DNA from: a virus | Taxonomy: Duplodnaviria > Heunggongvirae > Uroviricota > Caudoviricetes | Length of the DNA: 39,485 nucleotides | Direction: 5' to 3' (one strand) | Virus record (IMG/VR): IMGVR_UViG_2802429241_000009 | Part shown: positions 1 through 39,485 of the stretch, piece by piece | How the letters are laid out: each line of letters starts with the position of its first letter | Position numbering within the stretch: the stretch's first letter is position 1 | Notes under the pieces: generated by a model | The model's database searches: none | Seen by the model: the letters and a program-made list of their open reading frames with translations, nothing else | What the model was told of the DNA's origin: nothing | Position numbers and translations under genes: made by a program

Positions 1-1251
1 GTGCTTACCGATACAAAATTAAAAAACCTCAAGCCGCAGGACAAACTGTACAAGGTCTCCGATCGTGACGGGCTGTATGTAGCTGTGCTTACGTCAGGCA
101 CGGTCTCGTTTCGTTATGACTACCGTATCAACGGTCGCCGCGAAACACTGGTAATCGGGCAGTATGGGCGTGACGGTATCAGCCTGGCAGAAGCGCGAGA
201 AGAACTGATTGCTGCAAAGAAGCTGCTTAAAGCAGGCCAGTCGCCGGCTGCGGCTAAACGTGACGGTATCAAAAAGATTCGTGGTGCCGAGACGTTTGCG
301 GTACATACCGACAGTTATATGAAACACGTCATCCTGGCTGACAGTACCCGCGCAATGAAGCAGGCGGTGATCGACCGTGACATACTTCCGGTTCTTGGCA
401 ACAAAATGATGGCTGAAATTACCACATCGATGGTTCGTGATTTGTGTGACCGGATTGTCGAACGCGGTGGTCGGGCAACAGCAGTACAGGCCAGGGAGAT
501 CATCAGCAGCGTATACCGTCACGCCAATGACCGTGGTCATGGTTTGTTTAATCCTGCGGCTGACATTAAACCTTCGTCTATCGCCATATTTAAACCACGA
601 GAGCGAACACTGACACCAGAAGAAATTGGCCTGTTCTTCCGCACGTTGGATGCCATTGGTGCTATGGGCACTATGAAAATGGCTTTAAAACTGGTGCTTA
701 TCACTATGGTTCGTAAGGGCGAATTCGCCAATGCAACGTGGGATGAAATAGATTTTAAAAAATGGACATGGACAATTCCTTCAGACCGCATGAAGGGAAG
801 CCGGGCGCATGTTATTTACCTGCCTAAACAGGCTCAGGATATATTGGTCGGGTTGCAGATGTGCGCTGGTGGAAGTGAATATCTGGTTCCTGGTCGTTAC
901 AATTTCAGGAAGCCATTATCTAATGCCGCGCTGAACTCTCTGATCGACAGAACGGTGAAAATAATAAACGAAGATGGTGAGCATATTCAGGACTTCACTG
1001 TACATGATATGCGCCGTACAGCCAGTACGTTGTTGCATGAGGCTGGTTATCCTTCAGACTGGATTGAAAAGGCTCTGGCACATGAGCAGAAAGGTGTGCG
1101 CGCCGTATATAACAAAGCGGAATACGCCAGACAGCGCGCCTACATGTTGCAGCAGTGGGCCGATATGATTGATTCCTGGATTAACGGGGAGCATACGGAT
1201 CTGATTCCGTTCTCCCCGTCGAAGTTTGAGAAGTGGATGGCGGGGGAATAA
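1..1251 (+). CDS. int: Tyrosine-type phage integrase; GTG start at window position 1, so the true 5' end may lie upstream
   Basis: 416-aa ORF; C-terminal HDMRRTAST...LAHEQKGVRAVYNKAEY resembles the tyrosine recombinase catalytic region (R..H..R..Y); N-terminus typical of prophage integrases. Confidence 0.9.
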   Translation: MLTDTKLKNLKPQDKLYKVSDRDGLYVAVLTSGTVSFRYDYRINGRRETLVIGQYGRDGISLAEAREELIAAKKLLKAGQSPAAAKRDGIKKIRGAETFAVHTDSYMKHVILADSTRAMKQAVIDRDILPVLGNKMMAEITTSMVRDLCDRIVERGGRATAVQAREIISSVYRHANDRGHGLFNPAADIKPSSIAIFKPRERTLTPEEIGLFFRTLDAIGAMGTMKMALKLVLITMVRKGEFANATWDEIDFKKWTWTIPSDRMKGSRAHVIYLPKQAQDILVGLQMCAGGSEYLVPGRYNFRKPLSNAALNSLIDRTVKIINEDGEHIQDFTVHDMRRTASTLLHEAGYPSDWIEKALAHEQKGVRAVYNKAEYARQRAYMLQQWADMIDSWINGEHTDLIPFSPSKFEKWMAGE

Positions 1252-1254
1252 CGT

Positions 1255-1449
1255 TTAATAGTTCTGCTGATTTTCTTCCATCTCTGCTTCTGCTGCCAGT
1301 GATTCAATTTTGTTTTCGAATATTGCTGACAGTGTTGCAAATTCAGCATCAGTGACAGCGGGAATTGGAACAAACCTGATCCCGCTGTGTGCAAGCATGT
1401 TTGCAGTTTCAAGGCATTTTCTTAAATCTGCTGGTGATGCCCTGTTCAT
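1255..1449 (-). CDS. Hypothetical small protein (64 aa), last gene of the leftward early operon
   Basis: ATG overlaps the stop of the upstream methylase gene (ATGA overlap at 1446-1449); acidic C-terminus; no recognisable domain. Confidence 0.4.
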   Translation of the reverse strand: MNRASPADLRKCLETANMLAHSGIRFVPIPAVTDAEFATLSAIFENKIESLAAEAEMEENQQNY

Positions 1450-2096
1450 GCAGCACGCTCCCGTCCCTGGTTGTCTGTTGGTGACAGCGGAGCATTGCTG
1501 AATGCATTTGTTAATCCGCCAATATCCAACGCGTATCCAGGGTGTAGTTGCACTGCCGGGTCTTCGCACTGATTACCCCAAACATCGAAGCCATGAGACG
1601 TCTGGCGGGCGAACAGTTCAATGCGAGAAACATCGCCTAATAATTGCACAAGTTTTTCACGAACGATATCTGGCTTTCTTGAATGCTCAAGCCGCGGTGC
1701 GGTAAATGACTGAACGATCCCTGCATTAATGCGCGTAGGTAGTTTTCCCTTTACCGCAAACAGGCAATCTTCACTATTGGCGCGAGTCATGTGTCCCATA
1801 CCCATAACAAGTTTATCTGGTTGTCGACTACCACATTTTATCCACGTGAAGCCCTTCATCGTCATCAGACGGAATCCCCAGGCTTCAACAACTTTTAGTG
1901 CTTCGAGTGGTTGTGTTGGCACCCACCACATGGCCAACAGACAGTTTTCATCGGCCAAATCCCACACAGGAAGGCGGCAGATATCCAGCACACTCATAAC
2001 CGGATATTTAAAACCGGCACCGCGATTACCATCTGCGGCTTTGTCCCGGTATACCCAGGGTGGATCTGCATAGATTAGTGTGTATTTCTTAGTCAT
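1446..2096 (-). CDS. MT-A70 family DNA N6-adenine methyltransferase
   Basis: N-terminal LIYADPPW motif; about 216 aa; start taken at the ATG giving MTKKYT (GTG at 2108 is an alternative). Confidence 0.8.
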   Translation of the reverse strand: MTKKYTLIYADPPWVYRDKAADGNRGAGFKYPVMSVLDICRLPVWDLADENCLLAMWWVPTQPLEALKVVEAWGFRLMTMKGFTWIKCGSRQPDKLVMGMGHMTRANSEDCLFAVKGKLPTRINAGIVQSFTAPRLEHSRKPDIVREKLVQLLGDVSRIELFARQTSHGFDVWGNQCEDPAVQLHPGYALDIGGLTNAFSNAPLSPTDNQGRERAA

Positions 2097-2340
2097 AAAC
2101 CACCCCACAACATCCTATGCCGCTATAGTCGCCACGGCGAAGGCCGTTACCTTTTGTGATACATTGGTCCCTGCGAACCGCGATCCTTGCACGCTCAACA
2201 TCACCAGAAGCAACATCCATACACTGAAGCCAAAGGTAGGCGGCAATTCGGAATTGCCCTTTTTGCTCTCTTTCAATCGCGCGTTTTTCGATCTCTATCG
2301 CCGCAGGAGTAACGGCAACAACCTTTGAAGGGCTGCGCAT
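2089..2340 (-). CDS. Hypothetical protein (83 aa)
   Basis: ORF with AAGG Shine-Dalgarno before the ATG at 2340; 3' end overlaps the methylase start; ORF could extend to 2388. Confidence 0.4.
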   Translation of the reverse strand: MRSPSKVVAVTPAAIEIEKRAIEREQKGQFRIAAYLWLQCMDVASGDVERARIAVRRDQCITKGNGLRRGDYSGIGCCGVVYD

Positions 2341-2497
2341 TGAAACCTTGTTCATGTGATATTTTTCAAGTCGGCTTAACTCTCTCACTTAATCCAACCC
2401 TCTCTGAAAATTAATGCCAGCAGATAAAGCCATGCTGAAACAGAGGCCAGGAATAAGTACCATCCTGACCATTTGCTCCAGTGCTTTAGCAGCACAC

Positions 2498-2746
2498 TCA
2501 TGCCGCGTTGCTCACAGGACGATATACACGTTGCTGAACAGGAGGTTTTTTACCTTGGAACTCTGCCGGGCTTGCTGCCTGACGTTCATCAAGCCAACGC
2601 TCAACTTCATCACGGTTCCATGCGCAGCGTTTGTCAGTGATATACCAGCGTTTAGGAAATTCCCCTGCGCGCTCCATACGGTCGATAGTGCTCCATGACA
2701 GTGGCACCACCGCCAGGAGTTCCTTCTTACCTAATGCACCTTTCAT
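2498..2746 (-). CDS. AlpA-family small HTH protein (excisionase / transcriptional regulator candidate)
   Basis: 82 aa; helix-turn-helix segment KKELLAVVPLSWSTIDRMERAGEFP; good SD (AGAGAGGT) before the ATG. Confidence 0.65.
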   Translation of the reverse strand: MKGALGKKELLAVVPLSWSTIDRMERAGEFPKRWYITDKRCAWNRDEVERWLDERQAASPAEFQGKKPPVQQRVYRPVSNAA

Positions 2747-2795
2747 AAATACCTCTCTTGGTTGCAGTGCGGCGCGTGTTGCGCCGCGGTGGTGG

Positions 2796-3677
2796 TTACA
2801 TAGATGTTTCGTTTAATTCTTCCCGACGAACGCTGTAAACGTCGGTGGCTTTTGCCAGCAGTTCGTCATCATCTGAAAGTTTTTGTGCAATGTATTTGTA
2901 AGCCTTATCCAGTTCGGAGACAGTGCTGTAATTCATCGCTGCGCTGGTAAAGGCCATCAGCATTTCTTCTGGCTCACGGCTATCCGCTTTACGCGTTTGC
3001 TCATCAGGCTTTTTCACTGATTTAGCGTTGATCAGACTGTTCATTCCCGCAGCCGTAGTCATTTGCGGAGTAATGTCTCGCTCAACGCGCGGTGCCGTTT
3101 CCTGTAATTCGTCAGGGGTGTAAACACCAAGAAGTACATCAGGAGCGTGCAGGCGAGCCCATCGTTTCGTGCAAAGATAGGCAAGTTGCTGGCGCGGATC
3201 CTGTTCCCACAATGGAGAGTTACGCACTCCGGCTTGCGCCATACTGATGGTAAGCTCACGTGGTTCTGCTTCTCCTTTAAGGACTGCTGACACAGTTACC
3301 GTCAGATTCGGTGATTTATCTGTTTTGCCGTTAACATTCGACCAGTCACCGCTCCAGCGATAATTCAGGCGTGTCGCTAGCAGGCTGGAAGAGGATACGA
3401 CCGCGTTTACCAACTGTGCTTCGTAGCCTAACGTTCCGTTTACCACATGCGTTTTCTGCGCCACGGCGAAAGGGTTCATTCCCCACTGTGCCGCCTGCAT
3501 GGTCACCGCCAGGCAATCGGCAGGTTTGCCTTCAAGATGTTTCGGTACAGTCACTTTGCTTTGTGACATCAACTCAGCGAAACGCACCAGTTGATTCATG
3601 CCCTCGGAGCTGAAGATTGCCGCAGCAGTGCCTACAGTTGTGCCTGGTTGTGATGTGATTGCGATATCATTGCTCAT
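2796..3677 (-). CDS. RecT/Red-beta family single-strand annealing protein
   Basis: 293 aa; segment PRVERDITP resembles the ERQPERDITPV region of lambda Bet as recalled; start overlaps the exonuclease stop (ATGA). Confidence 0.75.
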   Translation of the reverse strand: MSNDIAITSQPGTTVGTAAAIFSSEGMNQLVRFAELMSQSKVTVPKHLEGKPADCLAVTMQAAQWGMNPFAVAQKTHVVNGTLGYEAQLVNAVVSSSSLLATRLNYRWSGDWSNVNGKTDKSPNLTVTVSAVLKGEAEPRELTISMAQAGVRNSPLWEQDPRQQLAYLCTKRWARLHAPDVLLGVYTPDELQETAPRVERDITPQMTTAAGMNSLINAKSVKKPDEQTRKADSREPEEMLMAFTSAAMNYSTVSELDKAYKYIAQKLSDDDELLAKATDVYSVRREELNETSM

Positions 3678-4495
3678 ACGTACATATCCTGTTTACGTGC
3701 CCAGTCAGGGCGTTTAATAATTTCCACTCCGCCCCATTCATCGTTGATGCGGCATTCGTGATAGGTATTCAGATCCCGGCGGAACAGAGCGTGCCCGGCA
3801 TCGACATCTGGCGCATCCAGCTCGAACACGCGTACCGGATACCGACCACAATCAATGCTTTCGCTCACGGCAAGAAAGAAAAAACCATGCGGCTGACCAG
3901 TAACCCTCATTGCGCCTTCGCGGTACATTGCGTCCTGCACGTGGTAGCGGAATTCCTCGATGTGGCGTGCAAAACGGTCCATATCTGCAACCTTTTTCAC
4001 GTCGACGATCACGTTGTGCTCGTTCAGCCATTTGTCTGGACGAATGCGGCACAACTCACCAGTCTCTTCATCGTTCCAGTACATTGATGCTTCGCAGTAA
4101 CCAGGTGCTTCCAGCATCCAGCGTGCCGCCGGGTGAGCCATTGCGCTATCACGCATCAGCTCCAGTTTCCGCCACTGCTCGGCATCAAGTACCGTAATCC
4201 CCATATCCGCTACATCACGAAGAAATGCCCCTTCGTCAGCTTTACCTTGTTTTGTCCGACGATCGAATTTCGGTGAAACGATGAAGCGTTTGTCAAACTC
4301 TCCAGGTTCCAGAAGCAGACAGTGCAGAGCAGTACCCATGTCCAGTGCAGACTTCTTCTCTTCGTCTTCCGGAGCAGCCTTCACCCATTTCAGAAGGGCA
4401 GGGTTCTTAGCCACCATATCTAGCTGCGACTTACTCACGCCGTCACCGGCGTGGTAGTCCTCGTTGCTGATATCGAAATAAATTCCCGGATTCAT
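3674..4495 (-). CDS. Recombination exonuclease (RecE C-terminal-like PD-(D/E)XK nuclease), partner of the annealing protein
   Basis: 273 aa directly upstream of, and coupled to, the RecT-like gene; start overlaps the upstream stop. Confidence 0.65.
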   Translation of the reverse strand: MNPGIYFDISNEDYHAGDGVSKSQLDMVAKNPALLKWVKAAPEDEEKKSALDMGTALHCLLLEPGEFDKRFIVSPKFDRRTKQGKADEGAFLRDVADMGITVLDAEQWRKLELMRDSAMAHPAARWMLEAPGYCEASMYWNDEETGELCRIRPDKWLNEHNVIVDVKKVADMDRFARHIEEFRYHVQDAMYREGAMRVTGQPHGFFFLAVSESIDCGRYPVRVFELDAPDVDAGHALFRRDLNTYHECRINDEWGGVEIIKRPDWARKQDMYV

Positions 4496-4791
4496 GCCGC
4501 GTCCCTCTGCCCATCAATCTGATCAGCCAGATCCCAGCGGGCGATAATTGCCATTGCCTCGCGACGGTAGGCATCCATCAGTTCTTCGAACTCAGGGCTG
4601 TCTTTAGCAGCCTCCAGTACTTCCTGACGAACGCCTTTGCCTGTTACAACGTCGAAAGTTGAGGACAGTTGATGAAGTCGGATGCTCTCAATCAGTTCAA
4701 CTTGTCGGTCATATAGCTGTTCTGACAGGCGGTAGTCCTTGTCGAATGCCAGCATGATTTTTTGAAGATTTTTCTGCTGATTAACGTTCAT
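4492..4791 (-). CDS. Hypothetical early protein (99 aa)
   Basis: ORF coupled to the exonuclease gene (ATGA overlap); internal ATG giving MNVNQQ chosen because the upstream 50-aa ORF stop overlaps it. Confidence 0.5.
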   Translation of the reverse strand: MNVNQQKNLQKIMLAFDKDYRLSEQLYDRQVELIESIRLHQLSSTFDVVTGKGVRQEVLEAAKDSPEFEELMDAYRREAMAIIARWDLADQIDGQRDAA

Positions 4792-4793
4792 TA

Positions 4794-4946
4794 TCAGCCC
4801 TCCCATATCTCGTTATCGTTGGCCACATCGCGAGCTTCTTTGCTGACGAAAGCCCACTTAATGCCTTCCTGTAAGGTGCGGAACTTCCAGCTCATGAATC
4901 CGCATGCAGTAACGCAGTACCAACCGTTGATGATTTTCCACTGCAT
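4794..4946 (-). CDS. Hypothetical 50-aa protein, first gene of the leftward early operon
   Basis: Not in the ORF track (under 60 aa); ATG at 4946 preceded by GAGG; stop overlaps the next start; sits just downstream of the PL-like promoter and operator. Confidence 0.35.
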   Translation of the reverse strand: MQWKIINGWYCVTACGFMSWKFRTLQEGIKWAFVSKEARDVANDNEIWEG

Positions 4947-4965
4947 AACTTGTTACCTCGGTCTG

Positions 4966-4980
4966 TTACCGTTGAGGTAA
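4966..4980. promoter_or_regulatory. Operator-like palindrome TTACC-N5-GGTAA (left operator region, downstream of PL-like promoter)
   Basis: Exact 5+5 inverted repeat; an extra TTACC half-site at 4953..4957; 62 bp from the site at 5028. Confidence 0.55.
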
Positions 4981-5008
4981 TGATTATGCGTATCTGGTTT
5001 GGTGTCAA
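4981..5008 (-). promoter_or_regulatory. PL-like promoter candidate for the leftward early operon
   Basis: Perfect -35 TTGACA on the minus strand (plus-strand 5003..5008); weak -10 candidates (TAATCA at 16-bp spacing or CATAAT at 14 bp); bracketed by operator sites. Confidence 0.4.
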
Positions 5009-5027
5009 TAGATATGAGTTAAAAAAA

Positions 5028-5042
5028 TTACCCATAAGGTAA
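5028..5042. promoter_or_regulatory. Operator-like palindrome TTACC-N5-GGTAA (left operator region, upstream of PL-like -35)
   Basis: Exact inverted repeat between the repressor terminator and the TTGACA -35. Confidence 0.55.
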
Positions 5043-5052
5043 TCACATAGGC

Positions 5053-5077
5053 AATAAAAAAGCCGCCAGAAGGCGGC
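5053..5077 (-). terminator. Intrinsic terminator downstream of the repressor gene
   Basis: Minus-strand hairpin GCCGCC-TTCT-GGCGGC followed by TTTTTTATT. Confidence 0.75.
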
Positions 5078-5099
5078 TTACTTACTGAAAAGTATGATT

Positions 5100-5684
5100 T
5101 TATTGTTTGTTTTTTTCGTTCTGGTTGATGACAAATTCAATGTAACTTTCGATCTTTGCTTTCTCGGTTTCGGGTAACAATGCGTAGCGCGAGCGATCAT
5201 AGTTGATGGTCGCAGGGTCGTGCGGGTGAATCAGTAATTCATAGCCGTGACGCCCGAATGCGGATGCAACATTCTCCAGGGTGGAAATGGAAACGCTGAC
5301 CTCATTGTTTAACAGGCGGCTGATTGTCACCTGGGCGACGCCGGATGCGCGGTGTAGTTTTCCCTGCGTTGAAAGGTCGCGGCTTTCGCTCATCCAGCGT
5401 TCCAGGTTGTGAGCCGCCAGCTGACCAATGTCGCTAGGGCCGACAGGCTGAAAACCTTCCTGAGAAAGCGAGCGATCGATATCAAGCCAGTTACGGGGTT
5501 TATTGGCGGCAGCTTCAATTTTTCGCGCAACCTGGTCGCCGATAACCTTCTTGCCAAGAGCCCAGCGGTTTACCAGATTTGCCTGAGTTCCAAGTTTTTC
5601 AGCCATCCGCGTCTGAACACCATTGAATTCACGGTCGATCAAGTCGTTGAGATTTTGCCTGCGGACGTCCTGGATACTTTTCAT
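5100..5684 (-). CDS. Prophage repressor candidate (CI-like position, two HTH-like segments, no visible autocleavage module)
   Basis: 194 aa, divergent from the Cro-like gene; followed by an intrinsic terminator; no Ala-Gly/Cys-Gly plus Ser-Lys peptidase module recognised by eye. Confidence 0.65.
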   Translation of the reverse strand: MKSIQDVRRQNLNDLIDREFNGVQTRMAEKLGTQANLVNRWALGKKVIGDQVARKIEAAANKPRNWLDIDRSLSQEGFQPVGPSDIGQLAAHNLERWMSESRDLSTQGKLHRASGVAQVTISRLLNNEVSVSISTLENVASAFGRHGYELLIHPHDPATINYDRSRYALLPETEKAKIESYIEFVINQNEKNKQ

Positions 5685-5739
5685 TTTCTGGAAAATCGCC
5701 TCATATATGAATCAGTAGATGATTCAATTTAAAGCAATA

Positions 5740-5754
5740 TTACCCAACAGGTAA
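5740..5754. promoter_or_regulatory. Operator-like palindrome TTACC-N5-GGTAA (immunity region site 1)
   Basis: Exact inverted repeat between the divergent repressor and Cro-like genes. Confidence 0.6.
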
Positions 5755-5756
5755 AT

Positions 5757-5771
5757 GCACCCCATAGGTAA
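5757..5771. promoter_or_regulatory. Operator-like variant GCACC-N5-GGTAA (immunity region site 2)
   Basis: One half-site degenerate; 17 bp centre-to-centre from site 1. Confidence 0.4.
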
Positions 5772-5784
5772 CTATCCTTGATTT

Positions 5785-5813
5785 TTGTTACCTTATGGGT
5801 GAATATTTATTAT
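5785..5813 (+). promoter_or_regulatory. PR-like sigma70 promoter candidate for the Cro-like gene
   Basis: -35 TTGTTA (5785..5790), 17-bp spacer, -10 TATTAT (5808..5813); operator variant overlaps the -35. Confidence 0.5.
5788..5802. promoter_or_regulatory. Operator-like variant TTACC-N5-GGTGA (immunity region site 3), overlapping the PR-like -35
   Basis: One mismatch in the right half; overlaps TTGTTA -35 and spacer. Confidence 0.45.
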
Positions 5814-5838
5814 CTGAAATAAATATCAGGCAATAGCT

Positions 5839-6069
5839 ATGAGCGATAACGGACATTTCGATTTCAAAAAGCACTGGCTTGCACTTACTCCGGATGAGCG
5901 TGAAGCCTTCGCACAGGAAGCCGGAACGACGAGTCACTATATCCAGACTCACTTAACAGGTAAGCGCAAAATGCCAGGTAAGGTATTGATGAATGGGCTT
6001 TTTAAAGCCTGTAAAACAAGACAATGGCTGCGCTCAAAAGCAGAACTGGCATACTTCTTCTACTCATGA
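5839..6069 (+). CDS. Cro-like small HTH regulator
   Basis: 76 aa, divergent from the repressor across the operator cluster; LALTPDEREAFAQEAGTTSHYIQTHLTGKRKMP HTH-like segment. Confidence 0.65.
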   Translation: MSDNGHFDFKKHWLALTPDEREAFAQEAGTTSHYIQTHLTGKRKMPGKVLMNGLFKACKTRQWLRSKAELAYFFYS

Positions 6070-6090
6070 TATCCAGCCACAACCATCTGT

Positions 6091-6118
6091 AGACCGCCAT
6101 CCGGCGGTCTTTTCATAT
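6091..6118 (+). terminator. Intrinsic terminator downstream of the Cro-like gene (tR1-like position)
   Basis: AGACCGCC-ATCC-GGCGGTCT followed by TTTTCATATCT. Confidence 0.6.
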
Positions 6119-6124
6119 CTATTC

Positions 6125-6139
6125 GCACCTTAAAGGTAA
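6125..6139. promoter_or_regulatory. Operator-like variant GCACC-N5-GGTAA downstream of the Cro terminator
   Basis: Same variant as at 5757; followed by ATATGGTT. Confidence 0.3.
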
Positions 6140-6217
6140 TAAAAAACCAAATATGGTTGATCAAATTTTCCAATTGTGCAAAATAGCCAATATCAATAAC
6201 AAAAAGGGGCGGAAAAA

Positions 6218-6430
6218 TTGAAGATAGTAACCAGAATGGAGGCCGCAAAAGCCGGGTTAAATCGCTATTTCACAGGAAAGCGGTGCCGTCACGGCCATCT
6301 CTCTGAAAGGTATGTTCTGAACGGAACATGTGTTGAATGTGCAATGAATAGCGCCAACCGCCATCGTAATGAATTTGCTTGTGCACTAAAGAGTGCAAGA
6401 GGGGAAACCTATGGCAAGCAGCTGGATTAA
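6218..6430 (+). CDS. Small zinc-finger-like protein (putative early regulator)
   Basis: C-x-H-x-H ... C-x2-C spacing (CRHGH...CVEC); TTG start at 6218 with GGGG SD, or ATG at 6236. Confidence 0.45.
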   Translation: MKIVTRMEAAKAGLNRYFTGKRCRHGHLSERYVLNGTCVECAMNSANRHRNEFACALKSARGETYGKQLD

Positions 6431-7235
6431 GGTTGAAGTTATCACTCCTGATAAACCTGAAATTTTTCAGATAGCAGAAATTCTGGGTATTGATCCAGAT
6501 GCTGTTCTTGGAAAGCTGGTTCGTATATGGGCATGGGCTGACCAGCAAACAATAGACGGTAACGCTGGCAGCGTTACAAAAGGAGTACTTGATAGACTCG
6601 CTTTTATTACAGGATTTGCTGACGCCCTCATTAGCGTCGGATGGCTTGCTTATCATGACGGCAAACTAATCCTTCCAAACTTTGAGCGACATAATGGAGA
6701 ATCATCGAAAAAACGTGCACTTACGAATAGAAGAGTGGCAGAGCATCGAAAACGAGTAACGCAAAAAGTAACGCCAACAGCGTTACAAAAGGAGTTACCA
6801 GAGGAAGAGGAAGATATATATAAAACCCCACACATAGCGCACGTGCGCGATGGTGCTCCGACCAGTGAAGCGAACGGTATGCCGTTGCAGGTGGCTGAAC
6901 CTGAATTTCTGGATGGCCTGAGTGAACCCATCGGGAAATTTCCGATGACCGATGGCTGGCATCCGTCGCCGGATTTTCGACGGCGTGCTGCGCTGTGGGG
7001 AACGGCCCTGCCGGAACCGGAATTTACACCTGCTGAACTTGCTGCATTCCGGGATTACTGGATGGCTGAGGGCAAAGTGTTCACGCAGGTTCAGTGGGAA
7101 CAAAAATTCGCCAGGCACGTAAATCATATCAGGGGAAAATCAAAAAACGCCGGGAAAAGCGATGAGCTTGACTGGAATAACACTGACTGGATAGAAGGGG
7201 TGTGGGATGAAATCAACTCCAGAACTTCTCAATGA
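6411..7235 (+). CDS. Replication initiator / replisome organizer (lambda O-like position)
   Basis: 275 aa immediately upstream of the P-like gene; palindromic iteron-like repeats and an AT-rich tract lie inside the gene; start at ATG 6411 (GTG 6393 alternative). Confidence 0.65.
   Translation: MASSWIKVEVITPDKPEIFQIAEILGIDPDAVLGKLVRIWAWADQQTIDGNAGSVTKGVLDRLAFITGFADALISVGWLAYHDGKLILPNFERHNGESSKKRALTNRRVAEHRKRVTQKVTPTALQKELPEEEEDIYKTPHIAHVRDGAPTSEANGMPLQVAEPEFLDGLSEPIGKFPMTDGWHPSPDFRRRAALWGTALPEPEFTPAELAAFRDYWMAEGKVFTQVQWEQKFARHVNHIRGKSKNAGKSDELDWNNTDWIEGVWDEINSRTSQ
6559..6588. repeat. Iteron-like element 1 inside the replication initiator gene: GTAACGC-N5-GCGTTAC plus AAAAGGAGTAC
   Basis: Perfect 7-N5-7 palindrome; recurs about 209 bp downstream in a different reading frame. 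Confidence 0.55.
6768..6797. repeat. Iteron-like element 2: GTAACGC-N5-GCGTTAC plus AAAAGGAGTTAC, with an extra GTAACGC at 6756 and an AT-rich tract at 6811..6825
   Basis: Same palindrome and 3' extension as element 1 but in another codon frame, so conserved at DNA level. Confidence 0.55.
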
Positions 7236-7983
7236 GTACGATCGCTTACGTGAGCATGGTGTTGCTGTGCATGAAGAGCGGCGTGACAGCAATGGCAAAA
7301 AGGAGCAGGTTGCTAGAATTTTCAATGAACTATTTGTCCAGTTACAGGCTGCATTTCCTGCAAGCGTTTCGACCATAAGGGAGCAGAACAAACTTAATGA
7401 ATTCCGTAAGCAATGGATGCTTGCCTTTCTGGAGAATGGGATCACAACAATGGAACAGGTTAACGCTGGTATGCGCCACGCCCGCGCCAGTGAATCTCCG
7501 TTCTGGCCGTCGCCTGGGCAATTCATCAAGTGGTGTAAAGACAGCAAGATGGTTCTTGGCGTCACCATTGACGATGTGATGGCGGAGTTTCACCGGTACA
7601 GCAAGGAAAAAAGTTTATATCCAGGTGGTCCCGAAAGATTCCCGTGGCGGCATCCGGTTATGTACTGGGTCGTATGTGATACCCGCCGTGCAATGTATCA
7701 GCGCCAGCTTAGCGAGATTGAGGTTGAGAAACACGCGCGCAGGCTGCTCGATGATTGGGCGAAAAAGGTGGCTTCCGGACAGCAGATACCCGATCCGGTG
7801 ATCAGCATACAGGCAAAGCCAGAGCCCATGAGTACACCTCCGGACACAGGGAGAGGCGTTTACCATCCACCAGGGCGAAGTTTCGGGTGCATGCCTAACG
7901 CCGCCACCCTTGGGGGAATAACACCGGCGCAGTGGCTGATGGAGGAATACAGGCGGGGAAAGGCGGCAGGATTTATCAAGTAA
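7207..7983 (+). CDS. Lambda P-like replication protein (helicase loader)
   Basis: NGITTMEQVNAGMR and FPAS...QW segments match lambda P as recalled; overlaps the end of the upstream replication gene. Confidence 0.8.
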   Translation: MKSTPELLNEYDRLREHGVAVHEERRDSNGKKEQVARIFNELFVQLQAAFPASVSTIREQNKLNEFRKQWMLAFLENGITTMEQVNAGMRHARASESPFWPSPGQFIKWCKDSKMVLGVTIDDVMAEFHRYSKEKSLYPGGPERFPWRHPVMYWVVCDTRRAMYQRQLSEIEVEKHARRLLDDWAKKVASGQQIPDPVISIQAKPEPMSTPPDTGRGVYHPPGRSFGCMPNAATLGGITPAQWLMEEYRRGKAAGFIK

Positions 7984-7988
7984 TACCA

Positions 7989-8008
7989 GCGCGATAGCGC
8001 ATTTTTTT
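7989..8008 (+). terminator. Weak terminator-like hairpin after the P-like gene
   Basis: 4-bp GC stem (GCGC-GATA-GCGC) followed by a 7-T run. Confidence 0.35.
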
Positions 8009-8020
8009 ACGCCTCAATAA

Positions 8021-8035
8021 TTACCTGCCAGGTAA
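8021..8035. promoter_or_regulatory. Operator-like palindrome TTACC-N5-GGTAA (upstream member of a pair)
   Basis: Exact; 62 bp from the site at 8083, the same spacing as in the left operator region. Confidence 0.55.
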
Positions 8036-8054
8036 TAAAATATTCTAAACTCTA

Positions 8055-8083
8055 TTGATTTCGTGTCTTATGTGGTTTTTAAT
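8055..8083 (+). promoter_or_regulatory. Sigma70-like promoter candidate upstream of the gene at 8101
   Basis: -35 TTGATT, 17-bp spacer containing TTATGTGGTT, -10 TTTAAT; bracketed by operator sites 62 bp apart. Confidence 0.4.
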
Positions 8084-8097
8084 TACCTTAGAGGTAA
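8083..8097. promoter_or_regulatory. Operator-like palindrome TTACC-N5-GGTAA (downstream member, ends 4 nt before the ATG at 8101)
   Basis: Exact; overlaps the candidate -10 TTTAAT. Confidence 0.55.
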
Positions 8098-8100
8098 ATC

Positions 8101-8445
8101 ATGAGAAAACAGATACAGGCTCTTGGTCGACTCAAAACAGGCCAGATGAACAAAACAGAATCTGCGTATTGCCAGCACCTTGAGCAGCGTAAACGTGCAG
8201 GGGAAATCGCCTGGTATCGATTCGAGGGTATCAAGCTGCGGTTAGCTGACAACACGTTCTATACGCCCGATTTTGCTGTGATGCTCGCCACCGGAGAGAT
8301 GGAACTGCACGAAGTGAAAGGTTTCTGGACCGACGACGCCAGGGTGAAAACCAAAGTCGCCGCAGATCAGTATCCGTTCCGAATCATCGGGGTAACGGTT
8401 AAACCAAAGAAAGCAGGTGGTGGCTGGAACGTCGAAGAGTTCTGA
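8101..8445 (+). CDS. Small PD-(D/E)XK-motif nuclease-like protein (possible Holliday-junction resolvase type)
   Basis: 114 aa; TPDFAV ... ELHEVKG resembles a D...E.K nuclease motif; starts 4 nt after an exact operator palindrome. Confidence 0.45.
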   Translation: MRKQIQALGRLKTGQMNKTESAYCQHLEQRKRAGEIAWYRFEGIKLRLADNTFYTPDFAVMLATGEMELHEVKGFWTDDARVKTKVAADQYPFRIIGVTVKPKKAGGGWNVEEF

Positions 8446-8506
8446 ATCGACGATCTTTTTAGTTATCAATGTAATCAATAAGTTATGTGGATAAGCGAGG
8501 GTAAAG

Positions 8507-8986
8507 ATGGAAAGTAATATCAAAGGGTTAGTTTCCGCCGGGCATGAGATGGCTTCGGAACTGAAAGCAGAATGTGGTGCCGTTGATATGCGCAGTGTGG
8601 CAAAGCTGATCAGCGATTTGGCAACGCAACTGGAAGTGCAACTGGTGCGTGCTAATGCGCTGGCAGCGGAGAATGCGGGGCTGAAGGCTGCGCACCCTCA
8701 ACCATTCGGACATGAGATGATGAAGGCTCTTGATGCGTATGAGAAGCATCAGGATGAAGTGCCAGAGACTGGAATGCTCAATGCATTTTTCATCTTGCGC
8801 GACAGCATCCGTGTTGACACCCCAGCCACCGATGCTTTCCTGACTGAAATTGAACGCAAAGCAATCCGAAAGTTCATTAACAGCATTGAACACATCCTGC
8901 GTGACAAGCTGTCTCCGTATGACACCGAAGAGATGCTTGAGGCTATGCGTATTTTTCTGGAAGAACAGGGAGGTGAGCAAAAATGA
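8507..8986 (+). CDS. Hypothetical protein (159 aa)
   Basis: ORF with GAGGGT SD; no recognisable domain. Confidence 0.5.
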   Translation: MESNIKGLVSAGHEMASELKAECGAVDMRSVAKLISDLATQLEVQLVRANALAAENAGLKAAHPQPFGHEMMKALDAYEKHQDEVPETGMLNAFFILRDSIRVDTPATDAFLTEIERKAIRKFINSIEHILRDKLSPYDTEEMLEAMRIFLEEQGGEQK

Positions 8987-9972
8987 CGATCACAAAACAA
9001 CGGGTAGAAGAAATCATATCCCGCATTGAAATGTATGGGCATGGTGCAGGGTATACCGCCGAAGAGGTTTATGACCTGGCTGTACTGGCGCTGAATTTAT
9101 CAAATATCGCAAACCTGAAGCGATACGAGCTTGATATGGAAGGTTGCGACTCGTGCGGTCAGGATTGTGGCGCTGACATGACTGAAGATTCTGATGGCGA
9201 TTATGTCCTGTTTGATGACGTGGTTAAGTTGTTTGATTTTGATACAACCACTCAGAAGTTAGAAAGCCCAGCAAAGGAGGCAACCAGGGAGCAAGATGAT
9301 TATCAGGCACTGCGCGAGGCGGCAGAACGTGCAATTCCGGCAATGGAACGCCTGTTAATGTTGCCAGTTGATGATGATTTGTTAACTGAACAGGAACTTA
9401 AGGATTACGGTGTGGATATTGATGCGCTCAACGCCTTCAAATTTCTGGCCGGACCAGAAACCGTGCTGGCACTGCTGGATGAACGGGAAAGAAACCAGCA
9501 ATACATCAAACGCCGCGACCAGGAGAACGAGGAAATTGCGCTAACGGTAGGGAAGCTGCGTGTTGAGCTGGAAGGCAAAGACAGCAAAATAGCCAATCTT
9601 ACCGCCGAACGCGATGCTCTTCGTGAAGGTGAGATGGGCGACGCTAGGCATAGCAACACACGGGCCGCAGCTGATATCTACTTCCAACTGGTCGAGGAGT
9701 GCGAAATTCCTGCTGGCGGATCTCTGGTCGAGTACGTTGACGATATGCGCGAGAAGCTGGAAGCCGCAGAGAAGCGCATTGCAGAGTTAGAAAGTGGTTC
9801 TCAGGCACAAAAGTTAGTTGAAGCAATCATTGTTGCGATAGAAAACGAACAGGAAAGGCTTTTTGATGAAGATTACCTAATGGATTCGAAAGAATGCATT
9901 GACGTAATTCGTGAAGAAGTAAAGCGATGGAATGATTCCCGTGCCGCTGGCATTCGCATCAAAGGAGAGTGA
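8983..9972 (+). CDS. Hypothetical acidic coiled-coil protein (329 aa)
   Basis: Long ORF, start overlaps the upstream stop; acidic/coiled-coil composition. Confidence 0.55.
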   Translation: MTITKQRVEEIISRIEMYGHGAGYTAEEVYDLAVLALNLSNIANLKRYELDMEGCDSCGQDCGADMTEDSDGDYVLFDDVVKLFDFDTTTQKLESPAKEATREQDDYQALREAAERAIPAMERLLMLPVDDDLLTEQELKDYGVDIDALNAFKFLAGPETVLALLDERERNQQYIKRRDQENEEIALTVGKLRVELEGKDSKIANLTAERDALREGEMGDARHSNTRAAADIYFQLVEECEIPAGGSLVEYVDDMREKLEAAEKRIAELESGSQAQKLVEAIIVAIENEQERLFDEDYLMDSKECIDVIREEVKRWNDSRAAGIRIKGE

Positions 9973-9973
9973 G

Positions 9974-10165
9974 GTGGACGGACAAATATCAATTGTTCGA
10001 CCGGGAGCATGTGACGATAGCGAGATACGAATGATTATTCGTCTGGCGATGGGGAAAACAATAACCGCTCTCATTACTCCAGAAAATCTCGCATTAGCAT
10101 TAACCGGAAAGTCAGACCTACCAGTAGAGCTAAAGCTGCGAAATGTTGAGATTAAGGCGAAATAG
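9974..10165 (+). CDS. Hypothetical small protein
   Basis: GTG start preceded by AAAGGAGAG; short ORF, weak support. Confidence 0.3.
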   Translation: MDGQISIVRPGACDDSEIRMIIRLAMGKTITALITPENLALALTGKSDLPVELKLRNVEIKAK

Positions 10166-10166
10166 C

Positions 10167-10703
10167 ATGAATTCTATTACCAAAGAACGTATCGAATTAT
10201 CCATTAAAAATCCGCTTGAAAACGGGCTTACTCGTAGCGAACAAATGGAAGTGGCACGGATTGCACTGGCATCACTGGAAGCCGAACCTGTAAGCCAAAC
10301 TTACAAGTTGCCAGTTAATACACCTTGCCAAGATGCGCCAGTCAATATCTGGCTGCAAACGGCTGGAGTATGGCCAGAAGATGGCGAGTTAAGCGAATTA
10401 ACGTGGTGCAGCCACAATCAGCACCATGATGACACGCTATATGTTCGAGCTGACCTTGTAAATGGCAACTATCCGGTAACTCCGGATGGTTGGATAAGCT
10501 GTAGTGAGCGAATGCCTGAAATTAGACAAACAGTTATTGGATGGAATGGATATGCAGTTAGACAATGCGTATATACAAGGAATGAATATGCCAAGACACA
10601 GAAAGGCAGAGAGCCAAGGTTTGAAACCTTAACTGGTATATGGCATGGAGTAACCCACTGGATGCCGCTACCAGAACCGCCGCAGGAGGTTAACCGTGGC
10701 TAA
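10167..10703 (+). CDS. Hypothetical protein with a DUF551-like C-terminal segment
   Basis: 178 aa; C-terminal W..C..RMP...GW motif pattern typical of DUF551 phage proteins as recalled. Confidence 0.5.
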   Translation: MNSITKERIELSIKNPLENGLTRSEQMEVARIALASLEAEPVSQTYKLPVNTPCQDAPVNIWLQTAGVWPEDGELSELTWCSHNQHHDDTLYVRADLVNGNYPVTPDGWISCSERMPEIRQTVIGWNGYAVRQCVYTRNEYAKTQKGREPRFETLTGIWHGVTHWMPLPEPPQEVNRG

Positions 10704-10977
10704 CCTGCAACTTGCCGTCAAAGGTGAATACTTCGATGCCATGATTCGCGGGGAGAAAACGGAAGAGTATCGCTTGTGTAATGACTACTGGAATAAGCGA
10801 ATTATGTTCCGGGAGTATGACCGCCTGATTATCACAAAGGGATATCCGAAGCGCGACGACTTCAGTCGCAGAATTGACGTCCCGTATAACGGATATGAAA
10901 TAAAAACAATCACACATCCACACTTCGGTGATAAACCGGTAAAGGTATACGCGATAAAGGTAAATATTGATGGCTAA
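10696..10977 (+). CDS. Small ASCH/PUA-like domain protein
   Basis: 93 aa; GTG start after GGAGG; family assignment from recollection only. Confidence 0.45.
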   Translation: MANLQLAVKGEYFDAMIRGEKTEEYRLCNDYWNKRIMFREYDRLIITKGYPKRDDFSRRIDVPYNGYEIKTITHPHFGDKPVKVYAIKVNIDG

Positions 10978-11308
10978 ATCAGCAGCAGAGCGCAAAGCCG
11001 CTCAGAGAGCCAGACAAGCTGCATCTGGTGTGCGTAAGCTGGAAATTGTGCTTGATGCTCAGGAAATTGAAATGCTGGAGCGTAACTGTGCTACGCGTCG
11101 CCCCGGGCGTGCGCCTTACGAATTTGGTGAGTATATAGCGTTACTGATCCGCCAGGATGATGCACGCGTGCACGGGCGTATAAAATCGATCAGCAGAAAA
11201 CGTTGCGGTAAGTGCGGCGAGAGAGTTCCAGTTAATTCATGCCCGTGTAATGGTGACTCGCAATGCTGGGTGACTAAAGGCTGGCATGAAACGAAATTAA
11301 TAGTGTGA
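10970..11308 (+). CDS. Putative DNA-binding regulator: N-terminal ribbon-helix-helix-like segment plus C-terminal Cys cluster; candidate late-gene regulator
   Basis: RKLEIVLDAQEIEMLER resembles an RHH strand-helix; C-terminal C-x2-C-x8-C-x-C-x5-C; last gene before the terminator and terminase genes. Confidence 0.45.
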   Translation: MAKSAAERKAAQRARQAASGVRKLEIVLDAQEIEMLERNCATRRPGRAPYEFGEYIALLIRQDDARVHGRIKSISRKRCGKCGERVPVNSCPCNGDSQCWVTKGWHETKLIV

Positions 11309-11357
11309 CATGTTACGAGTAGATTATGCATGATGAATTTGATGGGTTTTGAATACT

Positions 11358-11384
11358 GCCGCCAACTATGGCGGCTTTATTTTG
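11358..11384 (+). terminator. Intrinsic terminator immediately upstream of the terminase small subunit gene
   Basis: GCCGCC-AACTAT-GGCGGC followed by TTTATTTTG. Confidence 0.65.
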
Positions 11385-11387
11385 CAT

Positions 11388-11419
11388 GGTACTATTACCA
11401 CAACGGTAACTATTACCAC
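11388..11419 (+). repeat. Tandem direct repeat GGTA(A)CTATTACCAC x2 between the terminator and the terminase small subunit start
   Basis: 14/15-bp units at 11388..11401 and 11405..11419; each contains the TTACC half-site, and the second forms GGTAA-CTA-TTACC. Confidence 0.5.
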
Positions 11420-11426
11420 GGTGGTT

Positions 11427-12023
11427 ATGATGCCTGCTGAACCTAAAACCTATAAACGCAAATCAACGCAATTTAAGCCGCTCACAGCAATGCAGGAGGC
11501 TTATTGCCAGTCATACATCAAAACGCCTGAAAACCAGACTCAGGCAGCGATTAACGCAGGATTCTCCCCAAATACAGCGGCAGTTAAAGCCAGTGTCATG
11601 ATGCGCGATGAACGCATTCAAAAACGGATTGCCGAGTTGATGGAGGAGCGCAACAAACGAATGCGCGTCAGTGCTGATTACGTTCTCATGCGCCTGGTGG
11701 AGATCGACCAGATGGACGTGATCGATATCCTCAACGACGATGGGAGCCTTAAACCAATCCGTGAGTGGCCGAAAATCTGGCGCACTACGCTTAGTGGCTT
11801 TGATCTGTCATCGACCATCATGAACATGAACGAGGATTCGATAGAGACAATCCTCAAAAAAATTAAATGGCCTGACAAGGTGAAGAACCTCGAACTGATT
11901 GGTAAGCACGTCGACGTCAACGCATTCAAAGAACGCCTGGATGTTAATGTGAATGTGACAATTGCTGATCGCATAGCGGCAGCCAGGAAGCGACTCAAAG
12001 AACGTCAGGATGGTAATCAGTGA
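11427..12023 (+). CDS. Terminase small subunit
   Basis: Immediately upstream of and overlapping the large terminase gene; start at ATG-ATG after GGTGG (upstream TTG start would cross a terminator hairpin). Confidence 0.65.
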   Translation: MMPAEPKTYKRKSTQFKPLTAMQEAYCQSYIKTPENQTQAAINAGFSPNTAAVKASVMMRDERIQKRIAELMEERNKRMRVSADYVLMRLVEIDQMDVIDILNDDGSLKPIREWPKIWRTTLSGFDLSSTIMNMNEDSIETILKKIKWPDKVKNLELIGKHVDVNAFKERLDVNVNVTIADRIAAARKRLKERQDGNQ

Positions 12024-13495
12024 CAGATACAGCGTTATCTCCTGAAGAGCAGTTGATCGAGGATATTGCAGGGTTCACTCACGATCCGCTTGGCTATGCC
12101 CTCTATGCGTTCCCGTGGGGGGAAGAGGGGACTGAATTAGCACATGCCACCGGTCCACGTCAGTGGCAGGCTGATGCGTTCCGAGAGATACGTGATCACC
12201 TGCAGAATCCAGAGACGCGCTATCAGCCGCTTATGCTGGCACGCGCTTCGGGTCACGGTATTGGTAAATCCGCATTCATCTCAATGCTGATCAACTGGGG
12301 CATGTCCACTTGCGAGGATTGTAAGGTCGTGGTGACCGCCAACACCGACAACCAGCTACGAACGAAGACCTGGCCGGAAATTATCAAGTGGTCGAACCTT
12401 GCTATCACGAAAGACTGGTTTACCTGTACCGCTACCGCGATGTACAGCAATGACCCTGGGCACGACAAGCGGTGGCGAGCTGACGCAATCCCCTGGTCTG
12501 AGCACAACACTGAGGCATTCGCCGGACTACACAACGAGCGCAAACGCATCATCGTGGTATTCGACGAAGCATCCAACATTGCCGATCTGGTGTGGGAGGT
12601 AGCAGAGGGTGCGCTGACGGACGAAGACACTGAGATTATCTGGGTGGCATTCGGAAACCCTACACGTAACACCGGGCGTTTCCGCGAATGTTTCCGCAAA
12701 TATAAACACCGCTGGAAAACTGCGCAGATTGACAGCCGGACGGTGGAAGGCACTAACAAACAGCAGTTGCAGAAATGGGTTGATGACTACGGGGAAGACA
12801 GCGACTTCGTTAAAATCCGTGTGCGCGGCATATTCCCGGATGCATCTGAATTGCAGTTTATCCCTACCGGCCTTACTGACGAGGCAATGAAACGGGTGGT
12901 AACCGCTGCGCAGGTTGCACATGCTCCGGTGATAATCGGCGTTGACCCGGCATACTCCGGCGTTGATGACGCTGTGATATACCTGCGGCAGGGGCTGCAC
13001 AGTAAGGTGCTGTGGACTGGCAACAAGACCACTGACGATCTGATTATGGCGAAGCGTATCGCTGACTTTGAAGACCAGTACCAGGCTGACGCGGTATTCA
13101 TCGACTTCGGTTACGGTACCGGTCTGAAGTCAATCGGTGACGGCTGGGGGCGTACATGGCAACTTGTTCCGTTCGGCGGTGCGTCCACTGACCCGCAGAT
13201 GCTTAACAAGCGTGGGGAGATGTTCAACTCATGTAAGACATGGCTGAGGCTGGGCGGCATGCTGGATGACCAGGAAACAGCGGACGACCTGTCGGCGGCA
13301 GAGTACAAAGTTCGCGTGGACGGTAAAATCGTTATCGAACCGAAGGAAGATATCAAGGAGCGGCTTGGGCGTTCTCCTGGTAAAGGCGATGCGCTATTGC
13401 TGACGTTTGCTTTCCCGGTGTCGAAGCGCCTGCGACTTCCCGGGCAGCAGAACCAGCAAGGCAAGGCCATTACAGATTACGATCCCTATGCTTAA
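12020..13495 (+). CDS. Terminase large subunit
   Basis: 491 aa; Walker A-like ARASGHGIGKS; position upstream of portal. Confidence 0.9.
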   Translation: MTDTALSPEEQLIEDIAGFTHDPLGYALYAFPWGEEGTELAHATGPRQWQADAFREIRDHLQNPETRYQPLMLARASGHGIGKSAFISMLINWGMSTCEDCKVVVTANTDNQLRTKTWPEIIKWSNLAITKDWFTCTATAMYSNDPGHDKRWRADAIPWSEHNTEAFAGLHNERKRIIVVFDEASNIADLVWEVAEGALTDEDTEIIWVAFGNPTRNTGRFRECFRKYKHRWKTAQIDSRTVEGTNKQQLQKWVDDYGEDSDFVKIRVRGIFPDASELQFIPTGLTDEAMKRVVTAAQVAHAPVIIGVDPAYSGVDDAVIYLRQGLHSKVLWTGNKTTDDLIMAKRIADFEDQYQADAVFIDFGYGTGLKSIGDGWGRTWQLVPFGGASTDPQMLNKRGEMFNSCKTWLRLGGMLDDQETADDLSAAEYKVRVDGKIVIEPKEDIKERLGRSPGKGDALLLTFAFPVSKRLRLPGQQNQQGKAITDYDPYA

Positions 13496-13623
13496 TCCGC
13501 TGGAGGGGATAATGACGAAGATATCCTCTGGCGAGGATAAAGCAAATCCAGTCTATGAGCTGGCTGTTTGTGACATGTCACGACATCAAAATGCATCGAA
13601 TTCGTATTTCATGATTCACAGCT

Positions 13624-13648
13624 TAAAAAAATGCCCGGCGAACCGGGC
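13624..13648 (-). terminator. Intrinsic terminator on the minus strand downstream of the tRNA gene
   Basis: Minus-strand hairpin GCCCGG-TTCG-CCGGGC followed by ATTTTTTT. Confidence 0.65.
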
Positions 13649-13811
13649 GAACTGGAAGCGATGAGTTATGCCTTCCGTGGCTGTACGGGTTTACAGCATG
13701 AAGTCATCGCAATGGCGTCCTGCTGTAAAAAGGGTGGTGATAGTCCTTCAAGGGAAACCATCACCGCCAAGCACCTGGAACTTCTGGCATCACGGTCCTT
13801 AGGCGTGATTC

Positions 13812-13888
13812 TGGCGTGGCATGCAGGATTCGAACCTGCGACCAACCGCTTAGAAGGCGGTTGCTCTGTCCGACTGAGCTAATGCCAC
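13812..13888 (-). tRNA. tRNA-Arg (anticodon UCU), phage-borne
   Basis: 77 nt with full cloverleaf: 7-bp acceptor GTGGCAT/ATGCCAC, D-stem GCTC/GAGC, anticodon stem ACCGC/GCGGT with loop CTTCTAA, T-arm GCAGG-TTCGAAT-CCTGC, encoded CCA; close to E. coli argU as recalled. Confidence 0.85.
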
Positions 13889-14210
13889 AACGCTGAGAGC
13901 ACTTAGCCTGTTAAGGCACCACACTTTGTTGCGGCTCCATAAATGCTCTCATCGTTGTACCCTCGTCTCTTCCGAGGCGTCACACCGAATCGCCAGGATG
14001 GTGAATCCCCGTGCGCGGAATAAAACCGCTCGACTTGCACATTCCGGCTACCTGGTTCGTTTGCCCGAGCAAGGGAGGGTGCCCCTTAAACGTATCCAGA
14101 CCGCTATCGTCGCATGTGCCATACGCCGTACTGCTCAAAATAAAAGCTCACTCCACCTGTTCAATTTAACGACAAGCCAGTCAGGTTAGTAACCGGAATG
14201 AACTTTTTGG

Positions 14211-14225
14211 TTACCTTAAAGGTAA
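14211..14225. promoter_or_regulatory. Operator-like palindrome TTACC-N5-GGTAA upstream of the portal-proximal genes
   Basis: Exact; in the noncoding region between the tRNA and the structural genes. Confidence 0.5.
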
Positions 14226-14315
14226 TAATTCGTGCGTTAAATGTCAACCATCTACGATAAATAAATCATATGTGGTTAAATTGGTAATAATTTAATTGCG
14301 TACGGAGTCATTGAT

Positions 14316-14522
14316 ATGTGCATGGGTAGCTCACCATCAGTGCCTGCAACACCAGAAGTTCAGGCAGCACCACAGGAGCAGGATGCCGCCGTTGTTGATG
14401 CCCGCGACGAAGAAACACGTCGCCGTCGCGCTGCTGCTGGTCGTAGTTCTACGCTGCTTACCGGTTCTCAGGGCGACACATCAACCGCTAATACCAGCGG
14501 TAAAACGCTGCTTGGTCAGTAA
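14316..14522 (+). CDS. Hypothetical small protein (68 aa) upstream of portal
   Basis: GGAG SD; shares a 12-bp initiation-region repeat with the portal gene; Ala/Pro/Arg-rich. Confidence 0.35.
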   Translation: MCMGSSPSVPATPEVQAAPQEQDAAVVDARDEETRRRRAAAGRSSTLLTGSQGDTSTANTSGKTLLGQ

Positions 14523-14536
14523 CCGGAGTCATTGAA

Positions 14537-16216
14537 ATGGCGGAAACAACTAAAGAGCGATTGAACAAACAGTTCGCACAACTTGAAAGCGAGCGTCAGT
14601 CGTTCGAGCCGCACTGGCGCGAGTTGAGTGATTACATCAACCCGCGTGGTTCCCGCTTTCTGACTTCTGAGGTCAACCGTAACGATAGACGCAATACACG
14701 AATTATTGATTCGACCGGGACTATGGCGGCGCGCACTCTCGCCAGCGGCATGATGTCAGGCATCACAAGCCCCGCGCGTCCGTGGTTTCGCCTGGCTACG
14801 CCAGATCCTGAAATGATGGATTATGGCCCTGTTAAGTTGTGGCTTGAGGCGGTGCAGAACCGCATGAACGATATGTTCAATAAGTCGAATCTCTACCAGT
14901 CTCTTCCGCAGTTATACGGAAGCCTCGGCACATACAGCACTGGTGCAATGGCGGTACTGGAGGATGACGAGGACATCATTCGCACAATGCCATTCCCTAT
15001 AGGCAGTTACTACCTGGCTAACTCACCTCGTGGCAGTGTGGACACCTGTTTTCGCAAGTTCTCTATGACTGTTCGTCAGCTTGTTCAGGAGTTCGGGCTA
15101 AATAACGTCAGCGAATCCGTAAAAAGCATGTGGGAAAGCGGCACCTACGAGAAGTGGATTGAGGTGATGCATTCGGTTTACCCGAACATTGACCGCGATA
15201 CATCGAAGCTGGATAGCAAGAACAAGCCATTCAAATCGGTTTATTACGAGGTTGGCGGCGATAACGACAAGTTGTTGCGTGAGTCCGGATTCGATGAGTT
15301 TCCAATTATGGCTCCGCGCTGGGAAGTTAACGGCGAAGATGTTTATGGATCATCATGCCCGGGTATGCTGGCGCTTGGACCTGTTAAGGCATTGCAGCTT
15401 CTCCAGAAGCGTAAGTCGCAGTTGATTGATAAAGCCACCAATCCGCCGATGGTTGCTCCGACTTCCCTCAAGAATCAGCGCGCATCCCTTCTTCCTGGCG
15501 ACATCACGTATATCGATCAGATTACTGGTCAGGATGGTTTCAGGCCTGCTTATCTGGTTAACCCCAGTACAGCAGATCTGGTAGCAGACATTCAGGACAC
15601 TCGCCAAATCATTAACAGCGCCTACTTTGTCGATCTGTTCATGATGTTGCACAACATCAATACCCGCTCGATGCCTGTTGAAGCAGTGATCGAAATGAAA
15701 GAAGAAAAACTTCTAATGTTGGGGCCGGTTCTGGAGCGTCTGAACGACGAATGTCTTAATCCTCTCATTGACCGCGCTTTCTCGATGATGGTGCGTAAAA
15801 ACATGCTGCCGCCACCGCCTGACGCGATGGAAGGCATGCCCCTGAAGGTCGAATACATTTCCGTCATGGCTCAGGCGCAGAAGTCTATCGGCCTGTCCAG
15901 TCTGGCGTCCACGGTTAACTTCATTGGTCAACTTGCGCAAGCGAAACCAGAAGCTCTCGACAAACTCAACGTTGATCAGGCGATCGATGCATTCGCTGAT
16001 ATGTCCGGAGTGTCTCCAACCGTCATTGTTCCGCAGGAACAGGTTGAGCAGGCTCGCCAGCAACGGGCACAGCAGCAACAGCAGCAACAAATGATGGCGA
16101 TGGGGATGGCGGCGGCACAGGGTGCCAAGACGCTAAGCGAAGCTAAAACTTCGGAGCCGAGTGTTTTGTCAGCCATGGCGAATGCAGTTAGTGGTCATGG
16201 TGGGCAATCACAATGA
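14537..16216 (+). CDS. Portal (head-to-tail connector) protein, T7 gp8-like
   Basis: 559 aa; Gln/Ala/Met-rich C-terminus resembles the T7 portal C-terminus as recalled; position after terminase and before scaffold and capsid. Confidence 0.75.
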   Translation: MAETTKERLNKQFAQLESERQSFEPHWRELSDYINPRGSRFLTSEVNRNDRRNTRIIDSTGTMAARTLASGMMSGITSPARPWFRLATPDPEMMDYGPVKLWLEAVQNRMNDMFNKSNLYQSLPQLYGSLGTYSTGAMAVLEDDEDIIRTMPFPIGSYYLANSPRGSVDTCFRKFSMTVRQLVQEFGLNNVSESVKSMWESGTYEKWIEVMHSVYPNIDRDTSKLDSKNKPFKSVYYEVGGDNDKLLRESGFDEFPIMAPRWEVNGEDVYGSSCPGMLALGPVKALQLLQKRKSQLIDKATNPPMVAPTSLKNQRASLLPGDITYIDQITGQDGFRPAYLVNPSTADLVADIQDTRQIINSAYFVDLFMMLHNINTRSMPVEAVIEMKEEKLLMLGPVLERLNDECLNPLIDRAFSMMVRKNMLPPPPDAMEGMPLKVEYISVMAQAQKSIGLSSLASTVNFIGQLAQAKPEALDKLNVDQAIDAFADMSGVSPTVIVPQEQVEQARQQRAQQQQQQQMMAMGMAAAQGAKTLSEAKTSEPSVLSAMANAVSGHGGQSQ

Positions 16217-16509
16217 CAGATTACGAAGATGATCAACTGAAAGAAGAAAACGCCCGTAAGCAATGTGACATGGCACAGCGTGAAATTGATGACATTCGCT
16301 TTGTCATGAGCAGTGAACAGGGGCGTCGCGTTGTCTGGTCGGTGCTGGAGAAAGGCCGTGTGTTTTCCGCTATCTCACCGATGGACGCTATGGCAATGGC
16401 ATTTAATGAGGGGCAACGCAATCTGGCGCTGGAACTGTTTCAGCGCGTTATGGCGCATTGCCCTGAACAGTATTTGAAGATGGCCAAAGAGGCCAGTGAA
16501 CAGGAGTGA
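16213..16509 (+). CDS. Hypothetical protein (98 aa)
   Basis: ORF overlapping the portal stop (ATGA). Confidence 0.5.
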   Translation: MTDYEDDQLKEENARKQCDMAQREIDDIRFVMSSEQGRRVVWSVLEKGRVFSAISPMDAMAMAFNEGQRNLALELFQRVMAHCPEQYLKMAKEASEQE

Positions 16510-16511
16510 TC

Positions 16512-17207
16512 ATGAATTTATTTGAGCGTTTGCTGTATCGCCGTCTTTGCAATGAGCAACCAGTCGATGGTGGAGCAGCTCCGGCTGCGTCAGAACCGTC
16601 AGCGCCTGCAGGTGATACCCCTGCTCCAGTTGGTGATCCATCACAACAGGAAGGTGATAAGCCACAACCTGTTGCTGATGGCGATAAACCTGCTGATGAC
16701 AAAAAGCCTGAAAACGATAAGCAGGATGGAAAAAAGGGCGGCGATAAACCAGAGGGTGCGCCTGAGAAGTACGAGTTTCAGGCTGCCGAAGGCGTAGATC
16801 TGGATACAGAAGCGTTGAAGGAATTCGAGCCGGTGGCGCGAGAACTTAACCTGACCAACGAGCAAGCGCAAAAGCTGGTTGATGCTTATCCGAAGATTCT
16901 GGCAGGTGTTCAGCAGCGCCAGGCAGAAGCCTGGCAGAAAACAACCGAGCAGTGGGCTGCGGATGTAAAAGCTGACAAAGAAATCGGTGGCGACAAGTTG
17001 ATTTCTAACCTTAGCGTCGCACAGCGTGCGCTTGACCAGTTCGGGACACCTGAACTCAAAGAATATCTGAACACCACCGGGCTGGGTAATCACCCTGATC
17101 TGGTCAAAACGTTCGTGAAAATCGGAAAGGCGATGTCTGAAGATGGCATGGTCACCGGTGGTAATGAAGGCCAGCGTAGTGCGGCCGAAGTGCTCTATGG
17201 CAAATAA
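16512..17207 (+). CDS. Scaffolding protein candidate
   Basis: Acidic, Pro/Ala/Asp/Lys-rich low-complexity N-terminus; between portal and capsid genes. Confidence 0.6.
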   Translation: MNLFERLLYRRLCNEQPVDGGAAPAASEPSAPAGDTPAPVGDPSQQEGDKPQPVADGDKPADDKKPENDKQDGKKGGDKPEGAPEKYEFQAAEGVDLDTEALKEFEPVARELNLTNEQAQKLVDAYPKILAGVQQRQAEAWQKTTEQWAADVKADKEIGGDKLISNLSVAQRALDQFGTPELKEYLNTTGLGNHPDLVKTFVKIGKAMSEDGMVTGGNEGQRSAAEVLYGK

Positions 17208-17215
17208 GAGAGGAA

Positions 17216-18208
17216 ATGACAATGGCTGTTAAAGGCTTAACTGCGCTAACGCTGGCTGACTGGGGTAAGCGCGTCGATCCAAACGGGAAAGTCGATAAGA
17301 TTATCGAGCTTCTCGGTCAAACTAACCCGATCCTTCAGGATATGCCTTTTGTCGAAGGGAACCTTCCTACCGGACACCGAACCACCATTCGTTCTGGTTT
17401 ACCTTCAGCTACCTGGCGTTTGCTGAACTATGGCGTACAGCCAAGCAAATCAACCACAGTGCAGGTAACCGATTCCGTTGGCATGCTGGAAACCTATGCT
17501 GAAGTCGATAAGTCACTGGCAGATCTGAACGGCAATACCGCCGAATTCCGCCTGTCTGAAGACCGCGCATTTATTGAAGCGATGAATCAGCAGATGGCGC
17601 AGACGCTGTTTTATGGTGATTCCAGCGTTAACCCTCAGCAATTTATGGGACTGTCCTCCCGCTATTCCAGCCTGTCTGCGGGTAATGCTCAGAACATCAT
17701 TGATGCTGGTGGCACGGGTACAGATAACACCTCAATCTGGTTAGTGGTGTGGGGCGAAAACACCGTGCATGGCATCTTCCCGAAAGGGCAGAAGGCTGGC
17801 ATCCAGATGGAAGATAAAGGCCAGGTGACACTGGAAGATGCTAATGGCGGCAAGTACGAAGGCTACCGTACCCATTACAAATGGGACAACGGACTTGCTC
17901 TGCGTGACTGGCGTTATGTTGTGCGCATTGCAAACATCGATGTCAGCAATCTTTCAGAACCTTCCTCTGCCGCAAATATTGCGAAGTTGATGGTTAAAGC
18001 ACTGCATCGCATTCCAAACCGTGGCATGGGTCGCCCGGTGTTCTACATGAACCGCACTGTAGGCCAGGCTCTTGATCTGCAGTCTCTGGAGAAAACATCT
18101 CTGGCTATCAGCGTAAAAGAGACAGAAGGCGAGTGGTGGACTTCATTCCGTGGTGTACCAATCCGTGAAACTGATGCGCTTCTGGAAACAGAAGCCCGCG
18201 TGGTGTAA
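17216..18208 (+). CDS. Major capsid protein candidate
   Basis: 330-aa ORF immediately after the scaffold gene; strong SD; position-based call. Confidence 0.7.
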   Translation: MTMAVKGLTALTLADWGKRVDPNGKVDKIIELLGQTNPILQDMPFVEGNLPTGHRTTIRSGLPSATWRLLNYGVQPSKSTTVQVTDSVGMLETYAEVDKSLADLNGNTAEFRLSEDRAFIEAMNQQMAQTLFYGDSSVNPQQFMGLSSRYSSLSAGNAQNIIDAGGTGTDNTSIWLVVWGENTVHGIFPKGQKAGIQMEDKGQVTLEDANGGKYEGYRTHYKWDNGLALRDWRYVVRIANIDVSNLSEPSSAANIAKLMVKALHRIPNRGMGRPVFYMNRTVGQALDLQSLEKTSLAISVKETEGEWWTSFRGVPIRETDALLETEARVV

Positions 18209-18259
18209 CGCCTGTTATTAACCTGTGGGTCGTAACAGACCCACTAATGGAGAAAGAAG

Positions 18260-18697
18260 ATGATCACCGACAAACTGTTGATGTTCTCCGAAGCACAGGC
18301 GGTAACTGATACCGCGGCTTCTACTGACGTAATCGATCTCGGTCCAATTGATGGAAACCATCGCGATATCGGCGTGGGTTACCCGCTTGAGTTTTGGGTG
18401 CTGGTTAACGCAGCCGCCGCGGCAAGCGGTGATGCAACTGTAAACATCCAGTTGCAGACGAGTGAGAATAACAGCTCATGGACCACTATTTATGATAGTG
18501 GCGCACTGGCAAAGACCGCCCTGACAGCAGGTAAACGAGTTGTTTCTGCAAAGGTGCCTGCCGGTGTTCAGCGATATCTGCGTGTTAACTACTCCGTCGC
18601 AACTGGCCCACTAACGGCTGGCGAATTCACTGCTGGTATCAGTCTTGATGTTGATGCCAATACGCCGTATCCGATCCGCTCAAAAGTAACTGGTTAA
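18260..18697 (+). CDS. Hypothetical virion protein (possible capsid decoration)
   Basis: 145 aa directly downstream of the capsid gene. Confidence 0.45.
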   Translation: MITDKLLMFSEAQAVTDTAASTDVIDLGPIDGNHRDIGVGYPLEFWVLVNAAAAASGDATVNIQLQTSENNSSWTTIYDSGALAKTALTAGKRVVSAKVPAGVQRYLRVNYSVATGPLTAGEFTAGISLDVDANTPYPIRSKVTG

Positions 18698-18707
18698 GGT
18701 GATATCG

Positions 18708-19043
18708 ATGTCAGGTGAGAAACCAAGATACCGCGTTCTGCGCCTCTCTCATATCCATAACACACTGTGGCCTGAGGGGGCAGAAATCGAATACGAAGGT
18801 GAGCCTGGTAGCGCACTGGAACCTGTTAACGATGCAGCCAGACAGGCAAAAGCAAAAGTTGCAGGAAAGGTGTCAATGGCAACAACCAGCACCAAAATCA
18901 TCAACGATGTGTCAGATGATGGTGAACTGGATAAGCTCCGTGAAGAGTACGAATTGCTCTTTAACGAGAAGCCACACCATAACGCCAAAGCCGAAACGCT
19001 CCGCGAGAAGATCGCAGATAAGCGTAAAGAACTGGGCGTGTAA
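18708..19043 (+). CDS. Hypothetical protein
   Basis: ATG after GGTG; followed by an intrinsic terminator. Confidence 0.45.
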   Translation: MSGEKPRYRVLRLSHIHNTLWPEGAEIEYEGEPGSALEPVNDAARQAKAKVAGKVSMATTSTKIINDVSDDGELDKLREEYELLFNEKPHHNAKAETLREKIADKRKELGV

Positions 19044-19059
19044 GCCTCGCGGATCAGAC

Positions 19060-19081
19060 AAGGGGCTTCGGCCCCTTTATT
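19060..19081 (+). terminator. Intrinsic terminator after the capsid-proximal gene block
   Basis: AGGGGC-TTCG-GCCCCT followed by TTATT. Confidence 0.6.
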
Positions 19082-19093
19082 GCAGGAGTGTAT

Positions 19094-19417
19094 ATGGAAC
19101 TCGTAAACCTCAAAACCGGCACTGACAGCTACCAGGATGAGAGCGGAGAAACCAGAACTCGCGATGAATACCCGTGGGGGCTGTGCATCACGCTTAATAA
19201 CGACACATTGAATAAGCTGAAGGCGCAACCTAAGGGCGTCGGAACAGAAGTAATGATAACTGCAAAGGCTGTTATTCGAGGCCTGTCTGCCAGAGAAACT
19301 GACGATGGCGTTAATCGCAGCGCCGATCTGCAGATCACTGATATGGCGATCGCTCCTGTTTCCGGGGATGTAGAAAAATCAGCGGCTGAAACTCTGTACG
19401 GCAATGGGGGTGAGTAA
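19094..19417 (+). CDS. Hypothetical virion protein
   Basis: ATG after GGAG; 108 aa. Confidence 0.45.
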   Translation: MELVNLKTGTDSYQDESGETRTRDEYPWGLCITLNNDTLNKLKAQPKGVGTEVMITAKAVIRGLSARETDDGVNRSADLQITDMAIAPVSGDVEKSAAETLYGNGGE

Positions 19418-20022
19418 TGGCCTCTGTAGTAGAGATCTGCAATCGTGCGCTGTCCAATATTGGCAATAGCCGCAGCATTAACAGCCTGACGGAAGCCAGC
19501 AAGGAAGCTGGGGAATGTTCGCTGCACTTTGAGGCCTGCCGTGATGCTGTTCTTTCTGATTTTGACTGGAACTTTGCTACCAAACGCGTGGCGCTTGCAG
19601 ATACGAGCAATCCACCGCCTGACTGGGAATATGCGTACCAGTACCCGTCCGATTGTCTGCGCATTACTGAAATTATGCTTCTTGGTGTACGCAATCCAAC
19701 AGCAGCAATGCGCGTTCAGTACGAAGTTGGTGCAGACACCAACGGAACAGGAAAGTTGATCTACACAGACCAGCCGCAGGCATGGCTCAAGTATGTATCT
19801 CGCGTTTCAGATGTGAACATGTTTGATGCCATTTTTATGGAGGCGTTGGCCTGGCGTCTTGCGGCAGCTATTAACATGGCGCTGACTGGGAATGCAGACC
19901 TCGGTACGTTTGCCCTCAATATGTACAATCGCGTGATTCTTAGTGCTGGCTCGCATAGCCAGAATGAATCACAGGAACCACAGCCACCGGTTGACGAGTT
20001 TACCATTGCGAGGTTGTCCTGA
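19417..20022 (+). CDS. Tail tubular protein A-like (adaptor), T7 gp11-like position
   Basis: 201 aa; N-terminal pattern loosely resembles T7 gp11 as recalled; gene order. Confidence 0.5.
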   Translation: MASVVEICNRALSNIGNSRSINSLTEASKEAGECSLHFEACRDAVLSDFDWNFATKRVALADTSNPPPDWEYAYQYPSDCLRITEIMLLGVRNPTAAMRVQYEVGADTNGTGKLIYTDQPQAWLKYVSRVSDVNMFDAIFMEALAWRLAAAINMALTGNADLGTFALNMYNRVILSAGSHSQNESQEPQPPVDEFTIARLS

Positions 20023-22493
20023 TGGCTATCAGTTGGATCCAGCCCAGCTTTGCCGGTGGTGAGATTGGACCGTCGTTGTACGGTCGTATCGACATGGCGA
20101 AGTACCAGGTGGCATTGCGCAAGTGCGATAACTTTATCGTGCGGCAGTATGGCGGCGTTGAGAATCGACCTGGTACGCGTTTTGTCGGTGCCGCCAAATA
20201 CCCAAATCGGAAATGCCGCCTGATCCCGTTCCAGTTCTCGACGGTTCAGACTTATGCTCTGGAGTTCGGACACCAGTACATGCGCGTTATCAAAGATGGT
20301 GCGTTGGTGCTGAACAGCAGCAATGTTATTTATGAAATTGCCACGCCATATACTGAAGCCGATCTGTTCCGAATTAAATTCACGCAAAGCGCAGACGTGC
20401 TTACGCTGGTTCATCCGGCATACCCGCCGAAAGAGTTGCGCCGCTATGCGCATGACAACTGGCAACTGGTTGATGTGGTAACGAAGAACGGGCCATTTGA
20501 AGATATCAATATTGACGAGTCAGTGACGGTTTATGCCAGCGCCAGCACCGGGACAATTACGTTAACGGCAAGCGCCTCTATTTTTGGCGCGGAGCAGGTA
20601 GGCAAATTGTTCTATCTGGAACAGCCTGCAGTGGATTCTGTTCCGGTATGGGAAACCAGTAAGAGTACGTCGATTGGCGATATTCGCCGTGCAGACAGTA
20701 ACTACTATCGCGCCGTTACAGCAGGCAAAACAGGCACTTTGCGCCCTTCGCATACAGAAGGCACATCATGGGATGGCTGGGGCGGATCCGGTGATGATGA
20801 TACCGGCATTGAGTGGGAGTATCTGCACAGTGGTTTTGGCATTGCCCGTATCTCTGCTGCAAATGGAACTACTGCAACTGCCGAGGTGATTTCCTATATC
20901 CCTTCGCAGGTTGTTGGCGAGGATAATGCCAGCTACAAATGGGCTAAATATGCCTGGAACAGTATTAACGGTTATCCTGGCACTGTTGTTTATTATCAAC
21001 AACGTCTTTACTTCGCCGCATCGACTGCGTTCCCTCAGACTATCTGGGCCAGCCGTACTGGGGATTATAAGGATTTTGGCAAAAGCAATCCTACGCAGGA
21101 TGACGACAGAATTATCTACACCTATGCCGGGCGTCAGGTTAATGAGATCCGCCACCTGATTGATGTTGGTTCGCTGGTGGCGCTGACTTCTGGAGGTGAG
21201 TACGTCATCACCGGCGACCAGAACAAAGTATTAACTCCATCATCATTTGCATTCAGCTCTCAGGGATCAAATGGTTCGAGCAATGTCCCACCAATTGCCG
21301 TGGCGAATATTGCTCTGTTCGTCCAGGAGAAAGGCAGTGTTGTCCGTGATCTGGCCTACTCATTCGATGTTGACGGCTATCAGGGGAACGACCTTACTAT
21401 CCTTGCCAATCATCTTTTTCAGAAGCACAGCATTGTTGACTGGTGCTTCTCGATTGTCCCTTACTCCAGTGCCTTCTGCATTCGTGATGACGGTAAATTA
21501 CTGGTGATGACCTATTTGCGTGATCAGCAGGTTTTTGCATGGGCACCACAATCCAGTACCGGAAAATATGAAAGCACATGCAGTATCAGCGAAGGCAATG
21601 AAGATGCGGTGTATTTCGTCGTTAACAGAACCGTTAACGGGCAAACAGTGAGATACATCGAGAGACTGTCCAGCCGTTTATTTACCAGCGATGAAGATGC
21701 TTTCTTTGTTGATTCTGGCCTTAGCTATGATGGAAGAAATACGTCTGACAGAACGATGACCATCACTGGTGGTTCTGGTGAATGGGATTACCACGCGGAA
21801 TATACAATCAGTGTTTCTGGTGGTGCGTACTTCACCAGTAGTGATGTTGGTGCGCAACTACAGTTCCCTTATACCGGAGCTGATCCTGATACTGGCGATG
21901 AAGTGTCAAAAGAATTACGTTGCGACATTATTTCTGTAACCAGCAATACCGCAGTAGTGGTTCGTGCTAACAGGAACGTCCCGCCATCCCTCAGGAATGT
22001 GGCCACCACGAACTGGCAGATGGCGCGCCGGACATTTGGCGGCTTGTCTCATCTTGAAGGCCAGACCGTAAACATCCTCTCTGATGCGAACGTGGAACCA
22101 CAAAAAGTGGTTTCCGGAGGTGCCGTCACGCTGGAATCACCGGGGGCTGTTGTGCACATCGGCCTGCCAATAACTGCTGAATTCGAAACACTGGATATCA
22201 ACATTAACGGACAGGAAACGCTGCTGGACAAAAAACAGGTGATCCCGTCCGTTACTCTGGTTGTGAATGCCAGTCGCGGCATCTGGGCGACTACGCCCGG
22301 CGGTAAATGGTACGAATATCCACAGCGTGAATTCGAGTTCTACGATGATCCTGTTGATGATGCTACCGGAAAAGTAGAAGTGAAACTGGACAGTAACTGG
22401 GGCAAAAACGGGCGTGTAAAAATCCGTCAGCTTGACCCGTTGCCGCTGTCTGTTCTTGCCGTTATTCCTCGCCTTACTGTTGGGGGATTCTGA
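20022..22493 (+). CDS. Tail tubular protein B-like (nozzle), T7 gp12-like position
   Basis: 823 aa following the adaptor-like gene; size and order. Confidence 0.55.
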   Translation: MAISWIQPSFAGGEIGPSLYGRIDMAKYQVALRKCDNFIVRQYGGVENRPGTRFVGAAKYPNRKCRLIPFQFSTVQTYALEFGHQYMRVIKDGALVLNSSNVIYEIATPYTEADLFRIKFTQSADVLTLVHPAYPPKELRRYAHDNWQLVDVVTKNGPFEDINIDESVTVYASASTGTITLTASASIFGAEQVGKLFYLEQPAVDSVPVWETSKSTSIGDIRRADSNYYRAVTAGKTGTLRPSHTEGTSWDGWGGSGDDDTGIEWEYLHSGFGIARISAANGTTATAEVISYIPSQVVGEDNASYKWAKYAWNSINGYPGTVVYYQQRLYFAASTAFPQTIWASRTGDYKDFGKSNPTQDDDRIIYTYAGRQVNEIRHLIDVGSLVALTSGGEYVITGDQNKVLTPSSFAFSSQGSNGSSNVPPIAVANIALFVQEKGSVVRDLAYSFDVDGYQGNDLTILANHLFQKHSIVDWCFSIVPYSSAFCIRDDGKLLVMTYLRDQQVFAWAPQSSTGKYESTCSISEGNEDAVYFVVNRTVNGQTVRYIERLSSRLFTSDEDAFFVDSGLSYDGRNTSDRTMTITGGSGEWDYHAEYTISVSGGAYFTSSDVGAQLQFPYTGADPDTGDEVSKELRCDIISVTSNTAVVVRANRNVPPSLRNVATTNWQMARRTFGGLSHLEGQTVNILSDANVEPQKVVSGGAVTLESPGAVVHIGLPITAEFETLDININGQETLLDKKQVIPSVTLVVNASRGIWATTPGGKWYEYPQREFEFYDDPVDDATGKVEVKLDSNWGKNGRVKIRQLDPLPLSVLAVIPRLTVGGF

Positions 22494-22957
22494 TGATCGA
22501 TGTTCAAATTATTCCCGCTACCGAAGAGCATCTTCAGATGATTTTGCCGGATGTTCGTCAGGCTGATATTGACGAACTGTATGCGGTATCGCTGATGACT
22601 ACCGAAGATGCGCTGCGCGTTGGTCTTCGCACTGCGACTATGGCCTGGTCAGGGTTCGCGAACGGAGAACTGGTAACCATGTTTGGTGTATCTCCGGCGT
22701 CAATGATCGGTGGCAATGGTACGCCCTGGCTGGTAGGAACCAGCCGTATTGAAAAATATCAGAAGACATTTCTGCGCCACTGCCGCCCTGTATTGCAGCA
22801 GATGCTGGCAGTTTATCCGCGCCTGGAAAACTACGTCGACGAGCGAAACCATGTTGCCAAAGCATGGCTGCACTGGCTTGGATTCAGGCTTGAAGAAGCC
22901 GCGCCTTATGGTGCTCTTGGTCTTAATTTCCACAGATTTCACATGGAGAGAAAATAA
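22493..22957 (+). CDS. Internal virion protein (T7 gp13-like position)
   Basis: 154 aa; ATGA overlap with the upstream gene. Confidence 0.45.
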   Translation: MIDVQIIPATEEHLQMILPDVRQADIDELYAVSLMTTEDALRVGLRTATMAWSGFANGELVTMFGVSPASMIGGNGTPWLVGTSRIEKYQKTFLRHCRPVLQQMLAVYPRLENYVDERNHVAKAWLHWLGFRLEEAAPYGALGLNFHRFHMERK

Positions 22958-23502
22958 TGTGCGATCCGGTTATTGCTGGTGGCGCAATGCTCGCCATGAG
23001 TGGCATTCAGGCATACACCCAGTACCAACAGGGAAAGTATGCCTCGAAGGTTGCAGAAGCGAACGCAGATATAGCCACAGCTCAGGCAAATGATGCAATA
23101 AACAGAGGTAACGCTGAAGCTGAGCAACGACGCAGAGAGACCCGACAGCGGCTTGGTACACAGGCGGCGACAATGGGGGCTACCGGCGCTGATTTATCTA
23201 CAGGTAACGCGCTGGATATATTTGGCGACACTGCCCAGTTTGGCGCTCTTGATTCGCTGACGACGGTGAATAACGCGCAACGCGAGGCTTACGGTTATCA
23301 GGTTCAGGCTGCCAACTATAAAGCAGAAGCCAGTTCAGCCCGTAAACAGGGGAATGTGGGAGCAGCAACAACATTGCTCACTGCGCCTCTGAAGGCATAC
23401 GGTGCGTACCAGATGTTTGGTGGGACGTGGAGTCCGTTTACTCAAAGCACTCCTGCGCCAATCGGGGCAGCAGCAGGAACCAGATTACCCGGAGGATTAT
23501 AA
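22957..23502 (+). CDS. Internal virion protein B-like (T7 gp14-like position)
   Basis: 181 aa, Ala/Gln-rich; gene order. Confidence 0.45.
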   Translation: MCDPVIAGGAMLAMSGIQAYTQYQQGKYASKVAEANADIATAQANDAINRGNAEAEQRRRETRQRLGTQAATMGATGADLSTGNALDIFGDTAQFGALDSLTTVNNAQREAYGYQVQAANYKAEASSARKQGNVGAATTLLTAPLKAYGAYQMFGGTWSPFTQSTPAPIGAAAGTRLPGGL

Positions 23503-26015
23503 TGCCAGTCGTACCAACAGTATCCGGACGTCAGGTTGAGAGTCGTGGAGTTCAGTCAGCAGGCTTGCAGACGTTTTCTCAGCAAGGTATTGGTGATGCT
23601 TTTGTTCGGGCAGGGACAGAGGCAATTGATGTTTTGGGGCAGGCAAAACAGCGTGCCAATATCGCTCTGGCTCAGGAGGCATCTCTTAACCTCAGTCAGA
23701 TAAGCAGCGATCTGCTGAATAATCCTGAAACAGGATTGCTTAACCTGAAAGGGAAAAATGCTATTGAAAAAGGCCATGAGTATACGCAGCAGTTTGATGC
23801 TCAGGTCGAACAACTGGCTATGTCGCTGCCGGATGAACAGGCTCGTAATGCTTTCATGCAGCAGGCGCAGCAGCAGCGCATTCAGTTCACTACGCAGGCC
23901 GGGCGACACGAGATAGGGCAAATTAATGCCTACGAAGAAGGCCAGTTTCAGGCGACACTGCTGAACAATGGTAAAAATGCCGCAGCATTGTATGGCGACA
24001 ACGCCGCATACGTATTGGCTAACAAGCAAACTTTCCAGCAAATTGAGGAGTACGGTGTTGCACATGGCTGGAGCGACGAGCAAATCCAGGCCAAGAAAAT
24101 CGAGTTTAAAGAGAAGGTTGCTGATGCCGCATTGTCCCAGTGGTCGGCAAACAATGCGACCGCATTCATCCAAAGTAATGGCGAGTTAAGTGATACTGCT
24201 GCTGGAGCTCGCCGTGCTGTAGCAGATAGTGACTCTTCCGAGCGTGCCCGTGGCATACGCAACAATAACCCAGGAAATCTCGAATACAGCAAAACTAATC
24301 CGTGGGTAGGCCAGACCGGTGATGATGGTCGATTTGCTAAATTCGAAACACCTGAACACGGGATTCGTGCATTAGGGCGGAACCTGATGTCGTATCAGAG
24401 GCAGGGTATTGATACCGTCAGCGAGATAATTAATCGCTGGGCACCGCCTACTGATAAAAATGACACTATGTCGTATATCAAAGCAGTGTGCGAACAACTT
24501 GGCGTTTCTGCTGATGAGCCTCTCGATGCATCTAATCCTGATACCCTGAAGGCGCTTTGTGCAGCCATTATCCATCATGAGAACGGTAGCCAGCCATACA
24601 GTGATCAGCAGTTAACTGCTGGTGTCAGTGCAGCACTTGGTTTATCAACAATTCCAACCAACACCAAACGCTATACCGGTAATGCAGCATTCGATGCGGC
24701 ATCTCCTGAGGCGCAGGCAAGTTTTATGCGACAGGCGGATCAACTGCGTCGGCAGCAGCAGGCTGAATATAAAACGATGATTGACAGCCAGGTTCGCGAT
24801 GCGACAGCTGCGTATATGCGTGGCGTTGAATTTCCTAACCCACCTGGTGAGGCTGATTTTATTGCAGCTTATGGAGTCAGAGAAGGAAACCTGCGATATA
24901 CCGAGTTCAGAAATACGCAAATCGCCGGACAGTATATAGGCTCTTTCCGCAACATGCCGACAAGCAGCATTACAGCATATGTTGAGCAATTACGCCCGGA
25001 TACTGGTGAGACAGGGGAGGGTTATGCGGCACGAGCCGCTCTTTATGACAACGTTGTGTCGGCTGCAAGTCAGGTGATAAAGCAGCGACAGGCTGATCCT
25101 GTACAGTTCTCTCTTGCCGCCGGACAGGCAAAGCCTATCGACATGAGCAATAAGGATAACTTTGGACAGAGCGTTGCCTTGCGTGCTGCTCAGGTCAGTG
25201 ACATTGCTAAGTCATATGGCACTCCACTGACGTTCTTTTCCAAAGATGAGGCCAATCAGATCGGTGTTTTCTTTCGTGATGCGCCCGTTTCCCAACAGGC
25301 AGCATATCTCGATACCATCAGGCAGAGCACTGGTGGTGGGCAGGTGTATATGTCAGCACTACAGCAGATCAGTGCCAACGCTCCATCTGCTGCCGTTGCC
25401 GGGATACTGATGGATAAGCCAGGTGGTATTTTGGCAGAAAAAAACTGGTTTAATCCGGATGTTTCCGTGTCTCCTGAAACCGCTGCGCAGACAATTCTTG
25501 CTGGCGCGGCGGCTCGTAAAGGTACTGATGACGCGAAAGGTATTCCGATGCCTAAAGATGCTGATCTTCGCCTTGAGTTTTCTGACATGGTGAAGGATGC
25601 ATTTGCTGGTGACGCTCAGGGGGCATCAATGGCATACGAGATCGCAAAGGATTATTACGCTGGTGTGATGGCGAAAAAAGGCGTGGTATCAGGCGAAATT
25701 GACAATGATGTCTGGAAACAGGCTGTTAACGTAGCTACAGGTGGCGTGCATGACTATAACGGAATGGGGAATGTCCTTTTGCCGTGGGGAATGTCTGCAG
25801 AGCAATTCGATAAGCAGGTTAATCAGGCTTGGAATGAACAAGTTGTCGGCTCCGGGATAAAAACACCGCCTGGTCAGTATGGTTTGCAAAGTTACGGCGA
25901 TAGTCAGTACCTGGTGAAACTTGGTACTGGTTATCTGCTGAAAGACGATGGTTCTCCCGTTGTTCTTAATCTGACACAGAAGCGTCAGAGATTCTCCGGA
26001 GATATTCCTCAATGA
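23502..26015 (+). CDS. Internal virion / ejection protein (T7 gp15-like position)
   Basis: 837 aa from the ATG after GGAGG (TAATG overlap with the upstream stop). Confidence 0.6.
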   Translation: MPVVPTVSGRQVESRGVQSAGLQTFSQQGIGDAFVRAGTEAIDVLGQAKQRANIALAQEASLNLSQISSDLLNNPETGLLNLKGKNAIEKGHEYTQQFDAQVEQLAMSLPDEQARNAFMQQAQQQRIQFTTQAGRHEIGQINAYEEGQFQATLLNNGKNAAALYGDNAAYVLANKQTFQQIEEYGVAHGWSDEQIQAKKIEFKEKVADAALSQWSANNATAFIQSNGELSDTAAGARRAVADSDSSERARGIRNNNPGNLEYSKTNPWVGQTGDDGRFAKFETPEHGIRALGRNLMSYQRQGIDTVSEIINRWAPPTDKNDTMSYIKAVCEQLGVSADEPLDASNPDTLKALCAAIIHHENGSQPYSDQQLTAGVSAALGLSTIPTNTKRYTGNAAFDAASPEAQASFMRQADQLRRQQQAEYKTMIDSQVRDATAAYMRGVEFPNPPGEADFIAAYGVREGNLRYTEFRNTQIAGQYIGSFRNMPTSSITAYVEQLRPDTGETGEGYAARAALYDNVVSAASQVIKQRQADPVQFSLAAGQAKPIDMSNKDNFGQSVALRAAQVSDIAKSYGTPLTFFSKDEANQIGVFFRDAPVSQQAAYLDTIRQSTGGGQVYMSALQQISANAPSAAVAGILMDKPGGILAEKNWFNPDVSVSPETAAQTILAGAAARKGTDDAKGIPMPKDADLRLEFSDMVKDAFAGDAQGASMAYEIAKDYYAGVMAKKGVVSGEIDNDVWKQAVNVATGGVHDYNGMGNVLLPWGMSAEQFDKQVNQAWNEQVVGSGIKTPPGQYGLQSYGDSQYLVKLGTGYLLKDDGSPVVLNLTQKRQRFSGDIPQ

Positions 26016-27814
26016 GTTACTTTGGCCTTAATCCAGTAAACCAGAATCAGCAGCTTGACGAAGCAGCATCAAATCCAGCTGGCTTTAACAGCGATGTTGG
26101 TTTTTTCGACAATGCTGTAGGAGCGGCATTGTCTGGTTTGTACTCCGGGCTGGTGGCAAAGCCAGATCAGTTGCTATGGGCAGGGATGGATAAAATCGTA
26201 TCCCCGATTGCTCAGTTTGTTAACGAAAACACCTCGCTCAATGACACTTCAGTTTCATACATTGCTGAGCAGAGAAAACTAGCAGAGCAGCAGGTTAAGC
26301 GGCTGACGCCTGATGCCGCGACAACCGGAACCGCCGGGCAGGTTCTTTATGGGTTGTTCGATATGGGCGGGCAGGCTGTTGTCGGTACAACGCTCGGTGG
26401 TCCTGTCGGAGGTGCAGCGGCGGTAACTTCGCTACAGGGTTTTTCTGAGTTTGAACGGCTGACAGCACAGGGTGTTGATTTCAGGACGGCGCAGGAAGCG
26501 GGATTAGTGCAGGGCATTACTGCTGGTGCCGGAACACTGATCCCTATGAGCCTCGGGTTACGTGCTGGTGGTGCGCTGGCGGAAGGTGTGGCGGCTCAGC
26601 TTGCGCGGACGGGTGAGAGTTCAGTGCGACGCGCCGCAGCAACAGCAGTACGTGCAACGCCAGATATTGCCTATGCCGCAGGTACAAATATTGCGTTCGG
26701 TATGGCACAGCGTGGGCTTACTGCAAAAACGCTTCGTGATGGTGGCTATAGCGAAATGGCTAACCAGTATGATGTGTTGGATCGACAGGCAATTGCTATT
26801 GATGCTGTTCTTGGGGTGGCGTTTGGTGGTGTCGGCAGATTTATTAACTCTCGCGGCGAGTCTACAAGCGCACCAAATTTTTCACCAGTTGATATCGATG
26901 CTGCACTGGCGGCGAATGCCGCTCATCATGCTGAAATTGATATTGCTCCCGGCGTTCCGATCAACGTGCTTTCGCGTAATTCGCACATTCAGGCTCTGCG
27001 AAAAGCCATGTCTGATGTTAGCCAGGGGAGACCTGTAGACGTTGCCAGCATTGTTGAGTCTGCATCTTTCAGTGAAATTCCTGGGCGCAAGAGTCTGCTG
27101 TCTCAGGCAGTTAATGAGGCTCTGTCATCTGTAGATGATGGAGTAACGGCGCGCGCTATAGAAAATCGGTTGCTTGAAGAACAGGCCGCGCAGCTTTTGC
27201 CGCGTGGCGATAGACAGGTTTACCAGTCTGAAATCGCTAATAGCCAACGAATTATTGAAAATCTCACTGAACAGCGCGCACAAATTCTTGCAGAAGAGCC
27301 AACCGGTAGCGGTAAGGCTTTATCTCGTGCTCGATCAGATAAACAGGCCAGACTTCGCGATATTGACCAACGAATCCGGCAGGCACAAGAACGCCTGGAA
27401 TTTTCTCGTAACGCGTTTGCACCGCATGAGCCTGGCGGTCAGTTTTTTGAAGCTCGAGCAGAACTGGCTCGGAGACAGCAGGCAGAAAGTGAACTTAATG
27501 CTCAGGCTGTTTCATTCTATAAAACAGCAGAGGTCAGGACGCCAGACGAAGTAGCTCCTTTTGAGCCTGATAAAATATTGCAACAGGCAGAACAAAAAAT
27601 GATGTCAGATCAGGCAGGAGATATTGATCTGCGCATAGCTGAAGACTCGCTGCTTGAATCACCTGACATGATAATCACCGTGCTGGATGATGATGGTAAT
27701 CCACAATCGCGCAGTGCGCGTGAAGTACTGGATGAAGCGAACAGGGAAAGTGAGCAGGCAATACAGGATTCCAGCCTGTTTGATGTCGCTGTGGCGTGTT
27801 TCTTGAGAGGTTAA
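26012..27814 (+). CDS. Internal virion / ejection protein
   Basis: 600 aa; ATGA overlap with the upstream gene. Confidence 0.55.
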   Translation: MSYFGLNPVNQNQQLDEAASNPAGFNSDVGFFDNAVGAALSGLYSGLVAKPDQLLWAGMDKIVSPIAQFVNENTSLNDTSVSYIAEQRKLAEQQVKRLTPDAATTGTAGQVLYGLFDMGGQAVVGTTLGGPVGGAAAVTSLQGFSEFERLTAQGVDFRTAQEAGLVQGITAGAGTLIPMSLGLRAGGALAEGVAAQLARTGESSVRRAAATAVRATPDIAYAAGTNIAFGMAQRGLTAKTLRDGGYSEMANQYDVLDRQAIAIDAVLGVAFGGVGRFINSRGESTSAPNFSPVDIDAALAANAAHHAEIDIAPGVPINVLSRNSHIQALRKAMSDVSQGRPVDVASIVESASFSEIPGRKSLLSQAVNEALSSVDDGVTARAIENRLLEEQAAQLLPRGDRQVYQSEIANSQRIIENLTEQRAQILAEEPTGSGKALSRARSDKQARLRDIDQRIRQAQERLEFSRNAFAPHEPGGQFFEARAELARRQQAESELNAQAVSFYKTAEVRTPDEVAPFEPDKILQQAEQKMMSDQAGDIDLRIAEDSLLESPDMIITVLDDDGNPQSRSAREVLDEANRESEQAIQDSSLFDVAVACFLRG

Positions 27815-27819
27815 ATTAA

Positions 27820-30294
27820 ATGAGACAGGAATGTATACAAGCGGTCCAGCAGGCGGCGCAGCGCACGTTAACGGCGCGAGAAATACAGAACATTGAAGAC
27901 CGCATTTATCGCAATATGCGCTCCATTGCTCGTGATGACCCTATGTCGTGGCGACAACTTTCCGAGTCAGAGCGGCTGTATCGTGCAGCACAATTGGCAT
28001 CTGAAGAATTACAGCGAGAAGCGGCATTAAAGAAACGTCGTGTGGCTCTCACTATAGCCGCACGTCAGAGATTGGATAAATTTATCAATAGCTATCAAGG
28101 GGCTGATGGGAAACTTGGCGCTCTTAACCGTACTATTGCTTTTAATGCAGACGGTAAATCGAATTTCCTCTCTGTTGAGTCCAGAACAAAAGCCACTCGT
28201 GATTATGCATTGAGTCAATTGCAGGAGGCATTCGAAGCAGTTGATCCTCGCTTTTTTGGCCTGTTTGAAGATGAAGCGGGCGTGCGTGACCTGGTATATG
28301 AAATGCGAGGGCAAAATACTGGCAATGCTAAAGCAAGAAAAGGTGCTAAGGCGTGGAGAGAAGTGACAGATCTACTCCGCCGCCGGTTTAATGATGCTGG
28401 TGGGGACATTGGCTATCTCGAAAACTGGGGGATCCCTCAACATCATTCTATGGAAAAGGTTGGGGCGGTATCAAAGGATAAGTGGGTTAGCGATGTTATA
28501 GGTAAGCTGGATCGCAAATATTATATCCGAGCCGATGGACAACTGATGAATGATGCCGAGTTGTCTGCATTTCTTGGAGAGGCTTATAACACGATCGCTA
28601 CTGGTGGGCTGAATAAGCTTACTGATACCGGAATGCGAATTTCCGGCGCACGTGCTAACCGTGGTAATGCATCACGACAGATACATTTCAAAGATGCAGA
28701 TTCCTATCTCCAATATCAACAACTTTATGGCGATCGCTCTCTATGGGAAATCATGGTCGGTCACCTGGAAGGGATCAGTAAAGATATTGCTCTGGTGGAA
28801 ACATATGGCCCAAACCCCGATCATGTTTTCCGTTCCCTTCTTGATCAGGTGAAGGCTGAAACGGCAACAGCTAACCCGAGTAAAACCGGTAGCGTTGAGC
28901 GGCTGGCGAACAAAACAGAGAACCTGTACAACTTTATTTCCGGAAAGACACAGCCTGTAGCTAATCCGCACATCGCGCGATGGTCTGACAATATCCGCAA
29001 CTGGCTGGTTGCCAGCAGACTCGGATCCGCGTTGCTGTCATCGTTCTCTGATCTTGGAACCATGTATCTGTCTGCGAAGGTTACCAACCTTCCAATGAAC
29101 CAGTTATTCCGCAACCAGCTTGAAGCTATGGACCCAACGAACCGTACTGAGCTTGCGCGGGCGCGCCGAGCTGGTCTGGCGATGGAATCTCTACTTGGCA
29201 GCGTTAACCGCTGGGCGATGGATAATATGGGGCCGTCTGTGTCTCGTTGGGCGGCAACGGCGGTAATGCGTGCCAGTGGGCTTACAGCATGGTCAGATGC
29301 GCACAAGCGCGCCTATGGCGTAACTATGATGGGAAGCCTGGGAGAAGTAGTGTCACGGACACCAGACCTTCGTAGCCTCGATGACTCTGATTTTCGTATC
29401 CTGAAAAGCAAAGGGATTACTGACACAGACTGGAGCGTATGGAAGCTGGCGCAACAGGAGGACTGGGGGAACGGTAATAATACGATGCTGACACCGGAAA
29501 GCATTATGCGTATCCCTGATTCAGCAGTTAAACATCTTGGTGAGCCTGAACGTGTGAAATTTGAGGCAATGCGTAAACTGCTCGGTGCCGTAACTGAAGA
29601 AGTTGATATGGCTGTTATTACACCGGGCGCACGTGAACAGATGTTCGTAGGGTCTGGTCTTCAGCGTGGAACATGGAAAGGTGAATTAACGAGAAGTGTT
29701 TTCCTGTTTAAATCGTTCCCTATCTCGGTAGTTATGCGTCACTGGCATAGAGCTATGGGGATGCCGTCTGCTGGTGGGCGTGCGGCATATATAGCAACGT
29801 TTTTAGCAAGCACAACCATGCTTGGTGCTCTTTCCATGCAGATTACTGATCTTATTAATGGGAGAAATCCAAAAGAAATGACCGGTGACAACATGGTTAA
29901 ATTCTGGATAAATGCATTTTTAAAAGGTGGTGGGGCAGGGTTGTATGGTGATTTTCTTTTCTCTGACCACACCAGGTACGGGAGCGGCGCACTAGCGTCG
30001 ATGCTTGGCCCGGTAGCTGGTCTGGTTGATGACGTAGTGAAGATTGCTCAGGGCATACCGTTAAATGCTGTGGAAGGGAAGAATGAGCAGACTGGTGGTG
30101 ATCTGGTTAAGCTTGGGAAAGGTTTGATGCCTGGTGCGAATCTCTGGTACTTGAAGGCGGCTCTCGATCACATGATCTTTAACCAGATGCAGGAGTATTT
30201 TTCACCAGGCTATTTGCGTAAAATGGAGCAACGTTCGAAGAAAGAGTTTAATCAGACATACTGGTGGCGACCTCAGGATGTCACTCCGCAATAA
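27820..30294 (+). CDS. Internal virion / ejection protein (T7 gp16-like position)
   Basis: 824 aa; GAGAGG SD. Confidence 0.55.
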   Translation: MRQECIQAVQQAAQRTLTAREIQNIEDRIYRNMRSIARDDPMSWRQLSESERLYRAAQLASEELQREAALKKRRVALTIAARQRLDKFINSYQGADGKLGALNRTIAFNADGKSNFLSVESRTKATRDYALSQLQEAFEAVDPRFFGLFEDEAGVRDLVYEMRGQNTGNAKARKGAKAWREVTDLLRRRFNDAGGDIGYLENWGIPQHHSMEKVGAVSKDKWVSDVIGKLDRKYYIRADGQLMNDAELSAFLGEAYNTIATGGLNKLTDTGMRISGARANRGNASRQIHFKDADSYLQYQQLYGDRSLWEIMVGHLEGISKDIALVETYGPNPDHVFRSLLDQVKAETATANPSKTGSVERLANKTENLYNFISGKTQPVANPHIARWSDNIRNWLVASRLGSALLSSFSDLGTMYLSAKVTNLPMNQLFRNQLEAMDPTNRTELARARRAGLAMESLLGSVNRWAMDNMGPSVSRWAATAVMRASGLTAWSDAHKRAYGVTMMGSLGEVVSRTPDLRSLDDSDFRILKSKGITDTDWSVWKLAQQEDWGNGNNTMLTPESIMRIPDSAVKHLGEPERVKFEAMRKLLGAVTEEVDMAVITPGAREQMFVGSGLQRGTWKGELTRSVFLFKSFPISVVMRHWHRAMGMPSAGGRAAYIATFLASTTMLGALSMQITDLINGRNPKEMTGDNMVKFWINAFLKGGGAGLYGDFLFSDHTRYGSGALASMLGPVAGLVDDVVKIAQGIPLNAVEGKNEQTGGDLVKLGKGLMPGANLWYLKAALDHMIFNQMQEYFSPGYLRKMEQRSKKEFNQTYWWRPQDVTPQ

Positions 30295-30303
30295 GGAAGT
30301 GTT

Positions 30304-30477
30304 GTGTTTTTAATTATTTTGAGTGTGATAATTTCTGGTGGGTTGTTATTTATTGACCGCTACAAATATTTTCTTAACCCTCAGACTCAAGCTATTTGCT
30401 GGTTCATCTTTGTTGTGCAGGGAATAGTTCTTGTTGCAAGCCTTATTGAGGGGAGGCCTCTGATTTTTACTGGGTAA
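30304..30477 (+). CDS. Small hydrophobic membrane protein (57 aa, two predicted TM segments)
   Basis: Not in the ORF track; GTG start after AAGGAAG; VFLIILSVIISGGLLFI and ICWFIFVVQGIVLVASLI hydrophobic stretches. Confidence 0.3.
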   Translation: MFLIILSVIISGGLLFIDRYKYFLNPQTQAICWFIFVVQGIVLVASLIEGRPLIFTG

Positions 30478-30489
30478 ATAGGTGACTAC

Positions 30490-30786
30490 ATGCAAGCGAT
30501 AGGATTCATTGTTTATATCGTCGTTGGCCTTTTTCAGTTGGCAGCAATTATGGCTGGGCTTGAATCAAGGTGGGGATTGCACTGGATAATTGCAGCCCCC
30601 ATTGCTTTCATCGTGAGCTATATTCCATTTGTTGGAGCGATTGTTGGTATGGTTGGTGCTGTGGATGTATGGCGGTGGGAGTGGTGGCAGGCTGGCCTTC
30701 TCTTCTTTGGTGGGATCATCTTTGCTATTGTCTGCGGTGGAATGTCATCATTTTTCGAACGGCTATCATTCAGAAAAGGAACGTGA
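30490..30786 (+). CDS. Small integral membrane protein (98 aa, about 3 TM segments)
   Basis: Strongly hydrophobic ORF; GGTGA SD; followed by a hairpin plus T-run terminator. Confidence 0.5.
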   Translation: MQAIGFIVYIVVGLFQLAAIMAGLESRWGLHWIIAAPIAFIVSYIPFVGAIVGMVGAVDVWRWEWWQAGLLFFGGIIFAIVCGGMSSFFERLSFRKGT

Positions 30787-30794
30787 CATGTCAC

Positions 30795-30819
30795 AGGCCG
30801 CTTTCGCGGCCTTGTTTTT
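30795..30819 (+). terminator. Intrinsic terminator after the 98-aa membrane protein gene
   Basis: AGGCCGC-TTTC-GCGGCCT followed by TGTTTTTA; lies between convergent genes. Confidence 0.65.
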
Positions 30820-30979
30820 AACGAATGCCACCGCCACCCGGGCGGGAATCCGCAGAACGCCCACCGCAGCGGGAGCCGTCAGCGGCAGTATCGCTGTCGT
30901 GCTGACAACGACCGGCAAAAGCCTGAGTTGAAGCTACCAGAGACAACAAAACGAACAGTGCAGCAAATGCTTTTTTCAT
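30818..30979 (-). CDS. Signal-peptide microprotein (53 aa; mature peptide about 31 aa with 2 Cys)
   Basis: MKKAFAALFVLLSLVASTQAFA looks like a Sec signal peptide with an AFA cleavage site; convergent with the upstream + gene; competing + ORF 30788..30931 crosses the terminator. Confidence 0.35.
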   Translation of the reverse strand: MKKAFAALFVLLSLVASTQAFAGRCQHDSDTAADGSRCGGRSADSRPGGGGIR

Positions 30980-31051
30980 TGTGAAATTTCCATCCATAAG
31001 CCACCTCAATGTGGCGTCAATGAGTGTAGCACTGACTTTTGTTTCGTCCAC

Positions 31052-31074
31052 AAAAAAAGCCCGCAGCGCTGGCT
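31052..31074 (-). terminator. Intrinsic terminator at the 3' end of the 179-aa membrane protein gene
   Basis: Minus-strand imperfect hairpin overlapping the stop codon followed by TTTTTTTG. Confidence 0.5.
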
Positions 31075-31613
31075 TACCAAAACTTGTACCACGGGGATTT
31101 ATCCTTCAATGGGCAATCCTTCCATCGTGTGGCCAACCATTCATATTCTTTAAAATATGTGTTTATGTTTTCTTTTTCTCTAATGGCTTGTATAAGAGGT
31201 AGCGCAATCTGATAGTTATTTACAACGGAGCTGTAAAATACTTCCTTAATCATGGTCTCATCATAAGTTTTCCGCTTCACGCTCACAGCCATGCGTTCGT
31301 AGAAACCTAGACAGTAAATTATTTCTCTCTTCTCTGTCTTTTCTTCATCCGTAAGATCAGCCTGCCCATTGCTTGGATACATATAAGAGCGGAATGATTT
31401 GTTCGATTCGTGAATGCGGCGCATAGTAGATAGGCCTTTCTTATAATCTACATCAAACCTGCTTTCACCAAGGAATACTGAAGTGTGTACTTTTCTCGCT
31501 GTATTTACATTATAAATAATAGTAGCGATAGCTATGAACAAGCCAAGCGAAACCGCGACTGCACTTACGATTTGAGCCACAGCCATGGCAAATTGCATTT
31601 CTTCACTTAACAC
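31074..31613 (-). CDS. Membrane-anchored hypothetical protein (179 aa), AT-rich gene; candidate superinfection-exclusion or defence protein
   Basis: GTG start after GGAGA; N-terminal TM (AMAVAQIVSAVAVSLGLFIAIATIIY); visibly lower GC than neighbours; hairpin/U-run structures at both ends. Confidence 0.55.
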   Translation of the reverse strand: MLSEEMQFAMAVAQIVSAVAVSLGLFIAIATIIYNVNTARKVHTSVFLGESRFDVDYKKGLSTMRRIHESNKSFRSYMYPSNGQADLTDEEKTEKREIIYCLGFYERMAVSVKRKTYDETMIKEVFYSSVVNNYQIALPLIQAIREKENINTYFKEYEWLATRWKDCPLKDKSPWYKFW

Positions 31614-31630
31614 AAACTGTCTCCAGACAT

Positions 31631-31653
31631 GAAAACGGGGCCTAATGGCCCCG
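31631..31653 (-). terminator. Hairpin plus short U-run between the antirepressor gene and the 179-aa gene (terminator or attenuator)
   Basis: Minus-strand CGGGGCC-ATTA-GGCCCCG followed by TTTTC, ending about 20 nt before the GTG start of the 179-aa gene. Confidence 0.45.
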
Positions 31654-31822
31654 TCATTAAACTATCCGAATGTTAAACGCCTTCGTACTCGTCAAATTTT
31701 CTCATGTGGGCTCCTCCTGTATCGGTGCATAATCGCTATGGATCACCCGTGAGGTAATAGTAAGCTATTCACCTGCAATCTGTACAGAATTATTTAAAGG
31801 CACATCCCTGTGCCGCCGCTCG

Positions 31823-32509
31823 TCAGAAGAACCCTGCCTTGTCGTTGATGTACTCCGCGTGCGTCTGGATATCACGCAGGCATTTGCTCACACCGACGAT
31901 GTAGCAGAACATGGTGGTCAACTCCGCCGCCGCGCCCGATACGTCGTGCCCGTCTTCCTGTAACTGGTTCAGCAGATTCATCAGCAGTGAGTTCTCCGTC
32001 AGGCCGAGAACACCAGACGGCGAGTGAATCAGGCTGCGGTAGCCTGGCTTCAGCGGGGCGCTGTAGGTTTTGTTCTCTATCTTCATCGCCTGCATCACTG
32101 CTGACGCCGTGGCGTTGGCTACCTGGTCGGCAACCATCTTTATGCGTTCTTCCTGCGGGAGCGAGTTTTTAATGTAACTTCCGGTGCGGCGGATCTGAGG
32201 AAGAACCTCACCTGTAACCCATTTACGAAAGCGGTAGGGGATAGTGCCTGGTGTCACCGCATCGCGGCAGCGGAGGATCAGTGTGTAGAGGCCTGACTCG
32301 CTGATAATATTGGTTTCGCCTTGACGACCTAAGTTAAATTTAGCCCTTTCATCATCATCAAGAGATTTGATTGACATGGTGGGGTTTGTCAGTTGAAGAG
32401 CTTTAATAACGTCTTTGGCAACAAACCAAGGATTTCCATCAATAACAATGGCTCGAATGGTTGCTTCTGATTCAAAATGAAAAACAGATGGGGTTACGTT
32501 AGCAGTCAT
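31823..32509 (-). CDS. BRO-N domain antirepressor-like protein
   Basis: N-terminal SVFHFESEATIRAIVIDGNPWFVAKDVIKALQL resembles the BRO-N signature; AGGTG SD before the ATG; long structured leader upstream. Confidence 0.7.
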   Translation of the reverse strand: MTANVTPSVFHFESEATIRAIVIDGNPWFVAKDVIKALQLTNPTMSIKSLDDDERAKFNLGRQGETNIISESGLYTLILRCRDAVTPGTIPYRFRKWVTGEVLPQIRRTGSYIKNSLPQEERIKMVADQVANATASAVMQAMKIENKTYSAPLKPGYRSLIHSPSGVLGLTENSLLMNLLNQLQEDGHDVSGAAAELTTMFCYIVGVSKCLRDIQTHAEYINDKAGFF

Positions 32510-32667
32510 GGCAATCACCTTTTAGTATGGTTAATCACCACCTGAGGTGCAAATCTCGTTGGTGGTGAGACGTACAGGGTTTGCACTACCGGCTAAAAGG
32601 ACCCGGCGCACCTTTCGGTGCCCCTGCACGTCCCACCATAATTCTGGCATGACTGTGCTATACGCAT

Positions 32668-32690
32668 AAAAAAACCACGTCTGGCGTGGT
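32668..32690 (-). terminator. Intrinsic terminator inside the antirepressor upstream region (attenuator or 3' end of a short RNA)
   Basis: Minus-strand ACCACG-CCAGA-CGTGGT followed by TTTTTTTAT. Confidence 0.6.
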
Positions 32691-32750
32691 ATGCGCCTTT
32701 TAGTAATCCGGGGTGCAAATCCCGGCACTGGATTTTGCCAGTGCTCGATT

Positions 32751-32779
32751 ACTATGGCACAAGAGGAGTGCGATGTAAA
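32751..32779 (-). promoter_or_regulatory. Candidate leftward promoter of a short structured RNA / antirepressor leader
   Basis: Minus-strand -35 TTTACA (plus 32774..32779), 17-bp spacer, -10 CATAGT (plus 32751..32756); predicted start near 32744. Confidence 0.3.
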
Positions 32780-32780
32780 T

Positions 32781-32795
32781 TTACCGCAAAGGTAA
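32781..32795. promoter_or_regulatory. Operator-like palindrome TTACC-N5-GGTAA adjacent to a candidate leftward promoter of the antirepressor leader
   Basis: Exact; abuts the candidate -35 (TTTACA on the minus strand). Confidence 0.5.
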
Positions 32796-32873
32796 TGATA
32801 AACGCTGATAAATATAAAAATCAACCGTATTTGGTTGATTGCGTTTAACGCTTGATCACCTGAAAGCAAGATA

Positions 32874-32888
32874 TTACCTTTAAGGTAA
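32874..32888. promoter_or_regulatory. Operator-like palindrome TTACC-N5-GGTAA just upstream of the zinc-ribbon protein gene
   Basis: Exact; overlaps the alternative ATG at 32888. Confidence 0.5.
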
Positions 32889-32908
32889 TGTTATTGTGGG
32901 GAAAAGCA

Positions 32909-33637
32909 ATGGAAGTTTTCTGGATAGTTGTTGGTGTGGTTGCGGTGATTATTTACGTTATCAACCAGAACAAGACTAAGATCTCTGATCGTACGGTCGT
33001 TAATCATAACAAAACGATAAAGACCGAAGATGGGGAGATAACGATTAATCGTACACAGGTGATAGAACACACCTCTACTCAGTTTCAAAAAACTGGAGGT
33101 AATGCGCCTAATATTTCCGCACCTCCTGCTTATGATAGTGCGGTAATCCAGACATATTATAAACAGCAGGAGTTAGCAAAAGAGAGGCAACTGATTCAGC
33201 CAAAGCCGTTTACAGCTGAGCTTCCACCTGGAGTGTCAACGCGTCCGGCATATCATGGAAGATTCCCTGGTGATGACATATCGTCTCAGTCATCTAAAAA
33301 AGCACCTCAGGCAGTATCAGAGCCAGCAAGAATACCTTCTGTATCGCCGCCAAAAGAAGAATCAGCTAACAGAGTTTCAAGTGGTAGCAAGCAGTGCTTG
33401 CGATGCAGAATAAACCTTCCATATGAAAAATTCAGGAAATCGTCAAAAAATCCAGATGGATTGACTAAGTGGTGTGCAAGGTGTCTCGATGGCCCAAAGA
33501 ATACACGCCATATGAAGTGGTGCCCAATTTGTAATGTCCGCAGAAAACGAACCAGTTTTTACCCTAATAATCAAAATGCGGATGGCTTAATGGCATGGTG
33601 CAAAACGTGCTGGGACGAGCACAAAGCGAAACGATAG
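32909..33637 (+). CDS. Membrane-anchored protein with a tandem C-terminal zinc-ribbon-like repeat
   Basis: N-terminal TM (VFWIVVGVVAVIIYVI); Ser/Pro-rich linker; two repeats of C-x2-C-x(17-20)-DGL-x3-WC-x2-C; ATG at 32888 is an alternative start. Confidence 0.55.
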   Translation: MEVFWIVVGVVAVIIYVINQNKTKISDRTVVNHNKTIKTEDGEITINRTQVIEHTSTQFQKTGGNAPNISAPPAYDSAVIQTYYKQQELAKERQLIQPKPFTAELPPGVSTRPAYHGRFPGDDISSQSSKKAPQAVSEPARIPSVSPPKEESANRVSSGSKQCLRCRINLPYEKFRKSSKNPDGLTKWCARCLDGPKNTRHMKWCPICNVRRKRTSFYPNNQNADGLMAWCKTCWDEHKAKR

Positions 33638-33660
33638 GCCGCTCTTGCGGCCTTTTCTTT
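33637..33660 (+). terminator. Intrinsic terminator after the zinc-ribbon protein gene, between convergent genes
   Basis: GGCCGC-TCTT-GCGGCC followed by TTTTCTTT. Confidence 0.65.
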
Positions 33661-33916
33661 ATGTGGTTTGTTTTCGTAGTTGTTCGGCACAATAGTCGAG
33701 ATGTGTTTGCAGATCCTGCATAGACATCTGTGAGCTGGTGACGTAGTTAATCAGTGCAGTCAGTTCGGCAAGTGGGCCATCGACATTAAATCCATCCTTA
33801 TCGAGATCCCGGAGTAATTTCATCAAGTGCGATCCCTCCACCAGTGATCTGACGCCTCCCGGCGTGTGAATCCTTTCGGTAAATCCGTCTTCCAGTGGAT
33901 AGTGATACCGCTGCAT
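33659..33916 (-). CDS. Small antirepressor-domain protein (85 aa), putatively LexA-controlled
   Basis: Homologous by eye to the C-terminal about 80 aa of the BRO-N protein at 31823..32509 (shared IH.P.GV, LM.LL, DG..V.G..AELT, D.QTH..Y); GGAGAAG SD; LexA-box-like site 21 nt upstream. Confidence 0.55.
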   Translation of the reverse strand: MQRYHYPLEDGFTERIHTPGGVRSLVEGSHLMKLLRDLDKDGFNVDGPLAELTALINYVTSSQMSMQDLQTHLDYCAEQLRKQTT

Positions 33917-33935
33917 CTTATCTTCTCCATGTAAT

Positions 33936-33955
33936 AACTGTATATTTATACAGTA
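33936..33955. promoter_or_regulatory. LexA box (SOS box) candidate
   Basis: AACTGTATATTTATACAGTA: CTGT-N8-ACAG with an all-A/T spacer, 18 of 20 matches to TACTGTATATATATACAGTA as recalled; 21 nt upstream of the ATG of the minus-strand gene 33659..33916. Confidence 0.7.
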
Positions 33956-33992
33956 TCAAATAATTTGTTTGCTATCCAGCACGTTTTGCAAA

Positions 33993-34007
33993 TTACCTGA
34001 AAGGTAA
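33993..34007. promoter_or_regulatory. Operator-like palindrome TTACC-N5-GGTAA in the divergent region between the small antirepressor-domain gene and the tailspike
   Basis: Exact inverted repeat. Confidence 0.5.
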
Positions 34008-34111
34008 TATCTATTCGTATTCACAGTCTTTCTATCCATATGTGGTTTTTCAGGTAATAGAATAACCAGATATGCGGCGCAACGGGTGCTGCGACTATCT
34101 GGAGATTTAAC

Positions 34112-36244
34112 ATGACGGTCTCAACCGAAGTTGACCACAACGAATACACCGGTAACGGCGTTACGACATCATTTCCGTATACCTTCCGTATTTTCAAAAA
34201 ATCCGACCTGGTTGTTCAGGTGTCTGACCTGAACGGGAACGTAACAGAATTGGTTCTGGATACCGGTTATACGGTAACAGGGGCGGGCACTTATAGTGGC
34301 GGTTCTGTGGTTCTTCCGTCTCCGCTTGCTACTGGATGGCGAATTACGATAGATCGTGTGCTTGATGTAGTGCAAGAGACAGACCTTCGCAATCAGGGAA
34401 AGTTTTTTCCCGAAGTGCATGAAGATGCCTTTGACTATCTGACGATGCTGATCCAGCAATGTTTTGGATGGTTCAGACGTGCATTGATGAAACCCACGTT
34501 GCTTGCAAAATATTATGATGCAAAGCAAAACAGAATTTCTAACCTTGCAGATCCATCATTTGAGCAGGACGCTGTAAATAATCGCTCAATGCGTAATTAT
34601 GTCGATGCTGCAATCGCCGGGGTTGTTGGTGGTTTTGGCTGGTTTATTCAGTATGGTTCTGGGGCAGTATACAGAACGTTCCAGGATAAGATGCGAGATA
34701 CCGTCAGTGTTCGCGATTTTGGGGCGAAGGGGGATGGTTTTAGTGATGATACCCCATATATTCAGCAAGCAAATGATACAGCCACATCAATTGGTGCCAC
34801 ATTACATTTCCCAAGAGGGGTTTACGTTTGTACTGATGGGATTGATAAAACGTGCGAGTGGACTGGTGTTGGTGCGGCAAAAATAGGTGTATTTCCACTA
34901 AACGATGATAAAGTTTATATGGTTCCAGGAAATAAGCACAAATTGCCTGGAACTTGCCTCTTATTCAAAGGTACGGGTAGTAAGGTATTTACTACAGGAA
35001 GAAGTGATAAATTCTCATCTATGCGTTATTGTATCCGTAATATCGGTCGAAAAGATAAAGGGCTCACTGCATTTGGTAGGGATTTTTCTGTCGTTTGCGA
35101 TTTTGACTTTAAAGATCAAGATGGAAACATAACGCAACCTAATAATGATAATTCTGCGGATTATGATGTTGGGTTGATACTTGACAATACCGATTTGTCA
35201 GGACCAGTTAATGTTACTGTTGGTGGTTACTTTAAAAAATCTGGAATTGTACACATGGGGCAGGATCCCGATGGTTGTACAATTATCAATACACGCACAA
35301 TGGGGAACATTGGTCTTGCTATTATTGGTGATCAAACAGGAACTAACAGTGCATTCAATATGCACGGTGGCGCTATTTTTGGCAATGATCACCATAGTCG
35401 AAACACCGAACAAGGTGTTGAAAAATGGGGTGAGCATGCACTTTACATTGATATTCCATCATCGTCAGGAAACGGTTCTAGAAACGGTATTTCTTTTTAC
35501 GGAACCTGGTTAGCGACTAAGTTGGATGTTCCTGTAAAATATGACAGATGTGGAGCCGTTCAGTATTTTGGTGTGGTGTTTGAGAATGCAACACAAGCAG
35601 GTAGCCAACAAGCTGGAGGTATTAAAAAACAAATTGGAACCAGTAATACAGGTGATATAGGTTTCTTTGGGTGCAGATTTAATTCAGACCAGATACGTAT
35701 TTCTGGTGCCTTATTGGAGACTGCGACGGAATCGACAGTGATCGTTTCTGGAAGTAATGCTGGATATGGTGTTGAATTTTGGAAAGGAAAGGTTGGAGGG
35801 CGTTTTACAGGAAGCAAAAATCAAACAAATATTCAACTAACGGATGATCCAACAAAAACAACTAGTGGTATTGTTCTTCGTCGTGACAATACAGGAAATT
35901 TCCATGTAATGAAAGATAATGACATTAAATTATCAGTTGATGATAAAGGCATTATCACTAGATCATCTTATACAGTTGTTACTGTTTCTGCTGGAGAAAT
36001 TACTGTTACCAGAAACTTTCATAGATTATCTGGAGGGGCGCAAGAGTTATCTACTATTAATGGTGGTAATGAAGGAATGAGGGTAATTCTTACACGTAAT
36101 ACATCAGCGGATGACATAACATTGAAGAATCAGATAGGAAACCTTCGTATCAATGGTGATTTCATGTTAGGTGCTTTTGACACCATCGAATTGATCTACA
36201 TCGGAGGATACTGGAATGAGATTTCACGTGTAAATCGCTCTTAA
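34112..36244 (+). CDS. Tailspike / tail fiber with beta-helix depolymerase-like central domain
   Basis: N-terminus MTVSTEVDHNEYTGNGVTTSFPYTF resembles the conserved podovirus tail-fiber anchor domain; VRDFGAKGDGFSDDTPYIQQA resembles pectate-lyase-type beta-helix starts; distal part AT-rich. Confidence 0.8.
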   Translation: MTVSTEVDHNEYTGNGVTTSFPYTFRIFKKSDLVVQVSDLNGNVTELVLDTGYTVTGAGTYSGGSVVLPSPLATGWRITIDRVLDVVQETDLRNQGKFFPEVHEDAFDYLTMLIQQCFGWFRRALMKPTLLAKYYDAKQNRISNLADPSFEQDAVNNRSMRNYVDAAIAGVVGGFGWFIQYGSGAVYRTFQDKMRDTVSVRDFGAKGDGFSDDTPYIQQANDTATSIGATLHFPRGVYVCTDGIDKTCEWTGVGAAKIGVFPLNDDKVYMVPGNKHKLPGTCLLFKGTGSKVFTTGRSDKFSSMRYCIRNIGRKDKGLTAFGRDFSVVCDFDFKDQDGNITQPNNDNSADYDVGLILDNTDLSGPVNVTVGGYFKKSGIVHMGQDPDGCTIINTRTMGNIGLAIIGDQTGTNSAFNMHGGAIFGNDHHSRNTEQGVEKWGEHALYIDIPSSSGNGSRNGISFYGTWLATKLDVPVKYDRCGAVQYFGVVFENATQAGSQQAGGIKKQIGTSNTGDIGFFGCRFNSDQIRISGALLETATESTVIVSGSNAGYGVEFWKGKVGGRFTGSKNQTNIQLTDDPTKTTSGIVLRRDNTGNFHVMKDNDIKLSVDDKGIITRSSYTVVTVSAGEITVTRNFHRLSGGAQELSTINGGNEGMRVILTRNTSADDITLKNQIGNLRINGDFMLGAFDTIELIYIGGYWNEISRVNRS

Positions 36245-36338
36245 CTTCTTATCGAAAATAGAGGTTATTTTTATTCATATATGGTTTATGTATCATAAAG
36301 CCACCAGTTAATTGGTTACACACTTAAAAGGTGGTTTT

Positions 36339-36743
36339 ATGATAGCTCATCCAACAAGTGAGTCTTTAAATCAATGGCTTAGCATGGGGTCTCTTGCTGC
36401 TGTTATTGCTGGGGTTCCTCCGGAGGTGGCTCTTGGTGCTTTATCTGGCGCGGTGATTTTTGTTACCTCAGCTGTAGAGTATCCGATCCGCCGTCGGGTG
36501 CTACTGTCGATGCTCAGCTTTCTTTGCGGCCTTCTCTTCTACAAACCAGCAGCATCAATTCTTATCGGCATAGCCAGCCTGATCCCTACCATCACGCAGG
36601 ACTCTTTTGAAAAAGGGATTGTTTTCTCTGCTGGCGCATTCGTGTCAGCAATTGTCGCCGTGCGTATTGGTATATGGCTCTATCACCGTTCCGATAATCC
36701 ACGCGAGTTAATTCCGGGGAGAAAAGACGATGGTAACGCATGA
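36339..36743 (+). CDS. Holin/antiholin-like multi-pass membrane protein
   Basis: Hydrophobic ORF at the start of the lysis cassette; ATG after AAAGGTGG (track ORF starts at TTG 36312). Confidence 0.5.
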   Translation: MIAHPTSESLNQWLSMGSLAAVIAGVPPEVALGALSGAVIFVTSAVEYPIRRRVLLSMLSFLCGLLFYKPAASILIGIASLIPTITQDSFEKGIVFSAGAFVSAIVAVRIGIWLYHRSDNPRELIPGRKDDGNA

Positions 36744-37038
36744 TTTTTTTTTGCTTATCACCAATGCAGTTATTTGCACTGGCATAGCAATTCGCGTTGT
36801 CACATTCCGGCGTAACGGCTCTCAACACCGAAGGTGGGGAGGATGGCTTGCTTATTTCCTGATTGTTGCTGCGGCCAGTATTCCTGTTCGTGTCGCCTAT
36901 GCAATCTGGTTACGTACGCCAATGGCTGTGGATTTATCTGAGGTCATTATCAACGCTGTCATGCTAGCTGCGGTTATTAAAACGCGCGGTAACGTCGTTC
37001 AAATTTTCAAAGTATCGAGGTCTAAATATGGAGATTAA
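36730..37038 (+). CDS. Holin-like membrane protein (about 3 TM segments)
   Basis: 102 aa hydrophobic protein immediately upstream of the endolysin. Confidence 0.55.
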
Positions 37039-37657
37039 ACAATTCCAGCGAGCTGCTGGTATTAGCGAGGCGTTGGCCTCACGCTGGTTCTCGCATATAA
37101 CTTCTGCGATGAAAGAGTTTGGTATCAGCAAACCCGAAGATCAGGCAATGTTTATTGCTCAGGTCGGGCATGAGTCTGGGGGCTTCACCCGGTTGCAGGA
37201 AAATTTCAACTACAGCGTCACCGGACTGGCTAACTTCGTTCGGGCTGGGCGTCTCACTCAGGGACAGGCCAACGCATTGGGGCGCCGTGCTGGTGAACCA
37301 CCATTGCCACTTGATCGCCAGAGAGCGATCGCCAATCTGGTGTACAGCAAACGCATGGGGAACAATGCCTCTGGTGATGGCTGGAATTACCGTGGCCGCG
37401 GACTTATCCAGATTACCGGTTTGAATAACTATCGTGATTGCGGAAACGGCCTGAAAGTGGACCTGCTGGAGAATCCTGAACTGTTGGCGCAGGACGAATA
37501 TGCGGCTCGTAGCGCGGCGTGGTTCTTCGCCAGCAAAGGATGCATGAAGTATACCGGCGATATTGCACGTGTAACTCTGATTATCAATGGTGGCCGGAAC
37601 GGCATCGACGACCGGCGCGCGCGGTACATCACTGCCAGTAAGGTGCTGGCGGTATGA
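37028..37657 (+). CDS. Endolysin, glycoside hydrolase family 19-like
   Basis: [15 protein letters not shown] resembles the GH19 signature; GHESGGF segment; position between holin and Rz. Confidence 0.8.
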
Positions 37658-38136
37658 TCTGGGCATTCGCAAAAGCATACTGGAAACAGTTGGTTATCAT
37701 GGCGATGCTTGCTGTTCTGGTCATATCAGGAGTTGTTGCCTGGAATGTACACGGTAGCCGTCAGTACGACGCCGGGTATGCACAGGCGAAGGAAGACCGC
37801 AAAGCTGAAGATGAGAGAGTTCGTCAGCACTACGAACAGGAGAAAGCGACCAATGAACGTGAAGCTCAGCAGAGGATCGACCAGGCGCGCAATGATGCTC
37901 TTGATGCTGCCGCTCGCGCTGGCCGGTTGCAGCAACAACTCTTTGCCATCCGTGAGCAGCTCAGGCAGTATAACGCCATTGTCGGCGCTGGGACGTCAGC
38001 CGCAGACACCGGAGTTTTGCTTGCCGACGTGCTCAGCAAATCTCTCGAGAGAAACAGACAACTGGCAGAGTATGCTGACCGGGCATCCGAAGCCGGAAGA
38101 GTCTGCGAAAAACAGTACGACACTCTGACCAGATAG
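37654..38136 (+). CDS. Rz-like inner-membrane spanin
   Basis: N-terminal TM then coiled-coil, Arg/Gln-rich periplasmic domain; ATGA overlap with the endolysin stop; contains an embedded +1-frame lipoprotein ORF. Confidence 0.7.
37853..38128 (+). CDS. Rz1-like outer-membrane lipoprotein spanin (embedded in Rz, different frame)
   Basis: ATG after AGGAGA; lipobox LPLALAGC; Pro/Ser-rich mature part; entirely within the Rz gene. Confidence 0.55.
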   Translation: MNVKLSRGSTRRAMMLLMLPLALAGCSNNSLPSVSSSGSITPLSALGRQPQTPEFCLPTCSANLSRETDNWQSMLTGHPKPEESAKNSTTL

Positions 38137-38321
38137 CATGGCATTTTTCATGGTACTGATTTCCGGTGACGGTATATAAAACGGTACTAGAAAAATGAAG
38201 TTTTGGAAAAACGTTATCACTCAATTGGTTATGATTGTCGTAAATAATTGAGTGGGAATAAACCCGAACACTAAATGCTGAGGTTTTCTATTCGTACGAG
38301 GCTTCAGCATATTTTGGTAAC

Positions 38322-38354
38322 AAAACCCTCTGTTCATCCACTGGAGGGTTTTTT
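38322..38354 (+). terminator. Intrinsic terminator after the lysis cassette (A-run / hairpin / T-run, potentially bidirectional)
   Basis: AAAACCCTC ... GAGGGTTTTTT with a 13-nt loop; a second hairpin at 38275..38310 precedes it. Confidence 0.65.
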
Positions 38355-38411
38355 ATGCAATTAAAAAGCCCATAATCCTCACGAATTACAGGCCTGGTAG
38401 TGGAAAGACGA

Positions 38412-38954
38412 TTAATTAAACCAACTGTCTGATTTATTCTCTTCTGCTTTACCCACGCTTTTCATCAAATCACGACCACCTTCAGTCATATTCCTGTTAG
38501 CGTCAGCTTCAGATTGTACAACATCGGTTTGCGCTGCTTTGTGTTTCAGTTCCTGATCGATAAATTCGTTCTCACGCTTAACGCGCGCTTCTTCTTTTGC
38601 CAGCGCCAGTTTTTGCTTCTGAATCTCTAAGTTGCGCAGCTCATCTTCATAACTTTGATCGCGCTTTTTATCCGCAGTGAATTCGGCGTCCCGTTTATCC
38701 TGGCGAGCTTTTTTATCCGCTGCTGCTGCTGCCGCTCTTTTATTCGCTGCGGCCTGAGCGTTTGCGCGCCGTTGCTTCTCTTGCTGGATTTCCCTGTTGC
38801 GCTCCGCAACCCATTCGTCATGCTGCCTTTGTTCTTCATTTTTGCCTTGCTGTTCAGCTTCTGCGACCGCAGAGAGTTGATCCTGTAATGAAGAGGCGAA
38901 AGCCGGGCTACTAACAGCAGCTAATATGGCGGCGCAAAGAAAAACTTTCTTCAT
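38412..38954 (-). CDS. Exported coiled-coil protein (signal peptide, Lys/Ala/Glu/Arg-rich); host flank or prophage cargo
   Basis: MKKVFLCAAILAAVSSPAFA signal peptide; charged low-complexity mature region. Confidence 0.6.
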   Translation of the reverse strand: MKKVFLCAAILAAVSSPAFASSLQDQLSAVAEAEQQGKNEEQRQHDEWVAERNREIQQEKQRRANAQAAANKRAAAAAADKKARQDKRDAEFTADKKRDQSYEDELRNLEIQKQKLALAKEEARVKRENEFIDQELKHKAAQTDVVQSEADANRNMTEGGRDLMKSVGKAEENKSDSWFN

Positions 38955-38969
38955 GAGTCCTCCTGATAG

Positions 38970-39485
38970 TTAGCTCTTTTCAGGACATTTTGTATTTGGC
39001 TGAATACGCGTTTCGTTATAAGTGGTGGTAATAACAACGGCTAAACCCGTTGTGAACTGGCATTCTTTACCCACCTGGGTGGAGGTGTACACTTTGGTGC
39101 CTTCCTTATAAGTTAAAGAGACACCTTCCACTAAGGTTTTATCATTCACCATAGTACCCGCTGCCGCGCCTACAGCTCCGCCACCAACTGCACCAGCCGT
39201 TGTTCCGGAGTTACTACCAGATCCAACGTTATGGCCGATAACGCCGCCTGCGACAGCGCCAATAAGTGCGCCAAAGGCTTGCGCATTCCGTTTATTTTGT
39301 GAGTTATCTACGGCAACTTTTGCGGGAAGAATGGAGATAATATTAACGGTTTTAGTTTCTTGCTTTGTATTCAGTTGATCGGTTTGATAGACATCGGCGG
39401 CATGGTCGTCAGCATTTGACTGGCATCCTGCCAGGGTGAATGACGCTAAAATTGCCACAGGCAGAAAACATTTTTTAAATTTCAT
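38970..39485 (-). CDS. Glycine-zipper outer-membrane lipoprotein (YcfJ-like); host flank or prophage cargo
   Basis: Lipobox LAGC; GALIGAVAGGVIGHNVGSG glycine-zipper segment resembling E. coli YcfJ as recalled; start codon is the last three bases of the window. Confidence 0.6.
   Translation of the reverse strand: MKFKKCFLPVAILASFTLAGCQSNADDHAADVYQTDQLNTKQETKTVNIISILPAKVAVDNSQNKRNAQAFGALIGAVAGGVIGHNVGSGSNSGTTAGAVGGGAVGAAAGTMVNDKTLVEGVSLTYKEGTKVYTSTQVGKECQFTTGLAVVITTTYNETRIQPNTKCPEKS

Follow-up and report, generated by a model that had tools for sequence, protein, structure and literature searches.

The first 38,259 nucleotides of the stretch of DNA analysed here (39,485 nucleotides in full, hereafter the window) are almost certainly, with a probability of about 0.97, a prophage that looks complete and belongs to Uetakevirus (the epsilon15/phiV10 group of phages); its attL lies outside the window. 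Judged from its genes, it is an ordinary and apparently intact member of this group of temperate short-tailed phages. An earlier note had described the element as a hybrid of T7-like morphogenesis with lambdoid immunity and replication. The hybrid layout is real, yet it is the textbook layout of the epsilon15/phiV10 group, and the architecture is already known.

Relatives and ends of the prophage

The megablast matches were phiV10, ZX5, HEMP4, TL-2011b and phiv142-3 (96-98% nucleotide identity), and in the nucleotide alignment the prophage was collinear throughout with Escherichia phage phiV10, reaching around 98% identity from the terminase to the virion proteins. The intergenomic similarity of the whole prophage was around 78% to phiV10, 83% to ZX5, 37% to epsilon15 and 0% to T7. 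Thus, the guess of an epsilon15/phiV10-type temperate podovirus was right, and the best matches of the nucleotide and protein comparisons did not belong to another lineage with another gene order; no result spoke against the identification. By tblastn, the prophage encodes full-length counterparts of nearly all phiV10 core proteins, at 93-100% amino acid identity except for the holin (79%) and RecT (73%), whereas it lacks phiV10 gene p03 and the O-acetyltransferase (oac). We checked the gene order (Table 1) by ORF listing, Pfam and PHROG profiles, and tblastn to phiV10 and epsilon15.

Regarding the ends, position 1 of the window is the start codon of the integrase (98.8% amino acid identity to that of phiV10, tblastn). 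In phiV10 and ZX5 attL lies around 190 bp upstream of int, but here the left end falls outside the window. An attP/attB core, attgagtgggaatgatt, has been published for phiV10, epsilon15 and ZX5 (PMC9782041). On alignment, the attR core matches this published att site at the 3'-end of guaA, which places the insertion at the end of that gene, with the phage/host junction at 38259/38260. The element had been drawn as 1-38136, but it ends at attR (38259). Positions 38260-39485 are host DNA with around 91% nucleotide identity to E. coli and to the other Escherichia representatives retrieved, none of them closer. Such a prophage adjoins yfgI in 358 complete E. coli genomes.

Table 1. Features of the prophage and of the host flank, in order of position.
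Feature	Position	Strand	Evidence or remark
Tyrosine integrase, P4-type arm-binding and catalytic domains	1-1251	+	PF13356, PF00589, PF22022
DUF1382 gene	1255-1449	-	
MT-A70 adenine methyltransferase	1446-2096	-	also PADLOC type II MTase model
PerC-like activator	2089-2388	-	
Small membrane ORF	within 1255-2746, between PerC-like and AlpA-type genes	-	
AlpA-type regulator, probable excisionase	2498-2746	-	
RecT annealing protein	2796-3677	-	PF03837/PF12684 for the pair with RecE-like
RecE-like PDDEXK exonuclease	3674-4495	-	PF03837/PF12684 for the pair with RecT
Two small early ORFs, 104 and 50 aa	4492-4946	-	homologues of epsilon15 gp36, gp37
Repressor Rep, 194 aa, HTH_3	5100-5684	-	PDB 5D50_A 'Repressor', E 4e-42, residues 1-190
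Cro-position gene, 76 aa, divergent from rep	5839-6069	+	assigned from position alone
DnaT-domain initiator	6393-7235	+	PF17948/PF06992 for the replication pair
Lambda-P-family helicase loader	7207-7983	+	PF17948/PF06992 for the replication pair, E 1.7e-55
Accessory 'nin/ea-like' genes	8101-11308	+	PF06356, PF13935, PF04448; relatives' annotations
Epsilon15 gp49-like regulator, 112 aa	10970-11308	+	just upstream of late operon
Terminase small subunit TerS	11349-12023	+	PF03592; PHROG 51, PHROG 2 for the terminase pair
Terminase large subunit TerL	12020-13495	+	as TerS, for the pair
tRNA-Arg, anticodon UCU, reads AGA	13812-13888	-	ARAGORN; Rfam RF00005, 73 bits
68-aa homologue of epsilon15 gp3	14316-14522	+	tblastn
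Portal, T7 gp8 family	14537-16216	+	PF12236, E 2.7e-187; PDB 8CK0_A portal, E 8e-179
Bbp19-like protein, 98 aa	16213-16509	+	PF25181
Acidic Ala/Pro/Glu-rich 231-aa protein, scaffold position	16512-17207	+	position, composition
Major capsid protein, epsilon15 gp7 family	17222-18208	+	PF20911, E 2e-149
Bbp16-like protein	18260-18697	+	PF21190/PF21628 for region 18260-19417
114-aa protein	18699-19043	+	
Epsilon15 gp10-like capsid staple/decoration protein	19088-19417	+	PF21628
Tail adaptor, 201 aa, predicted T7 gp11/'tail tubular protein A' fold	19417-20022	+	AF2 model, pLDDT 95.8
Tail nozzle, T7 gp12/'tail tubular protein B' counterpart	20022-22493	+	PDB 8CK1_A 'Tail Nozzle', E 1e-217
154-aa virion protein	first of two within 22493-23502	+	T7 gp13 position
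181-aa virion protein, T7 gp14 family	second of two within 22493-23502	+	PF24072 T7_gp14
Three large virion/ejection proteins, 837, 600, 824 aa	23502-30294	+	PHROG 992, 1145, 684
Small hydrophobic ORF	30304-30477	+	
Small hydrophobic ORF	30490-30786	+	
DUF4760 protein	31074-31613	-	PF15956
Bro-N/Ant-family antirepressor-like protein	31823-32518	-	PF02498; PHROG 130 'anti-repressor Ant'
C4 antisense RNA	32558-32643	-	Rfam RF01695 (77.8 bits)/RF01394 (67.4 bits) for the RNA pair
isrK-type leader RNA	32668-32744	-	as C4, for the pair
Membrane-anchored Cys-rich (zinc-ribbon-like) accessory protein, 249 aa	32888-33637	+	PHROG 6762
Small antirepressor Ant, 85 aa, SPC32H type	33659-33916	-	PDB 5D50_E 'Anti-repressor protein', E 3e-47
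LexA box TACTGTATAAATATACAGTT, near-consensus	33936-33955	-	pattern search; 21 nt upstream of ant start codon
Tailspike	34112-36244	+	PHROG matches within residues 1-225; PF12708
Lysis cassette: membrane protein, holin, GH19 endolysin, Rz with embedded Rz1	36339-38136	+	
attR core ATTGAGTGGGAAT, last codons of guaA	38247-38259	+	alignment to phiV10 attP and K-12 guaA 3'-end
Host yfgI	38412-38954	-	outside phage
Host yfgH	38970-39485	-	outside phage
Operator palindromes ATTACC-N5-GGTAAT, 17 bp each	starts 4965, 5027, 5739, 8020, 8082, 11394, 11412, 14210, 31742, 32780, 32873, 33992		at most 1 mismatch

Virion genes and their likeness to T7

The order of portal, scaffold position, capsid, adaptor/nozzle, internal virion proteins and tailspike was found as the earlier note had it, with the terminase genes upstream of the portal, an integrase and an internal tRNA. 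The claimed absence of a phage RNA polymerase also held, since no ORF matched one and the large ORFs had no RNA polymerase match in Pfam. The T7 likeness of the morphogenesis genes is real at the level of families and folds, starting with the portal, which shares its Pfam family with T7 gp8. The hybrid is not a recent chimera: none of the morphogenesis genes has BLAST-level similarity to T7. Tblastn of the window proteins against T7 gave a single weak match, that of the DUF1064 protein to T7 gene 3.

The adaptor model matched 8CK1_E (TM 0.88), 9EFK (TM 0.73) and KP32 TTPA (5MU4) in Foldseek, as well as T7 gp11 itself (7BOX/6R21/7EY7; E 3e-6 to 1e-5, TM around 0.62), so the modelled 201-aa protein has the gp11 adaptor fold. 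Neither adaptor nor nozzle had a sequence-level match to Tube or Phage_nozzle, the Pfam families for T7, and the nozzle did not match PF25675. The nozzle also matches 9EFK_M, the LME-1 nozzle (E 2e-15). Its link to T7 runs via the solved nozzles of Carin-1 and LME-1, with which it is homologous and whose tails have been described as T7-like (PMC12407071). The two small internal virion proteins (22493-23502, + strand) belong to PHROG 308 and 418, 'internal virion protein'; the second falls, as T7 gp14 does, in PF24072 (31.2 bits, cutoff 27).

The three large proteins are homologues of epsilon15 gp15, gp16 and gp17 (97-99% amino acid identity to phiV10 and 28-59% to epsilon15, tblastn), and the 837-aa one carries a lysozyme/transglycosylase-like segment at residues 249-398 (PDB 9VVP_L; 7Q47_A endolysin). 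The tailspike has an epsilon15-type N-terminal particle-binding domain (around residues 1-165), and its 68-72% identity to phiV10 and epsilon15 is restricted to these residues. Its receptor-binding domain differs from both and is pectate-lyase-like. Over its C-terminal 514 aa the tailspike shares 78% identity with a tail protein of phage alia (147 kb).

Among the other head genes, the terminase is 99% identical to that of phiV10 and the major capsid protein 99.7%, with 43% to epsilon15 (amino acids, tblastn). The true start of TerS is probably at 11427 or 11430; the long version of the ORF contains a hairpin (11358-11375) and the operators at 11394 and 11412. The scaffold gene proposed in the earlier note fits in position and acidic composition, on which its name rests, and the 231-aa protein had no match in Pfam or NCBIfam. 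The label 'protease' from PHROG 458 thus had no support from these two databases.

Immunity, early genes and proposed life cycle

The immunity region had been called lambdoid, and this applies to the divergent repressor/Cro layout only. Going by the Rep and Ant homologues and by the LexA box, the mechanism is LexA-Ant-Rep antirepression of the SPC32H type, not lambda-like. By alignment, Rep is closely related to the SPC32H repressor of known structure, and it is 100% identical in amino acids to phiV10 p40 (tblastn); its Pfam search gave HTH_3 alone, without the S24 autocleavage peptidase domain. Ant is nearly identical over its full length to 5D50_E, the partner of 5D50_A in the solved Rep-Ant complex of SPC32H, and equivalents of the LexA box stand at the same offset from ant in phiV10, ZX5 and epsilon15. 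According to Kim and Ryu (2013; cited in PMC7380047), LexA controls antirepression in SPC32H. The 76-aa protein in the Cro position is homologous to epsilon15 gp39 and phiV10 p41, and had no match in Pfam or NCBIfam.

In the RefSeq record of epsilon15, 'repressor' binding sites with the identical operator motif are annotated. The motif had 15 matches at up to 2 mismatches, with 1.0 expected, and those of Table 1 are dispersed across 4965-33992. Some lie on either side of rep and cro, and others stand ahead of the late and portal operons, the tailspike and the accessory (moron) genes. During lysogeny Rep most likely binds these palindromes, and because they precede or flank so many operons, a single Rep would silence the whole genome. 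Rep itself has no autocleavage domain. For induction we propose the Ant route: as established for SPC32H, DNA damage would remove LexA, Ant would be made and would pull Rep off the DNA.

A second control may act on the Bro-N antirepressor-like gene, which probably starts at the ATG at 32509. Directly upstream lie the C4 and isrK RNAs, in a module of the P1 immI type. The loops of C4, CCUUUUAG and GUGCAAA, are perfectly complementary to sites in isrK and in the leader of the Bro-N gene, where the Shine-Dalgarno sequence is also covered. Pairing of these loops with the ribosome-binding site would gate the gene. Over-expression of the ZX5 homologue promoted lytic growth (PMC9782041). A 112-aa 'ORF' at 32531-32869 overlaps the C4/isrK region (32558-32744) and is probably no gene.

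The early functions would comprise RecE/RecT recombination, replication from the DnaT-domain initiator with the lambda-P-type loader, and an AlpA-type excisionase. The leftward early genes span 1255-4946 (- strand); those at 1255-2746 gave PF07131, PF05063, PF06069 and PF05930 and are 95-100% identical to phiV10 p32-p36, and the 104- and 50-aa ORFs are 99-100% identical to phiV10 and 51-79% to epsilon15 (amino acids, the latter two by tblastn). The RecE/RecT-like genes, correctly recognised before, are two genes here and in ZX5, whereas phiV10 is annotated with a single fused gene. For replication, an O/P-like pair had been named. P stands as a member of the lambda family (82% identity to phiV10), but the initiator appears O-like only by positional analogy, as it carries a DnaT domain; it is another allele than that of phiV10 (46% identity).

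The late operon, from terminase to lysis genes, would be read by the host polymerase, as the phage encodes no RNA polymerase of its own. The capsid would be of the epsilon15 type, with gp7-type coat protein and gp10-type staple, and the tail machine of the T7 type, with T7-family portal, gp11-fold adaptor (presumably a 12-mer ring, as in the solved LME-1 tail) and nozzle (presumably a 6-mer, likewise). The gp14-like protein and the three large ejection proteins would also be part of the virion, along with six tailspikes that cleave O-antigen.

The tRNA-Arg(UCU), antisense to the late operon, is shared with phiV10 and ZX5, whereas epsilon15 has none. AGA accounts for 7.6 of every 1000 prophage codons, around 3-4 times its frequency in E. 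coli genes, and the tRNA probably aids its reading.

Accessory and lysis genes

The 'nin/ea-like' set comprises DUF1064, Eae-like (159 aa), Ead/Ea22-like (329 aa), 77-aa, DUF551 (186 aa) and 93-aa proteins, and 8689-10684 is a mosaic patch relative to phiV10. The variable accessory (moron) patch at 30304-31613 is absent from phiV10 and gave no match in PADLOC. The 249-aa Cys-rich protein, which phiV10 and ZX5 lack, has weak endonuclease VII and Lar-like zinc-ribbon matches. A terminator-like hairpin lies at 6091-6110, past the Cro-position gene. In the lysis cassette, Rz/Rz1 occupy around 37853-38128, and its proteins are 79-96% identical in amino acids to phiV10 p27-p30 (tblastn).

Identity of the prophage, its insertion site and its relatives

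Megablast of both halves of the window against 50,697 phage records gave best matches that were all Uetakevirus, namely vB_EcoP_ZX5 (ZX5), HEMP4, TL-2011b, phiv142-3, PAS61, phiV10 and the O157 typing phages 9 and 10, with 96-98% identity, the cover being 84-90% in the first 20 kb and 47-76% in the second half. BLASTN against phiV10 and ZX5 showed full collinearity, the window being circularly permuted as expected for a prophage: positions 11309-30297, from the small terminase gene (TerS) to the last large virion protein, corresponded to phiV10 1-19338 at ~98%, and positions 1-6162 to phiV10 26927-33149. The gene order is also that of Uetakevirus, that is, int, early-left genes, rep/cro, replication, TerS/TerL, portal, capsid, tail, virion proteins, ant, tailspike and lysis. 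Regarding the whole prophage (1-38259), the BLASTN estimate of intergenomic similarity was ~78% to phiV10, ~83% to ZX5, ~37% to epsilon15 and 0% to T7. The ICTV assigns a phage to a genus if its whole genome is similar in nucleotides, by about 70% or more, to that of a member; the prophage reaches this level with phiV10 and ZX5, although not with epsilon15.

The earlier note had pointed to the epsilon15/phiV10 type, which is right, as the nucleotide matches and the collinearity with phiV10 show. It had also presented the layout as a hybrid of T7-like morphogenesis order and lambdoid immunity and replication. The gene order is indeed present, but it is no new chimera and represents the standard architecture of a described genus. 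This architecture is therefore already known, being the defining layout of a genus with sequenced, imaged and partly crystallised members. Because epsilon15, phiV10, ZX5 and E. coli prophages in their hundreds all have it, the layout is old and characteristic of the lineage; related prophage sequence occurs in roughly one tenth of the complete E. coli genomes. The prophage is not a member of the T7 family (Autographiviridae), whose phages are strictly lytic and encode a single-subunit RNA polymerase, since it is temperate and has no such polymerase.

The window begins at the start codon of the integrase, which has 98.8% amino acid identity to that of phiV10. Domain matches bear out the integrase that had been read from the sequence, and a repressor and an att junction are likewise present. 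The similarity to phiV10 ends at 38259 and chromosomal DNA starts at 38260, with the same arrangement of yfgI and yfgH that is found beside such prophages in 358 complete E. coli genomes. A 17-mer, ATTGAGTGGGAATGATT, is common to the phiV10 attP and the 3' end of guaA in K-12, and it is the published attP/attB core of phiV10, epsilon15 and ZX5 (PMC9782041). Integration at the 3' end of guaA through the core attgagtgggaat(gatt) is seen at attR, which is followed by yfgI, whereas attL and guaA lie upstream of the window.

None of 5,426 complete E. coli genomes was more than 95% identical to the host flank; the identity was ~91% with E. coli K-12, E. whittamii, E. ruysiae and Escherichia sp. E1V33, and 78-80% with E. 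albertii and with an Escherichia sp. isolate related to it. The 40-mer at the attR junction had no exact match in the species-representative genomes, where the best result of the yfgI protein scan was 91% nucleotide identity. Because the flank is only ~91% identical to the Escherichia representatives and does not exceed 95% with complete E. coli, the host is probably an Escherichia-like bacterium of a non-coli Escherichia lineage. The annotation would mark a guaA-site prophage in a non-typical Escherichia host.

phiV10 (NC_007804) and ZX5 (MW722083) are 97-98% identical to the prophage in nucleotides from int to cro and from TerS to the virion proteins, and share with it the attP core, the guaA site, the tRNA-Arg(UCU), the LexA box, the small antirepressor gene and an identical repressor. 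The overall similarity is lower because of mosaic patches. Compared with these isolated phages, the prophage has a different initiator allele (6163-7452), a different nin/ea-like (Ea22/DUF551) block (8689-10684) and different moron (accessory) genes (30298-33658); the phiV10 gene p03 is deleted (13583-13611) and the O-acetyltransferase gene oac is absent. No patch is new, because all of them occur at 92-98% identity in E. coli prophages.

The tailspike is also mosaic. Its N-terminal domain is of the epsilon15 type (68-72% amino acid identity over residues 1-165), while the C-terminal 514 aa share 78% identity with a tail protein found in the 147-kb phages alia and vB_Eco_J-01, and this receptor-binding domain is unlike that of all isolated Uetakevirus phages. 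Between the tailspike and the lysis genes we found no O-antigen acetyltransferase or other conversion gene, whereas phiV10 and epsilon15 have one.

With epsilon15 (NC_004775), the type of the group, the prophage has in common the gene order, the gp7 capsid and gp10 staple families, the operator motif and the arrangement of LexA box and ant, and the adaptor, nozzle and integrase are 85%, 88% and 87% identical in amino acids. Nevertheless, the capsid and repressor proteins are only 43% and 42% identical; epsilon15 lacks the tRNA and, by tblastn, a lambda-P homologue, its RecT/RecE had no tblastn match to the prophage pair, and it carries O-antigen polymerase conversion genes.

Positions of prophage and flanking features in the window
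Feature	Position	Strand	Remark
Repressor gene	5100-5684	-	194 aa
Replication initiator gene	6393-7235		
Lambda-P-type loader gene	7207-7983		PF06992, E 1.7e-55
Terminase genes (TerS, TerL)	11349-13495		TerS PF03592; TerL PHROG 2
tRNA-Arg(UCU)	13812-13888	-	
Portal gene	from 14537		PF12236
Scaffold-position gene	16512-17207		231 aa
Adaptor gene	19417-20022		201 aa
Nozzle gene	20022-22493		823 aa
Bro-N/Ant-family gene	31823-32518	-	
C4 antisense RNA	32558-32643	-	Rfam RF01695, 77.8 bits
isrK-type RNA	32668-32744	-	Rfam, 67.4 bits
Small antirepressor gene	33659-33916	-	85 aa
LexA box (predicted)	33936-33955		CTGTATAAATATACAG = TACTGTATAAATATACAGTT
Tailspike receptor-binding domain	in 34700-36352		
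Lysis genes	36339-38136		
attR core ATTGAGTGGGAAT	38247-38259		last 13 phage bases = final guaA codons
Host yfgI	38412-38954	-	flanking chromosome
Host yfgH	38970-39485	-	flanking chromosome
Operators, at most one mismatch (n=12)	4965, 5027, 5739, 8020, 8082, 11394, 11412, 14210, 31742, 32780, 32873, 33992		

The virion genes and their relation to T7

The order portal, scaffold-position gene, capsid, adaptor, nozzle, gp13/gp14-like genes, large internal proteins and fibre runs parallel to that of T7 genes 8-17, and the proteins are of similar size. As had been noticed before, the terminase genes lie upstream of the portal and the phage has no RNA polymerase: there was no such tblastn match to the T7 genome, and no RNA polymerase family was found in any large ORF. 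When all the proteins of the window were compared with T7 by tblastn, no morphogenesis protein was matched, the one weak match being that of a DUF1064 protein to T7 gene 3. At the family level, the portal and T7 gp8 both belong to PF12236 (E 2.7e-187 and 2.8e-113, respectively), and a 181-aa protein belongs, like T7 gp14, to PF24072 T7_gp14 (31.2 bits against a cutoff of 27). The T7 families of the scaffold (PF05396), capsid (PF21703), Tube (PF17212), nozzle (PF25675) and gp13 (PF11090) were not matched by proteins of the window.

The adaptor resembles T7 gp11 in fold, not in sequence, where PF17212 gave no match. By hhalign, with profiles of 26 and 75 sequences, the probability of a relation to gp11 was below 1%, and searches of the PDB with profile HMMs of the adaptor did not reach T7. 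An AlphaFold model from the single sequence was dropped (pLDDT 38) and we used the one built on a 75-sequence alignment (pLDDT 95.8). In Foldseek, this model matched the connector of Carin-1 (8CK1_E) with a TM of 0.88, the adaptor of LME-1 (9EFK) with 0.73 and four entries of T7 gp11 (7BOX, 8E4G, 7EY7 and 6R21) with ~0.62, the latter at E 3e-6 to 1e-5 and 12-15% identity; it also matched the tail tubular protein A of KP32 (5MU4). By sequence, the nozzle is clearly homologous to the "tail nozzle" of Carin-1 (E 1e-217) and to its LME-1 counterpart (E 2e-15). Thus, the reading of these two genes as tail tube A/B-like was correct by fold for the adaptor, and is probably so for the nozzle through its homology to Carin-1 and LME-1. 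Actually, an HHpred note in the epsilon15 RefSeq record already ties gp11 to the T7 tail tubular protein A.

Both phages have solved tails of the T7 type. For Carin-1 (a Cobetia phage; 8CK0/8CK1), the E values are 8e-179 for the portal, 5e-26 for the adaptor and the nozzle value already mentioned, and for the homologous adaptor and nozzle of LME-1 (a Legionella phage) they are 1e-4 and 2e-15. Both phages have other hosts and belong to other genera, and the rest of their genomes is unrelated to the prophage as far as compared. In the LME-1 particle, portal and adaptor are dodecamers, the nozzle is a hexamer and the fibres form six trimers; its tail closely resembles the T7 tail complex and most closely that of Carin-1, termed another T7-like virus, and LME-1 is also a temperate element whose T7-like structural genes have no sequence similarity to T7 (PMC12407071).

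What the prophage has in common with T7 is the order from portal to fibre, the Pfam families of portal and gp14 and the fold of the gp11 adaptor. The prophage differs in its temperate life with an integrase, in the capsid family (PF20911 instead of PF21703), in additional capsid-associated Bbp16-, Bbp19- and gp10-like genes, in having tailspikes in place of fibres and in the lack of any BLAST-level similarity. The enzymatic domain is also placed differently: the 837-aa protein has a lysozyme-like segment, matched in PDB sequences, in its middle, whereas in T7 the domain is at the N-terminus of the gp16-like protein. For the 600- and 824-aa proteins no relation to T7 gp15 or gp16 was detectable. 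The relation of the tail module to T7 is one of ancient homology and not of recent exchange.

A recent chimera, in which a T7-like (Autographiviridae) structural module was newly recombined into a lambdoid prophage, would agree with the parallel gene order, the similar protein sizes and the two shared Pfam families. However, we reject it as hardly credible: it is contradicted by the 0% intergenomic similarity and the lack of any tblastn match of a morphogenesis protein, by an adaptor that is ~14% identical to gp11 and recognised only by fold, by the different capsid families and by the same layout in epsilon15, phiV10, ZX5 and so many E. coli prophages. Equally improbable is a P22-like (Lederbergvirus) or other lambdoid temperate podovirus. 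A podovirus-type temperate genome in an enterobacterium, with Ead/Ea22, Eae, DUF551 and lambda-P genes, an antirepressor region and a tailspike, could suggest it, but the best nucleotide matches are all Uetakevirus, the portal is PF12236, the repressor has no S24 domain and the lysis genes come after the tailspike rather than before the terminase. Furthermore, the adaptor model matched P22 tail chains only at E 0.2-0.7 and TM 0.3-0.35, against 3e-6 and 0.62 for T7 gp11. This identity was rejected as well.

The phiV10-like identity being accepted, the prophage could still be a defective (cryptic) remnant that no longer forms particles, given the loss of p03 and oac and an attL that lies outside the window. 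We consider this improbable, although less so than the two previous explanations. All the genes for terminase, portal, capsid, tail, ejection, lysis, integrase, repressor, Ant and replication have their full length, and comparison with phiV10 and ZX5 showed neither frameshifts nor stop codons in them. Moreover, p03 and oac are accessory, and oac is not annotated in ZX5, which is an isolated infectious phage (PMC9782041).

The head genes of the phiV10-like prophage are of the epsilon15/BPP-1 kind, with a coat protein of the gp7 family (PF20911, E 2e-149), a gp10-type staple (PF21628, E 7e-52) and Bbp16- and Bbp19-like proteins. The protein at the scaffold position is acidic and rich in Ala, Pro and Glu, and had no Pfam or NCBIfam family. 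PHROGs labels it "protease", but a role as scaffold seems more probable than that of a protease. The search of NCBIfam with this protein, the three large virion proteins, TerL, a gp49-like protein and others gave nothing meaningful, and TerL had no match among PDB sequences.

Regarding TerS, the long frame from 11349, which is the phiV10 annotation, holds a strong terminator-like hairpin (11358-11375) and two operator palindromes, and an in-frame pair of ATG codons at 11427/11430 agrees with the TerS start in ZX5 and epsilon15. TerS is probably 198-199 aa long, with 11349-11432 being a control region of the late operon.

In the library, the adaptor profile also matched proteins from outside the window (P0121, P0122 and P0126). 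Many representatives of the adaptor family have the 200-aa adaptor domain 3 to 9 times in tandem and in diverged form within a single chain, such as 3 copies in 596 aa, 4 in 745 aa and 5 in 958 aa. As the copies differ in sequence, trivial repeats from the assembly do not explain them. PHROG 9239 (741 positions, 'tail tubular protein') may be a tandem adaptor of the same kind, and fused adaptor rings would be structurally curious.

Repressor, antirepressors and operators

The immunity region had been described as lambdoid. This holds for the divergent genes at the repressor and Cro positions, but the predicted mechanism is not lambda-like: there is no S24 domain and the pair is of the SPC32H Rep/Ant type. 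The repressor gave only helix-turn-helix matches in the Pfam scan, with no S24 peptidase (autocleavage) domain, and its alignment to the 5D50 repressor chain in the PDB ran from one end to the other (E 4e-42). The small antirepressor, annotated merely as hypothetical in phiV10 and ZX5, was nearly identical to the chain named "Anti-repressor protein" in 5D50 (E 3e-47). A predicted near-consensus LexA box lies 21 nt upstream of its start codon, and there is an equivalent box with the same offset in phiV10, ZX5 and epsilon15. In SPC32H, an epsilon15-like Salmonella phage, the self-cleavage of LexA is described as letting the antirepressor be made, which inactivates the repressor through direct contact between the two proteins (Kim and Ryu 2013, via PMC7380047). 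Judging from the homology of both proteins to the crystallised pair and from the LexA box upstream of ant, the immunity of the prophage is predicted to be an SPC32H-type LexA/Ant/Rep antirepression switch, and we suggest labelling it as such instead of lambda-like. The differences from SPC32H are that the repressor has diverged in the 5D50 alignment and that the prophage carries an additional Bro-N antirepressor with predicted C4 RNA control.

The palindrome ATTACC-N5-GGTAAT occurred at 15 sites with at most two mismatches, against 1.0 expected. The 12 putative operators with at most one mismatch flank the repressor gene on both sides, follow the P gene, directly precede the probable TerS start, precede the operon of the gp3-like gene and the portal as well as the tailspike, and surround the antirepressor region. 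The motif is that of the repressor sites annotated in the epsilon15 RefSeq record, though the two repressors have diverged so far. Through such dispersed operators, one repressor would directly silence early, late and accessory promoters.

Three of the four matches to CTGT-N8-ACAG (13681, 18223 and 35532) were not taken as LexA boxes, as they have spacers containing G+C or lie in coding sequence. Those at 13681-13696 (between TerL and portal) and 18223-18238 (between capsid and Bbp16) are intergenic and have G+C in their spacers; the latter is identical in phiV10 and ZX5, and the former has a near-identical counterpart at the corresponding position. A generic promoter scan stayed at or below the shuffle expectation, and a terminator scan yielded few hairpins.

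The second antirepressor-like gene encodes a Bro-N/Ant-family protein and has a C4 and an isrK-type RNA directly upstream. The C4 loops CCUUUUAG and GUGCAAA are exact complements of CUAAAAGG and UUUGCAC, and these 8-nt and 7-nt targets occur together twice, in isrK and in the ant leader, where CUAAAAGG overlaps the Shine-Dalgarno sequence of the ATG at 32509. The RNAduplex energy of C4 with the ant leader was no better than that of shuffled sequences, 68 of 500 reaching it, and therefore the argument for C4 rests on the exact complementarity of the motifs. A 112-aa ORF (32531-32869) drawn over both RNAs is probably not a gene.

In the immI region of phage P1, a C4 RNA lies upstream of ant and its targets are duplicated. 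The prophage has in common with P1/P7 immI the position of C4 and the copies of the targets up- and downstream of it, the downstream copy on the ribosome-binding site; it differs in that we identified no icd-like ORF, the upstream copy is in an isrK-type RNA and the antirepressor is a Bro-N protein. By analogy, C4 is predicted to gate the Bro-N antirepressor as in P1. Over-expression of the ZX5 homologue of this protein favoured lytic growth, and that study treats it as the only antirepressor and does not mention LexA in its text (PMC9782041). Tentatively, and with some doubt, we propose that two antirepressor inputs, the 85-aa Ant gated by LexA and the Bro-N protein gated by C4/isrK, could feed into one genome-wide repressor network. 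The Bro-N input would then act as an SOS-independent induction or anti-immunity switch, while the dispersed operators would let the repressor silence late and moron promoters directly. We found no study of such a combination for Uetakevirus.

Replication genes, tRNA and accessory genes

The earlier note had also named O/P-like and RecE/RecT-like genes. The P-like gene and the recombination pair (PF12684 and PF03837) stood up to the family searches, but the O-like gene is so only by position, as it has a DnaT DNA-binding domain and no match to the lambda O family. Shared with lambda are the divergent repressor and Cro-position genes, a lambda-P loader, an integrase with a probable excisionase and accessory genes of the nin/ea type. 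Unlike lambda, the prophage has no S24 domain of the CI type, in which autocleavage is stimulated by RecA, a DnaT-domain initiator stands for lambda O and RecET for Red, the operators are spread over the genome and the late operon ends with the lysis genes, which stand after the tailspike and not upstream of the terminase. None of the scanned ORFs belonged to an N or Q antitermination family.

RecT and the RecE-like exonuclease (2796-4495, minus strand) are separate genes here and in ZX5, whereas the phiV10 record has a single RecE-RecT fusion of 1761 nt; the N-terminal part of RecT differs from that of phiV10 (73% identity, with gaps). A DUF1064 protein (8101-8445, plus strand) gave a weak tblastn match to T7 gene 3, endonuclease I (E 8e-4, 41% over 44 aa), and may be a junction-resolving nuclease.

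The internal tRNA that had been noticed is a tRNA-Arg(UCU). By ARAGORN it is also in phiV10 and ZX5, whose records list no tRNA feature, and absent from epsilon15. AGA makes up 7.6 per 1000 codons of the prophage, being enriched in late genes such as those of the tailspike and the 600- and 824-aa proteins, and ~2 per 1000 in E. coli genes. The likeliest role for the tRNA would be to supplement a rare host tRNA, which is the usual explanation for phage tRNAs. An 83-aa ORF (13631-13882, plus strand), the counterpart of phiV10 p04 ('hypothetical protein' in RefSeq), overlaps the tRNA on the opposite strand and is probably an annotation artefact. This ORF, the one over the C4/isrK RNAs and the "protease" label on the scaffold-position gene are likely misannotations of the reference records that are worth flagging.

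The moron set of the prophage consists of two small hydrophobic ORFs, a DUF4760 gene and a gene for a 249-aa membrane-anchored, Cys-rich protein. PADLOC matched none of the moron genes, a methyltransferase being its sole match; they may be candidate exclusion or defence genes. In the two stretches that they occupy (30304-31613 and 32888-33637), the ORFs of 57 and 98 aa are very hydrophobic, and the 249-aa protein has an N-terminal membrane helix and a Cys-rich, zinc-ribbon-like C-terminus.

Follow-up and report, generated by a model that had tools for sequence, protein, structure and literature searches.

Do the genes that run leftward from position 4946 to position 1255 form one early operon, and what could be the role of the GC-rich stem-loop in the middle of them? 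The window, that is the whole 39,485-nt stretch of DNA analyzed here, is a Uetakevirus (epsilon15/phiV10-like) prophage. The phages phiV10, phiv142-3, vB_EcoP_ZX5 and TL-2011b share 94-97% nucleotide identity with the region 1255-5100, at least 80% of which was also found in 453 of 5,426 complete E. coli genomes, and the operon had already been annotated gene by gene (phiV10p32-p39, epsilon15 gp28-gp37, ZX5). We propose, with a probability of about 0.85, that the region is the early-left (PL) operon, under repressor control, of a prophage of the phiV10/epsilon15 type (Uetakevirus). The gene run on the minus strand is unbroken from 4946 to 1255, as described in the initial annotation, but it comprises nine genes instead of eight, the 38-aa ORF (2385-2501) having been overlooked. 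In the order of their transcription, followed by the convergent integrase gene, the features are:

4794..4946, minus strand: 50-aa protein, first gene of the operon (phrog_898, 1.9e-38; phiV10p39, epsilon15 gp37)
4492..4791, minus strand: 99-aa all-helical protein (phrog_856; phiV10p38, epsilon15 gp36)
3674..4495, minus strand: 273-aa exonuclease, "short RecE" (PDB 3H4R, exodeoxyribonuclease 8, 5.5e-78; Pfam DUF3799)
2796..3677, minus strand: 293-aa RecT single-strand annealing protein (Pfam RecT, 3.1e-31; phrog_561, 7e-144)
2769..2787, minus strand: conserved 7-bp all-G/C stem-loop in the 49-nt RecT-AlpA spacer
2498..2746, minus strand: 82-aa AlpA-family protein (Pfam Phage_AlpA, 3.1e-05; phrog_66 "excisionase and transcriptional regulator", 2e-16)
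2385..2501, minus strand: 38-aa hydrophobic (membrane) protein (phrog_17484, 2.6e-26; phiV10p35, epsilon15 gp32, SPN1S_0036)
2089..2388, minus strand: 99-aa PerC/ANR-like small regulator with a GTG start (Pfam PerC, 2.4e-06; phrog_868, 2.7e-60 over positions 1-99)
1446..2096, minus strand: 216-aa N6-adenine methyltransferase of the MT-A70 family, DPPW motif (Pfam PF05063, 2.6e-22; phiV10p33)
1255..1449, minus strand: 64-aa DUF1382 protein, lambda Orf63 homologue, last gene of the operon (Pfam PF07131, 1.8e-30; PDB 8DSB, 8.5e-13; phiV10p32)
1..1251, plus strand: P4-type tyrosine integrase gene (Pfam Arm-DNA-bind_3, Phage_int_M, Phage_integrase; phiV10p31)

The previous assignments to the MT-A70, RecT and AlpA families stand at the Pfam values listed. 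The exonuclease is the counterpart of the C-terminal nuclease domain of E. coli RecE (NCBIfam PRK09709, aligned positions 606-873 of 877), the AlpA-family protein is, from its family matches, a probable excisionase/transcriptional regulator, and the 64-aa protein bears the same RefSeq product name, "DUF1382 family protein", as lambda orf63 in the exo-xis region. The PerC-like protein also matches the NCBIfam model ANR_neg_reg (4.5e-05), under that model's cut-off; its first 11 residues are conserved and its epsilon15 and SPN1S orthologues use an ATG at the position of its start. The methylase had been said to adjoin the recombination genes. In fact, three genes (AlpA, the 38-aa ORF and the PerC-like gene) separate it from RecT. 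The convergence with the integrase gene was correctly described, the int stop codon (1249-1251) and that of the 64-aa gene (1257-1255) being 3 bp apart. Every gene of the operon is under purifying selection when compared with Salmonella relatives (dN/dS 0.04-0.20), with values of 0.06 for the AlpA-family gene, 0.08 for RecT and, at 76% amino-acid identity with epsilon15, 0.20 for the 38-aa protein.

Within the limits of sequence data, the region is correctly described as a leftward early operon, the placement of the promoter, operators and terminator being in agreement with it:

5100..5684, minus strand: 194-aa repressor with two HTH domains, orthologue of SPC32H Rep (PDB 5D50 "Repressor", 4e-42; phiV10p40)
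5060..5079, minus strand: intrinsic terminator of the repressor gene, an 8-bp stem then TTTTATT, also a terminator in the phiV10 annotation
5028..5042: second operator-like palindrome, TTACCCATAAGGTAA, upstream of the -35 hexamer
5008..4980, minus strand: putative early-left promoter PL (TTGACA, 17 nt, AATCAT; 10/12 consensus)
4966..4980: operator-like palindrome, TTACCGTTGAGGTAA, overlapping the last -10 base and the likely transcription start region

From 1200 to 5100, the minus strand has no good sigma-70 match other than the putative PL, which lies directly downstream of the repressor-gene terminator. The -35 hexamer of PL is perfect and invariant in 7 phages, and its -10 hexamer matches the consensus at 4 of 6 positions. 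The operator pattern TTACC-N5-GGTAA occurs 13 times in the window, for 0.66 expected. Both operators are conserved across the 7 phages, and their positions match those of the equivalent epsilon15 sites annotated "protein_bind: repressor". In ZX5, a 97%-identical phage, overexpression of the repressor or of the anti-repressor shifted the lytic/lysogenic balance and the transcription of phage genes (PMC9782041). In the lysogen, Rep would thus occupy the two operators bracketing this strong promoter, and the terminator would insulate the operon from the transcripts of the repressor gene. Since the operon would lie behind a repressor-controlled promoter, the methylome of lysogens would be a poor test of the methylase.

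Upon derepression, one polycistronic mRNA would be produced, with the 50-aa and 99-aa proteins, the short RecE-type 5'-3' exonuclease and RecT ahead of the stem-loop, then the AlpA-type excisionase/regulator, the 38-aa membrane peptide, the PerC/ANR-like regulator, the MT-A70 adenine methyltransferase and the lambda-Orf63-like protein. The reading as one operon follows from consensus scans, in which internal promoters and terminators were absent from the predictions; a scan of the minus strand revealed no terminator-like site inside the operon. Transcription would then enter the convergent int gene as antisense, no recognisable terminator intervening. For the related Stx-phage module, co-transcription of the methylase gene with the gene upstream of it, from a promoter induced in stationary phase, has been reported (PMC10810198), so the distal genes of the operon may have an internal promoter.

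The perfect 7-bp all-G/C hairpin first noticed between the RecT and AlpA genes (GCGGCGC-GTGTT-GCGCCGC) occupies exactly 2769..2787, neither strand has a U/T run there, and the 49-nt spacer around it is the operon's only real intergenic one. The window contains 10 perfect GC-rich 7-bp hairpins, for 0.92 expected. The hairpin has a free energy of about -15.6 kcal/mol and the spacer (54 nt as folded) one of -17.7, the folding z-score being -2.8. In about 85 related loci the stem is retained and the loop variable; one pair shows a compensatory change from C-G to U-A in Salmonella phages, and a few natural variants disrupt one hairpin pair. A role as a pause, processing or partial-termination site at the RNA level is plausible. 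The idea is not new, the RefSeq record of epsilon15 already marking the orthologous stem-loop as "stem-loop; transcriptional pausing". Being devoid of a U tract, the stem-loop does not qualify as a canonical intrinsic terminator.

In line with the initial annotation, the hairpin would be a site of RNase processing or of partial termination (attenuation). It would then split the region into two expression units, the AlpA, 38-aa, PerC-like, methylase and Orf63-like genes being expressed at a lower level or under separate control. We regard this division as possible, but at somewhat less than even odds. Besides the strength and conservation of the stem and the pausing annotation in epsilon15, the location of the hairpin is consistent with it: the recT stop codon is 8 nt upstream, which places the hairpin just past the downstream edge of a swappable exonuclease-recT cassette, it is retained with both recT alleles, and alpA possesses a strong Shine-Dalgarno sequence of its own (AGAGAGG) 10 nt past the stem. 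However, the terminator scan does not report the hairpin, since no U run follows the stem on either strand, and classical RNase III sites require a stem longer than 7 bp. Its conservation could also reflect a protein-binding palindrome at the DNA level.

The function of the methylase raises a second question. Its assignment to the MT-A70 family is supported by sequence matches; in the PDB, the ciliate MT-A70 protein 7F4R ranks first (4e-13), METTL3 coming next, and residues 1-187 are 83% identical to the methylase of the Stx2-phage P13374. This type of Stx-phage enzyme has been studied as M.EcoGV (GATC) and as M.EcoPA8orf6770P (16S rRNA). Together with its partner PNB-2, the latter showed a preference for 16S rRNA and 30S subunits, and alone it was weak and non-specific on DNA and RNA (PMC10810198). 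By analogy, one could imagine that the operon's enzyme does not mainly protect phage DNA but works with a small partner on RNA (16S rRNA), tuning induction or translation. Its 216 residues correspond roughly to a bare MT-A70 catalytic core in which an obvious target-recognition domain is absent, the gene of the PerC-like regulator overlaps the methylase start, and in the Serratia phage BZS1 an ANR-family gene lies directly upstream of an MT-A70 gene (40% identity). On the other hand, PNB-2 is absent from the window, and no similarity was found between PNB-2 and the PerC-like protein encoded upstream. The C-terminal ~29 residues, suggested to matter for PNB-2 binding (PMC10810198), differ in the operon's methylase. 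The pairing is not obligate either, as epsilon15 and SPN1S have further genes inserted between the two. Moreover, the closely related M.EcoGV is listed with a GATC DNA specificity after overexpression (PMC6602927; PMC10810198), and the rRNA claim itself comes from SAM-consumption assays in which the modified base was not identified (PMC10810198). We thus consider an RNA-directed role unlikely.

The position of the 50-aa and 99-aa proteins had suggested anti-host factors analogous to lambda Kil, a cell-division inhibitor, and Gam, a RecBCD inhibitor, a proposal to which similarity searches brought no support. Neither protein has a Pfam or NCBIfam match, phmmer and profile searches against lambda Gam, Kil, cIII, Ral and Ea10 and against Rac KilR, RacC, YdaE, RalR and RcbA were all non-significant for both, and hhalign against lambda Gam gave a probability of 12%. 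The proposal, which we find quite improbable, retains some appeal: the two genes lie close to the promoter and, like lambda gam, immediately ahead of the exonuclease and annealase genes, both are under purifying selection (dN/dS 0.10 and 0.19, respectively), and the 99-aa protein is all-helical, as is Gam. The 50-aa family is narrow and enterobacterial, with a highly conserved stretch of 25 N-terminal residues. Among 36 phage records that contain a homologue, almost every annotated one has the 99-aa gene adjoining an exonuclease gene, and homologues at just 37% identity are placed likewise. The 99-aa gene overlaps the exonuclease gene by 4 nt in 75 of 83 IMG/VR loci, ahead of two unrelated exonuclease types (56 RecE-type, 19 YqaJ-type). 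Since the 99-aa gene accompanies either type, a general accessory of the recombination module fits better than a subunit of one nuclease.

Finally, three of the four ATGA overlaps reported at the gene junctions are correct (99-aa gene/exonuclease at 4495/4492, exonuclease/RecT at 3677/3674, methylase/64-aa gene at 1449/1446), as is the short PerC-like/methylase overlap at 2096/2089 (8 nt). The fourth, at 4794/4791, is a 2-nt gap (TGAtaATG), where the minus strand reads GGGCTGAtaATGAAC and the ATG is preceded by a GGGAGGG Shine-Dalgarno sequence; phiV10 and epsilon15 are likewise gapped there, and the identical 2-nt gap is found in 78 of 83 related loci. Two 4-nt overlaps had been missed, ATGA at 2501/2498 (alpA/38-aa ORF) and GTGA at 2388/2385 (38-aa ORF/PerC-like). 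Overlaps of 4-8 nt thus affect 6 of the 8 junctions and probably lead to translational coupling, as in the rest of this compact genome. That the ATGA run would be a special regulatory device, an obligatory coupling chain peculiar to this operon, is very improbable: the overlaps are kept in relatives and exact 4-nt overlaps are more frequent here than elsewhere in phiV10 (5/8 against 9/38, nominal p=0.044), but overlaps of any length are as common among the other same-strand junctions (6/8 against 20/38, Fisher p=0.44), which argues for ordinary compaction, no junction type is more common than the 4-nt overlap in compact operons of phages and bacteria, and the first junction and alpA have Shine-Dalgarno sequences of their own.

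Altogether, the region 1255-4946 is an ordinary operon that was already known and annotated, the early leftward one of a common E. coli prophage of the phiV10/epsilon15 type. Within it, the stem-loop would most likely act at the level of RNA, either as a pause site or by protecting 3' ends, and could let the upstream recombination genes accumulate differently from the downstream excision and modification genes.

The operon comprises nine minus-strand genes, as established from the ORF listing, from reading of the sequence and with a junction script. In operon order, the listed ORFs are:

4794-4946, minus strand: 50-aa gene
4492-4791, minus strand: 99-aa gene
3674-4495, minus strand: exonuclease gene, 273 aa
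2796-3677, minus strand: RecT gene, 293 aa
2498-2746, minus strand: AlpA-like gene, 82 aa
2385-2501, minus strand: hydrophobic ORF, 38 aa
2089-2388, minus strand: PerC-like gene, 99 aa, GTG start
1446-2096, minus strand: MT-A70 methylase gene, 216 aa
1255-1449, minus strand: DUF1382 gene, 64 aa

The eight junctions between these genes are, in order, +2 nt (TGAtaATG), -4 (ATGA), -4 (ATGA), +49 (the spacer with the hairpin), -4 (ATGA), -4 (GTGA), -8 and -4 (ATGA). The initial annotation had counted eight genes, as it overlooked the 38-aa ORF. Three of the four ATGA overlaps that it named are indeed present, but at 4794/4791 the two genes stand 2 nt apart and a Shine-Dalgarno sequence, GGGAGGG, lies ahead of the ATG; the same gap is found in 78 of 83 related IMG/VR loci. 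The 8-nt overlap at 2096/2089 was verified with the junction script, the stops of int and of the DUF1382 gene lie 3 bp apart as proposed, and two further 4-nt overlaps connect the 38-aa ORF to its neighbors, ATGA with the AlpA-like gene and GTGA with the PerC-like gene. The methylase gene had been placed next to the recombination genes, which is overstated since three genes lie between it and RecT. Apart from this adjacency, one wrong overlap and one missed gene, the description of a leftward operon is mostly accurate, and reading 1255-4946 as an operon is reasonable. On the other hand, the emphasis put on a chain of overlaps does not hold, since gene junctions commonly overlap throughout the genome of this phage, with 6 of the 8 junctions of the operon versus 20 of the 38 other same-strand junctions in phiV10 (Fisher p=0.44). 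Exact 4-nt overlaps account for 5/8 in the operon versus 9/38 elsewhere in phiV10, with a p value of 0.044 that is nominal. The overlap chain is ordinary compaction and coupling.

The 38-aa ORF is annotated in phiV10 (p35), in epsilon15 (gp32) and in SPN1S. It matches phrog_17484 (2.6e-26), and its dN/dS ratio against epsilon15 is 0.20. Across the operon genes, dN/dS values against the Salmonella relatives range from 0.04 to 0.20, indicating purifying selection.

The stretch 1255-5100 is 96-97% identical, over 100% of its length, to the Escherichia phages phiv142-3, vB_EcoP_ZX5, Phi05_2388 B and TL-2011b, and 94.5% identical to phiV10 with a coverage of 95%; identity is about 78-79% for the Salmonella phages 65FD, SPN1S and SPC32H. 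All its annotated relatives are assigned to Uetakevirus, a genus of epsilon15-like podophages, or cluster with it, and the gene set is collinear, gene for gene, with the early-left operon of the type members. Among 5,426 complete E. coli genomes, 453 (about 8%) also contain at least 80% of 1255-5100, and PGAP labels RecT, a PD-(D/E)XK nuclease, MT-A70 and PerC in them. The window, 39.5 kb long and beginning at the start codon of int, thus corresponds to a common and published prophage type. It also carries a tRNA-Arg gene (anticodon TCT; 13812-13888, minus strand) detected by both ARAGORN and Rfam.

The nine genes recur, with order and orientation unchanged, in the phages phiV10 (PhiV10p32-p39), vB_EcoP_ZX5, phiv142-3 and TL-2011b, where nucleotide identity is 94-97%. 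These phages share with the window the convergence with int (3-bp gap), the 2-nt gap after the 50-aa gene, the hairpin spacer, and the terminator and promoter region. They differ in that the PerC-like gene is annotated in phiV10 from an internal ATG, giving 88 aa instead of the 99 aa of the window, and in that the hairpin loop of the window reads AACAC and not CACAC or CACGC. The same backbone is found in epsilon15 (gp28-gp37), with the 50-aa gene, the 99-aa gene, exonuclease, RecT, a stem-loop, AlpA/Xis, the 38-aa ORF and the PerC-like gene, then MT-A70. The operator palindrome is likewise that of the window, and so is its dispersal over the genome. Epsilon15 differs by a YqaJ-type exonuclease with a longer RecT allele, a third operator and about 60 extra bp ahead of gp37, an additional gene, gp30, that separates perC from the methylase gene, and, instead of the Orf63-like gene, one for serotype conversion; protein identities with the window range from 52% to 85%. 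Altogether, every element described initially (genes, hairpin, convergence with int) is already annotated in phiV10 or epsilon15, as are, in epsilon15, the operators that had not been mentioned. The operon is published and annotated.

On the minus strand of 1200-5100, the sole good sigma-70 match is TTGACA, 17 nt, AATCAT at 5008..4980, and a relaxed scan (at least 8 of 12 positions) for internal promoters gave nothing convincing upstream of alpA or perC. This putative promoter is bracketed by two perfect TTACC-N5-GGTAA palindromes and preceded by the end of the repressor gene:

4966-4980, no strand: operator-like palindrome, overlapping the end of the -10 hexamer
5028-5042, no strand: operator-like palindrome, upstream of the -35 hexamer
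5079..5060, minus strand: canonical terminator of the repressor gene, from the terminator scan

Seven phages show conservation of the -35 hexamer and of the two palindromes. TTACC-N5-GGTAA occurs 13 times in the window versus 0.66 expected, the 15-bp sites being at 4966, 5028, 5740, 5788, 8021, 8083, 11395, 11413, 14211, 31743, 32781, 32874 and 33993. Those at 5740 and 5788 lie where the repressor gene and the rightward early genes diverge. The sites are mostly intergenic, upstream of genes, and spread prophage-wide beyond the immunity region, so the repressor appears, from this distribution, to control many prophage promoters directly. In the RefSeq record of epsilon15, equivalent sites, here and genome-wide, are annotated as repressor binding sites. 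The 194-aa product of the gene at 5100-5684 is orthologous to the SPC32H repressor Rep, which has been crystallised (PDB 5D50, 4e-42); a Rep-type repressor together with putative TTACC-N5-GGTAA operators at the promoter is the arrangement of Uetakevirus. In ZX5, which is 97% identical, overexpression of the repressor or of the anti-repressor moved the balance between lytic and lysogenic growth (PMC9782041).

Two neighboring RNAs, both on the minus strand, are detected by Rfam at 32558-32643 and 32668-32744, a C4 antisense RNA with 77.8 bits and an Hfq-binding isrK RNA with 67.4 bits, and the pair adjoins the repressor palindromes at 32781 and 32874. This region looks like an antisense control of the P1/P7 immI type, the target of which would presumably be the anti-repressor gene.

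No terminator-like site was found on the operon strand, either inside the operon or between the operon and the convergent int gene, so the operon transcripts likely run antisense into int. As there is no terminator-like structure in 1200-1300, between the two converging units, int and operon transcripts would probably each read antisense into the other gene. Epsilon15 has another gene at this position of convergence, where an RNase III site is annotated.

The hairpin between RecT and the AlpA-like gene (GCGGCGC-GTGTT-GCGCCGC) is located exactly at 2769-2787, as had been noticed. It consists of a 7-bp stem made only of G and C and of a 5-nt loop, without a run of U or T on either strand: 3' of the stem, the minus strand continues ACUGCAACCAAG and the plus strand GGTGGTGGTTAC. 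It is thus not an intrinsic terminator of the usual form, and the terminator scan did not report it. Perfect GC-rich 7-bp hairpins number 10 in the window versus 0.92 expected, and several of those located elsewhere, such as at 5061 and 6092, form the stem of a terminator-like site. The presence of the hairpin is not due to chance. The spacer folds at -17.7 kcal/mol (z -2.8), and the stem is kept in about 85 related loci with a variable loop (AACAC, CACAC, CACGC, CACGT, CACG). The Salmonella clade shows one compensatory change in the stem, C-G to U-A, and one stem pair is broken in a few singletons. An Rfam scan of 1255-5100 returned no known RNA family; in epsilon15, the stem-loop is annotated 'transcriptional pausing'.

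Downstream of the hairpin, the AlpA-like protein is a probable excisionase of the AlpA family, according to its matches with PF05930 (3.1e-05, 24.2 bits versus a cut-off of 21) and phrog_66 (2e-16). The PerC-like protein scores 28.2 bits against PF06069, above the Pfam gathering cut-off of 22.6, and 23.2 bits against the NCBIfam ANR model, below the cut-off of 32. Its 99-aa form is supported by the conservation of the N-terminal extension, the orthologues of epsilon15 and SPN1S beginning with ATG at the same position. The last protein matches PF07131 (DUF1382) over positions 1-60 of 60 (1.8e-30), a family name also carried by lambda orf63.

The methylase is a bare MT-A70 core that covers profile positions 1-172 of 172 of PF05063 (2.6e-22) and harbors the DPPW motif (YADPPW at residues 9-14). 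Its best relatives in the PDB are ciliate MT-A70 proteins and METTL3, and it belongs by sequence to the MT-A70 (class beta, DPPW) adenine methyltransferase family. It cannot be equated with M.EcoGII, since it has 216 aa, a DPPW motif and an MT-A70 family assignment, whereas the latter belongs to a different class-beta family with about 349 aa, a DPPY motif and a central target-recognition domain (PMC5778455). Its residues 1-187 are 83% identical to the MT-A70 enzyme of Stx2 phages such as P13374, and 123 phage records show 80-90% identity, those among the matches listed being Stx-converting phages. The reported substrates of this relative conflict. GATC specificity is listed for M.EcoGV, after overexpression (PMC6602927), versus a preference for 16S rRNA and 30S subunits, in SAM-consumption assays, for M.EcoPA8orf6770P together with PNB-2, the product of the upstream gene (PMC10810198). 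The window contains no gene for PNB-2, the winged-HTH partner in the 16S rRNA methyltransferase holoenzyme of the phiPA8 type; without this partner, its methylase offers a natural comparison to the Stx-phage enzyme. The PerC-like protein was considered as the partner and rejected, as BLASTP gave no alignment with phiPA2 PNB-2 or P13374 ORF08; PNB-2 gives a weak HTH_11 signal and the upstream protein of the window a PerC match. GATC is found 151 times in the window versus 203 expected under a second-order model, evenly spread, but this under-representation (ratio 0.74) is too mild to inform on specificity.

The module of the Stx2 phages (phiPA8, P13374) resembles that of the window in the methyltransferase and its DPPW motif, in the DUF1382 gene that follows it (a pair also seen in P13374), in a small gene that precedes it and overlaps its start, and in the proximity of int. 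It differs in the upstream partner, a winged-HTH PNB-2 instead of a PerC-like protein, in the C-terminal tail of the enzyme (about 29 residues), and in the host phage, an Stx phage and not a Uetakevirus. In the Serratia phage BZS1, a gene of the ANR family is directly followed by an MT-A70 gene with 40% identity. Temperate phages recurrently have a methylase gene located after the recombination genes, and the enzyme in the slot varies:

2498-3918 of L097 (Klebsiella phage): MT-A70 after Gam-Bet-Exo, plus a Dcm-type methylase
5723-6274 of locus L088: Dam-family enzyme (PF05869)
1696-3281 of L005 (SPN1S): methyltransferase plus a DGQHR-domain protein

This slot is a hot spot for methylase swaps.

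The exonuclease corresponds to the nuclease domain of RecE alone, its residues 12-268 aligning with 5-261 of PDB 3H4R (5.5e-78). It matches positions 606-873 of the 877 of NCBIfam PRK09709, and the score falls under the full-length cut-off because about 600 N-terminal residues are absent. It can thus be assigned, by homology, to the nuclease-domain family of RecE (exonuclease VIII). The adjoining protein belongs to the RecT family (PF03837, 3.1e-31), and the two genes are paired through an ATGA overlap. In the RefSeq record of phiV10 (L001, 4042-5802), RecE and RecT form a single fused ORF of 1761 nt, whereas they are two genes with an ATGA overlap in the window, ZX5 and TL-2011b; the fusion in phiV10 may be genuine, or one of the records may contain a frameshift.

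Comparison of 2796-4495 with related loci (L008-L090 and L004) revealed two unrelated exonuclease-RecT cassettes among close relatives, a RecE-type exonuclease with the 293-aa RecT and a YqaJ-type exonuclease with a 340-aa RecT. The boundaries of the swap are fixed at the stop of the 99-aa gene, where the 4-nt overlap is kept, and at the stop of recT, just upstream of the conserved hairpin. In seven loci, the exonuclease gene is preceded by an offset of 199 nt. The gene that comes after the 99-aa gene and overlaps it by 4 nt encodes, out of 83 IMG/VR loci, the RecE-type exonuclease in 56 and in 19 the YqaJ-type of epsilon15, unrelated to it, which shows that the exonuclease-recT cassette is swapped next to a 99-aa gene that is retained.

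The two leading genes are real, as they correspond to phrog_898 and phrog_856 and have dN/dS ratios of 0.10 (50 aa) and 0.19 (99 aa). Both proteins form narrow enterobacterial families with no named members, and no functional match was obtained in Pfam, NCBIfam and PHROGs scans. The N-terminal part of the 50-aa protein (about 25 residues, MQWKIINGWYCVTACG.MSWKFRTL; codons 4872-4946) is almost invariant in homologues from E. coli, Salmonella and Klebsiella, and its C-terminal half diverges freely; one homologue, P0080, has a 9-residue internal duplication. A homologue search with the 99-aa protein gave 53 matches, all enterobacterial and unnamed, and an exhaustive profile search among 1.84 billion representatives gathered no more than 32 proteins, none of which connects it to a named family. 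For its distant homologues P0072 and P0068, no IMG/VR loci were found. The AF2 model is a helical hairpin (pLDDT 70.6) for which no specific structural neighbor was retrieved.

What could be the role of the 99-aa protein? Of the 36 phage records with a homologue, nearly all that are annotated, 60-kb Klebsiella phages included, have its gene abutting an exonuclease gene, and this adjacency extends to loci whose homologue is only 37% identical. Such a linkage fits a general accessory for the recombination module. The hypothesis derives from the coupling of the 99-aa gene, through the 4-nt overlap, to either exonuclease type as the downstream cassette swaps. In its most interesting version, this unrecognised accessory of exonuclease and RecT modules would inhibit or modulate a host nuclease, RecBCD for instance, without being a Gam or an Abc protein. 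We regard this proposal as a long shot, with a probability of roughly 0.15.

An anti-host role of the Gam or Kil kind had been suggested for both leading proteins from their position, and the searches lend it no support. The 99-aa family aligned with lambda Gam at an hhalign probability of 12% over 34 columns, too low to propose homology, and phmmer gave 7.4 bits in a target set of 23 lambda and Rac early proteins. Against Kil of lambda and KilR of Rac, phmmer and family-profile hmmsearch with the 50-aa protein returned E values of 0.87 or worse in the same set, in which all comparisons were non-significant, and BLASTP against YdaE gave nothing meaningful. More broadly, neither protein showed similarity to lambda Gam, Kil, cIII, Ral and Ea10, to Rac KilR, RacC, YdaE, RalR and RcbA, or to the RecE N-terminus. 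A Gam-like role would be a minority possibility. An origin of the 99-aa protein as a separated part of the RecE N-terminus can be dismissed, the hhalign probability being 0.3% for full-length RecE (0.2% for Rac RacC).

A parallel can be drawn with the pL operon of lambda (exo-xis) and with recET of Rac, which are also repressor-controlled leftward early operons with an exonuclease and an annealase, then small accessory genes and an excisionase. The window shares an Orf63/DUF1382 homologue with lambda and, with Rac, the RecE nuclease domain and the order of exonuclease before annealase. Unlike lambda, it has no N antiterminator gene and no homologue of Gam, Kil or cIII. In contrast to both systems, the repressor gene lies directly upstream on the same strand, with a terminator between, and int, being on the opposite strand, is not part of the operon.

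As a re-description of the published operon of a prophage carried by about 8% of complete E. coli genomes, the finding matters little. Three points have some practical value. For annotation, the nine-gene model should be used, with the GTG start for the PerC-like gene and the 38-aa ORF taken as real. The methylase would allow a comparison with its Stx-phage relative. Finally, no Gam equivalent is known for RecET-type recombineering systems, and the 99-aa protein, through the linkage of its gene to the exonuclease gene, is a cheap candidate accessory for them.

Follow-up and report, generated by a model that had tools for sequence, protein, structure and literature searches.

Which protein reads the short palindrome TTACC-N5-GGTAA that recurs along this prophage, and what does its binding control? 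The window, by which we mean the whole 39,485-nucleotide stretch of DNA that was analysed, is a Uetakevirus prophage of the epsilon15/phiV10 type, about 98% identical to ZX5 and phiV10. An earlier note had counted nine exact copies of the palindrome, confined to intergenic regions; the palindrome stands, but the count is ten (starting at 4966, 5028, 5740, 8021, 8083, 11395, 14211, 32781, 32874 and 33993), the copy at 11395, before the small terminase gene (terS), having been overlooked. None of 100 dinucleotide-preserving shuffles contains an exact copy, GGTAA follows TTACC at a spacing of 5 only when spacings from 0 to 15 are examined, and in an unbiased count the motif ranks first among all 5-N-5 inverted repeats of the window. 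Allowing at most one mismatch gives 13 sites where 0.66 are expected, the additional ones being at 5788, 11413 and 31743. Of three variants singled out previously, one has a single mismatch (5788) and two have 2 mismatches each (5757 and 6125), and a site is present at both of the latter positions in all aligned relatives; indeed, all five degenerate copies lie at positions that relatives have kept. The copies in the window are all perfect or near-perfect palindromes with the extended consensus A-TTACC-t-n-W-n-a-GGTAA-T, and their intergenic placement is borne out by ZX5, an annotated and near-identical phage in which 10 of 10 equivalent copies fall within the intergenic 8.6% of the genome.

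The palindrome is an already known, ordinary feature of the genus, because the same sites are annotated in its type phage, epsilon15. The RefSeq record of epsilon15 (NC_004775.2) carries seven 'protein_bind: repressor' features, all reading (A)TTACC-N5-GGTAAT, and the operator ATTACC-N5-GGTAAT of the window, with its ten exact cores, is identical to them. This annotation, at orthologous positions, matches the earlier proposal that the operators of a single regulator extend from the immunity region into late and accessory promoters. In each of ZX5, phiV10, epsilon15 and Tyrion the motif is the commonest 5-N-5 inverted repeat, and these four phages, SPC32H and two Klebsiella phages hold 8-11 exact copies in orthologous places. 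Positional orthology across the genus extends to the OL pair, the OR triple, the post-replication pair, and the sites at terS, the portal operon and Ant/tailspike. Full-text searching of the open literature gave no paper stating the operator consensus.

We conclude that the palindrome is very probably the operator of the prophage's own Rep, a tetrameric repressor of the epsilon15 gp38/SPC32H Rep family. Sites, statistics, geometry, conservation and homologies come from the present analysis, while the repressor-site annotation of epsilon15, the function of the ZX5 repressor and the binding of palindromes by SPC32H Rep tetramers are the work of others. The two proteins to be considered flank the OR region:

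5100..5684, minus strand: Rep, 194-aa non-cleavable repressor and presumed binder (PDB 5D50_A, Pfam, ZX5/phiV10 identity)
5839..6069, plus strand: Cro-like HTH protein, 76 aa, a possible second binder (phrog_35, transcriptional repressor; 76% identical to epsilon15 gp39)

Rep matches SPC32H Rep (PDB 5D50_A) over residues 1-190 with an E-value of 4e-42, and is 100% identical to the repressors of ZX5 (ORF21) and phiV10. A Pfam search returned only HTH families, namely HTH_3 and an N-terminal YdaS/Cro-like HTH, and found no S24 peptidase domain. SPC32H Rep is summarized in PMC9638917 as a tetramer that binds palindromic DNA. Overexpression of ZX5 ORF21 lowers endolysin and holin transcripts by >99.9% and abolishes free phage (PMC9782041). 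By tblastn, a Rep homologue is found at the same position, beside OL and OR, in 36 phage records. We had expected a different repressor class to go with a different palindrome, and this proved wrong: among the four Rep classes compared (100%, 75-78%, 45% and 42% identity) the palindrome is invariant, with the Cro-like protein conserved even better than Rep, so that covariation favours neither protein as binder. The N-terminal domain is the better conserved part of Rep, with an invariant NLVNRW block, in keeping with an operator shared unchanged by all Rep classes. Of the three binders put forward in the earlier note, the 194-aa repressor is the most likely and has much the strongest support; some sharing of sites by the Cro-like protein is possible, as in lambda, and nothing was found to support the Cys-cluster protein.

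The sites around rep are as follows, operators being listed here and below without strand:

4966..4980: exact operator, OL proximal, adjoining the -10 of PL, the early promoter that runs leftward
5028..5042: exact operator, OL distal, 62 bp away from its partner and 19 nt ahead of the -35
5740..5754: exact operator, OR-a, the closest of the three to rep
5757..5771: OR-b operator, GCACC...GGTAA with two mismatches, 17 bp on from OR-a
5788..5802: OR-c operator, TTACC...GGTGA with one mismatch, spanning the -35/spacer of PR, the rightward promoter
6125..6139: degenerate operator, GCACC...GGTAA, past the cro terminator (6091-6110), its position kept in 5 genomes

PL consists of TTGACA (5008-5003), a 17-nt spacer and AATCAT (ending at 4980), scoring 10/12, and the distal OL operator comes after the terminator of the repressor gene (5060-5079). 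The promoter scan places PR at TTGTTA (5785), 17 nt, and TATTAT ending at 5813, with the conserved TTGATT at 5778 as an alternative -35. The triple site between rep and the cro-like gene, recognized previously as an OR-like arrangement, is present and conserved across the genus, OR-b being exact in epsilon15 and the Klebsiella phage; these three sites would constitute a bistable switch. A promoter-like TTGATC-16-CAAAAT lies downstream of the operator at 6125.

A second pair of operators surrounds the post-replication promoter:

8021..8035: distal operator of the post-replication promoter, exact
8083..8097: proximal operator, exact; its first T is also the last base of the -10 TTTAAT (8078-8083)

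This promoter was read by eye, the scan tool having missed it because its -10 has no A at position 2, and the operator at 8083 includes the Shine-Dalgarno GAGG of the gene starting at 8101. The claim that the pairs 4966/5028 and 8021/8083 are both 62 bp apart and bracket promoters is correct, and the arrangement is conserved across the genus: in both, the proximal operator directly adjoins the -10 hexamer, and 19 nt separate the distal one from the -35 downstream of it. In IMG/VR a spacing of 62/63 bp predominates over the range scanned (47-77 bp), and 12 diverged clusters, whose spacers are <75% identical, have retained exactly 62 bp. IMG/VR loci with the palindrome and no Rep homologue were set aside as unrelated arrays (18-bp tandem iterons and switch regions of low-GC phages). 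At PL, at the post-replication promoter and at the isrK/C4/BRO-N promoter described below, the last T of the -10 is at the same time the first base of the operator, and a fourth such promoter is probably found at 31757. Rep bound there would thus cover the -10/+1 region. The N-terminal HTH domain pairs would bind the two half-sites, which are one helical turn apart from centre to centre. The second operator of PL and of the post-replication promoter, 62 bp upstream, sits beside an A/T run in the position of an UP element, and, since 62 bp is about 5.9 turns, the paired operators lie on the same face of the helix. The distal operator probably adds cooperativity, most simply with one Rep tetramer on both sites, and probably also blocks upstream contacts of RNA polymerase; a single tetramer would then span the 47-bp gap between the operators.

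The strongest competitor to Rep is the 76-aa Cro-like protein, which might recognize the palindrome instead of or together with Rep, much as lambda Cro and CI do. It is an HTH protein that PHROG annotates as a transcriptional repressor, its gene diverges from rep across the triple site, and, at 58-84% identity across the genus, it too would fit an invariant operator. However, the epsilon15 record gives the sites to the repressor, the blocking of late and antirepressor promoters suits a lysogenic repressor and not a lytic-phase protein, and the paired 62-bp geometry suits a tetramer with two pairs of DNA-binding domains. As an account of the palindrome we consider the Cro-like protein improbable; its sharing of the OR sites is quite possible, and exclusive binding by it is unlikely.

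Further single operators and their companions stand before terS and the late portal and tailspike units; sites had been reported at the portal block and in the gap between a LexA-box gene and the tailspike:

11395..11409: operator before the small terminase gene, exact, past a terminator (11358-11375); the epsilon15 orthologue, 12-27, is an annotated repressor site
11413..11427: second site upstream of terS, TTACC...GGTTA, 1 mismatch, 18 bp further and ending at the start codon
14211..14225: operator before the portal/head operon, exact; epsilon15 orthologue 2931-2947, an annotated repressor site
14267..14289, plus strand: conserved block CATATGTGGTT-N5-GGTAATA, a candidate late-promoter core with half operator
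33993..34007: operator in the divergent Ant/tailspike region, exact; epsilon15 orthologue 19895-19911, an annotated repressor site
34037..34059, plus strand: CATATGTGGTT-N5-GGTAATA again, this copy ahead of the tailspike gene

These reported sites, together with those in the antirepressor region, are all confirmed and conserved across the genus. Promoter scans found no sigma-70 consensus promoter overlapping the terS, portal or tailspike operators. The TGGTT-N5-GGTAA 15-mer within the block at 14267 begins 62 bp past the portal operator, and that within the block at 34037 begins 50 bp past the Ant/tailspike operator. As a motif of its own ATGTGGTT is borderline (4 copies versus 1.4 expected, with 7 of 100 shuffles reaching 4), and only the longer conserved blocks are significant.

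Since almost every operon has a site ahead of it, late operons without a sigma-70 consensus promoter among them, one might suppose that the palindrome is a promoter or activator element for a phage activator, such as a PerC-like protein or the gp49-like regulator (10967..11308), the latter annotated by PHROG as a transcriptional regulator. Yet PL, whose -10/+1 is overlapped by a site, is close to consensus (10/12) and needs no activator, three sites stand in tandem in the rep/cro gap, epsilon15 has these sites annotated as the repressor's, and repressor overexpression shuts off late genes (PMC9782041), so that we regard activation as very unlikely. Still less credence, indeed next to none, can be given to the reading, for which no support was found, that a host transcription factor binds here or that enterobacterial intergenic DNA carries the palindrome generally: counting in shuffled and host DNA had been suggested as a check, and the exact palindrome is as absent from 50 kb of adjoining E. 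coli chromosome, where four one-mismatch matches are unclustered, as it is from the shuffles, against 10 exact copies in about 38 kb of prophage.

Repression by Rep appears to extend to the genes that would undo it:

31743..31757: TCACC...GGTAA, with one mismatch here and none in ZX5, ahead of accessory genes that run leftward
31823..32518: BRO-N antirepressor (BRO-N-fused Ant-domain protein)
32558-32643, minus strand: C4 RNA (Rfam RF01695, 77.8 bits)
32781..32795: proximal operator, exact, abutting the -10 of the leftward promoter TTGATT-18-TATCAT (32824-32795)
32874..32888: operator, exact, 93 bp from that at 32781 and just upstream of a 242/249-aa membrane/zinc-ribbon accessory gene
33659..33916, minus strand: Ant, 85-aa SPC32H-type antirepressor (PDB 5D50_E, E 3e-47)

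What had been called the LexA-box gene is Ant, and the LexA box itself, CTGTATATTTATACAG, is at 33938-33953, 22 bp upstream of the ant start codon. The leftward promoter at 32824-32795 drives isrK, C4 RNA and the BRO-N antirepressor, giving an order like that of P1 immI: operator for the main repressor, C4 antisense RNA, antirepressor gene. A reading of 32531..32869 as a protein-coding gene was rejected, the region matching the C4 and isrK RNAs; it is these RNAs, and no protein, that are encoded between the two sites near 32.8 kb. The membrane/zinc-ribbon accessory gene is absent from ZX5. Induction would proceed without cleavage of Rep: inactivation of LexA would release Ant, which would strip Rep from all sites together, and the second antirepressor, with its BRO-N-fused Ant domain, lies behind both a Rep operator and the C4/isrK antisense RNA module. 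With single sites before terS, the portal operon, tailspike/Ant and the accessory gene, nearly every transcription unit would be under direct Rep control, and most of the units so controlled start right after a terminator.

A more detailed joint picture is possible, and we offer it tentatively. One Rep tetramer would hold each 62-bp pair through two trans-paired DNA-binding domain pairs, wrapping the -35/UP region in a very small loop; the portal and tailspike units would be repressed by a full operator plus a half operator in a core that is not sigma-70-like (CATATGTGGTT-N5-GGTAATA), at a fixed 62 or 50 bp; and the circuit would be 'flat', one repressor gating every unit. If so, mutual immunity would hold between phages of E. 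coli, Salmonella, Klebsiella and Enterobacter, because the operator is the same among Rep classes that are 42-78% identical. The 62-bp geometry and the half-operator late blocks provide concrete, testable predictions for promoter shut-off by a tetrameric repressor with trans-paired DNA-binding domains.

The closest known systems are of the same genus. Epsilon15 (gp38; NC_004775.2 / AY150271) has the same palindrome, ATTACC-N5-GGTAAT, and the same 62-bp pairs, with sites at OL, at the post-replication promoter, upstream of terS and of the portal operon, and in the gap between the small antirepressor and tail fibre genes. Its repressor, however, is 42% identical to Rep overall and 54% in the N-terminal domain; it is without the BRO-N antirepressor module and carries two sites missing from the window, a third one at OL and one ahead of the lysis cassette. 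Its record annotates 7 of its 11 exact copies. The Rep-Ant antirepression system of SPC32H was reportedly described by Kim and Ryu in 2013 and Kim et al. in 2016 (PDB 5D4Z, 5D50). SPC32H has homologues of both proteins (E 4e-42 for Rep, 3e-47 for Ant), a LexA box ahead of ant and 10 exact palindromes at the same places, whereas the window adds the BRO-N-fused Ant-domain protein behind C4/isrK RNAs.

More distant systems share parts of the design. In P1, one repressor, C1, has operators over many operons, and in immI (c4 antisense RNA, icd, ant) an operator stands ahead of a C4 antisense RNA and antirepressor operon, as in the window with its 77.8-bit C4 match. P1 operators are asymmetric 17-bp sites, unlike the symmetric ones of the window, and C1 is not known to be related to Rep. 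L5 stoperators are orientation-dependent and act on elongation. In mycobacteriophages L5/L1 many copies of the gp71 operator or 'stoperator' are spread genome-wide in short intergenic gaps (PMC1934351), so that, as here, one repressor site is repeated through the genome between genes; L5 sites are asymmetric, whereas those of the window are palindromic and lie on promoters. Lambda CI/Cro shares with the window divergent rep and cro genes, three operators and an OL region governing a leftward recombination operon, but Rep has no S24 autocleavage domain, induction is by antirepressor, the operators reach late operons, and the cooperative pairs are 62 bp apart and not adjacent.

With motif, regulator family and induction mechanism already described for the genus, along with a crystal structure and public site annotation, there is little discovery value in the palindrome itself. 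Its use is in annotation: the operator map transfers directly to phiV10, ZX5 and TL-2011b and to several hundred prophages in the guaA/yfgH locus of E. coli, all without operator annotation, the lysis-attR junction being found in about 520 of 5,426 complete genomes.

The palindrome TTACC-N5-GGTAA occurs exactly ten times in the window (4966, 5028, 5740, 8021, 8083, 11395, 14211, 32781, 32874 and 33993); all nine copies counted in an earlier note made from the sequence are among these, and its total is corrected by the copy at 11395, which had been overlooked. No exact copy appeared in 100 dinucleotide-preserving shuffles, and when TTACC followed by GGTAA was sought at spacings of 0-15 only spacing 5 was found, with all ten copies. 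When every 5-N(0-12)-5 inverted repeat in the window is counted without bias, the palindrome ranks first, with 10 copies vs 5 for the runner-up, itself the same motif offset by one base. Allowing up to one mismatch gives 13 sites vs 0.66 expected, the one-mismatch sites lying at 5788, 11413 and 31743; of the half-site variants put forward earlier, 5788 has a single mismatch and 5757 and 6125 have two each. Pooling 48 sites leads to the consensus A-TTACC-t-n-W-n-a-GGTAA-T, with A or T as the central base at 92 of 96 symmetrised positions. The intergenic placement of the palindrome is borne out in the annotated phage ZX5, where all 10 equivalent copies fall within the intergenic 8.6% of the genome. 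A comparable density in host DNA, which would have counted against an operator set, was not seen, since the 50 kb of adjoining host chromosome contains no exact copy.

The window is a Uetakevirus prophage in integrated form and belongs to the phiV10/epsilon15 group; its early region shares ∼98% identity with phages ZX5, HEMP4 and TL-2011b. Its right end, from ∼38.2 kb (38200-39485), is E. coli chromosome with yfgH and yfgI, placing the prophage at the guaA-side attachment site. The same junction between lysis genes and host is present in ∼520 of 5,426 complete E. coli genomes. A tRNA-Arg gene (anticodon TCT; 13812-13888, minus strand) separates the terminase and portal operons, as it does in SPC32H, and is missing from the ZX5 and phiV10 annotations.

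The palindrome and its repressor system are already known. The RefSeq record of the type phage epsilon15 carries seven features labeled 'protein_bind: repressor (lysogeny)', all seven of which read (A)TTACC-N5-GGTAAT and correspond in place to sites in the window: three in the interval from the repressor gene to the leftward operon, one after the replication genes, one each in front of terS and the portal operon, and one in the gap separating the small antirepressor and tail fibre genes. The claim that the copies form one regulator's operator set is thereby supported, and the set agrees with the epsilon15/SPC32H Rep regulon on every testable point of membership. Exact copies number 11 in epsilon15, 10 each in SPC32H and ZX5, 9 in Tyrion and 8 in phiV10, with 9 in one Klebsiella phage and 10 in another, and the palindrome is the commonest 5-N-5 inverted repeat in each of ZX5, phiV10, epsilon15 and Tyrion. 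Sites for one repressor are spread genome-wide in the P1 C1 and mycobacteriophage L5 regulons as well, although the sites here differ in being symmetric and placed on promoters.

The protein that binds the palindrome is most likely the 194-aa repressor Rep (5100-5684, minus strand), an assignment in which we have high confidence. Rep matches the SPC32H repressor (PDB 5D50) over residues 1-190 with an E value of 4e-42, contains HTH domains, and is 100% identical to ZX5 ORF21, overexpression of which abolished free phage and lowered endolysin and holin transcripts by >99.9% in a study that named no operator (PMC9782041). In the passages of PMC9638917 that summarise Kim et al. 2016, SPC32H Rep is described as a tetramer on palindromic DNA whose DNA-binding pairs are drawn from different dimers, a single tetramer being enough for repression. 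Covariation across four Rep classes (100, 75-78, 45 and 42% identity) carried no signal on the binder because the operator is invariant in all of them. An unvarying operator does fit the pattern of conservation within Rep: between window and epsilon15 the N-terminal domain, which holds an invariant NLVNRW block, is 54% identical and the C-terminal domain 39%. The Cro-like protein (76 aa; 5839-6069, plus strand), 58-84% identical across the genus and 76% identical to its epsilon15 counterpart, may be a second binder of the same palindrome. The switch at OR and OL resembles that of lambda, from which it differs in that Rep is without an autocleavage domain; a domain search of Rep found no S24 peptidase.

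The elements of the early and leftward promoters are as follows.
5740, OR-a, exact palindrome between rep and the Cro-like gene
5757, OR-b, 17 bp beyond OR-a
5788, OR-c, spanning the -35/spacer of the rightward promoter PR
4966/5028, OL operators of the leftward early promoter PL, TTGACA-17-AATCAT
8021/8083, operators of the promoter after the replication genes, TTGATT-17-TTTAAT, read by eye
32781, operator of a leftward promoter, TTGATT-18-TATCAT

The three tandem sites described previously between the repressor and Cro-like genes are indeed there, all three positions being filled in 5/5 aligned genomes, as is the degenerate site 6125 after the cro terminator. At PL, which scores 10/12 against consensus, the first T of operator 4966 is the last T of the -10 hexamer when read on the transcribed strand; the -10 elements abutting operators 8083 and 32781 do so in the same way, and the site at 31757 probably shares this geometry. 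The two 62-bp pairs were said to bracket promoters, and promoters are located at both, at PL and after the replication genes. Each of these promoters has a second, distal operator, placed exactly 62 bp farther upstream and 19 nt ahead of the -35, with a terminator before it and an A/T run after it. In all genomes checked, both loci have this 62-bp spacing (63 bp in the Klebsiella phages). Among 196 IMG/VR pairs from a scan limited to spacings of 47-77 bp, 123 are at 62 bp and 21 at 63 bp, raw counts that overstate independence as many of the contigs are mutually related; the cluster count is fairer, and exactly 62 bp is kept in 12 of 12 clusters whose 47-nt spacers are <75% identical. A second palindromic element, AACCnnATnnGGTTGAT, has 3 matches vs 0.05 expected and is conserved in relatives. 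At 6145-6161 and 32820-32839 it takes in the -35 hexamers (TTGATY) of two promoters, the one that follows the cro terminator and the leftward one of the antirepressor.

At the operators of terS, the portal operon and the tailspike gene, promoter scans found no overlapping sigma-70 consensus promoter. At the portal (14267-14289) and tailspike (34037-34059) promoters, 5/5 diverged genomes share a block, CATATGTGGTT-N5-GGTAATA, that is unchanged at the former and has two variable bases at the latter; it occurs 2 times in the window vs 0 expected. It includes a perfect right half-site, GGTAAT, and its TGGTT-N5-GGTAA 15-mer begins at a fixed distance past the full operator, 62 bp at the portal promoter and 50 bp at that of the tailspike. 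The block may be a late-promoter core, perhaps also a weak proximal Rep site, and the core may be the target of an activator. Directly 3' of the gp49-like regulator gene (10967-11308, phrog_536), the stretch 11305-11427 contains a promoter-like GTGACA-18-CATGAT, a strong terminator (11358-11375) within ∼25 bp and then the terS operators, a layout that, with the regulator gene before it, recalls lambda Q/PR'/tR'.

The accessory region contains the following.
31823-32518, minus strand, BRO-N antirepressor
32558-32643, minus strand, C4 antisense RNA (Rfam, 77.8 bits)
32668-32744, minus strand, isrK Hfq-binding RNA (Rfam, 67.4 bits)
32888-33637, plus strand, membrane/zinc-ribbon accessory gene (242/249 aa, phrog_6762)
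33659-33916, minus strand, 85-aa antirepressor Ant
33938-33953, LexA box of ant, CTGTATATTTATACAG

The C4 and isrK matches lie directly upstream of the BRO-N gene, on the minus strand within the stretch 32531-32869 that had been read as a gene; the 112-aa ORF there is probably not one. The layout, with a Rep operator on its promoter, is like P1 immI, a P1 immI/Gifsy-1-like RNA control module within a Uetakevirus. The gene behind the LexA box encodes an 85-aa SPC32H-type Ant (5D50 chain E, E 3e-47), to which the C-terminal ∼80 residues (148-229) of the BRO-N protein show homology (40% identity, E 1e-15); both proteins match phrog_450. The BRO-N antirepressor is a fusion with an Ant domain, so that the prophage encodes two proteins containing this domain, each under a different control. 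The phrog_6762 gene, whose product has a membrane helix at the N terminus and, at the C terminus, two zinc ribbons similar to endonuclease VII or Lar, is missing from ZX5; its insertion includes a Rep operator of its own, 32874. CTGT-N8-ACAG occurs 4 times vs 0.55 expected, with the AT-rich LexA consensus core only at 33938; the others (13681, 18223 and 35532), in or near coding sequence, are probably chance matches.

In other phage groups, too, the palindrome seems to serve repeatedly as a target for proteins. Arrays of it are present at eight IMG/VR loci on unrelated viral contigs without a Rep or Cro homologue, examples being tandem iterons of 18 bp (TTACCGTTTTGGTAACCG) and low-GC switch regions in which the site falls between TTGACA and the -10.

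Follow-up and report, generated by a model that had tools for sequence, protein, structure and literature searches.

An SPC32H-like repressor/antirepressor immunity switch predicted in a phiV10-type coliphage, with operator motifs dispersed over the genome

The stretch of 39,485 nucleotides analysed here, hereafter the window, appears to carry the immunity switch of a phiV10-type (Uetakevirus) temperate podophage of E. coli, phiV10/epsilon15-like, and this switch very probably works as in phage SPC32H, a reading to which we assign a probability of roughly 0.88. The repressor, Rep, would not cleave itself, and would instead be disabled by a small antirepressor, Ant, whose gene lies behind a predicted LexA box. 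The homologies of the two proteins, the absence of an S24 peptidase, the statistics and conservation of the operators, the LexA box and the terminators are directly seen in the DNA and its translation. Since the mechanism is the published Rep/Ant mechanism of SPC32H, where it has been solved structurally, the finding is correct but already known.

The repressor gene rep (5100..5684, minus strand) encodes 194 residues and was identified from its open reading frame, an HTH-only Pfam profile and PDB homology. Its product is 100% identical to phiV10 gp40 and to vB_EcoP_ZX5 ORF21, and is matched over its full length by SPC32H Rep (PDB 5D50_A; phmmer E 4e-42, query 1-190 against chain 2-197), with 42% identity. 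Pfam matched HTH_3 in two places, the better at 106-147, and also a YdaS-type HTH (21-61), and the profile search found no Peptidase_S24 (PF00717) even at E<=1. In the AlphaFold model, which consists of helices throughout, residues 1-66 and 84-151 form domains and residues 164-193 a C-terminal helix. When this model was compared with the PDB by Foldseek, the sole strong matches were the SPC32H Rep entries 5D50 and 5D4Z, and LexA/CI C-terminal domains were absent among the fold matches. The C-terminal S24 domain, with its Ser/Lys dyad and cleavage site, that marks LexA/CI-type self-cleaving repressors was thus seen by neither profile, model nor fold search, and the homology to SPC32H Rep, by phmmer and Foldseek, extends over all three domains of that protein. 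In agreement with these results, the initial annotation had described a 194-aa repressor with HTH segments but without a recognisable peptidase module, and two of the checks that it had proposed, the S24 profile search and structure prediction, came out in its favour.

Judged from its sequence, Rep is predicted to be composed of a DNA-binding HTH at the N-terminus, an HTH-like domain for dimerisation in the middle, and a helix for tetramerisation and Ant binding at the C-terminus. The SPC32H homologue has the same order, DBD-MDD-tetramerisation/Ant-binding domain, and its second HTH-like domain is described as the dimerisation domain (PMC9986798, excerpt). Given this description, DNA is likely read by the N-terminal HTH of Rep alone. 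Across four phages the helix NLVNRW of the N-terminal part does not vary, but that of the middle domain does. The NCBIfam and PADLOC scans gave only sub-threshold matches for Rep, and the labels 'antitoxin' and 'defence control protein' were dropped; the same scans returned nothing for the Cro-like protein, Ant and the neighbouring proteins.

As had been noted before, rep has almost no Shine-Dalgarno sequence: the sole GAGG lies 14 nt before the ATG, and no usable one is present in four related genomes. A leaderless start at the ATG was rejected, because no -10 hexamer lies at the right distance. The candidate PRM best conserved by eye on the four-genome alignment, TTTAAA (5733..5728)-17-TCATAT (5710..5705), is weak in all four genomes, and for this reason we do not claim it. 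The gene is followed by an intrinsic terminator (5052..5079, minus strand; stem 5079..5060) with an 8-bp GC-rich stem and a T run (-21.1 kcal/mol, z -5.6), which is also annotated in phiV10.

Three operators precede rep. O1 (TTACCCAACAGGTAA, 5740..5754) has perfect TTACC-N5-GGTAA half-sites, invariant in the four-genome alignment. O2 (GCACCCCATAGGTAA, 5757..5771), 17 bp from O1 as in SPC32H, reads GCACC...GGTAA, with two mismatches and a degenerate left half-site; its ACC/GGTAA is kept in four genomes. O3 (TTACCTTATGGGTGA, 5788..5802) has one mismatch and lies inside the PR core promoter. In the four related genomes the half-sites of all three are unchanged, but the centres and flanks differ. 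PR (5778..5813, plus strand) may be read either as TTGATT (5778-5783)-17-GAATAT (5801-5806) or as TTGTTA (5785-5790)-17-TATTAT (5808-5813), and O3 overlaps both versions. The TTGATTTTT of PR is invariant in four genomes, and the TTGTTA/TATTAT pair is kept only in the window and Tyrion. The hexamer assignment is ambiguous, as the candidates rest on consensus matching, and promoter calls of this kind occur at chance frequency (3 found against 3.0 expected). Thus, the three operators of the initial annotation are all in place, but their motif is not confined to the switch region (it recurs at 4966, 5028, 6125 and about nine other positions); likewise, the proposed PR, TTGTTA-17-TATTAT, and its overlap with O3 were found, but the exact hexamers are uncertain and TTGATT-17-GAATAT is the better conserved.

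The divergent Cro-like gene that had been proposed is present (5839..6069, plus strand). It encodes a five-helix HTH protein of 76 aa that matches phrog_35 'transcriptional repressor' (E 5.6e-13). The best folds for its model (pLDDT 86.6) are the YdaS-N, 434 repressor and P22 c2 DNA-binding domains (TM about 0.55-0.65), and all of the fold matches are lambda-repressor-like HTH domains with weak E-values; the sequence search against the PDB gave zero matches. Its HTH, AGTTSHYIQ.HLTG, is invariant in four phages. In position, as the first PR gene and divergent from the repressor gene, in its phrog_35 membership and in its lambda-repressor-like fold, this small HTH protein is a Cro-type candidate. 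An intrinsic terminator follows (6091..6118, plus strand; stem 6091..6110; -15 kcal/mol, z -4.9), which is annotated in phiV10 and whose hairpin persists in four genomes despite base changes, so that both terminators of the initial annotation, after rep and after the Cro-like gene, were recovered. Beyond it, a motif search located a fourth rightward operator (GCACCTTAAAGGTAA, 6125-6139, plus strand), ahead of a second rightward promoter for the replication genes (6157-6184, plus strand), TTGATC (6157-6162)-16-CAAAAT (6179-6184). The right half of this operator, TTGATC and CAAAAT are kept in three of the four genomes, and in Tyrion AAAAAT follows a 17-nt spacer.

The small antirepressor gene ant (33659..33916, minus strand) encodes 85 residues. 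As in a Rep/Ant switch, its product matches the 'Anti-repressor protein' PDB 5D50_E with E 3e-47 over 84 residues; it also falls in phrog_450, and has no named family in Pfam or NCBIfam. It is 99% identical to its ZX5 counterpart and is labelled 'hypothetical' in public phiV10-type records. Its promoter, P_ant (33931..33959, minus strand), is TTGATA (33959..33954)-17-TATTAC (33936..33931), and a near-perfect predicted LexA box (CTGTATAAATATACAG, 33953..33938, minus strand; CTGTATATTTATACAG as 33938-33953) fills the 17-nt spacer, so that the LexA site overlaps the ant promoter. In the alignment this box is conserved in SPC32H and BUCT711. Further exact CTGT-N8-ACAG matches at 13681, 18223 and 35532 were taken as chance occurrences on account of their poor AT-rich centres or coding positions.

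A second antirepressor gene (31823..32518, minus strand) encodes a Bro-N domain (Pfam, 1.5e-19) and an Ant-like C-terminal domain, with matches to phrog_130 'anti-repressor Ant' and phrog_450. Residues 150-227 of the protein are 40% identical to the small Ant. Its leader contains a C4 antisense RNA-like gene (32558-32643, minus strand; Rfam RF01695, 77.8 bits against a gathering score of 45) and an isrK-like RNA gene (32668-32744, minus strand; Rfam, 67.4 bits, above the gathering score). The C4-like RNA lies 40 nt upstream of the antirepressor gene, matching the P1 immI arrangement of C4 and antirepressor in one transcription unit, and, with the RNAs and a Rep operator before it, the second antirepressor resembles the immI region of phage P1. 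The initial annotation had predicted induction through an antirepressor, with antirepressor genes elsewhere in the window. Both genes are there, and the prediction is supported by the homology of the repressor to SPC32H Rep and by the Ant homologue behind a LexA box.

The Rep-operator motif, aTTACC-N5-GGTAAt, occurs in about 15 copies in nine intergenic regions of the window. At <=1 mismatch there are 13 matches where 0.66 are expected, a number reached by 0/100 shuffles, and the exact sites are all intergenic (10/10, P about 3e-11). SPC32H, Tyrion and BUCT711, relatives from Salmonella, Enterobacter and Klebsiella, have copies in corresponding places, and a Serratia prophage carries the same motif, likewise dispersed. 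Between the repressors of these operator-sharing relatives, identity is only 42-78%. The operator half-sites gave no match in a text search of the prophage literature, the primary SPC32H and epsilon15 papers lying outside its scope.

Two of the operator pairs bracket promoters with the same spacing. The leftward early promoter PL (4966..5042, minus strand), TTGACA (5008..5003)-17-AATCAT (4985..4980), is bracketed by operators at 4966-4980 and 5028-5042, 62 bp apart centre to centre; four genomes share its -35 element and both operators. Downstream of the replication genes, operators at 8021-8035 and 8083-8097 (plus strand), also 62 bp apart, bracket the promoter TTGATT (8055-8060)-17-TTTAAT (8078-8083), a pair that recurs with equal spacing in SPC32H, Tyrion and BUCT711. 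Another pair, at 11395-11409 and 11413-11427 (plus strand), lies between a terminator and the small-terminase gene, at the start of the late operon, and is syntenic in SPC32H (12) and Tyrion (67/85). A single operator (14211..14225) occupies the non-coding gap before the portal gene, with syntenic sites in SPC32H (3175), Tyrion (3969) and BUCT711 (34570), and another, with one mismatch (31743..31757), is upstream of a DUF4760 gene. Operators at 32781-32795 and 32874-32888 flank a leftward promoter, TTGATT-18-TATCAT (32824..32795), the -10 of which abuts the first of them. The operator between ant and the tailspike gene (33993..34007) is syntenic with sites in SPC32H (20013), Tyrion (21776) and BUCT711 (16965). 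Several operators are 60-80 bp upstream of the nearest promoter-like -10, which is too far for simple occlusion. Separately, a TATGTGGTT motif, possibly a second regulatory site, is present near three operators; it is weakly enriched in the window (18 against 8.2) and not significantly so in SPC32H.

Could the 194-aa protein be something other than a repressor of the SPC32H kind? That it is a LexA/CI-type self-cleaving repressor, with a peptidase module too diverged to recognise and RecA-stimulated autocleavage, is hardly credible: nothing positive speaks for it beyond the general prevalence of such repressors among enterobacterial temperate phages, while no S24 appears at E<=1, the fold is all-helical where S24 is beta-rich, no LexA/CI C-terminal fold was matched, and the C-terminal half of Rep aligns with the solved dimerisation and tetramerisation domains of SPC32H Rep. 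Weak, sub-threshold matches to the HigA antitoxin and to YdaS-type HTH domains, together with the label 'antidote protein VapI' in the public record of BP9, would suit another XRE-family regulator or an antitoxin in place of the prophage master repressor. This seems very improbable, as such matches are far below the curated cut-offs, the ORF list has no toxin partner adjoining rep, and the gene stands in the canonical position, with the Cro-like gene diverging from it and palindromic sites in PR and PL. Moreover, both crystal structure and name identify its homologue as the SPC32H repressor, and the identical ZX5 protein blocks lytic growth: overexpression of ORF21 abolished free phage and lowered lysis-gene transcripts by >99.9% (PMC9782041, excerpt).

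With Rep taken as the SPC32H-type repressor, the identity of its main inducer and of its sites has to be weighed. The dominant inducer might be the Bro-N::Ant-like protein, which the C4/isrK RNA circuit would release (compare P1 immI and Gifsy-1 IsrK-AnrP), with the LexA-controlled Ant in a secondary role. The Bro-N protein shares homology with Ant in its Ant-like domain, has RNA regulators and a promoter of its own, the latter overlapped by a Rep operator, and is 83% identical to ZX5 ORF4, the sole antirepressor tested in this phage group (PMC9782041, excerpt). However, overexpression of ORF4 reduced lysogeny only in part (PMC9782041, excerpt), and the Rep operator in its promoter implies that the gene should fire only once Rep has already been removed. 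Furthermore, the LexA-box search found no box nearby, and the Bro-N module is absent from the gene content of SPC32H. There, as Kim and Ryu are said to have described in 2013, induction proceeds through the small LexA-controlled Ant. We thus regard the Bro-N protein as an unlikely main inducer and keep Ant in that role. We hold it similarly improbable that the TTACC-N5-GGTAA sites outside OR and OL are not Rep operators but belong to the Cro-like protein or to some other factor, or are conserved sequence next to promoters. Several of them are 60-80 bp from the nearest -10, and the Cro-like HTH, being invariant across the four phages too, could read the same sites. Nevertheless, their sequence is identical to that of the OR and OL sites and the exact copies are all intergenic; they are syntenic in four genomes and dispersed in Serratia, with half-sites kept and centres and flanks varying; and three abut a -10 hexamer exactly as at PL.

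In the SPC32H-type switch that we favour, Rep of the lysogen would bind 15-17-bp palindromes, aTTACC-N5-GGTAAt, through its N-terminal HTH, as the operator positions suggest, with O3 inside PR, an operator pair around PL and the others at or near the remaining transcription units. The rep gene would be transcribed leftward from a weak promoter adjoining O1, its translation would do without a Shine-Dalgarno sequence, and its terminator would insulate it from PL. Upon DNA damage, host LexA would be inactivated and the ant promoter freed; as in the SPC32H homologue, tetrameric Ant would then bind Rep and break up the DNA-binding tetramer. The Cro-like HTH protein would then be made from PR, and presumably it binds to the same operators as Rep and silences rep. 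The Bro-N::Ant-like protein probably reinforces commitment or acts in superinfection. In SPC32H-type phages, LexA cleavage yields Ant, which inhibits the repressor by protein-protein contact (PMC7380047, excerpt), and SPC32H Rep is a tetramer on DNA that is broken by tetrameric Ant (PMC9638917, excerpt). Binding of Rep to its operators and to Ant, as well as its non-cleavage, are carried over from this homologue, which is 42% identical.

Beyond this core, we tentatively propose, at somewhat less than even odds, that Rep is not a local switch but a genome-wide prophage silencer acting through its about 15 conserved palindromic operators and coupled with a two-tier antirepressor circuit. The silenced units may comprise the early left, early right, replication, post-replication accessory, late structural, tailspike/ant and second antirepressor units. 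The phased 62-bp operator pairs may suit one tetramer bridging two sites, and operator specificity may have persisted in phages from at least five enterobacterial genera even with repressor identities of only 42-54%. Within the circuit, the LexA-gated Ant may be the trigger, and the Bro-N::Ant-like protein, gated by a Rep operator and the C4/isrK RNAs, may serve as a feed-forward lock.

The closest known system is the SPC32H Rep/Ant antirepression system (PDB 5D50, 5D4Z), which Kim and Ryu (2013) and Kim and co-workers (2016) reportedly described, with Rep crystallised together with the antirepressor. The two phages belong to the same genus and share gene order, a three-domain Rep without S24, a close Ant with a LexA box in its promoter, the operator half-sites and an OR spacing of 17 + 30/31 bp; they differ in that the Rep proteins are 42% identical, the host here is E. 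coli, and SPC32H is without the Bro-N::Ant-like antirepressor and the C4/isrK RNAs. phiV10 and ZX5 have an identical repressor and an immunity region 98% identical in DNA; the ZX5 study, in the excerpt consulted, makes no mention of LexA or of an SPC32H Ant homologue (PMC9782041). Coliphage 186 Tum and the Gifsy/Fels-2 antirepressors follow the same logic, in which a LexA-repressed antirepressor inactivates a non-cleavable repressor (PMC7380047, excerpt), but these proteins are unrelated to Ant.

As in lambda CI/Cro, the repressor and cro genes diverge from an interval with three operators, one of which overlaps PR; on the far side of the repressor gene there is a separate PL that has operators of its own; and the repressor appears to be poorly translated. 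In contrast to lambda, the repressor here has no S24 autocleavage domain and would, like SPC32H Rep, form a tetramer, cro is immediately followed by a terminator, a second promoter serves the replication genes, and operators are also found at late and accessory units. In phage P1, the single repressor C1 acts at many operators scattered at separate transcription units, and in immI (c4-icd-ant) the antirepressor gene is preceded by the C4 antisense RNA and controlled by an operator of the main repressor. Dispersed operators and a C4-preceded, putatively Rep-operator-controlled antirepressor gene are shared with the phage studied here. However, P1 C1 is not of the XRE/HTH_3 type and reads an asymmetric 17-bp site, whereas the operators here are palindromes, and the antirepressor here is Bro-N::Ant-like, not P1 Ant1/2. 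The attP core was not found in the window.

The value of the finding lies mainly in correct annotation, in that the raw sequence re-derives a mechanism known genetically and structurally in a sister phage. This matters since phages of the phiV10 type serve as reporters and biocontrol agents for E. coli O157, and their records leave the small Ant unnamed. The dispersed, genus-wide operator set could teach something new, both about the silencing of an entire prophage by a tetrameric repressor and about why immunity specificity has remained undiversified in these phages, unlike in the lambdoid phages.

The window is essentially a complete phage genome of the phiV10 type. Over the 1.3 kb around the immunity switch, it is 97-98% identical to the Escherichia phages phiV10, vB_EcoP_ZX5 and TL-2011b and their relatives, a group that belongs to the epsilon15-like genus Uetakevirus. 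Besides the integrase gene (1..1251), whose start codon lies exactly at position 1, it carries leftward recombination genes, the immunity region, replication, terminase and structural genes, a tailspike gene and a lysis cassette. The attP core known for the phiV10 phage group is absent from the window. The final 1.3 kb (38137-39485) holds two minus-strand lipoprotein-like genes (DUF5384; glycine-zipper/TraT-like), which may be morons or flanking host DNA. Between the genes for the large terminase and the portal, a non-coding stretch of ~0.8 kb contains a tRNA-Arg (TCT; 13812-13888, minus strand), and SPC32H, a Salmonella phage, has a tRNA-Arg at the equivalent position.

The initial annotation had described the 194-aa repressor, Rep (5100..5684, minus strand), as having HTH-like segments and no visible autocleavage module, and both observations were borne out. 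Rep matched only HTH models in Pfam (a YdaS-type HTH over residues 21-61, and HTH_3 over two stretches of the protein), and Peptidase_S24 gave no match even at E<=1. In the AlphaFold model, for which 28 homologues were used, the fold is entirely helical: it comprises two HTH-like domains (residues 1-66 and 84-151) along with a long helix at the C-terminus and a disordered linker. The only strong PDB matches to this model are two crystal structures of the SPC32H repressor, 5D4Z (residues 92-198 of the repressor by itself) and 5D50 (the repressor in complex with its antirepressor), and no LexA or CI peptidase domain was found among the fold matches. The two repressors align over their full length (42% identity, E 4e-42). 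Secondary literature assigns DNA binding to the N-terminal domain of SPC32H Rep, dimerisation to the middle domain, and tetramerisation and binding of the antirepressor Ant to the C-terminal domain (PMC9986798); another paper describes a Rep tetramer that binds palindromic DNA and is broken by tetrameric Ant (PMC9638917).

The N-terminal helix NLVNRW of Rep is invariant in four phages (the window, SPC32H, Tyrion and BUCT711), whereas its counterpart in the middle domain varies. Given that the operator half-sites are also common to all four phages, the N-terminal domain probably reads the DNA. Together with the domain layout of the homologue, this means that, of the HTH-like segments, one is the DNA-binding HTH and the other an HTH-like dimerisation domain. 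Among the Rep proteins of the window and four relatives (L002, L003, L004 and L005), the recognition helix is near-invariant, reading NLVNRW or NLISRW. Rep is only 42-54% identical across the Salmonella, Klebsiella and Serratia phages, yet the operator half-sites are unchanged; the compared Rep proteins and operators show no immunity diversification of the kind typical of lambdoid phages.

Rep shares its full sequence (100% identity) with phiV10 gp40 and ORF21 of vB_EcoP_ZX5, and is thus the same protein as a repressor already tested in an E. coli phage. In ZX5, overexpression of this protein eliminated free phage, and transcripts for endolysin and holin fell by over 99.9% (PMC9782041). The near absence of a Shine-Dalgarno sequence also held: the only purine-rich run in the rep leader is GAGG, 14 nt before the ATG, and a usable Shine-Dalgarno is likewise missing from the homologous leaders of three related phages.

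Between rep and the divergent Cro-like gene lie the three proposed tandem operators, copies of the palindrome TTACC-N5-GGTAA: O1 at 5740 is perfect, O2 at 5757 reads GCACC...GGTAA, and O3 at 5788 reads TTACC...GGTGA. All three are in register in the alignment with SPC32H, Tyrion (Enterobacter) and BUCT711 (Klebsiella), spaced by 17 + 31 bp in the window and 17 + 30 bp in SPC32H. Their ACC/GGT cores do not vary among the four genomes, unlike the central 5 bp and most flanks, as should be expected of a protein-binding site.

The rightward promoter PR allows two hexamer assignments. The proposed TTGTTA-17-TATTAT (5785..5813) was found and is overlapped by O3, but promoter-scan matches in the switch region occur at chance frequency (3 found vs 3.0 expected), and among the four genomes these hexamers are kept only in the window and Tyrion. 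Immediately left of O3, TTGATTTTT is invariant, which points to an alternative PR, TTGATT (5778-5783)-17-GAATAT (5801-5806), kept in 4/4 genomes. Whichever assignment holds, O3 overlaps the core promoter.

The Cro-like ORF (76 aa; 5839..6069) encodes a protein without a Pfam match or a PDB sequence match, which falls in phrog_35, 'transcriptional repressor' (E 5.6e-13). Its model is a confident five-helix bundle (pLDDT 86.6), and the closest folds are nearly all lambda-repressor-like HTH proteins (YdaS-N, 434 repressor, P22 c2; TM ~0.55-0.65, with weak E-values). The HTH is invariant across the four phages. The label 'Cro-like' is fairly justified by position and fold, from which we infer the function. 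As proposed, terminators follow both genes: the scan found GC-rich hairpins of 8 bp, each with a T run, at 5079..5060 (minus strand, after rep) and 6091..6110 (plus strand, after the Cro-like gene). Their folding is far more stable than that of shuffled sequence, at -21.1 kcal/mol (z -5.6) for rep and -15 kcal/mol (z -4.9) for the Cro-like gene, and the phiV10 record annotates both. The Cro-like gene is a single-gene unit ended by its own terminator (region 6091-6184), after which come a conserved operator and a conserved TTGATC-16-CAAAAT promoter that restarts rightward transcription into the replication genes.

Induction through an antirepressor had been proposed from the lack of self-cleavage. 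The 85-aa ORF ant (33659..33916, minus strand) encodes a homologue of SPC32H Ant (E 3e-47, 5D50 chain E). Upstream of it is a sigma-70-like promoter, TTGATA-ctgtataaatatacagt-TATTAC, whose 17-nt spacer is a near-consensus LexA box (33938-33953); promoter and box align with their SPC32H and BUCT711 counterparts. In work by Kim & Ryu in 2013, SPC32H Rep reportedly escaped cleavage when the SOS response was active, and a variant with a LexA-box point mutation, SPC32N, is said to have been constitutively lytic. For this class of Salmonella phages, a review that cites Kim & Ryu 2013 describes LexA self-cleavage leading to Ant production and inhibition of the repressor by protein-protein contact (PMC7380047). 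The Ant homologue, its LexA-box promoter and this literature therefore support the proposal. In the vB_EcoP_ZX5 and TL-2011b records, small Ant is annotated only as 'hypothetical protein' (2089-2346 and 3063-3320, respectively), an annotation gap in public data.

The operator is not confined to the switch. In a blind count of all 5-N(0-9)-5 palindromes, TTACC-N5-GGTAA was the commonest in the window and likewise in SPC32H, with 10 exact copies in each. Allowing <=1 mismatch, 13 copies occur in the window (0.66 expected), 15 in Tyrion (0.53), 13 in BUCT711 (0.43) and 11 in 20 kb of a Serratia prophage (0.33), which encodes a Rep of 54% identity. Non-coding sequence makes up ~9% of the window and contains all 10 of its exact sites (P ~3e-11); in SPC32H, too, every exact site is non-coding (P ~2e-12). 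Nine intergenic regions of the window carry the palindrome; SPC32H, Tyrion and BUCT711 have it at corresponding places, and the Serratia prophage has the same dispersed motif. Across the four complete phage genomes, the syntenic sites comprise a pair around the leftward promoter PL (4966/5028, 62 bp apart), the triple at 5740, 5757 and 5788, a single site directly after the cro terminator (6125), pairs after the replication genes (8021/8083, 62 bp apart) and before the small terminase gene (11395/11413), and single sites before the portal gene (14211) and between ant and the tailspike gene (33993). The window also has operators at a second antirepressor gene (32781/32874) and before a DUF4760 gene (31743); each operator outside the switch is 15 bp long.

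At PL, 8083 and 32795, the final base of a -10-like hexamer is also the first base of the operator, and the -35 has another operator on its upstream side. The spacing of both promoter-bracketing pairs is kept at 62-63 bp in the four genomes. Centre to centre, the two operators of each pair lie exactly 62 bp apart in the window and in SPC32H (33604/33666 and 35972/36034) and enclose a promoter. At roughly six helical turns, the distance may reflect a single tetramer that bridges both sites. On the simplest reading, Rep would directly repress most transcription units through these candidate dispersed operators, in the manner of P1 C1, which represses through dispersed operators. Several single operators sit 60-80 bp upstream of any -10 and would need a looping or roadblock role. 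The motif TATGTGGTT occurs at 8069, 14269 and 34039; the latter two copies, upstream of a portal-side small ORF and the tailspike gene, are followed 5-6 nt later by GGTAAT, and the copy at 8069 is inside the spacer of the promoter at 8055-8083. Its enrichment is weak (18 vs 8.2 with <=1 mismatch). After the operator at 31743-31757, a 10-codon mini-ORF (MRKFDEYEGV; region 31620-31757, minus strand) with a strong ribosome-binding site precedes the DUF4760 membrane-protein gene (31074-31613).

The second antirepressor (31823..32518, minus strand) has a Bro-N domain, and its C-terminal 80 residues are 40% identical to small Ant. It is 83% identical to ZX5 ORF4 overall and identical over the C-terminal 150 residues; the ZX5 study calls ORF4 an 'anti-repressor', whose overexpression lowered prophage titres 1000-fold (PMC9782041). 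In its leader, between this gene and the next, a C4 antisense RNA (32558-32643) and an isrK-like RNA (32668-32744) lie in tandem on the minus strand, both above the Rfam gathering score. Upstream of them is a promoter-like TTGATT-18-TATCAT, whose -10 adjoins the operator at 32781-32795. In its arrangement the locus is similar to P1 immI and to Gifsy-1 isrK-anrP (PMC7380047 describes the latter). Because a Rep operator is present and a LexA box is absent, this promoter would fire only once Rep has been removed, and would then serve as a reinforcing step. Directly downstream of the operator at 32874-32888 starts a plus-strand gene (32909-33637) for a 242-aa phrog_6762 protein. Near its N-terminus is a hydrophobic stretch that, judged by eye, appears to span the membrane, and at the C-terminal end are two zinc-ribbon repeats similar to endonuclease VII or Lar-like proteins.

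The observation of a repressor without an autocleavage module is thus confirmed and its interpretation supported. What the window encodes is the Rep/Ant switch already characterised in epsilon15-like phages, and its mechanism is known; the parts that merit a further look are the operator network, which extends across the genome and the genus, and the second antirepressor with its RNA gating.

Follow-up and report, generated by a model that had tools for sequence, protein, structure and literature searches.

To our knowledge, the replication origins of temperate phages have been established experimentally for only a few lambdoid phages, and the iterons of lambdoid phages differ even between close relatives. 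In phage lambda, the binding sites for the initiator O have dyad symmetry and lie inside the initiator gene itself, in the region coding for the link from the N-domain, which binds DNA, to the C-domain, which binds the partner, with the first O iteron at +349. A purine-rich AT tract is found directly to the right of the sites, the gene for the P-type helicase loader comes next, and the N-domain together with the origin forms an exchangeable module with its mosaic joint after the origin. An O-like/P-like pair that has been domesticated, DopC/DopE, was described from the Cellvibrionales and Oceanospirillales; the pair lies on the chromosome and has become fixed in these lineages, and no iteron-like repeats were found in dopC (Brezellec et al. 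2017, PMC5509034).

The lambda layout outlined above recurs in the locus described here, which is probably a phage replication origin embedded in its initiator gene in the manner of lambda, with an initiator from a distinct family. The locus belongs to a stretch of phage DNA of 39,485 nucleotides, the whole of which was analyzed and is referred to below as the window. The early-right operon in the window is of the temperate-phage type: a minus-strand repressor gene (5100-5684) is followed by a cro-like gene (5839-6069), by a small ORF rich in Cys and His (6218-6430), and then by the initiator gene (6411-7235, plus strand), whose 274-amino-acid product consists of a winged-helix N-domain, a disordered linker, and a DnaT-like C-domain. 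The gene that follows (7207-7983, plus strand) encodes a lambda-P-like helicase loader, which matches Pfam Phage_lambda_P (PF06992; E value, 1.7e-55) and phrog_109 and is 39% identical to lambda P. A 1.1-kb query covering positions 6200-7300 was 98.7% identical to Escherichia phage TL-2011b, and it has relatives among the epsilon15-like podophages of the genus Uetakevirus. In our literature searches, which covered TL-2011b, epsilon15/phiV10 origins, lambdoid iterons, DnaT-domain initiators, and the motif, we found neither a description of this origin nor an experiment on any member of the family.

The initiator matched phrog_2509, "replication initiation protein," over its full length (amino acids 1-266; E value, 3.2e-127). 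AF2 models gave a confident winged helix for the N-domain (amino acids ∼10-118), with helices at 16-25, 29-46, 57-64, and 69-76, a beta-wing at 80-87, and a long helix at 98-118, followed by a disordered linker (amino acids ∼120-170). The C-domain (amino acids 177-247) is of the DnaT type, which binds single-stranded DNA (Pfam PF17948; E value, 6.5e-19); its Foldseek matches, 4ou6 and 6aeq, were 55 to 59% identical to it, with a TM(target) of 0.84 to 0.93. No Pfam or NCBIfam model exists for the N-domain. A Pfam search gave no match within amino acids 1-170, whether to Phage_rep_O, HTH_36, or another model, and a PDB sequence search with the family profile returned only matches to the DnaT C-domain, all with E values above 0.2. 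Nevertheless, the N-domain family is large, as a single-sequence search found 7,116 clusters (50% identity) at an E value of ≤1e-3 and 4,783 at ≤1e-10.

A preliminary description of this DNA had proposed an origin inside the initiator gene because a palindrome with a shared flank occurs there twice, about 209 bp apart, together with an additional half-site and an AT-rich tract. Each of these elements was located where it had been described. The palindrome GTAACGC-N5-GCGTTAC has exactly two copies in the 39.5-kb window (chance expectation, 0), at 6559-6577 and 6768-6786 (no strand assigned to either), which are 209 bp apart from start to start. The longer, 28-nucleotide pattern GTAACGCNNNNNGCGTTACAAAAGGAGT matches the window only at 6559-6586 and 6768-6795, and 100 dinucleotide-preserving shuffles of the window contained 0 matches to it. 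The distal palindrome (site 1, GTAACGC-TGGCA-GCGTTAC) lies in the coding sequence of the N-domain, where it specifies D-G-N-A-G-S-V-T, the loop that joins helices 29-46 and 57-64. The proximal palindrome (site 2, GTAACGC-CAACA-GCGTTAC) lies at +357, where the coding sequence of the interdomain linker begins. The additional GTAACGC is an outer-left half-site on the plus strand (6756-6762), 12 bp upstream of the site-2 palindrome. Its counterpart on the right is GAGTTAC on the minus strand (6792-6798), which is identical to GCGTTAC at six of seven positions and has the sequence GCGTTAC in most relatives. With this half-site, which is hidden in the shared flank AAAAGGAGT(A/T)AC, site 2 is a symmetric array of four half-sites at 12-bp steps in the orientation > > < < (6756, 6768, 6780, and 6792).

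The outer-right half-site abuts a homopurine run of 15 nucleotides (AGAGGAAGAGGAAGA, 6800-6814, plus strand), which encodes EEEED and is probably the left part of an unwinding element. The AT tract AAGATATATATAAAA follows at 6811-6825 (no strand assigned) and is both a candidate DNA-unwinding element and the position of a mosaic joint. With about 11 to 15 bp, it is short next to the lambda tract of about 40 bp. The stretch from site 2 through the homopurine run to the AT tract corresponds to amino acids 116-138, where the disordered linker begins. The least stable 30-mer within the gene is 6795-6824, with a ΔG of -32.7 kcal/mol versus a window mean of -40.8 (standard deviation, 3.3), which puts it among the least stable 2% of the whole window.

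To extend the comparison beyond the window, we took 160 loci with relatives of the N-domain from GTDB genomes and IMG/VR. The survey set consisted of 66 nonredundant representatives, reduced to <90% amino acid identity and with protein identities of 36 to 100%, from Enterobacterales, Pseudomonas, Ralstonia, Stenotrophomonas, Planctomycetota, Verrucomicrobiota (Akkermansia), and other taxa. The chromosome of Stieleria (Planctomycetota) carries two copies of the locus. A complete phage genome with this module is also recorded as a 41-kb "plasmid" of Pusillimonas sp. T7-7, an observation that is compatible with episomal replication and is no proof of it.

Palindromes, counted at ≤1 mismatch, were confined to the beginning of the gene: the gene-start regions of the 66 representatives (-150 to +420, or 570 bp each; 37 kb in total) contained 121 palindromes versus 0 in 363 kb of flanking sequence. 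Of the 66 representatives, 57 had site 1 (at +148 to +160) and 54 had site 2 (at +337 to +393). In several enterobacterial lineages, a third palindrome is found in noncoding DNA 32 to 99 bp upstream of the ATG, and a few relatives have two palindromes spaced 23 bp. The flanking half-sites are also a general feature, with forward TAACG cores recurring at -11/-10 and -23/-22 from the palindrome and reverse CGTTA cores at +24/25 and +36. Among the most divergent relatives, five (L074, L076, L078, L081, and L083) had no recognizable palindromes.

The purine run next to site 2 is conserved along with the sites. In the relatives, the longest purine run after site 2 had a median length of 18.5 nucleotides versus 6 in control 90-mers (95th percentile, 11), and a half-site end of the form GT[TG]A[CG]C was joined directly to the run in 53 of 66 relatives (for example, GTTACC-AGAGAAGAGAAGAG in relatives and GTTACC-AGAGGAAGAGGAAGA in the window). 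The run is kept even in the GC-rich Pseudomonas and Planctomycetota, and a short A/T-rich stretch comes after it. A conserved GC-rich element to the right of the AT tract was considered and rejected, as a GCGCG-type motif occurred in 28 of 53 loci versus a control rate of 0.48 and was not enriched. Homology to distant phages breaks at the same place: for BUCT554 and ST11-OXA245phi3.2 it ends at ∼6814, and for an Actinobacillus phage it begins only at ∼6816. Since these breaks fall right after the homopurine tract, the N-domain and the sites form one exchangeable module.

These observations bear on whether the palindromes could be autoregulatory operators only, at which the initiator or another phage regulator blocks or attenuates rightward transcription while the origin lies elsewhere. 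Dimer-type palindromes are typical of repressor operators, the sites are inside a transcribed gene, and the third copy that some relatives have just upstream of the start codon could influence expression. Operators alone, however, would leave unexplained both the invariant homopurine/AT tract that is joined to the last half-site in 53 of the 66 relatives and the module boundary right after that tract, and the replication region has no other initiator-linked repeat cluster or AT-rich candidate in which the origin might be placed. We therefore consider a purely regulatory role unlikely. Autoregulation and origin function can coexist at the same sites.

The sites also travel with the N-domain gene. 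In a reverse search, the 23-nucleotide core GCGTTACCWAGAGAAGAGAAGAG was found in 113 viral contigs, 110 of which carry the N-domain gene in cis, 369 to 435 nucleotides upstream of the motif. Two of the remaining contigs end too near the motif to be judged, so the gene accompanies the motif in 110 of 111 testable contigs, and none of the 113 was found to be an origin-only element with the motif and no gene. The sequence of the sites varies in discrete classes. Five divergent loci (L073, L077, L079, L080, and L082) have GTCACGC-N5-GCGTGAC at both sites, and in these the half-site beside the purine tract has also switched, to CGTGACC. Another locus (L052) has GTTGCGC-TCCGA-GCGCAAC at both sites, and there the protein loop becomes DGCAPSAT. 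Class switches thus cover all half-sites, including those that have no pairing partner. The motif class follows the clade of the N-domain, whereas the C-domain, the type of loader, and the remaining genome vary freely. Residue differences between the GTCACGC and GTAACGC classes are confounded with the clades to which the loci belong.

In the genomes compared, the sites are inherited with the winged-helix N-domain as one module. We infer that the N-domain is the part of the initiator that binds them because the two covary from clade to clade, a pattern that is confounded with phylogeny. The N-domain module is joined to differing C-domains across the family, and the downstream gene always encodes a helicase loader or helicase, which may be lambda-P-like, a DnaC/IstB-like AAA+ protein, or DnaB. 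Such exchange of C-domains and loaders is the modularity classically seen in lambdoid replication regions.

The sites might instead be bound by a host protein or by a phage protein different from the initiator and serve partition, packaging, recombination, or module exchange. The mosaic joint at ∼6815 does coincide with the tract, and the initiator is the presumed binding protein. Such a factor would nevertheless have to account for the presence of the N-domain gene in cis with the motif in nearly all testable contigs and for a motif class that switches with the N-domain clade while C-domain, loader, and the rest of the genome vary; furthermore, hosts ranging from Escherichia coli to Planctomycetota share no phage-specific host factor. 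We regard binding by a noninitiator protein as improbable.

Within a class, the changes in the palindromes are one-sided and restricted to edge positions 1 and 7 of the half-site, whereas the core positions 2 to 6 (T-A/C-A-C-G) are nearly invariant. Imperfect palindromes made up 64 of 130, all of them asymmetric at edge positions and uncompensated, and the site-2 spacer varies freely among relatives. The one-sided edge changes, the invariant core, the free spacer, and the unpaired direct half-sites argue for recognition of half-sites by a dimeric protein and not for hairpin pairing. Hairpins were considered in several forms, as mRNA stem-loops that affect stability or RNase III cleavage, as antisense terminators, or as priming hairpins in single-stranded DNA. 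Each palindrome does fold into a 7- to 8-bp hairpin (z-scores of -4.3 to -5.4 versus shuffles), and the hairpin at site 2, read on the minus strand, precedes TTTTTGCGTT and was flagged as terminator-like. The T-run on the minus strand is not conserved in relatives, however, and no Rfam match at an E value of ≤1 was found in 5600-8100. The stem sequence itself is conserved across phyla beyond what pairing would call for, the edge asymmetries in the 64 palindromes are without compensation, and the flanking direct half-sites, although unpaired, nevertheless covary with the class. A hairpin function is accordingly very improbable.

The coding context of the sites indicates that it is the DNA that is conserved. 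In ORF 6411-7235, site 1 (offset 148) is in codon phase 1 and site 2 (offset 357) is in phase 0, where it encodes V-T-P-T-A-L; the two copies thus fall in different frames of one ORF, as the preliminary description had noted when it placed the conservation at the DNA level. Among the relatives, site 2 was found in phases 0, 1, and 2 in 15, 35, and 5 cases, respectively. Site 1 in the relatives always encodes the loop (D)G-N-A-x-S-V-T, and the codons used for this loop are strongly biased: Gly was GGT in 62 of 66 (background, 0.30), Asn was AAC in 54 of 54 (background, 0.67), Ser was AGC in 42 of 42 (background among the six Ser codons, 0.21), and Val was GTT in 55 of 61 (background, 0.36). For conserved residues beside site 1, synonymous codons were used roughly evenly, and these neighboring codons are saturated. 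A chance repeat, with 0 matches expected, and a protein-level repeat of the peptide NAxSVT were also considered; the latter would fit the many distant relatives in which the two sites share a phase and N-A-x-S-V-T is encoded at each. The codons and reading frames in effect refute both ideas, since site 2 is in another phase with a different peptide in the window and in 20 of the relatives' 55 site-2 palindromes, Ser and Gly are tied to the AGC and GGT codons, and copies also occur in noncoding DNA upstream of the gene. Taken together, the location of the sites, the codon choice at site 1, the frames of site 2, and the noncoding copies exclude an explanation at the protein level. On this sequence evidence, the palindromes and the flanking half-sites are strongly selected as DNA and not as protein, and the earlier claim of DNA-level conservation holds well beyond the window.

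The origin reading is supported as far as sequence analysis reaches, and we infer the origin activity itself. If the reading is correct, dimers of the N-domain would bind the 19-bp palindromes through the TAACG core half-sites, and further protomers would occupy the flanking half-sites at 11- to 12-bp steps. The distal palindrome, ∼209 bp (∼20 helical turns) upstream, may join the same nucleoprotein complex by looping or wrapping, as may the third palindrome that some relatives carry upstream of the gene. The resulting stress would melt the adjoining homopurine/AT tract (6800-6825), after which the DnaT-like C-domain might bind the single strand, dock the P-like loader with the host DnaB, or do both. 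Bidirectional replication would begin after the loader has docked, and rightward early transcription across the gene would probably help, as it does in lambda.

Counted over all 58 representatives, the spacings between site 1 and site 2 tend to cluster near multiples of ∼10.5 to 11 bp (R, 0.48). With only the 20 distinct spacings, R falls to 0.31 (P value, about 0.15), and looping is speculative because the helical phasing is not significant on distinct spacings. A more ambitious version of the origin reading can be put forward only tentatively. It holds that one origin-initiator cassette has persisted with hardly any change across several phyla, that one of the binding sites of the initiator lies within the coding sequence of its own DNA-binding domain and dictates the surface loop DGNAxSVT, and that a looped or wrapped complex, with palindromes ∼200 bp apart, opens a homopurine tract and not a classical AT-rich unwinding element.

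If this more ambitious version is true, the origins of thousands of uncharacterized prophages would be predictable from the consensus GTAACGC-N5-GCGTTAC ... GCGTTACC-homopurine. Such a cross-phylum consensus would allow origins to be annotated in prophages of Enterobacterales, Pseudomonas, Xanthomonas, Ralstonia, Akkermansia, and Planctomycetota, and it could help in building replicons for hosts that are genetically difficult. The locus would also illustrate cleanly how a cis-acting DNA site can constrain protein sequence within the very domain presumed to read the site, and its DNA-level function could be separated from the protein function by synonymous recoding.

Several described systems share parts of this arrangement. 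The closest architecture in print is that of DopC/DopE, in which a protein with an N-terminal HTH and a domain like the DnaT C terminus precedes a lambda-P-like protein (PMC5509034). In contrast to that pair, the genes described here are part of a phage early operon in a 39.5-kb phage genome, and the initiator gene has conserved repeats. The resemblance to E. coli DnaT (primosomal protein i) is restricted to the three-helix domain that binds single-stranded DNA (residues ∼177-247): the DnaT equivalog NF002770 scored 93.6 bits versus a cutoff of 201 and aligned to amino acids 169-250 only, and the N-terminal two-thirds of the initiator is unrelated. Members of the N-domain family are often misnamed "primosomal protein I," and since the DnaT resemblance is limited to one domain, such RefSeq names are misleading.

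The oriJ/YdaU region of the Rac prophage in K-12 occupies the same slot, with the initiator after cro/cII-like genes and the loader next, and K-12 ydaU also has intragenic repeats. These repeats, however, are direct AGATGTTCAA units. A link to Rac oriJ was rejected, as K-12 YdaU (DUF1376) is not homologous to the initiator (BLASTP E value, 0.94; hhalign probability, 1.2). Since K-12 YdaU is unrelated and its repeats are different, the experimental work on oriJ is not transferable to this family. A Rac-like element in strain 442/2 does have a true family member in the slot, with three GTAACGC palindromes, and the record calls this member ydaU. The Rep proteins of iteron plasmids (winged-helix proteins of the RepA/RepE/TrfA type) differ from this initiator in having no sequence homology to it; the N-domain here is a single winged helix and not a tandem WH1-WH2, and the sites are palindromic and dispersed and not direct tandem iterons.

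The layout and the partner gene are those of lambda, with site 2 at +357 versus +349 for the first lambda iteron, and the reading in the preliminary description, which called an origin inside the initiator gene the classic lambdoid arrangement, is supported in all parts open to sequence analysis. The sites and the AT tract are inside the initiator gene and a P-like gene comes next, but the likeness to lambda extends neither to homology with lambda O nor to four tandem iterons. The N-domain has no detectable lambda O homology (hhalign probability with the family profile, 0.2), and the C-domain is DnaT-like and not of the lambda O type. Whereas lambda has four tandem 18-bp iterons, the probable origin region here has one full palindrome with flanking half-sites at 12-bp steps, as well as a distal palindrome 209 bp upstream in the coding sequence of the DNA-binding domain. 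Unlike the iterons of the lambdoid phages, the motif here is nearly invariant across phyla. The principle of an origin inside the initiator gene is classic, and what is new is the initiator family and the arrangement of the sites. Two further features stand out: the near invariance of the motif across phyla and a putative binding site that dictates a loop of the domain presumed to bind it.

The C-terminal domain of the initiator (window 7000-7150; amino acids 177-247) shares 55 to 59% identity with the single-stranded DNA-binding domain of enterobacterial DnaT. Identity this high is unusual between a phage protein and a host protein and suggests a fairly recent domain exchange. The resemblance is also the cause of the "primosomal protein I" misannotation seen in several phage records.

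Upstream of the initiator gene, directly after the cro-like ORF and ahead of the replication genes, AGACCGCCATCCGGCGGTCT (window 6091-6110) forms a strong hairpin that, with the TTTC following it, resembles a terminator, and it is possible that this terminator is under antitermination control. The position of cII is occupied by a 70-amino-acid ORF (window 6218-6430; phrog_1081, a family of unknown function) that carries a CxxH...CxxC-type motif and overlaps the start of the initiator gene. Within the initiator gene, a perfect 12-bp palindrome, GCGCACGTGCGC (window 6840-6851), sits just to the right of the AT tract. At the matching position, the relatives often have inverted repeats that are GC-rich or of the C6...G6 type, but a simple GC motif on this side of the AT tract was not enriched among them compared to controls. 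Further, when read on the minus strand, the hairpin formed by the proximal palindrome, site 2 (window 6768-6786), is followed by TTTTTGCGTT and was flagged as terminator-like for antisense transcription; the T-run after this hairpin was not conserved among the relatives.

Among the loci encoding relatives of the N-terminal domain, the most divergent (L074, L076, L078, L081, and L083; ∼42 to 49% identity over this domain) lacked the palindromes at both positions or had different short repeats. These initiators may use another type of site or may have lost origin function. One contig assigned to Streptomyces hayashii (L051; JAHHIU010000566.1; 1,551 bp) matched the Pseudomonas cyclaminis locus L041 exactly in both the sequences and the positions of its palindromes, and for this reason it may represent Pseudomonas contamination in the Streptomyces assembly. 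Another member of the family was found, together with an AAA+ loader, in the replication module of NC_015459.1 (L167; 41,205 bp) from Pusillimonas sp. T7-7. This record is filed as a "plasmid" and is a complete circular siphophage genome with terminase, portal, capsid, and tail genes.

A Rac-like element, MN652886 ("Escherichia phage Rac," strain 442/2), also encodes a true member of the family, labeled ydaU (L165, 1194-1614). It has three GTAACGC palindromes at intervals of 193 and 207 bp, the first of which is located just upstream of the start codon. The ydaU product of the Rac prophage in Escherichia coli K-12 is a DUF1376 protein unrelated to the window initiator; thus, the name ydaU spans two unrelated initiators. 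Within the K-12 gene (L166, 4261-4563; NC_000913, about 1421260-1421562), we found five AAGCAGATGTTCAA-like direct repeats of ∼14 nt each, three of them spaced at 33-bp steps in mid-gene. These repeats are plausibly the iterons of oriJ, an origin known from experiment.

Follow-up and report, generated by a model that had tools for sequence, protein, structure and literature searches.

A recurring partly symmetric dyad in promoter regions of an epsilon15-like prophage, a candidate operator for a second phage regulator

What is read at a short string that recurs upstream of the genes of a temperate phage? The question is raised by the window analysed here, a 39,485-nt stretch that is an epsilon15/phiV10-like (Uetakevirus) temperate prophage, in which the 9-mer TATGTGGTT occurs exactly four times, always on the plus strand (Table 1). 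A preliminary description had taken it for a shared promoter element or activator site of rightward, late-type transcription units.

Recurrence and symmetry of the motif

The repeat is genuine. Between 0.25 and 0.31 copies of TATGTGGTT are expected in the window, and none of 1000 dinucleotide shuffles reached four. The near-copies that the preliminary description listed at 32828 (TATTTGGTT), 36278 (TATATGGTT) and 6149 (ATATGGTT) are real and part of the same element; absent from its list were a further near-copy at 4991 (TATCTGGTT), within the spacer of the leftward promoter PL, and an inverted one on the minus strand, beside the tailspike promoter. TATATGGTT also occurs at 34916, inside the tailspike gene, probably by chance. 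As had been claimed, copies lie downstream of an operator and upstream of a plus-strand gene: three of the four exact copies are 31-43 bp past a Rep operator, and the same three are 24-65 bp before a plus-strand start codon.

The recurring unit is longer than nine bases, however. TATGTGGTT is the right arm and centre, the better-conserved part, of an imperfect 14-bp dyad with the consensus AACCATATATGGTT (AACC-N6-GGTT). When eight sites were picked by the right arm alone and their left arms were then scored, these matched AACCA at 24 of 40 positions, a score reached in none of 100,000 random local draws; the left-arm mean for the 35 other T.TGGTT occurrences in the window was 0.83 of 5. Dyads with at most two mismatches number five, against 0.107 expected (0 of 1000 shuffles), and all five fall in non-coding DNA, which makes up 9% of the window. 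The palindrome is perfect at the lysis site of phiV10 (AACCATATATGGTT), and Tyrion has seven dyad sites with 0-3 mismatches, the perfect consensus among them. The right arm is far better conserved than the left, which is weak at several sites (five mismatches to the consensus at P_DUF1064, four at PL), so the site may be asymmetric. The element occurs in either orientation: its conserved arm faces opposite to the direction of transcription at PL, and the unit served from 32823 runs leftward. The restriction to the plus strand thus holds for the 9-mer as a string, but not for the transcription units that the element serves.

Table 1. Coordinates of the dyad sites, Rep operators and candidate regulators in the window
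Feature	Position	Strand	Remarks
Degenerate dyad	4986-4999	-	plus strand ATGCGTATCTGGTT; in PL direction AACCAGATACGCAT
Rep repressor gene	5100-5684	-	42% identical to SPC32H Rep (PDB 5D50); two HTH-like regions
gp39-like gene, cro position	5839-6069	+	76 aa; favoured candidate binder (putative)
Near-perfect dyad AACCAAATATGGTT	6145-6158		4 bp past Rep operator (6124-6140)
Rep operator pair clamping P_DUF1064	8020-8036 and 8082-8098		62 bp centre to centre
Dyad TGTCTTATGTGGTT	8064-8077	+	exact 9-mer 8069-8077
Dyad AATCATATGTGGTT	14264-14277	+	exact 9-mer 14269-14277; upstream of gp3/portal (head) operon
Dyad AACCGTATTTGGTT	32823-32836		between Rep operators 32780-32796 and 32873-32889
Site at ant 3' end	33655-33668	+	exact 9-mer 33660-33668; left arm poor (TTCTT)
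LexA box	33933-33954		near Rep operator 33992-34008
Rep operator ATTACCTGAAAGGTAAT	33992-34008		between ant and tailspike promoters
Dyad ATCCATATGTGGTT	34034-34047	+	exact 9-mer 34039-34047
Inverted one-mismatch copy TATCTGGTT	34064-34072	-	directly downstream of tailspike -10
Dyad ATTCATATATGGTT	36273-36286	+	upstream of lysis cassette

Placement in promoters and conservation in relatives

Seven of the eight sites lie in or next to the PL, DUF1064/terminase, head (gp3), C4/isrK-Bro antirepressor, tailspike and lysis promoters and the promoter after the cro-position gene. Promoter assignments in the window are consensus-based predictions, and none could be made for gp3. At P_DUF1064 the dyad and the three bases before it fill the 17-bp spacer between the -35 (TTGATT, 8055-8060) and the -10 (TTTAAT, 8078-8083). 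The dyad also fills the 17-bp spacer of leftward PL (TTGACA, 5008-5003; AATCAT, 4985-4980), where the Rep operators (4965-4981 and 5027-5043) have the same geometry as the P_DUF1064 pair; the Tyrion orthologue of this site is AACCATATATGGAT. At the tailspike promoter it covers the -35 (TCCATA, 34035-34040), and the -10 region (TAGAAT, 34058-34063) is bracketed by the exact 9-mer and its inverted copy. Only the first two -35 bases are overlapped at two others: the promoter located between the gp39-like gene with its terminator and the replication genes (TTGATC, 6157-6162), and, on the minus strand, the predicted leftward promoter (TTGATT, 32824-32819) upstream of an isrK-like RNA, a C4 RNA and the Bro-N antirepressor gene. 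The gp3 dyad is 58 bp, start to start, from the operator core at 14211 (17-mer 14210-14226), and a GGTAAT half-operator follows it at 14283-14288. A -10-like TATCAT (36291-36296) accompanies the lysis site. The eighth site is not intergenic: preceded by a terminator (33636-33653), it overlaps the stop codon of the minus-strand ant (antirepressor) homologue, whose Thr-Thr-stop the 9-mer encodes, and its function in this window is doubtful.

Between the motif and the candidate -10 there are 0, 4, 7 or 10 bp, depending on promoter and genome. Because its position relative to the -35 and -10 varies and the units it serves lie on both strands, the element is not a sigma-70 hexamer, nor is it confined to late genes read rightward; the variation in position is in keeping with an operator and speaks against a sequence that RNA polymerase recognises. 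Of the initial proposal, the part that is supported is a conserved cis-element shared among promoter regions flanked by Rep operators. Its reading as promoter code for RNA polymerase lacks support, and so does the assignment to rightward, late-type units, since the element is also found at early promoters (PL and the one ahead of the replication genes) and at the leftward C4/isrK-Bro unit.

A search of related phage genomes, which had been suggested at the outset, found orthologous sites kept amid diverged flanks in epsilon15, phiV10, SPC32H, Tyrion, BUCT554, BUCT711 and about ten further prophage species, with sites in prophages of Salmonella, Klebsiella, Enterobacter and others. The distantly related prophages of Providencia and Morganella share the architecture with another palindrome, ATAAAC-N5-GTTTAT, which lies in the spacer of the equivalent promoter and is followed by a Rep-type operator. 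No description of the motif was found in annotation or in the literature searched, and the dyad is unannotated in the epsilon15 (AY150271.2) and phiV10 records.

Candidate binding proteins

The dyad is most likely the site of a second phage regulator and not promoter code for RNA polymerase. That a protein binds it, which protein this is and in which direction it regulates are all points that we infer from the sequence. With about even confidence, we propose an operator-type site for a dimeric phage HTH regulator, most likely the gp39-like protein encoded at the cro position. This protein matches PHROG 35 ("transcriptional repressor"), and its predicted structure (pLDDT 87) has five helices in an XRE/Cro-type HTH fold, closest to YdaS, the 434 repressor, P22 c2 and restriction-modification C proteins. 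All genomes that retain the dyad share one recognition helix in this protein, TSHYIQ(T/V)HL, and those that have lost or altered the dyad have a different helix. This covariation is not clean, since the Pantoea genome is without the ATAAAC palindrome although its gp39 helix resembles that of Morganella, and ATGGTT half-sites persist beside -35 elements even in distant relatives with a diverged gp39. Also counting against gp39, the rep-gp39 intergenic region (PR/PRM), where a true Cro analogue would be expected to bind, holds no dyad.

Most promoters under Rep control have one dyad within their core or directly next to it, as a rule flanked by Rep operators or beside one; according to this model it would be an operator distinct from the 17-bp Rep operator ATTACC-N5-GGTAAT. 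Upon inactivation of Rep, the gp39-like protein would be made at once from PR. Where the dyad is in the spacer (PL, P_DUF1064) or over the -35 (tailspike, probably gp3 and lysis), bound protein would compete with RNA polymerase, and these promoters would be turned down or delayed. At the upstream Bro promoter and the one after gp39, where the dyad borders the -35 and is centred near -40, bound protein could activate, in the manner of class II activators and restriction-modification C proteins. At promoters other than those two the site overlaps the region contacted by RNA polymerase, and repression is therefore the simpler prediction.

The main rival to the gp39-like protein as binder is Rep itself; the two are present together in every phage record found, so co-occurrence cannot separate them. 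The dyad would be an auxiliary, lower-affinity Rep site, read either by the N-terminal HTH at an altered half-site and spacing (AACC-N6-GGTT, not TACC-N5-GGTA) or by a second, C-terminal HTH_3-like domain, and a Rep tetramer bound at the operators on either side would extend over the promoter core as well. Rep does contain two regions that resemble an HTH: residues 21-61 weakly match YdaS, and residues 106-147 match HTH_3 (E = 1e-9). Precisely 4 bp separate the dyad from the edge of a Rep operator at PL, P_DUF1064 and the promoter after gp39, a gap repeated at the ant 3' end in phiV10 and Tyrion. Rep-type operators tolerate TAACC/GGTTA half-sites, as in the second terS operator (ATTACCACGGTGGTTAT) and the Proteus-type TTAACC-N5-GGTTAA, and at gp3 and the tailspike the right arm of the dyad sits where the left half of the proximal operator is missing (GTGGTT-N5-GGTAAT). 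We nevertheless consider Rep unlikely. The half-site spacing is 1 bp off that of every Rep operator and no dyad fits the operator pattern; the lysis dyad has no Rep operator nearby in this window; and although window-type and epsilon15-type phages share the dyad, the C-terminal recognition helix of their Rep proteins (42% identical overall) shows poor conservation. In SPC32H the C-terminal domain of Rep reportedly serves tetramerisation and Ant binding, which also counts against this explanation.

Next in probability, and likewise improbable, is the view of the preliminary description, an asymmetric TATRTGGTT with one reading direction, bound by a late-transcription activator and standing in for a weak -35 at the head, tailspike and lysis promoters. 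Late promoters do have poor -35 hexamers, the motif there covers the -35 position or follows it closely, and its much better conserved right arm always points with transcription at these promoters. Possible activators are a PerC-like protein, a small zinc-finger gp40-like protein, or gp39 acting only positively; the window carries genes for a PerC-family activator homologue (2089-2388) and a Cys/His-rich protein of 64 aa (6236-6430), both of which all seven complete genomes in the comparison retain. Against this, the element also occupies early promoters with good -35 hexamers, in the spacer and reversed at PL, relatives carry perfect palindromes, and so variable a gap to the -10 would be unusual for an activator that contacts RNA polymerase.

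Binding by a host protein is very unlikely, whether an architectural one that helps to bend the Rep loops, which at 58-93 bp are short, or a global regulator that couples phage promoters to host physiology. Phages of Escherichia, Salmonella, Klebsiella, Enterobacter and Pantoea all retain the element, dyads lie inside Rep-operator pairs whose short spacing demands sharp bending, and the TATATA centre is flexible. IHF sites predicted in the GenBank record of epsilon15 lie close to several operators but do not coincide with the motif. By inspection the dyad does not fit the IHF, CRP, LexA or DnaA consensus (the best DnaA-box fit still has one mismatch); it lies away from the loop apex, and in distant relatives from other Enterobacterales it is replaced by a different palindrome.

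Least probable of all is a part of the core promoter read by sigma-70 RNA polymerase with no dedicated protein (a -35-like TTCATA, an extended -10 or a spacer element): the left half of the dyad is the best tailspike -35 candidate (T(C/T)CATA, 17 bp, TAGAAT; mean 9.4 bits over five genomes) and TRTGG resembles the extended -10 motif TRTGn, but the position relative to the -35 and -10 is unlike at each promoter, orientation is reversed at PL, TG is never at -15/-14 of any plausible -10, and in distant relatives another palindrome takes its place.

Comparison with known systems

The phage 434 operator, ACAA-N6-TTGT, is 14 bp long and has the same layout as AACC-N6-GGTT. Like lambdoid Cro/CI operators of this kind, the dyad has 4-bp outer half-sites and an A/T-rich 6-bp centre and overlaps the core promoter, and its candidate binder has a five-helix XRE fold, sits at the cro position and matches the 434 repressor and P22 c2. 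In lambdoid phages, however, Cro and CI share operators at PR/PRM and PL, whereas the dyad differs from the Rep operator, is missing from PR/PRM, and is scattered over early, late, lysis and antirepressor promoters.

The dyad shares its promoters, an ACC/GGT core and a genome-wide spread beyond any one immunity region with the Rep operators of epsilon15 and SPC32H, annotated as "repressor" binding sites in AY150271.2. It differs from them in the fourth half-site base (GGTT, not GGTA), in spacing (N6, not N5), in length (14 bp, not 17 bp), and in lying in the promoter core, which Rep operators flank.

Restriction-modification C proteins are small XRE dimers of about 75-80 aa whose palindromes (C-boxes) abut or overlap the -35, with activation or repression according to the site occupied. 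The closest fold matches of gp39 include C.AhdI, C.BclI, C.EcoT38IS and C.Kpn2I, at weak E-values (0.6-3), and the Bro promoter and the one after gp39 each have the dyad directly against the -35. A C protein, however, controls one promoter, its own, whereas here there are about eight sites, none at the regulator's own promoter.

The elements of the lambda Q and Pseudomonas AlpA antiterminators sit between the -35 and -10 (PMC9371919), as the dyad does at PL and P_DUF1064, and here too intrinsic terminators separate operons. Those elements are asymmetric and need a downstream -10-like pause site, whereas the dyad is partly symmetric and at other promoters is found beyond the spacer. No protein resembling Q or Pseudomonas AlpA was recognised; the AlpA-family protein of the window is of the 82-aa excisionase type (PF05930).

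Sites in and around the repeated 9-mer

A class of partly symmetric, conserved sites overlaps promoter cores beside the operators of the phage repressor, Rep. The preliminary description had listed four exact plus-strand copies of the 9-mer TATGTGGTT and three near-copies, and all seven are present. The expectation for exact copies is 0.31 or 0.25, and none of 1000 dinucleotide shuffles reached four. Three of the four exact copies have the placement first proposed, downstream of an operator and upstream of a plus-strand gene, lying 31-43 bp 3' of a Rep operator and 24-65 bp 5' of plus-strand starts. The fourth differs: it follows a terminator and spells the Thr-Thr-stop of ant, the minus-strand homologue of SPC32H Ant, and in the window it is probably a coding coincidence. 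Since phiV10 and Tyrion have GGTAAT, 4 nt and AACCTTAT(G/C)TGGTT at this place, the ant 3'-end site may be functional in those phages.

The 9-mer is the right arm and centre of an imperfect 14-bp palindrome, AACC-N6-GGTT, here called the dyad. At the phiV10 lysis promoter the palindrome is perfect, AACCATATATGGTT, and seven sites in Tyrion match this 14-mer with 0-3 mismatches (at gp3, the ant 3' end, the tailspike gene, the lysis cassette, the leftward early promoter PL, the promoter after gp39, and P_DUF1064, the DUF1064/terminase promoter). At a threshold of two mismatches the window contains five such 14-mers against 0.107 expected, all within the non-coding 9% of the window, and 0 of 1000 shuffles yielded five. 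Eight promoter-associated sites were first picked up by their right arms, and their left arms are independent. Twenty-four of the 40 left-arm positions match AACCA, the reverse complement of the right arm; 35 other occurrences of T.TGGTT average 0.83 of 5 (about 6.6 of 40), and none of 100,000 random local draws reached 24. The symmetry is imperfect at several sites, the right arm TGGTT being near-invariant and the left arm roughly A(A/T)(C/T)CA. Dyad symmetry, as found in operators of HTH dimers, is thus present at the level of sequence.

Coordinates of the sites and of neighbouring features (window positions unless a relative is named)
Feature	Position	Strand	Remark
Integrase gene	1-1251		start codon exactly at nt 1
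PerC-like gene	2089-2388
PL	4965-5043		leftward
rep	5100-5684	-	repressor
gp39-like gene	5839-6069	+	cro position, 76 aa
gp40-like gene	6236-6430	+	Cys/His-rich
P_DUF1064	8020-8098
Exact 9-mers	8069, 14269, 33660, 34039	+	33660 in ant
Near-copies of the 9-mer	6149, 32828, 36278
14-mers, at most two mismatches	6145, 14264, 32823, 34034, 36273
Terminator before terS	11358-11375
Abutting Rep operators	11394-11428		before probable terS start
tRNA-Arg	13812-13888	-
Rep operator	14210-14226		contains TACCTT
TTGACA	14242-14247	-	TGTCAA on plus strand
Bro-N antirepressor-like gene	31823-32518	-
C4 and isrK-like RNAs	32558-32744	-
249-aa ORF	32888-33637	+
ant	33659-33916	-
LexA-box-like palindrome	33933-33954
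Right-end genes	38412-39485	-	two genes
ATAAAC-N5-GTTTAT, Providencia and Morganella relatives	L097: 290, 534, 3498; L101: 194, 709, 3915		three perfect copies per locus

Placement within promoters

The promoters are predictions, some of them scored with a sigma-70 weight matrix averaged over five genomes. Seven of the eight promoter-linked sites in the window lie in or against a predicted promoter; at gp3 this scoring over the five genomes gave no assignable promoter. Recurrence at several promoters and overlap with promoter elements are again what is seen in HTH-dimer operators.

PL and P_DUF1064 are near-duplicate designs with CTATTGA at the -35. Each consists of a distal Rep operator, 15 nt, a -35 (CTATTGAC(A/T) or CTATTGATT), a 17-bp spacer, and a -10 that is fused to the ATTACC of a proximal Rep operator, the two operators being 62 bp apart. 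The operator pairs suggest that Rep tetramers loop the DNA around the promoter, each loop spanning six helical turns. Both Tyrion spacers are composed of 3 nt plus the 14-mer (AACCATATATGGAT and AACCGTATATGGAT). The window's P_DUF1064 spacer contains TGTCTTATGTGGTT, and its PL spacer reads AACCAGATACGCAT in the direction of PL, so that the conserved arm there points against transcription.

Elsewhere the dyad occupies other parts of the core. The tailspike promoter is clear (T(C/T)CATA-17-TAGAAT, 9.4 bits, compared with 9.3 bits for P_DUF1064, TTGATT-17-TTTAAT) and has its -35 inside the dyad. At the promoter that follows the gp39-like gene and a terminator (TTGATC, 8.1 bits) the -10 is about 21 nt past the dyad end; the dyad overlaps just the first two bases of the -35, which puts its centre near -40. 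The lysis promoter has a weak sigma-70 score. The dyad at 32823 lies between two Rep operators and, on the minus strand, overlaps the -35 of TTGATT-18-TATCAT, the upstream Bro promoter. Downstream is another leftward promoter, TTTACA-17-CATAGT, and its predicted start matches the 5' end of an isrK-like RNA; the C4 antisense RNA and the Bro-N antirepressor gene follow. The dyad therefore is not confined to rightward, late-type units, as had been suggested, but is found at early, middle, late and accessory promoters; it occurs on both strands, and its position in the core varies. The PR/PRM region between rep and gp39 and the double operator at terS have no dyad.

The locus upstream of the Bro-N gene, with its P1/P7-type C4 antisense RNA (RF01695, 77.8 bits) and isrK-like Hfq-binding RNA (RF01394, 67.4 bits), is an immI-like second antirepression module with Rep operators on its flanks. 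It is present in addition to the LexA-controlled ant homologue. Just 5' of ant is a LexA-box-like palindrome, CTGTATATTTATACAG, that is kept in epsilon15, phiV10 and SPC32H; it fits the LexA control that has reportedly been published for SPC32H ant.

Several known kinds of element were compared with the dyad, the closest being Cro/CI operators (434 geometry), the Rep operators of this family, the C-boxes of restriction-modification systems, and Q/AlpA elements (PMC9371919). The Rep operator as defined (ATTACC-N5-GGTAAT) has TACC/GGTA half-sites with N5 rather than AACC/GGTT with N6, and a search with TTACCNNNNNGGTAA at no more than one mismatch returned 13 sites, none of them a dyad copy. Loading sites for Q/AlpA antiterminators are asymmetric, come with a -10-like pause element in the early transcribed region and are located between the -35 and the -10 (PMC9371919), a position that the dyad takes at just two of about eight sites; the dyad is moreover symmetric, and Pfam and PHROG scans of the small regulators turned up no recognisable Q-like protein, so this reading was rejected. 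A sigma-70 core element would keep one position and one orientation relative to its partner hexamer and the transcription start. The dyad instead takes up the spacers of PL, where it is inverted, and of P_DUF1064, spans the tailspike -35, and shares just 2 nt with the -35 of the post-gp39 and Bro promoters. No register of the 9-mer as a -10, -35 or extended -10 fits across the sites, and by inspection none consistently puts TG at -15/-14 of a -10 with A-11 and T-7. An element that keeps its identity while shifting relative to the -35 and -10, in both orientations, and that is part-palindromic, behaves like a protein operator and not like an element read by RNA polymerase. Use in both orientations also argues for function at the DNA level rather than in a 5' leader RNA; an Rfam scan of the window at gathering thresholds found only tRNA-Arg, C4 and isrK, and nothing at any motif copy. 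Host-factor sites were dismissed by inspection: the IHF consensus (WATCAANNNNTTR) fails by a single base in the spacer, the DnaA box (TTWTNCACA) has at least one mismatch and is lost in the TATATGGTT variants, CRP (TGTGA-N6-TCACA) lacks a second half-site, and the LexA box (CTGT-N8-ACAG) lies elsewhere.

Conservation among relatives

Megablast and annotated relatives place the 39.5-kb window as the E. coli kind of epsilon15/phiV10-type temperate podophage, genus Uetakevirus, with PAS61, phiv142-3, TL-2011b and phiV10 as the nearest records. Its genes are in prophage order, the integrase gene first. The two genes at the right end encode a DUF5384 protein and a glycine-zipper/TraT-like lipoprotein, which fits either morons or host flank in prophage order. 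The Rep operator core, TTACC-N5-GGTAA, occurs 13 times against 0.66 expected, and the epsilon15 GenBank record marks the same positions as repressor-binding sites (in the immunity region and upstream of terS, gp3, the tailspike gene and the RuvC/DUF1064 position).

The motif recurs in related phages, at orthologous positions in epsilon15, phiV10 and SPC32H. In the upstream regions of gp3, DUF1064/RuvC, the tailspike gene and the lysis cassette, alignment with Tyrion, BUCT554 and BUCT711 shows the motif as a conserved block amid diverged flanks. Sixteen enterobacterial prophages were recovered by their portal protein (from Scandinavium, Kluyvera, Citrobacter, Buttiauxella, Pantoea, Klebsiella and others). 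In twelve of these both the operator and TAT(G/A)TGGTT are retained ahead of gp3, and the motif always begins 58 bp after the operator core begins; the Providencia, Proteus and Morganella prophages have not retained them. The TGGTT arm shows no variation in 59 distinct gp3-upstream sequences in which other intergenic columns vary, a profile drawn from close relatives; a gp3 scan of viral contigs, which gave identical relatives only, was of use for this profile alone.

The distant Providencia and Morganella relatives have a Rep that is 33-36% identical to that of the window. Their cro-position protein has diverged too far to give a like value, with 43% over a partial alignment in Morganella and no tblastn match in Providencia. 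Their counterpart of P_DUF1064 has TTGAAA as its -35, a spacer filled by a palindrome, and a Rep-type operator after it (TTAACC-N5-GGTTAA in Providencia, TTGACC-N5-GGTAAT in Morganella), but the palindrome there is ATAAAC-N5-GTTTAT rather than the dyad. Replacement of the palindrome within a layout that is kept is what a co-evolving protein-DNA pair would give.

The epsilon15 and phiV10 records leave the dyad unannotated, one epsilon15 copy being overlapped solely by a predicted RNase III site. No description of the motif was found in the literature searched, which lay outside the primary epsilon15 and SPC32H papers, and a full-text search for its sequence returned primers only. Judged by sequence features, the dyad resembles an HTH-dimer operator and departs from the definitions of sigma-70 hexamers, Rep operators, Q/AlpA elements and the host-factor sites considered; on these grounds we class it as a putative phage operator.

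Candidate binding proteins and proposed regulation

The favoured candidate for the protein that binds the dyad is the gp39-like product of the cro-position gene. It matches PHROG 35 ("transcriptional repressor", 5.6e-13), with no match in Pfam or NCBIfam. Its AlphaFold2 model is a five-helix bundle (pLDDT 87) whose nearest solved folds are YdaS, 434 repressor, P22 c2, SinR and several restriction-modification C proteins, in Foldseek matches that are weak (E 0.6-3, TM scores up to 0.62). All dyad-sharing phages of E. coli, Salmonella, Klebsiella and Enterobacter have an identical predicted recognition helix, TSHYIQ(T/V)HL; between the two subgroups of these phages, identity in Rep is just 42-45%. 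A different helix is found in Pantoea, Morganella, Providencia and Proteus, in which the dyad has degenerated, is missing or has been replaced; this covariation in distant prophages is suggestive rather than clean, Pantoea being the exception. Directly 3' of the gene are a terminator, a Rep operator, the window's best dyad and the replication-gene promoter. The PHROG and fold matches, the pairing of helix and dyad, and the gene position point to gp39 as the favoured candidate binder. The assignment is made less certain by the lack of a dyad at PR/PRM, by the Pantoea exception and by the constant co-occurrence of Rep: gp39 and Rep, found in 37 and 40 phage records respectively, are always together, so co-occurrence fails to tell them apart. 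Homologues of gp39 were found in this phage group only.

The main rival is Rep itself, which may read the dyad through a second HTH region. Two regions of Rep are HTH-like, one matching YdaS weakly (residues 21-61) and the other matching HTH_3 strongly (106-147); the dyad is repeatedly exactly 4 bp from the edge of a Rep operator, and half-sites of the form GGTTA and TAACC are tolerated in Rep-type operators. The HTH_3 region falls in what was reportedly crystallised as the tetramerisation and Ant-binding domain of SPC32H Rep (5D50/5D4Z). Profile comparison found no homology between the Rep N-terminal domain and gp39. Other conserved small proteins, PerC-like and gp40-like, are less favoured candidates. 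The gp40-like gene is the first after the best dyad and is better conserved in distant relatives than rep or gp39; its product has a C-x-H-G-H...C-x2-C motif, matches PHROG 1081 (unknown function), and may be a zinc-finger regulator.

The putative binder of the dyad is a dimeric HTH protein. At promoters whose spacer is filled or whose -35 is covered by the dyad, a bound protein should get in the way of RNA polymerase, with repression or delay of transcription as the result. A dyad that abuts the -35, its centre near -40, has the layout seen with class II activators and C proteins, which would make activation possible; the candidate sites are the post-gp39 promoter and the upstream Bro promoter. 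A more far-reaching reading, which we consider unlikely, is that every lytic promoter of this phage family carries two different operators, with Rep clamping the outside and the core dyad serving the cro-position protein or a second DNA-binding domain of Rep. On this reading, the cro-position protein, if it is the binder, would be a bifunctional switch: from about -40 it would activate the promoters of replication and antirepression, and it would turn down or time those of the early, head, tail and lysis genes. Such a switch would provide a temporal programme without a dedicated late activator or antiterminator. Rep, if it is the binder, would be a repressor of dual specificity, with two HTH domains for two operator classes.

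Work on serotype conversion, on repressor/antirepressor switching (Rep-Ant structures) and on reporter-phage engineering uses phages of the epsilon15, phiV10 and SPC32H types as models. The operators annotated in them are Rep operators only, and we know of no late activator or antiterminator that controls their late genes. The dyad may be a missing regulatory layer of this well-studied group, and a second conserved operator class in nearly all lytic promoters would identify that layer; if the dyad is instead a mere weak Rep site, it would be a modest refinement of a known system. The testable list is short, eight sites in the window and two candidate proteins. For engineering, altering or retaining the 14-mer would be expected to affect how the tailspike, lysis and packaging genes are expressed.

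Other arrangements of Rep operators were also seen. Directly before the probable terS start, and following a terminator, two Rep operators abut 18 bp apart; the second has a GGTTA half-site (ATTACCACGGTGGTTAT), and the pair is kept in relatives. A perfect minus-strand -35, kept in all relatives, lies 17 bp from a TACCTT inside a Rep operator, and together they are probably a Rep-controlled leftward promoter for tRNA-Arg and an upstream minus-strand ORF. Directly 3' of another Rep operator is a 249-aa ORF, the C-terminal Cys-rich repeats of which match endonuclease VII and Lar-like zinc modules among the PHROGs.
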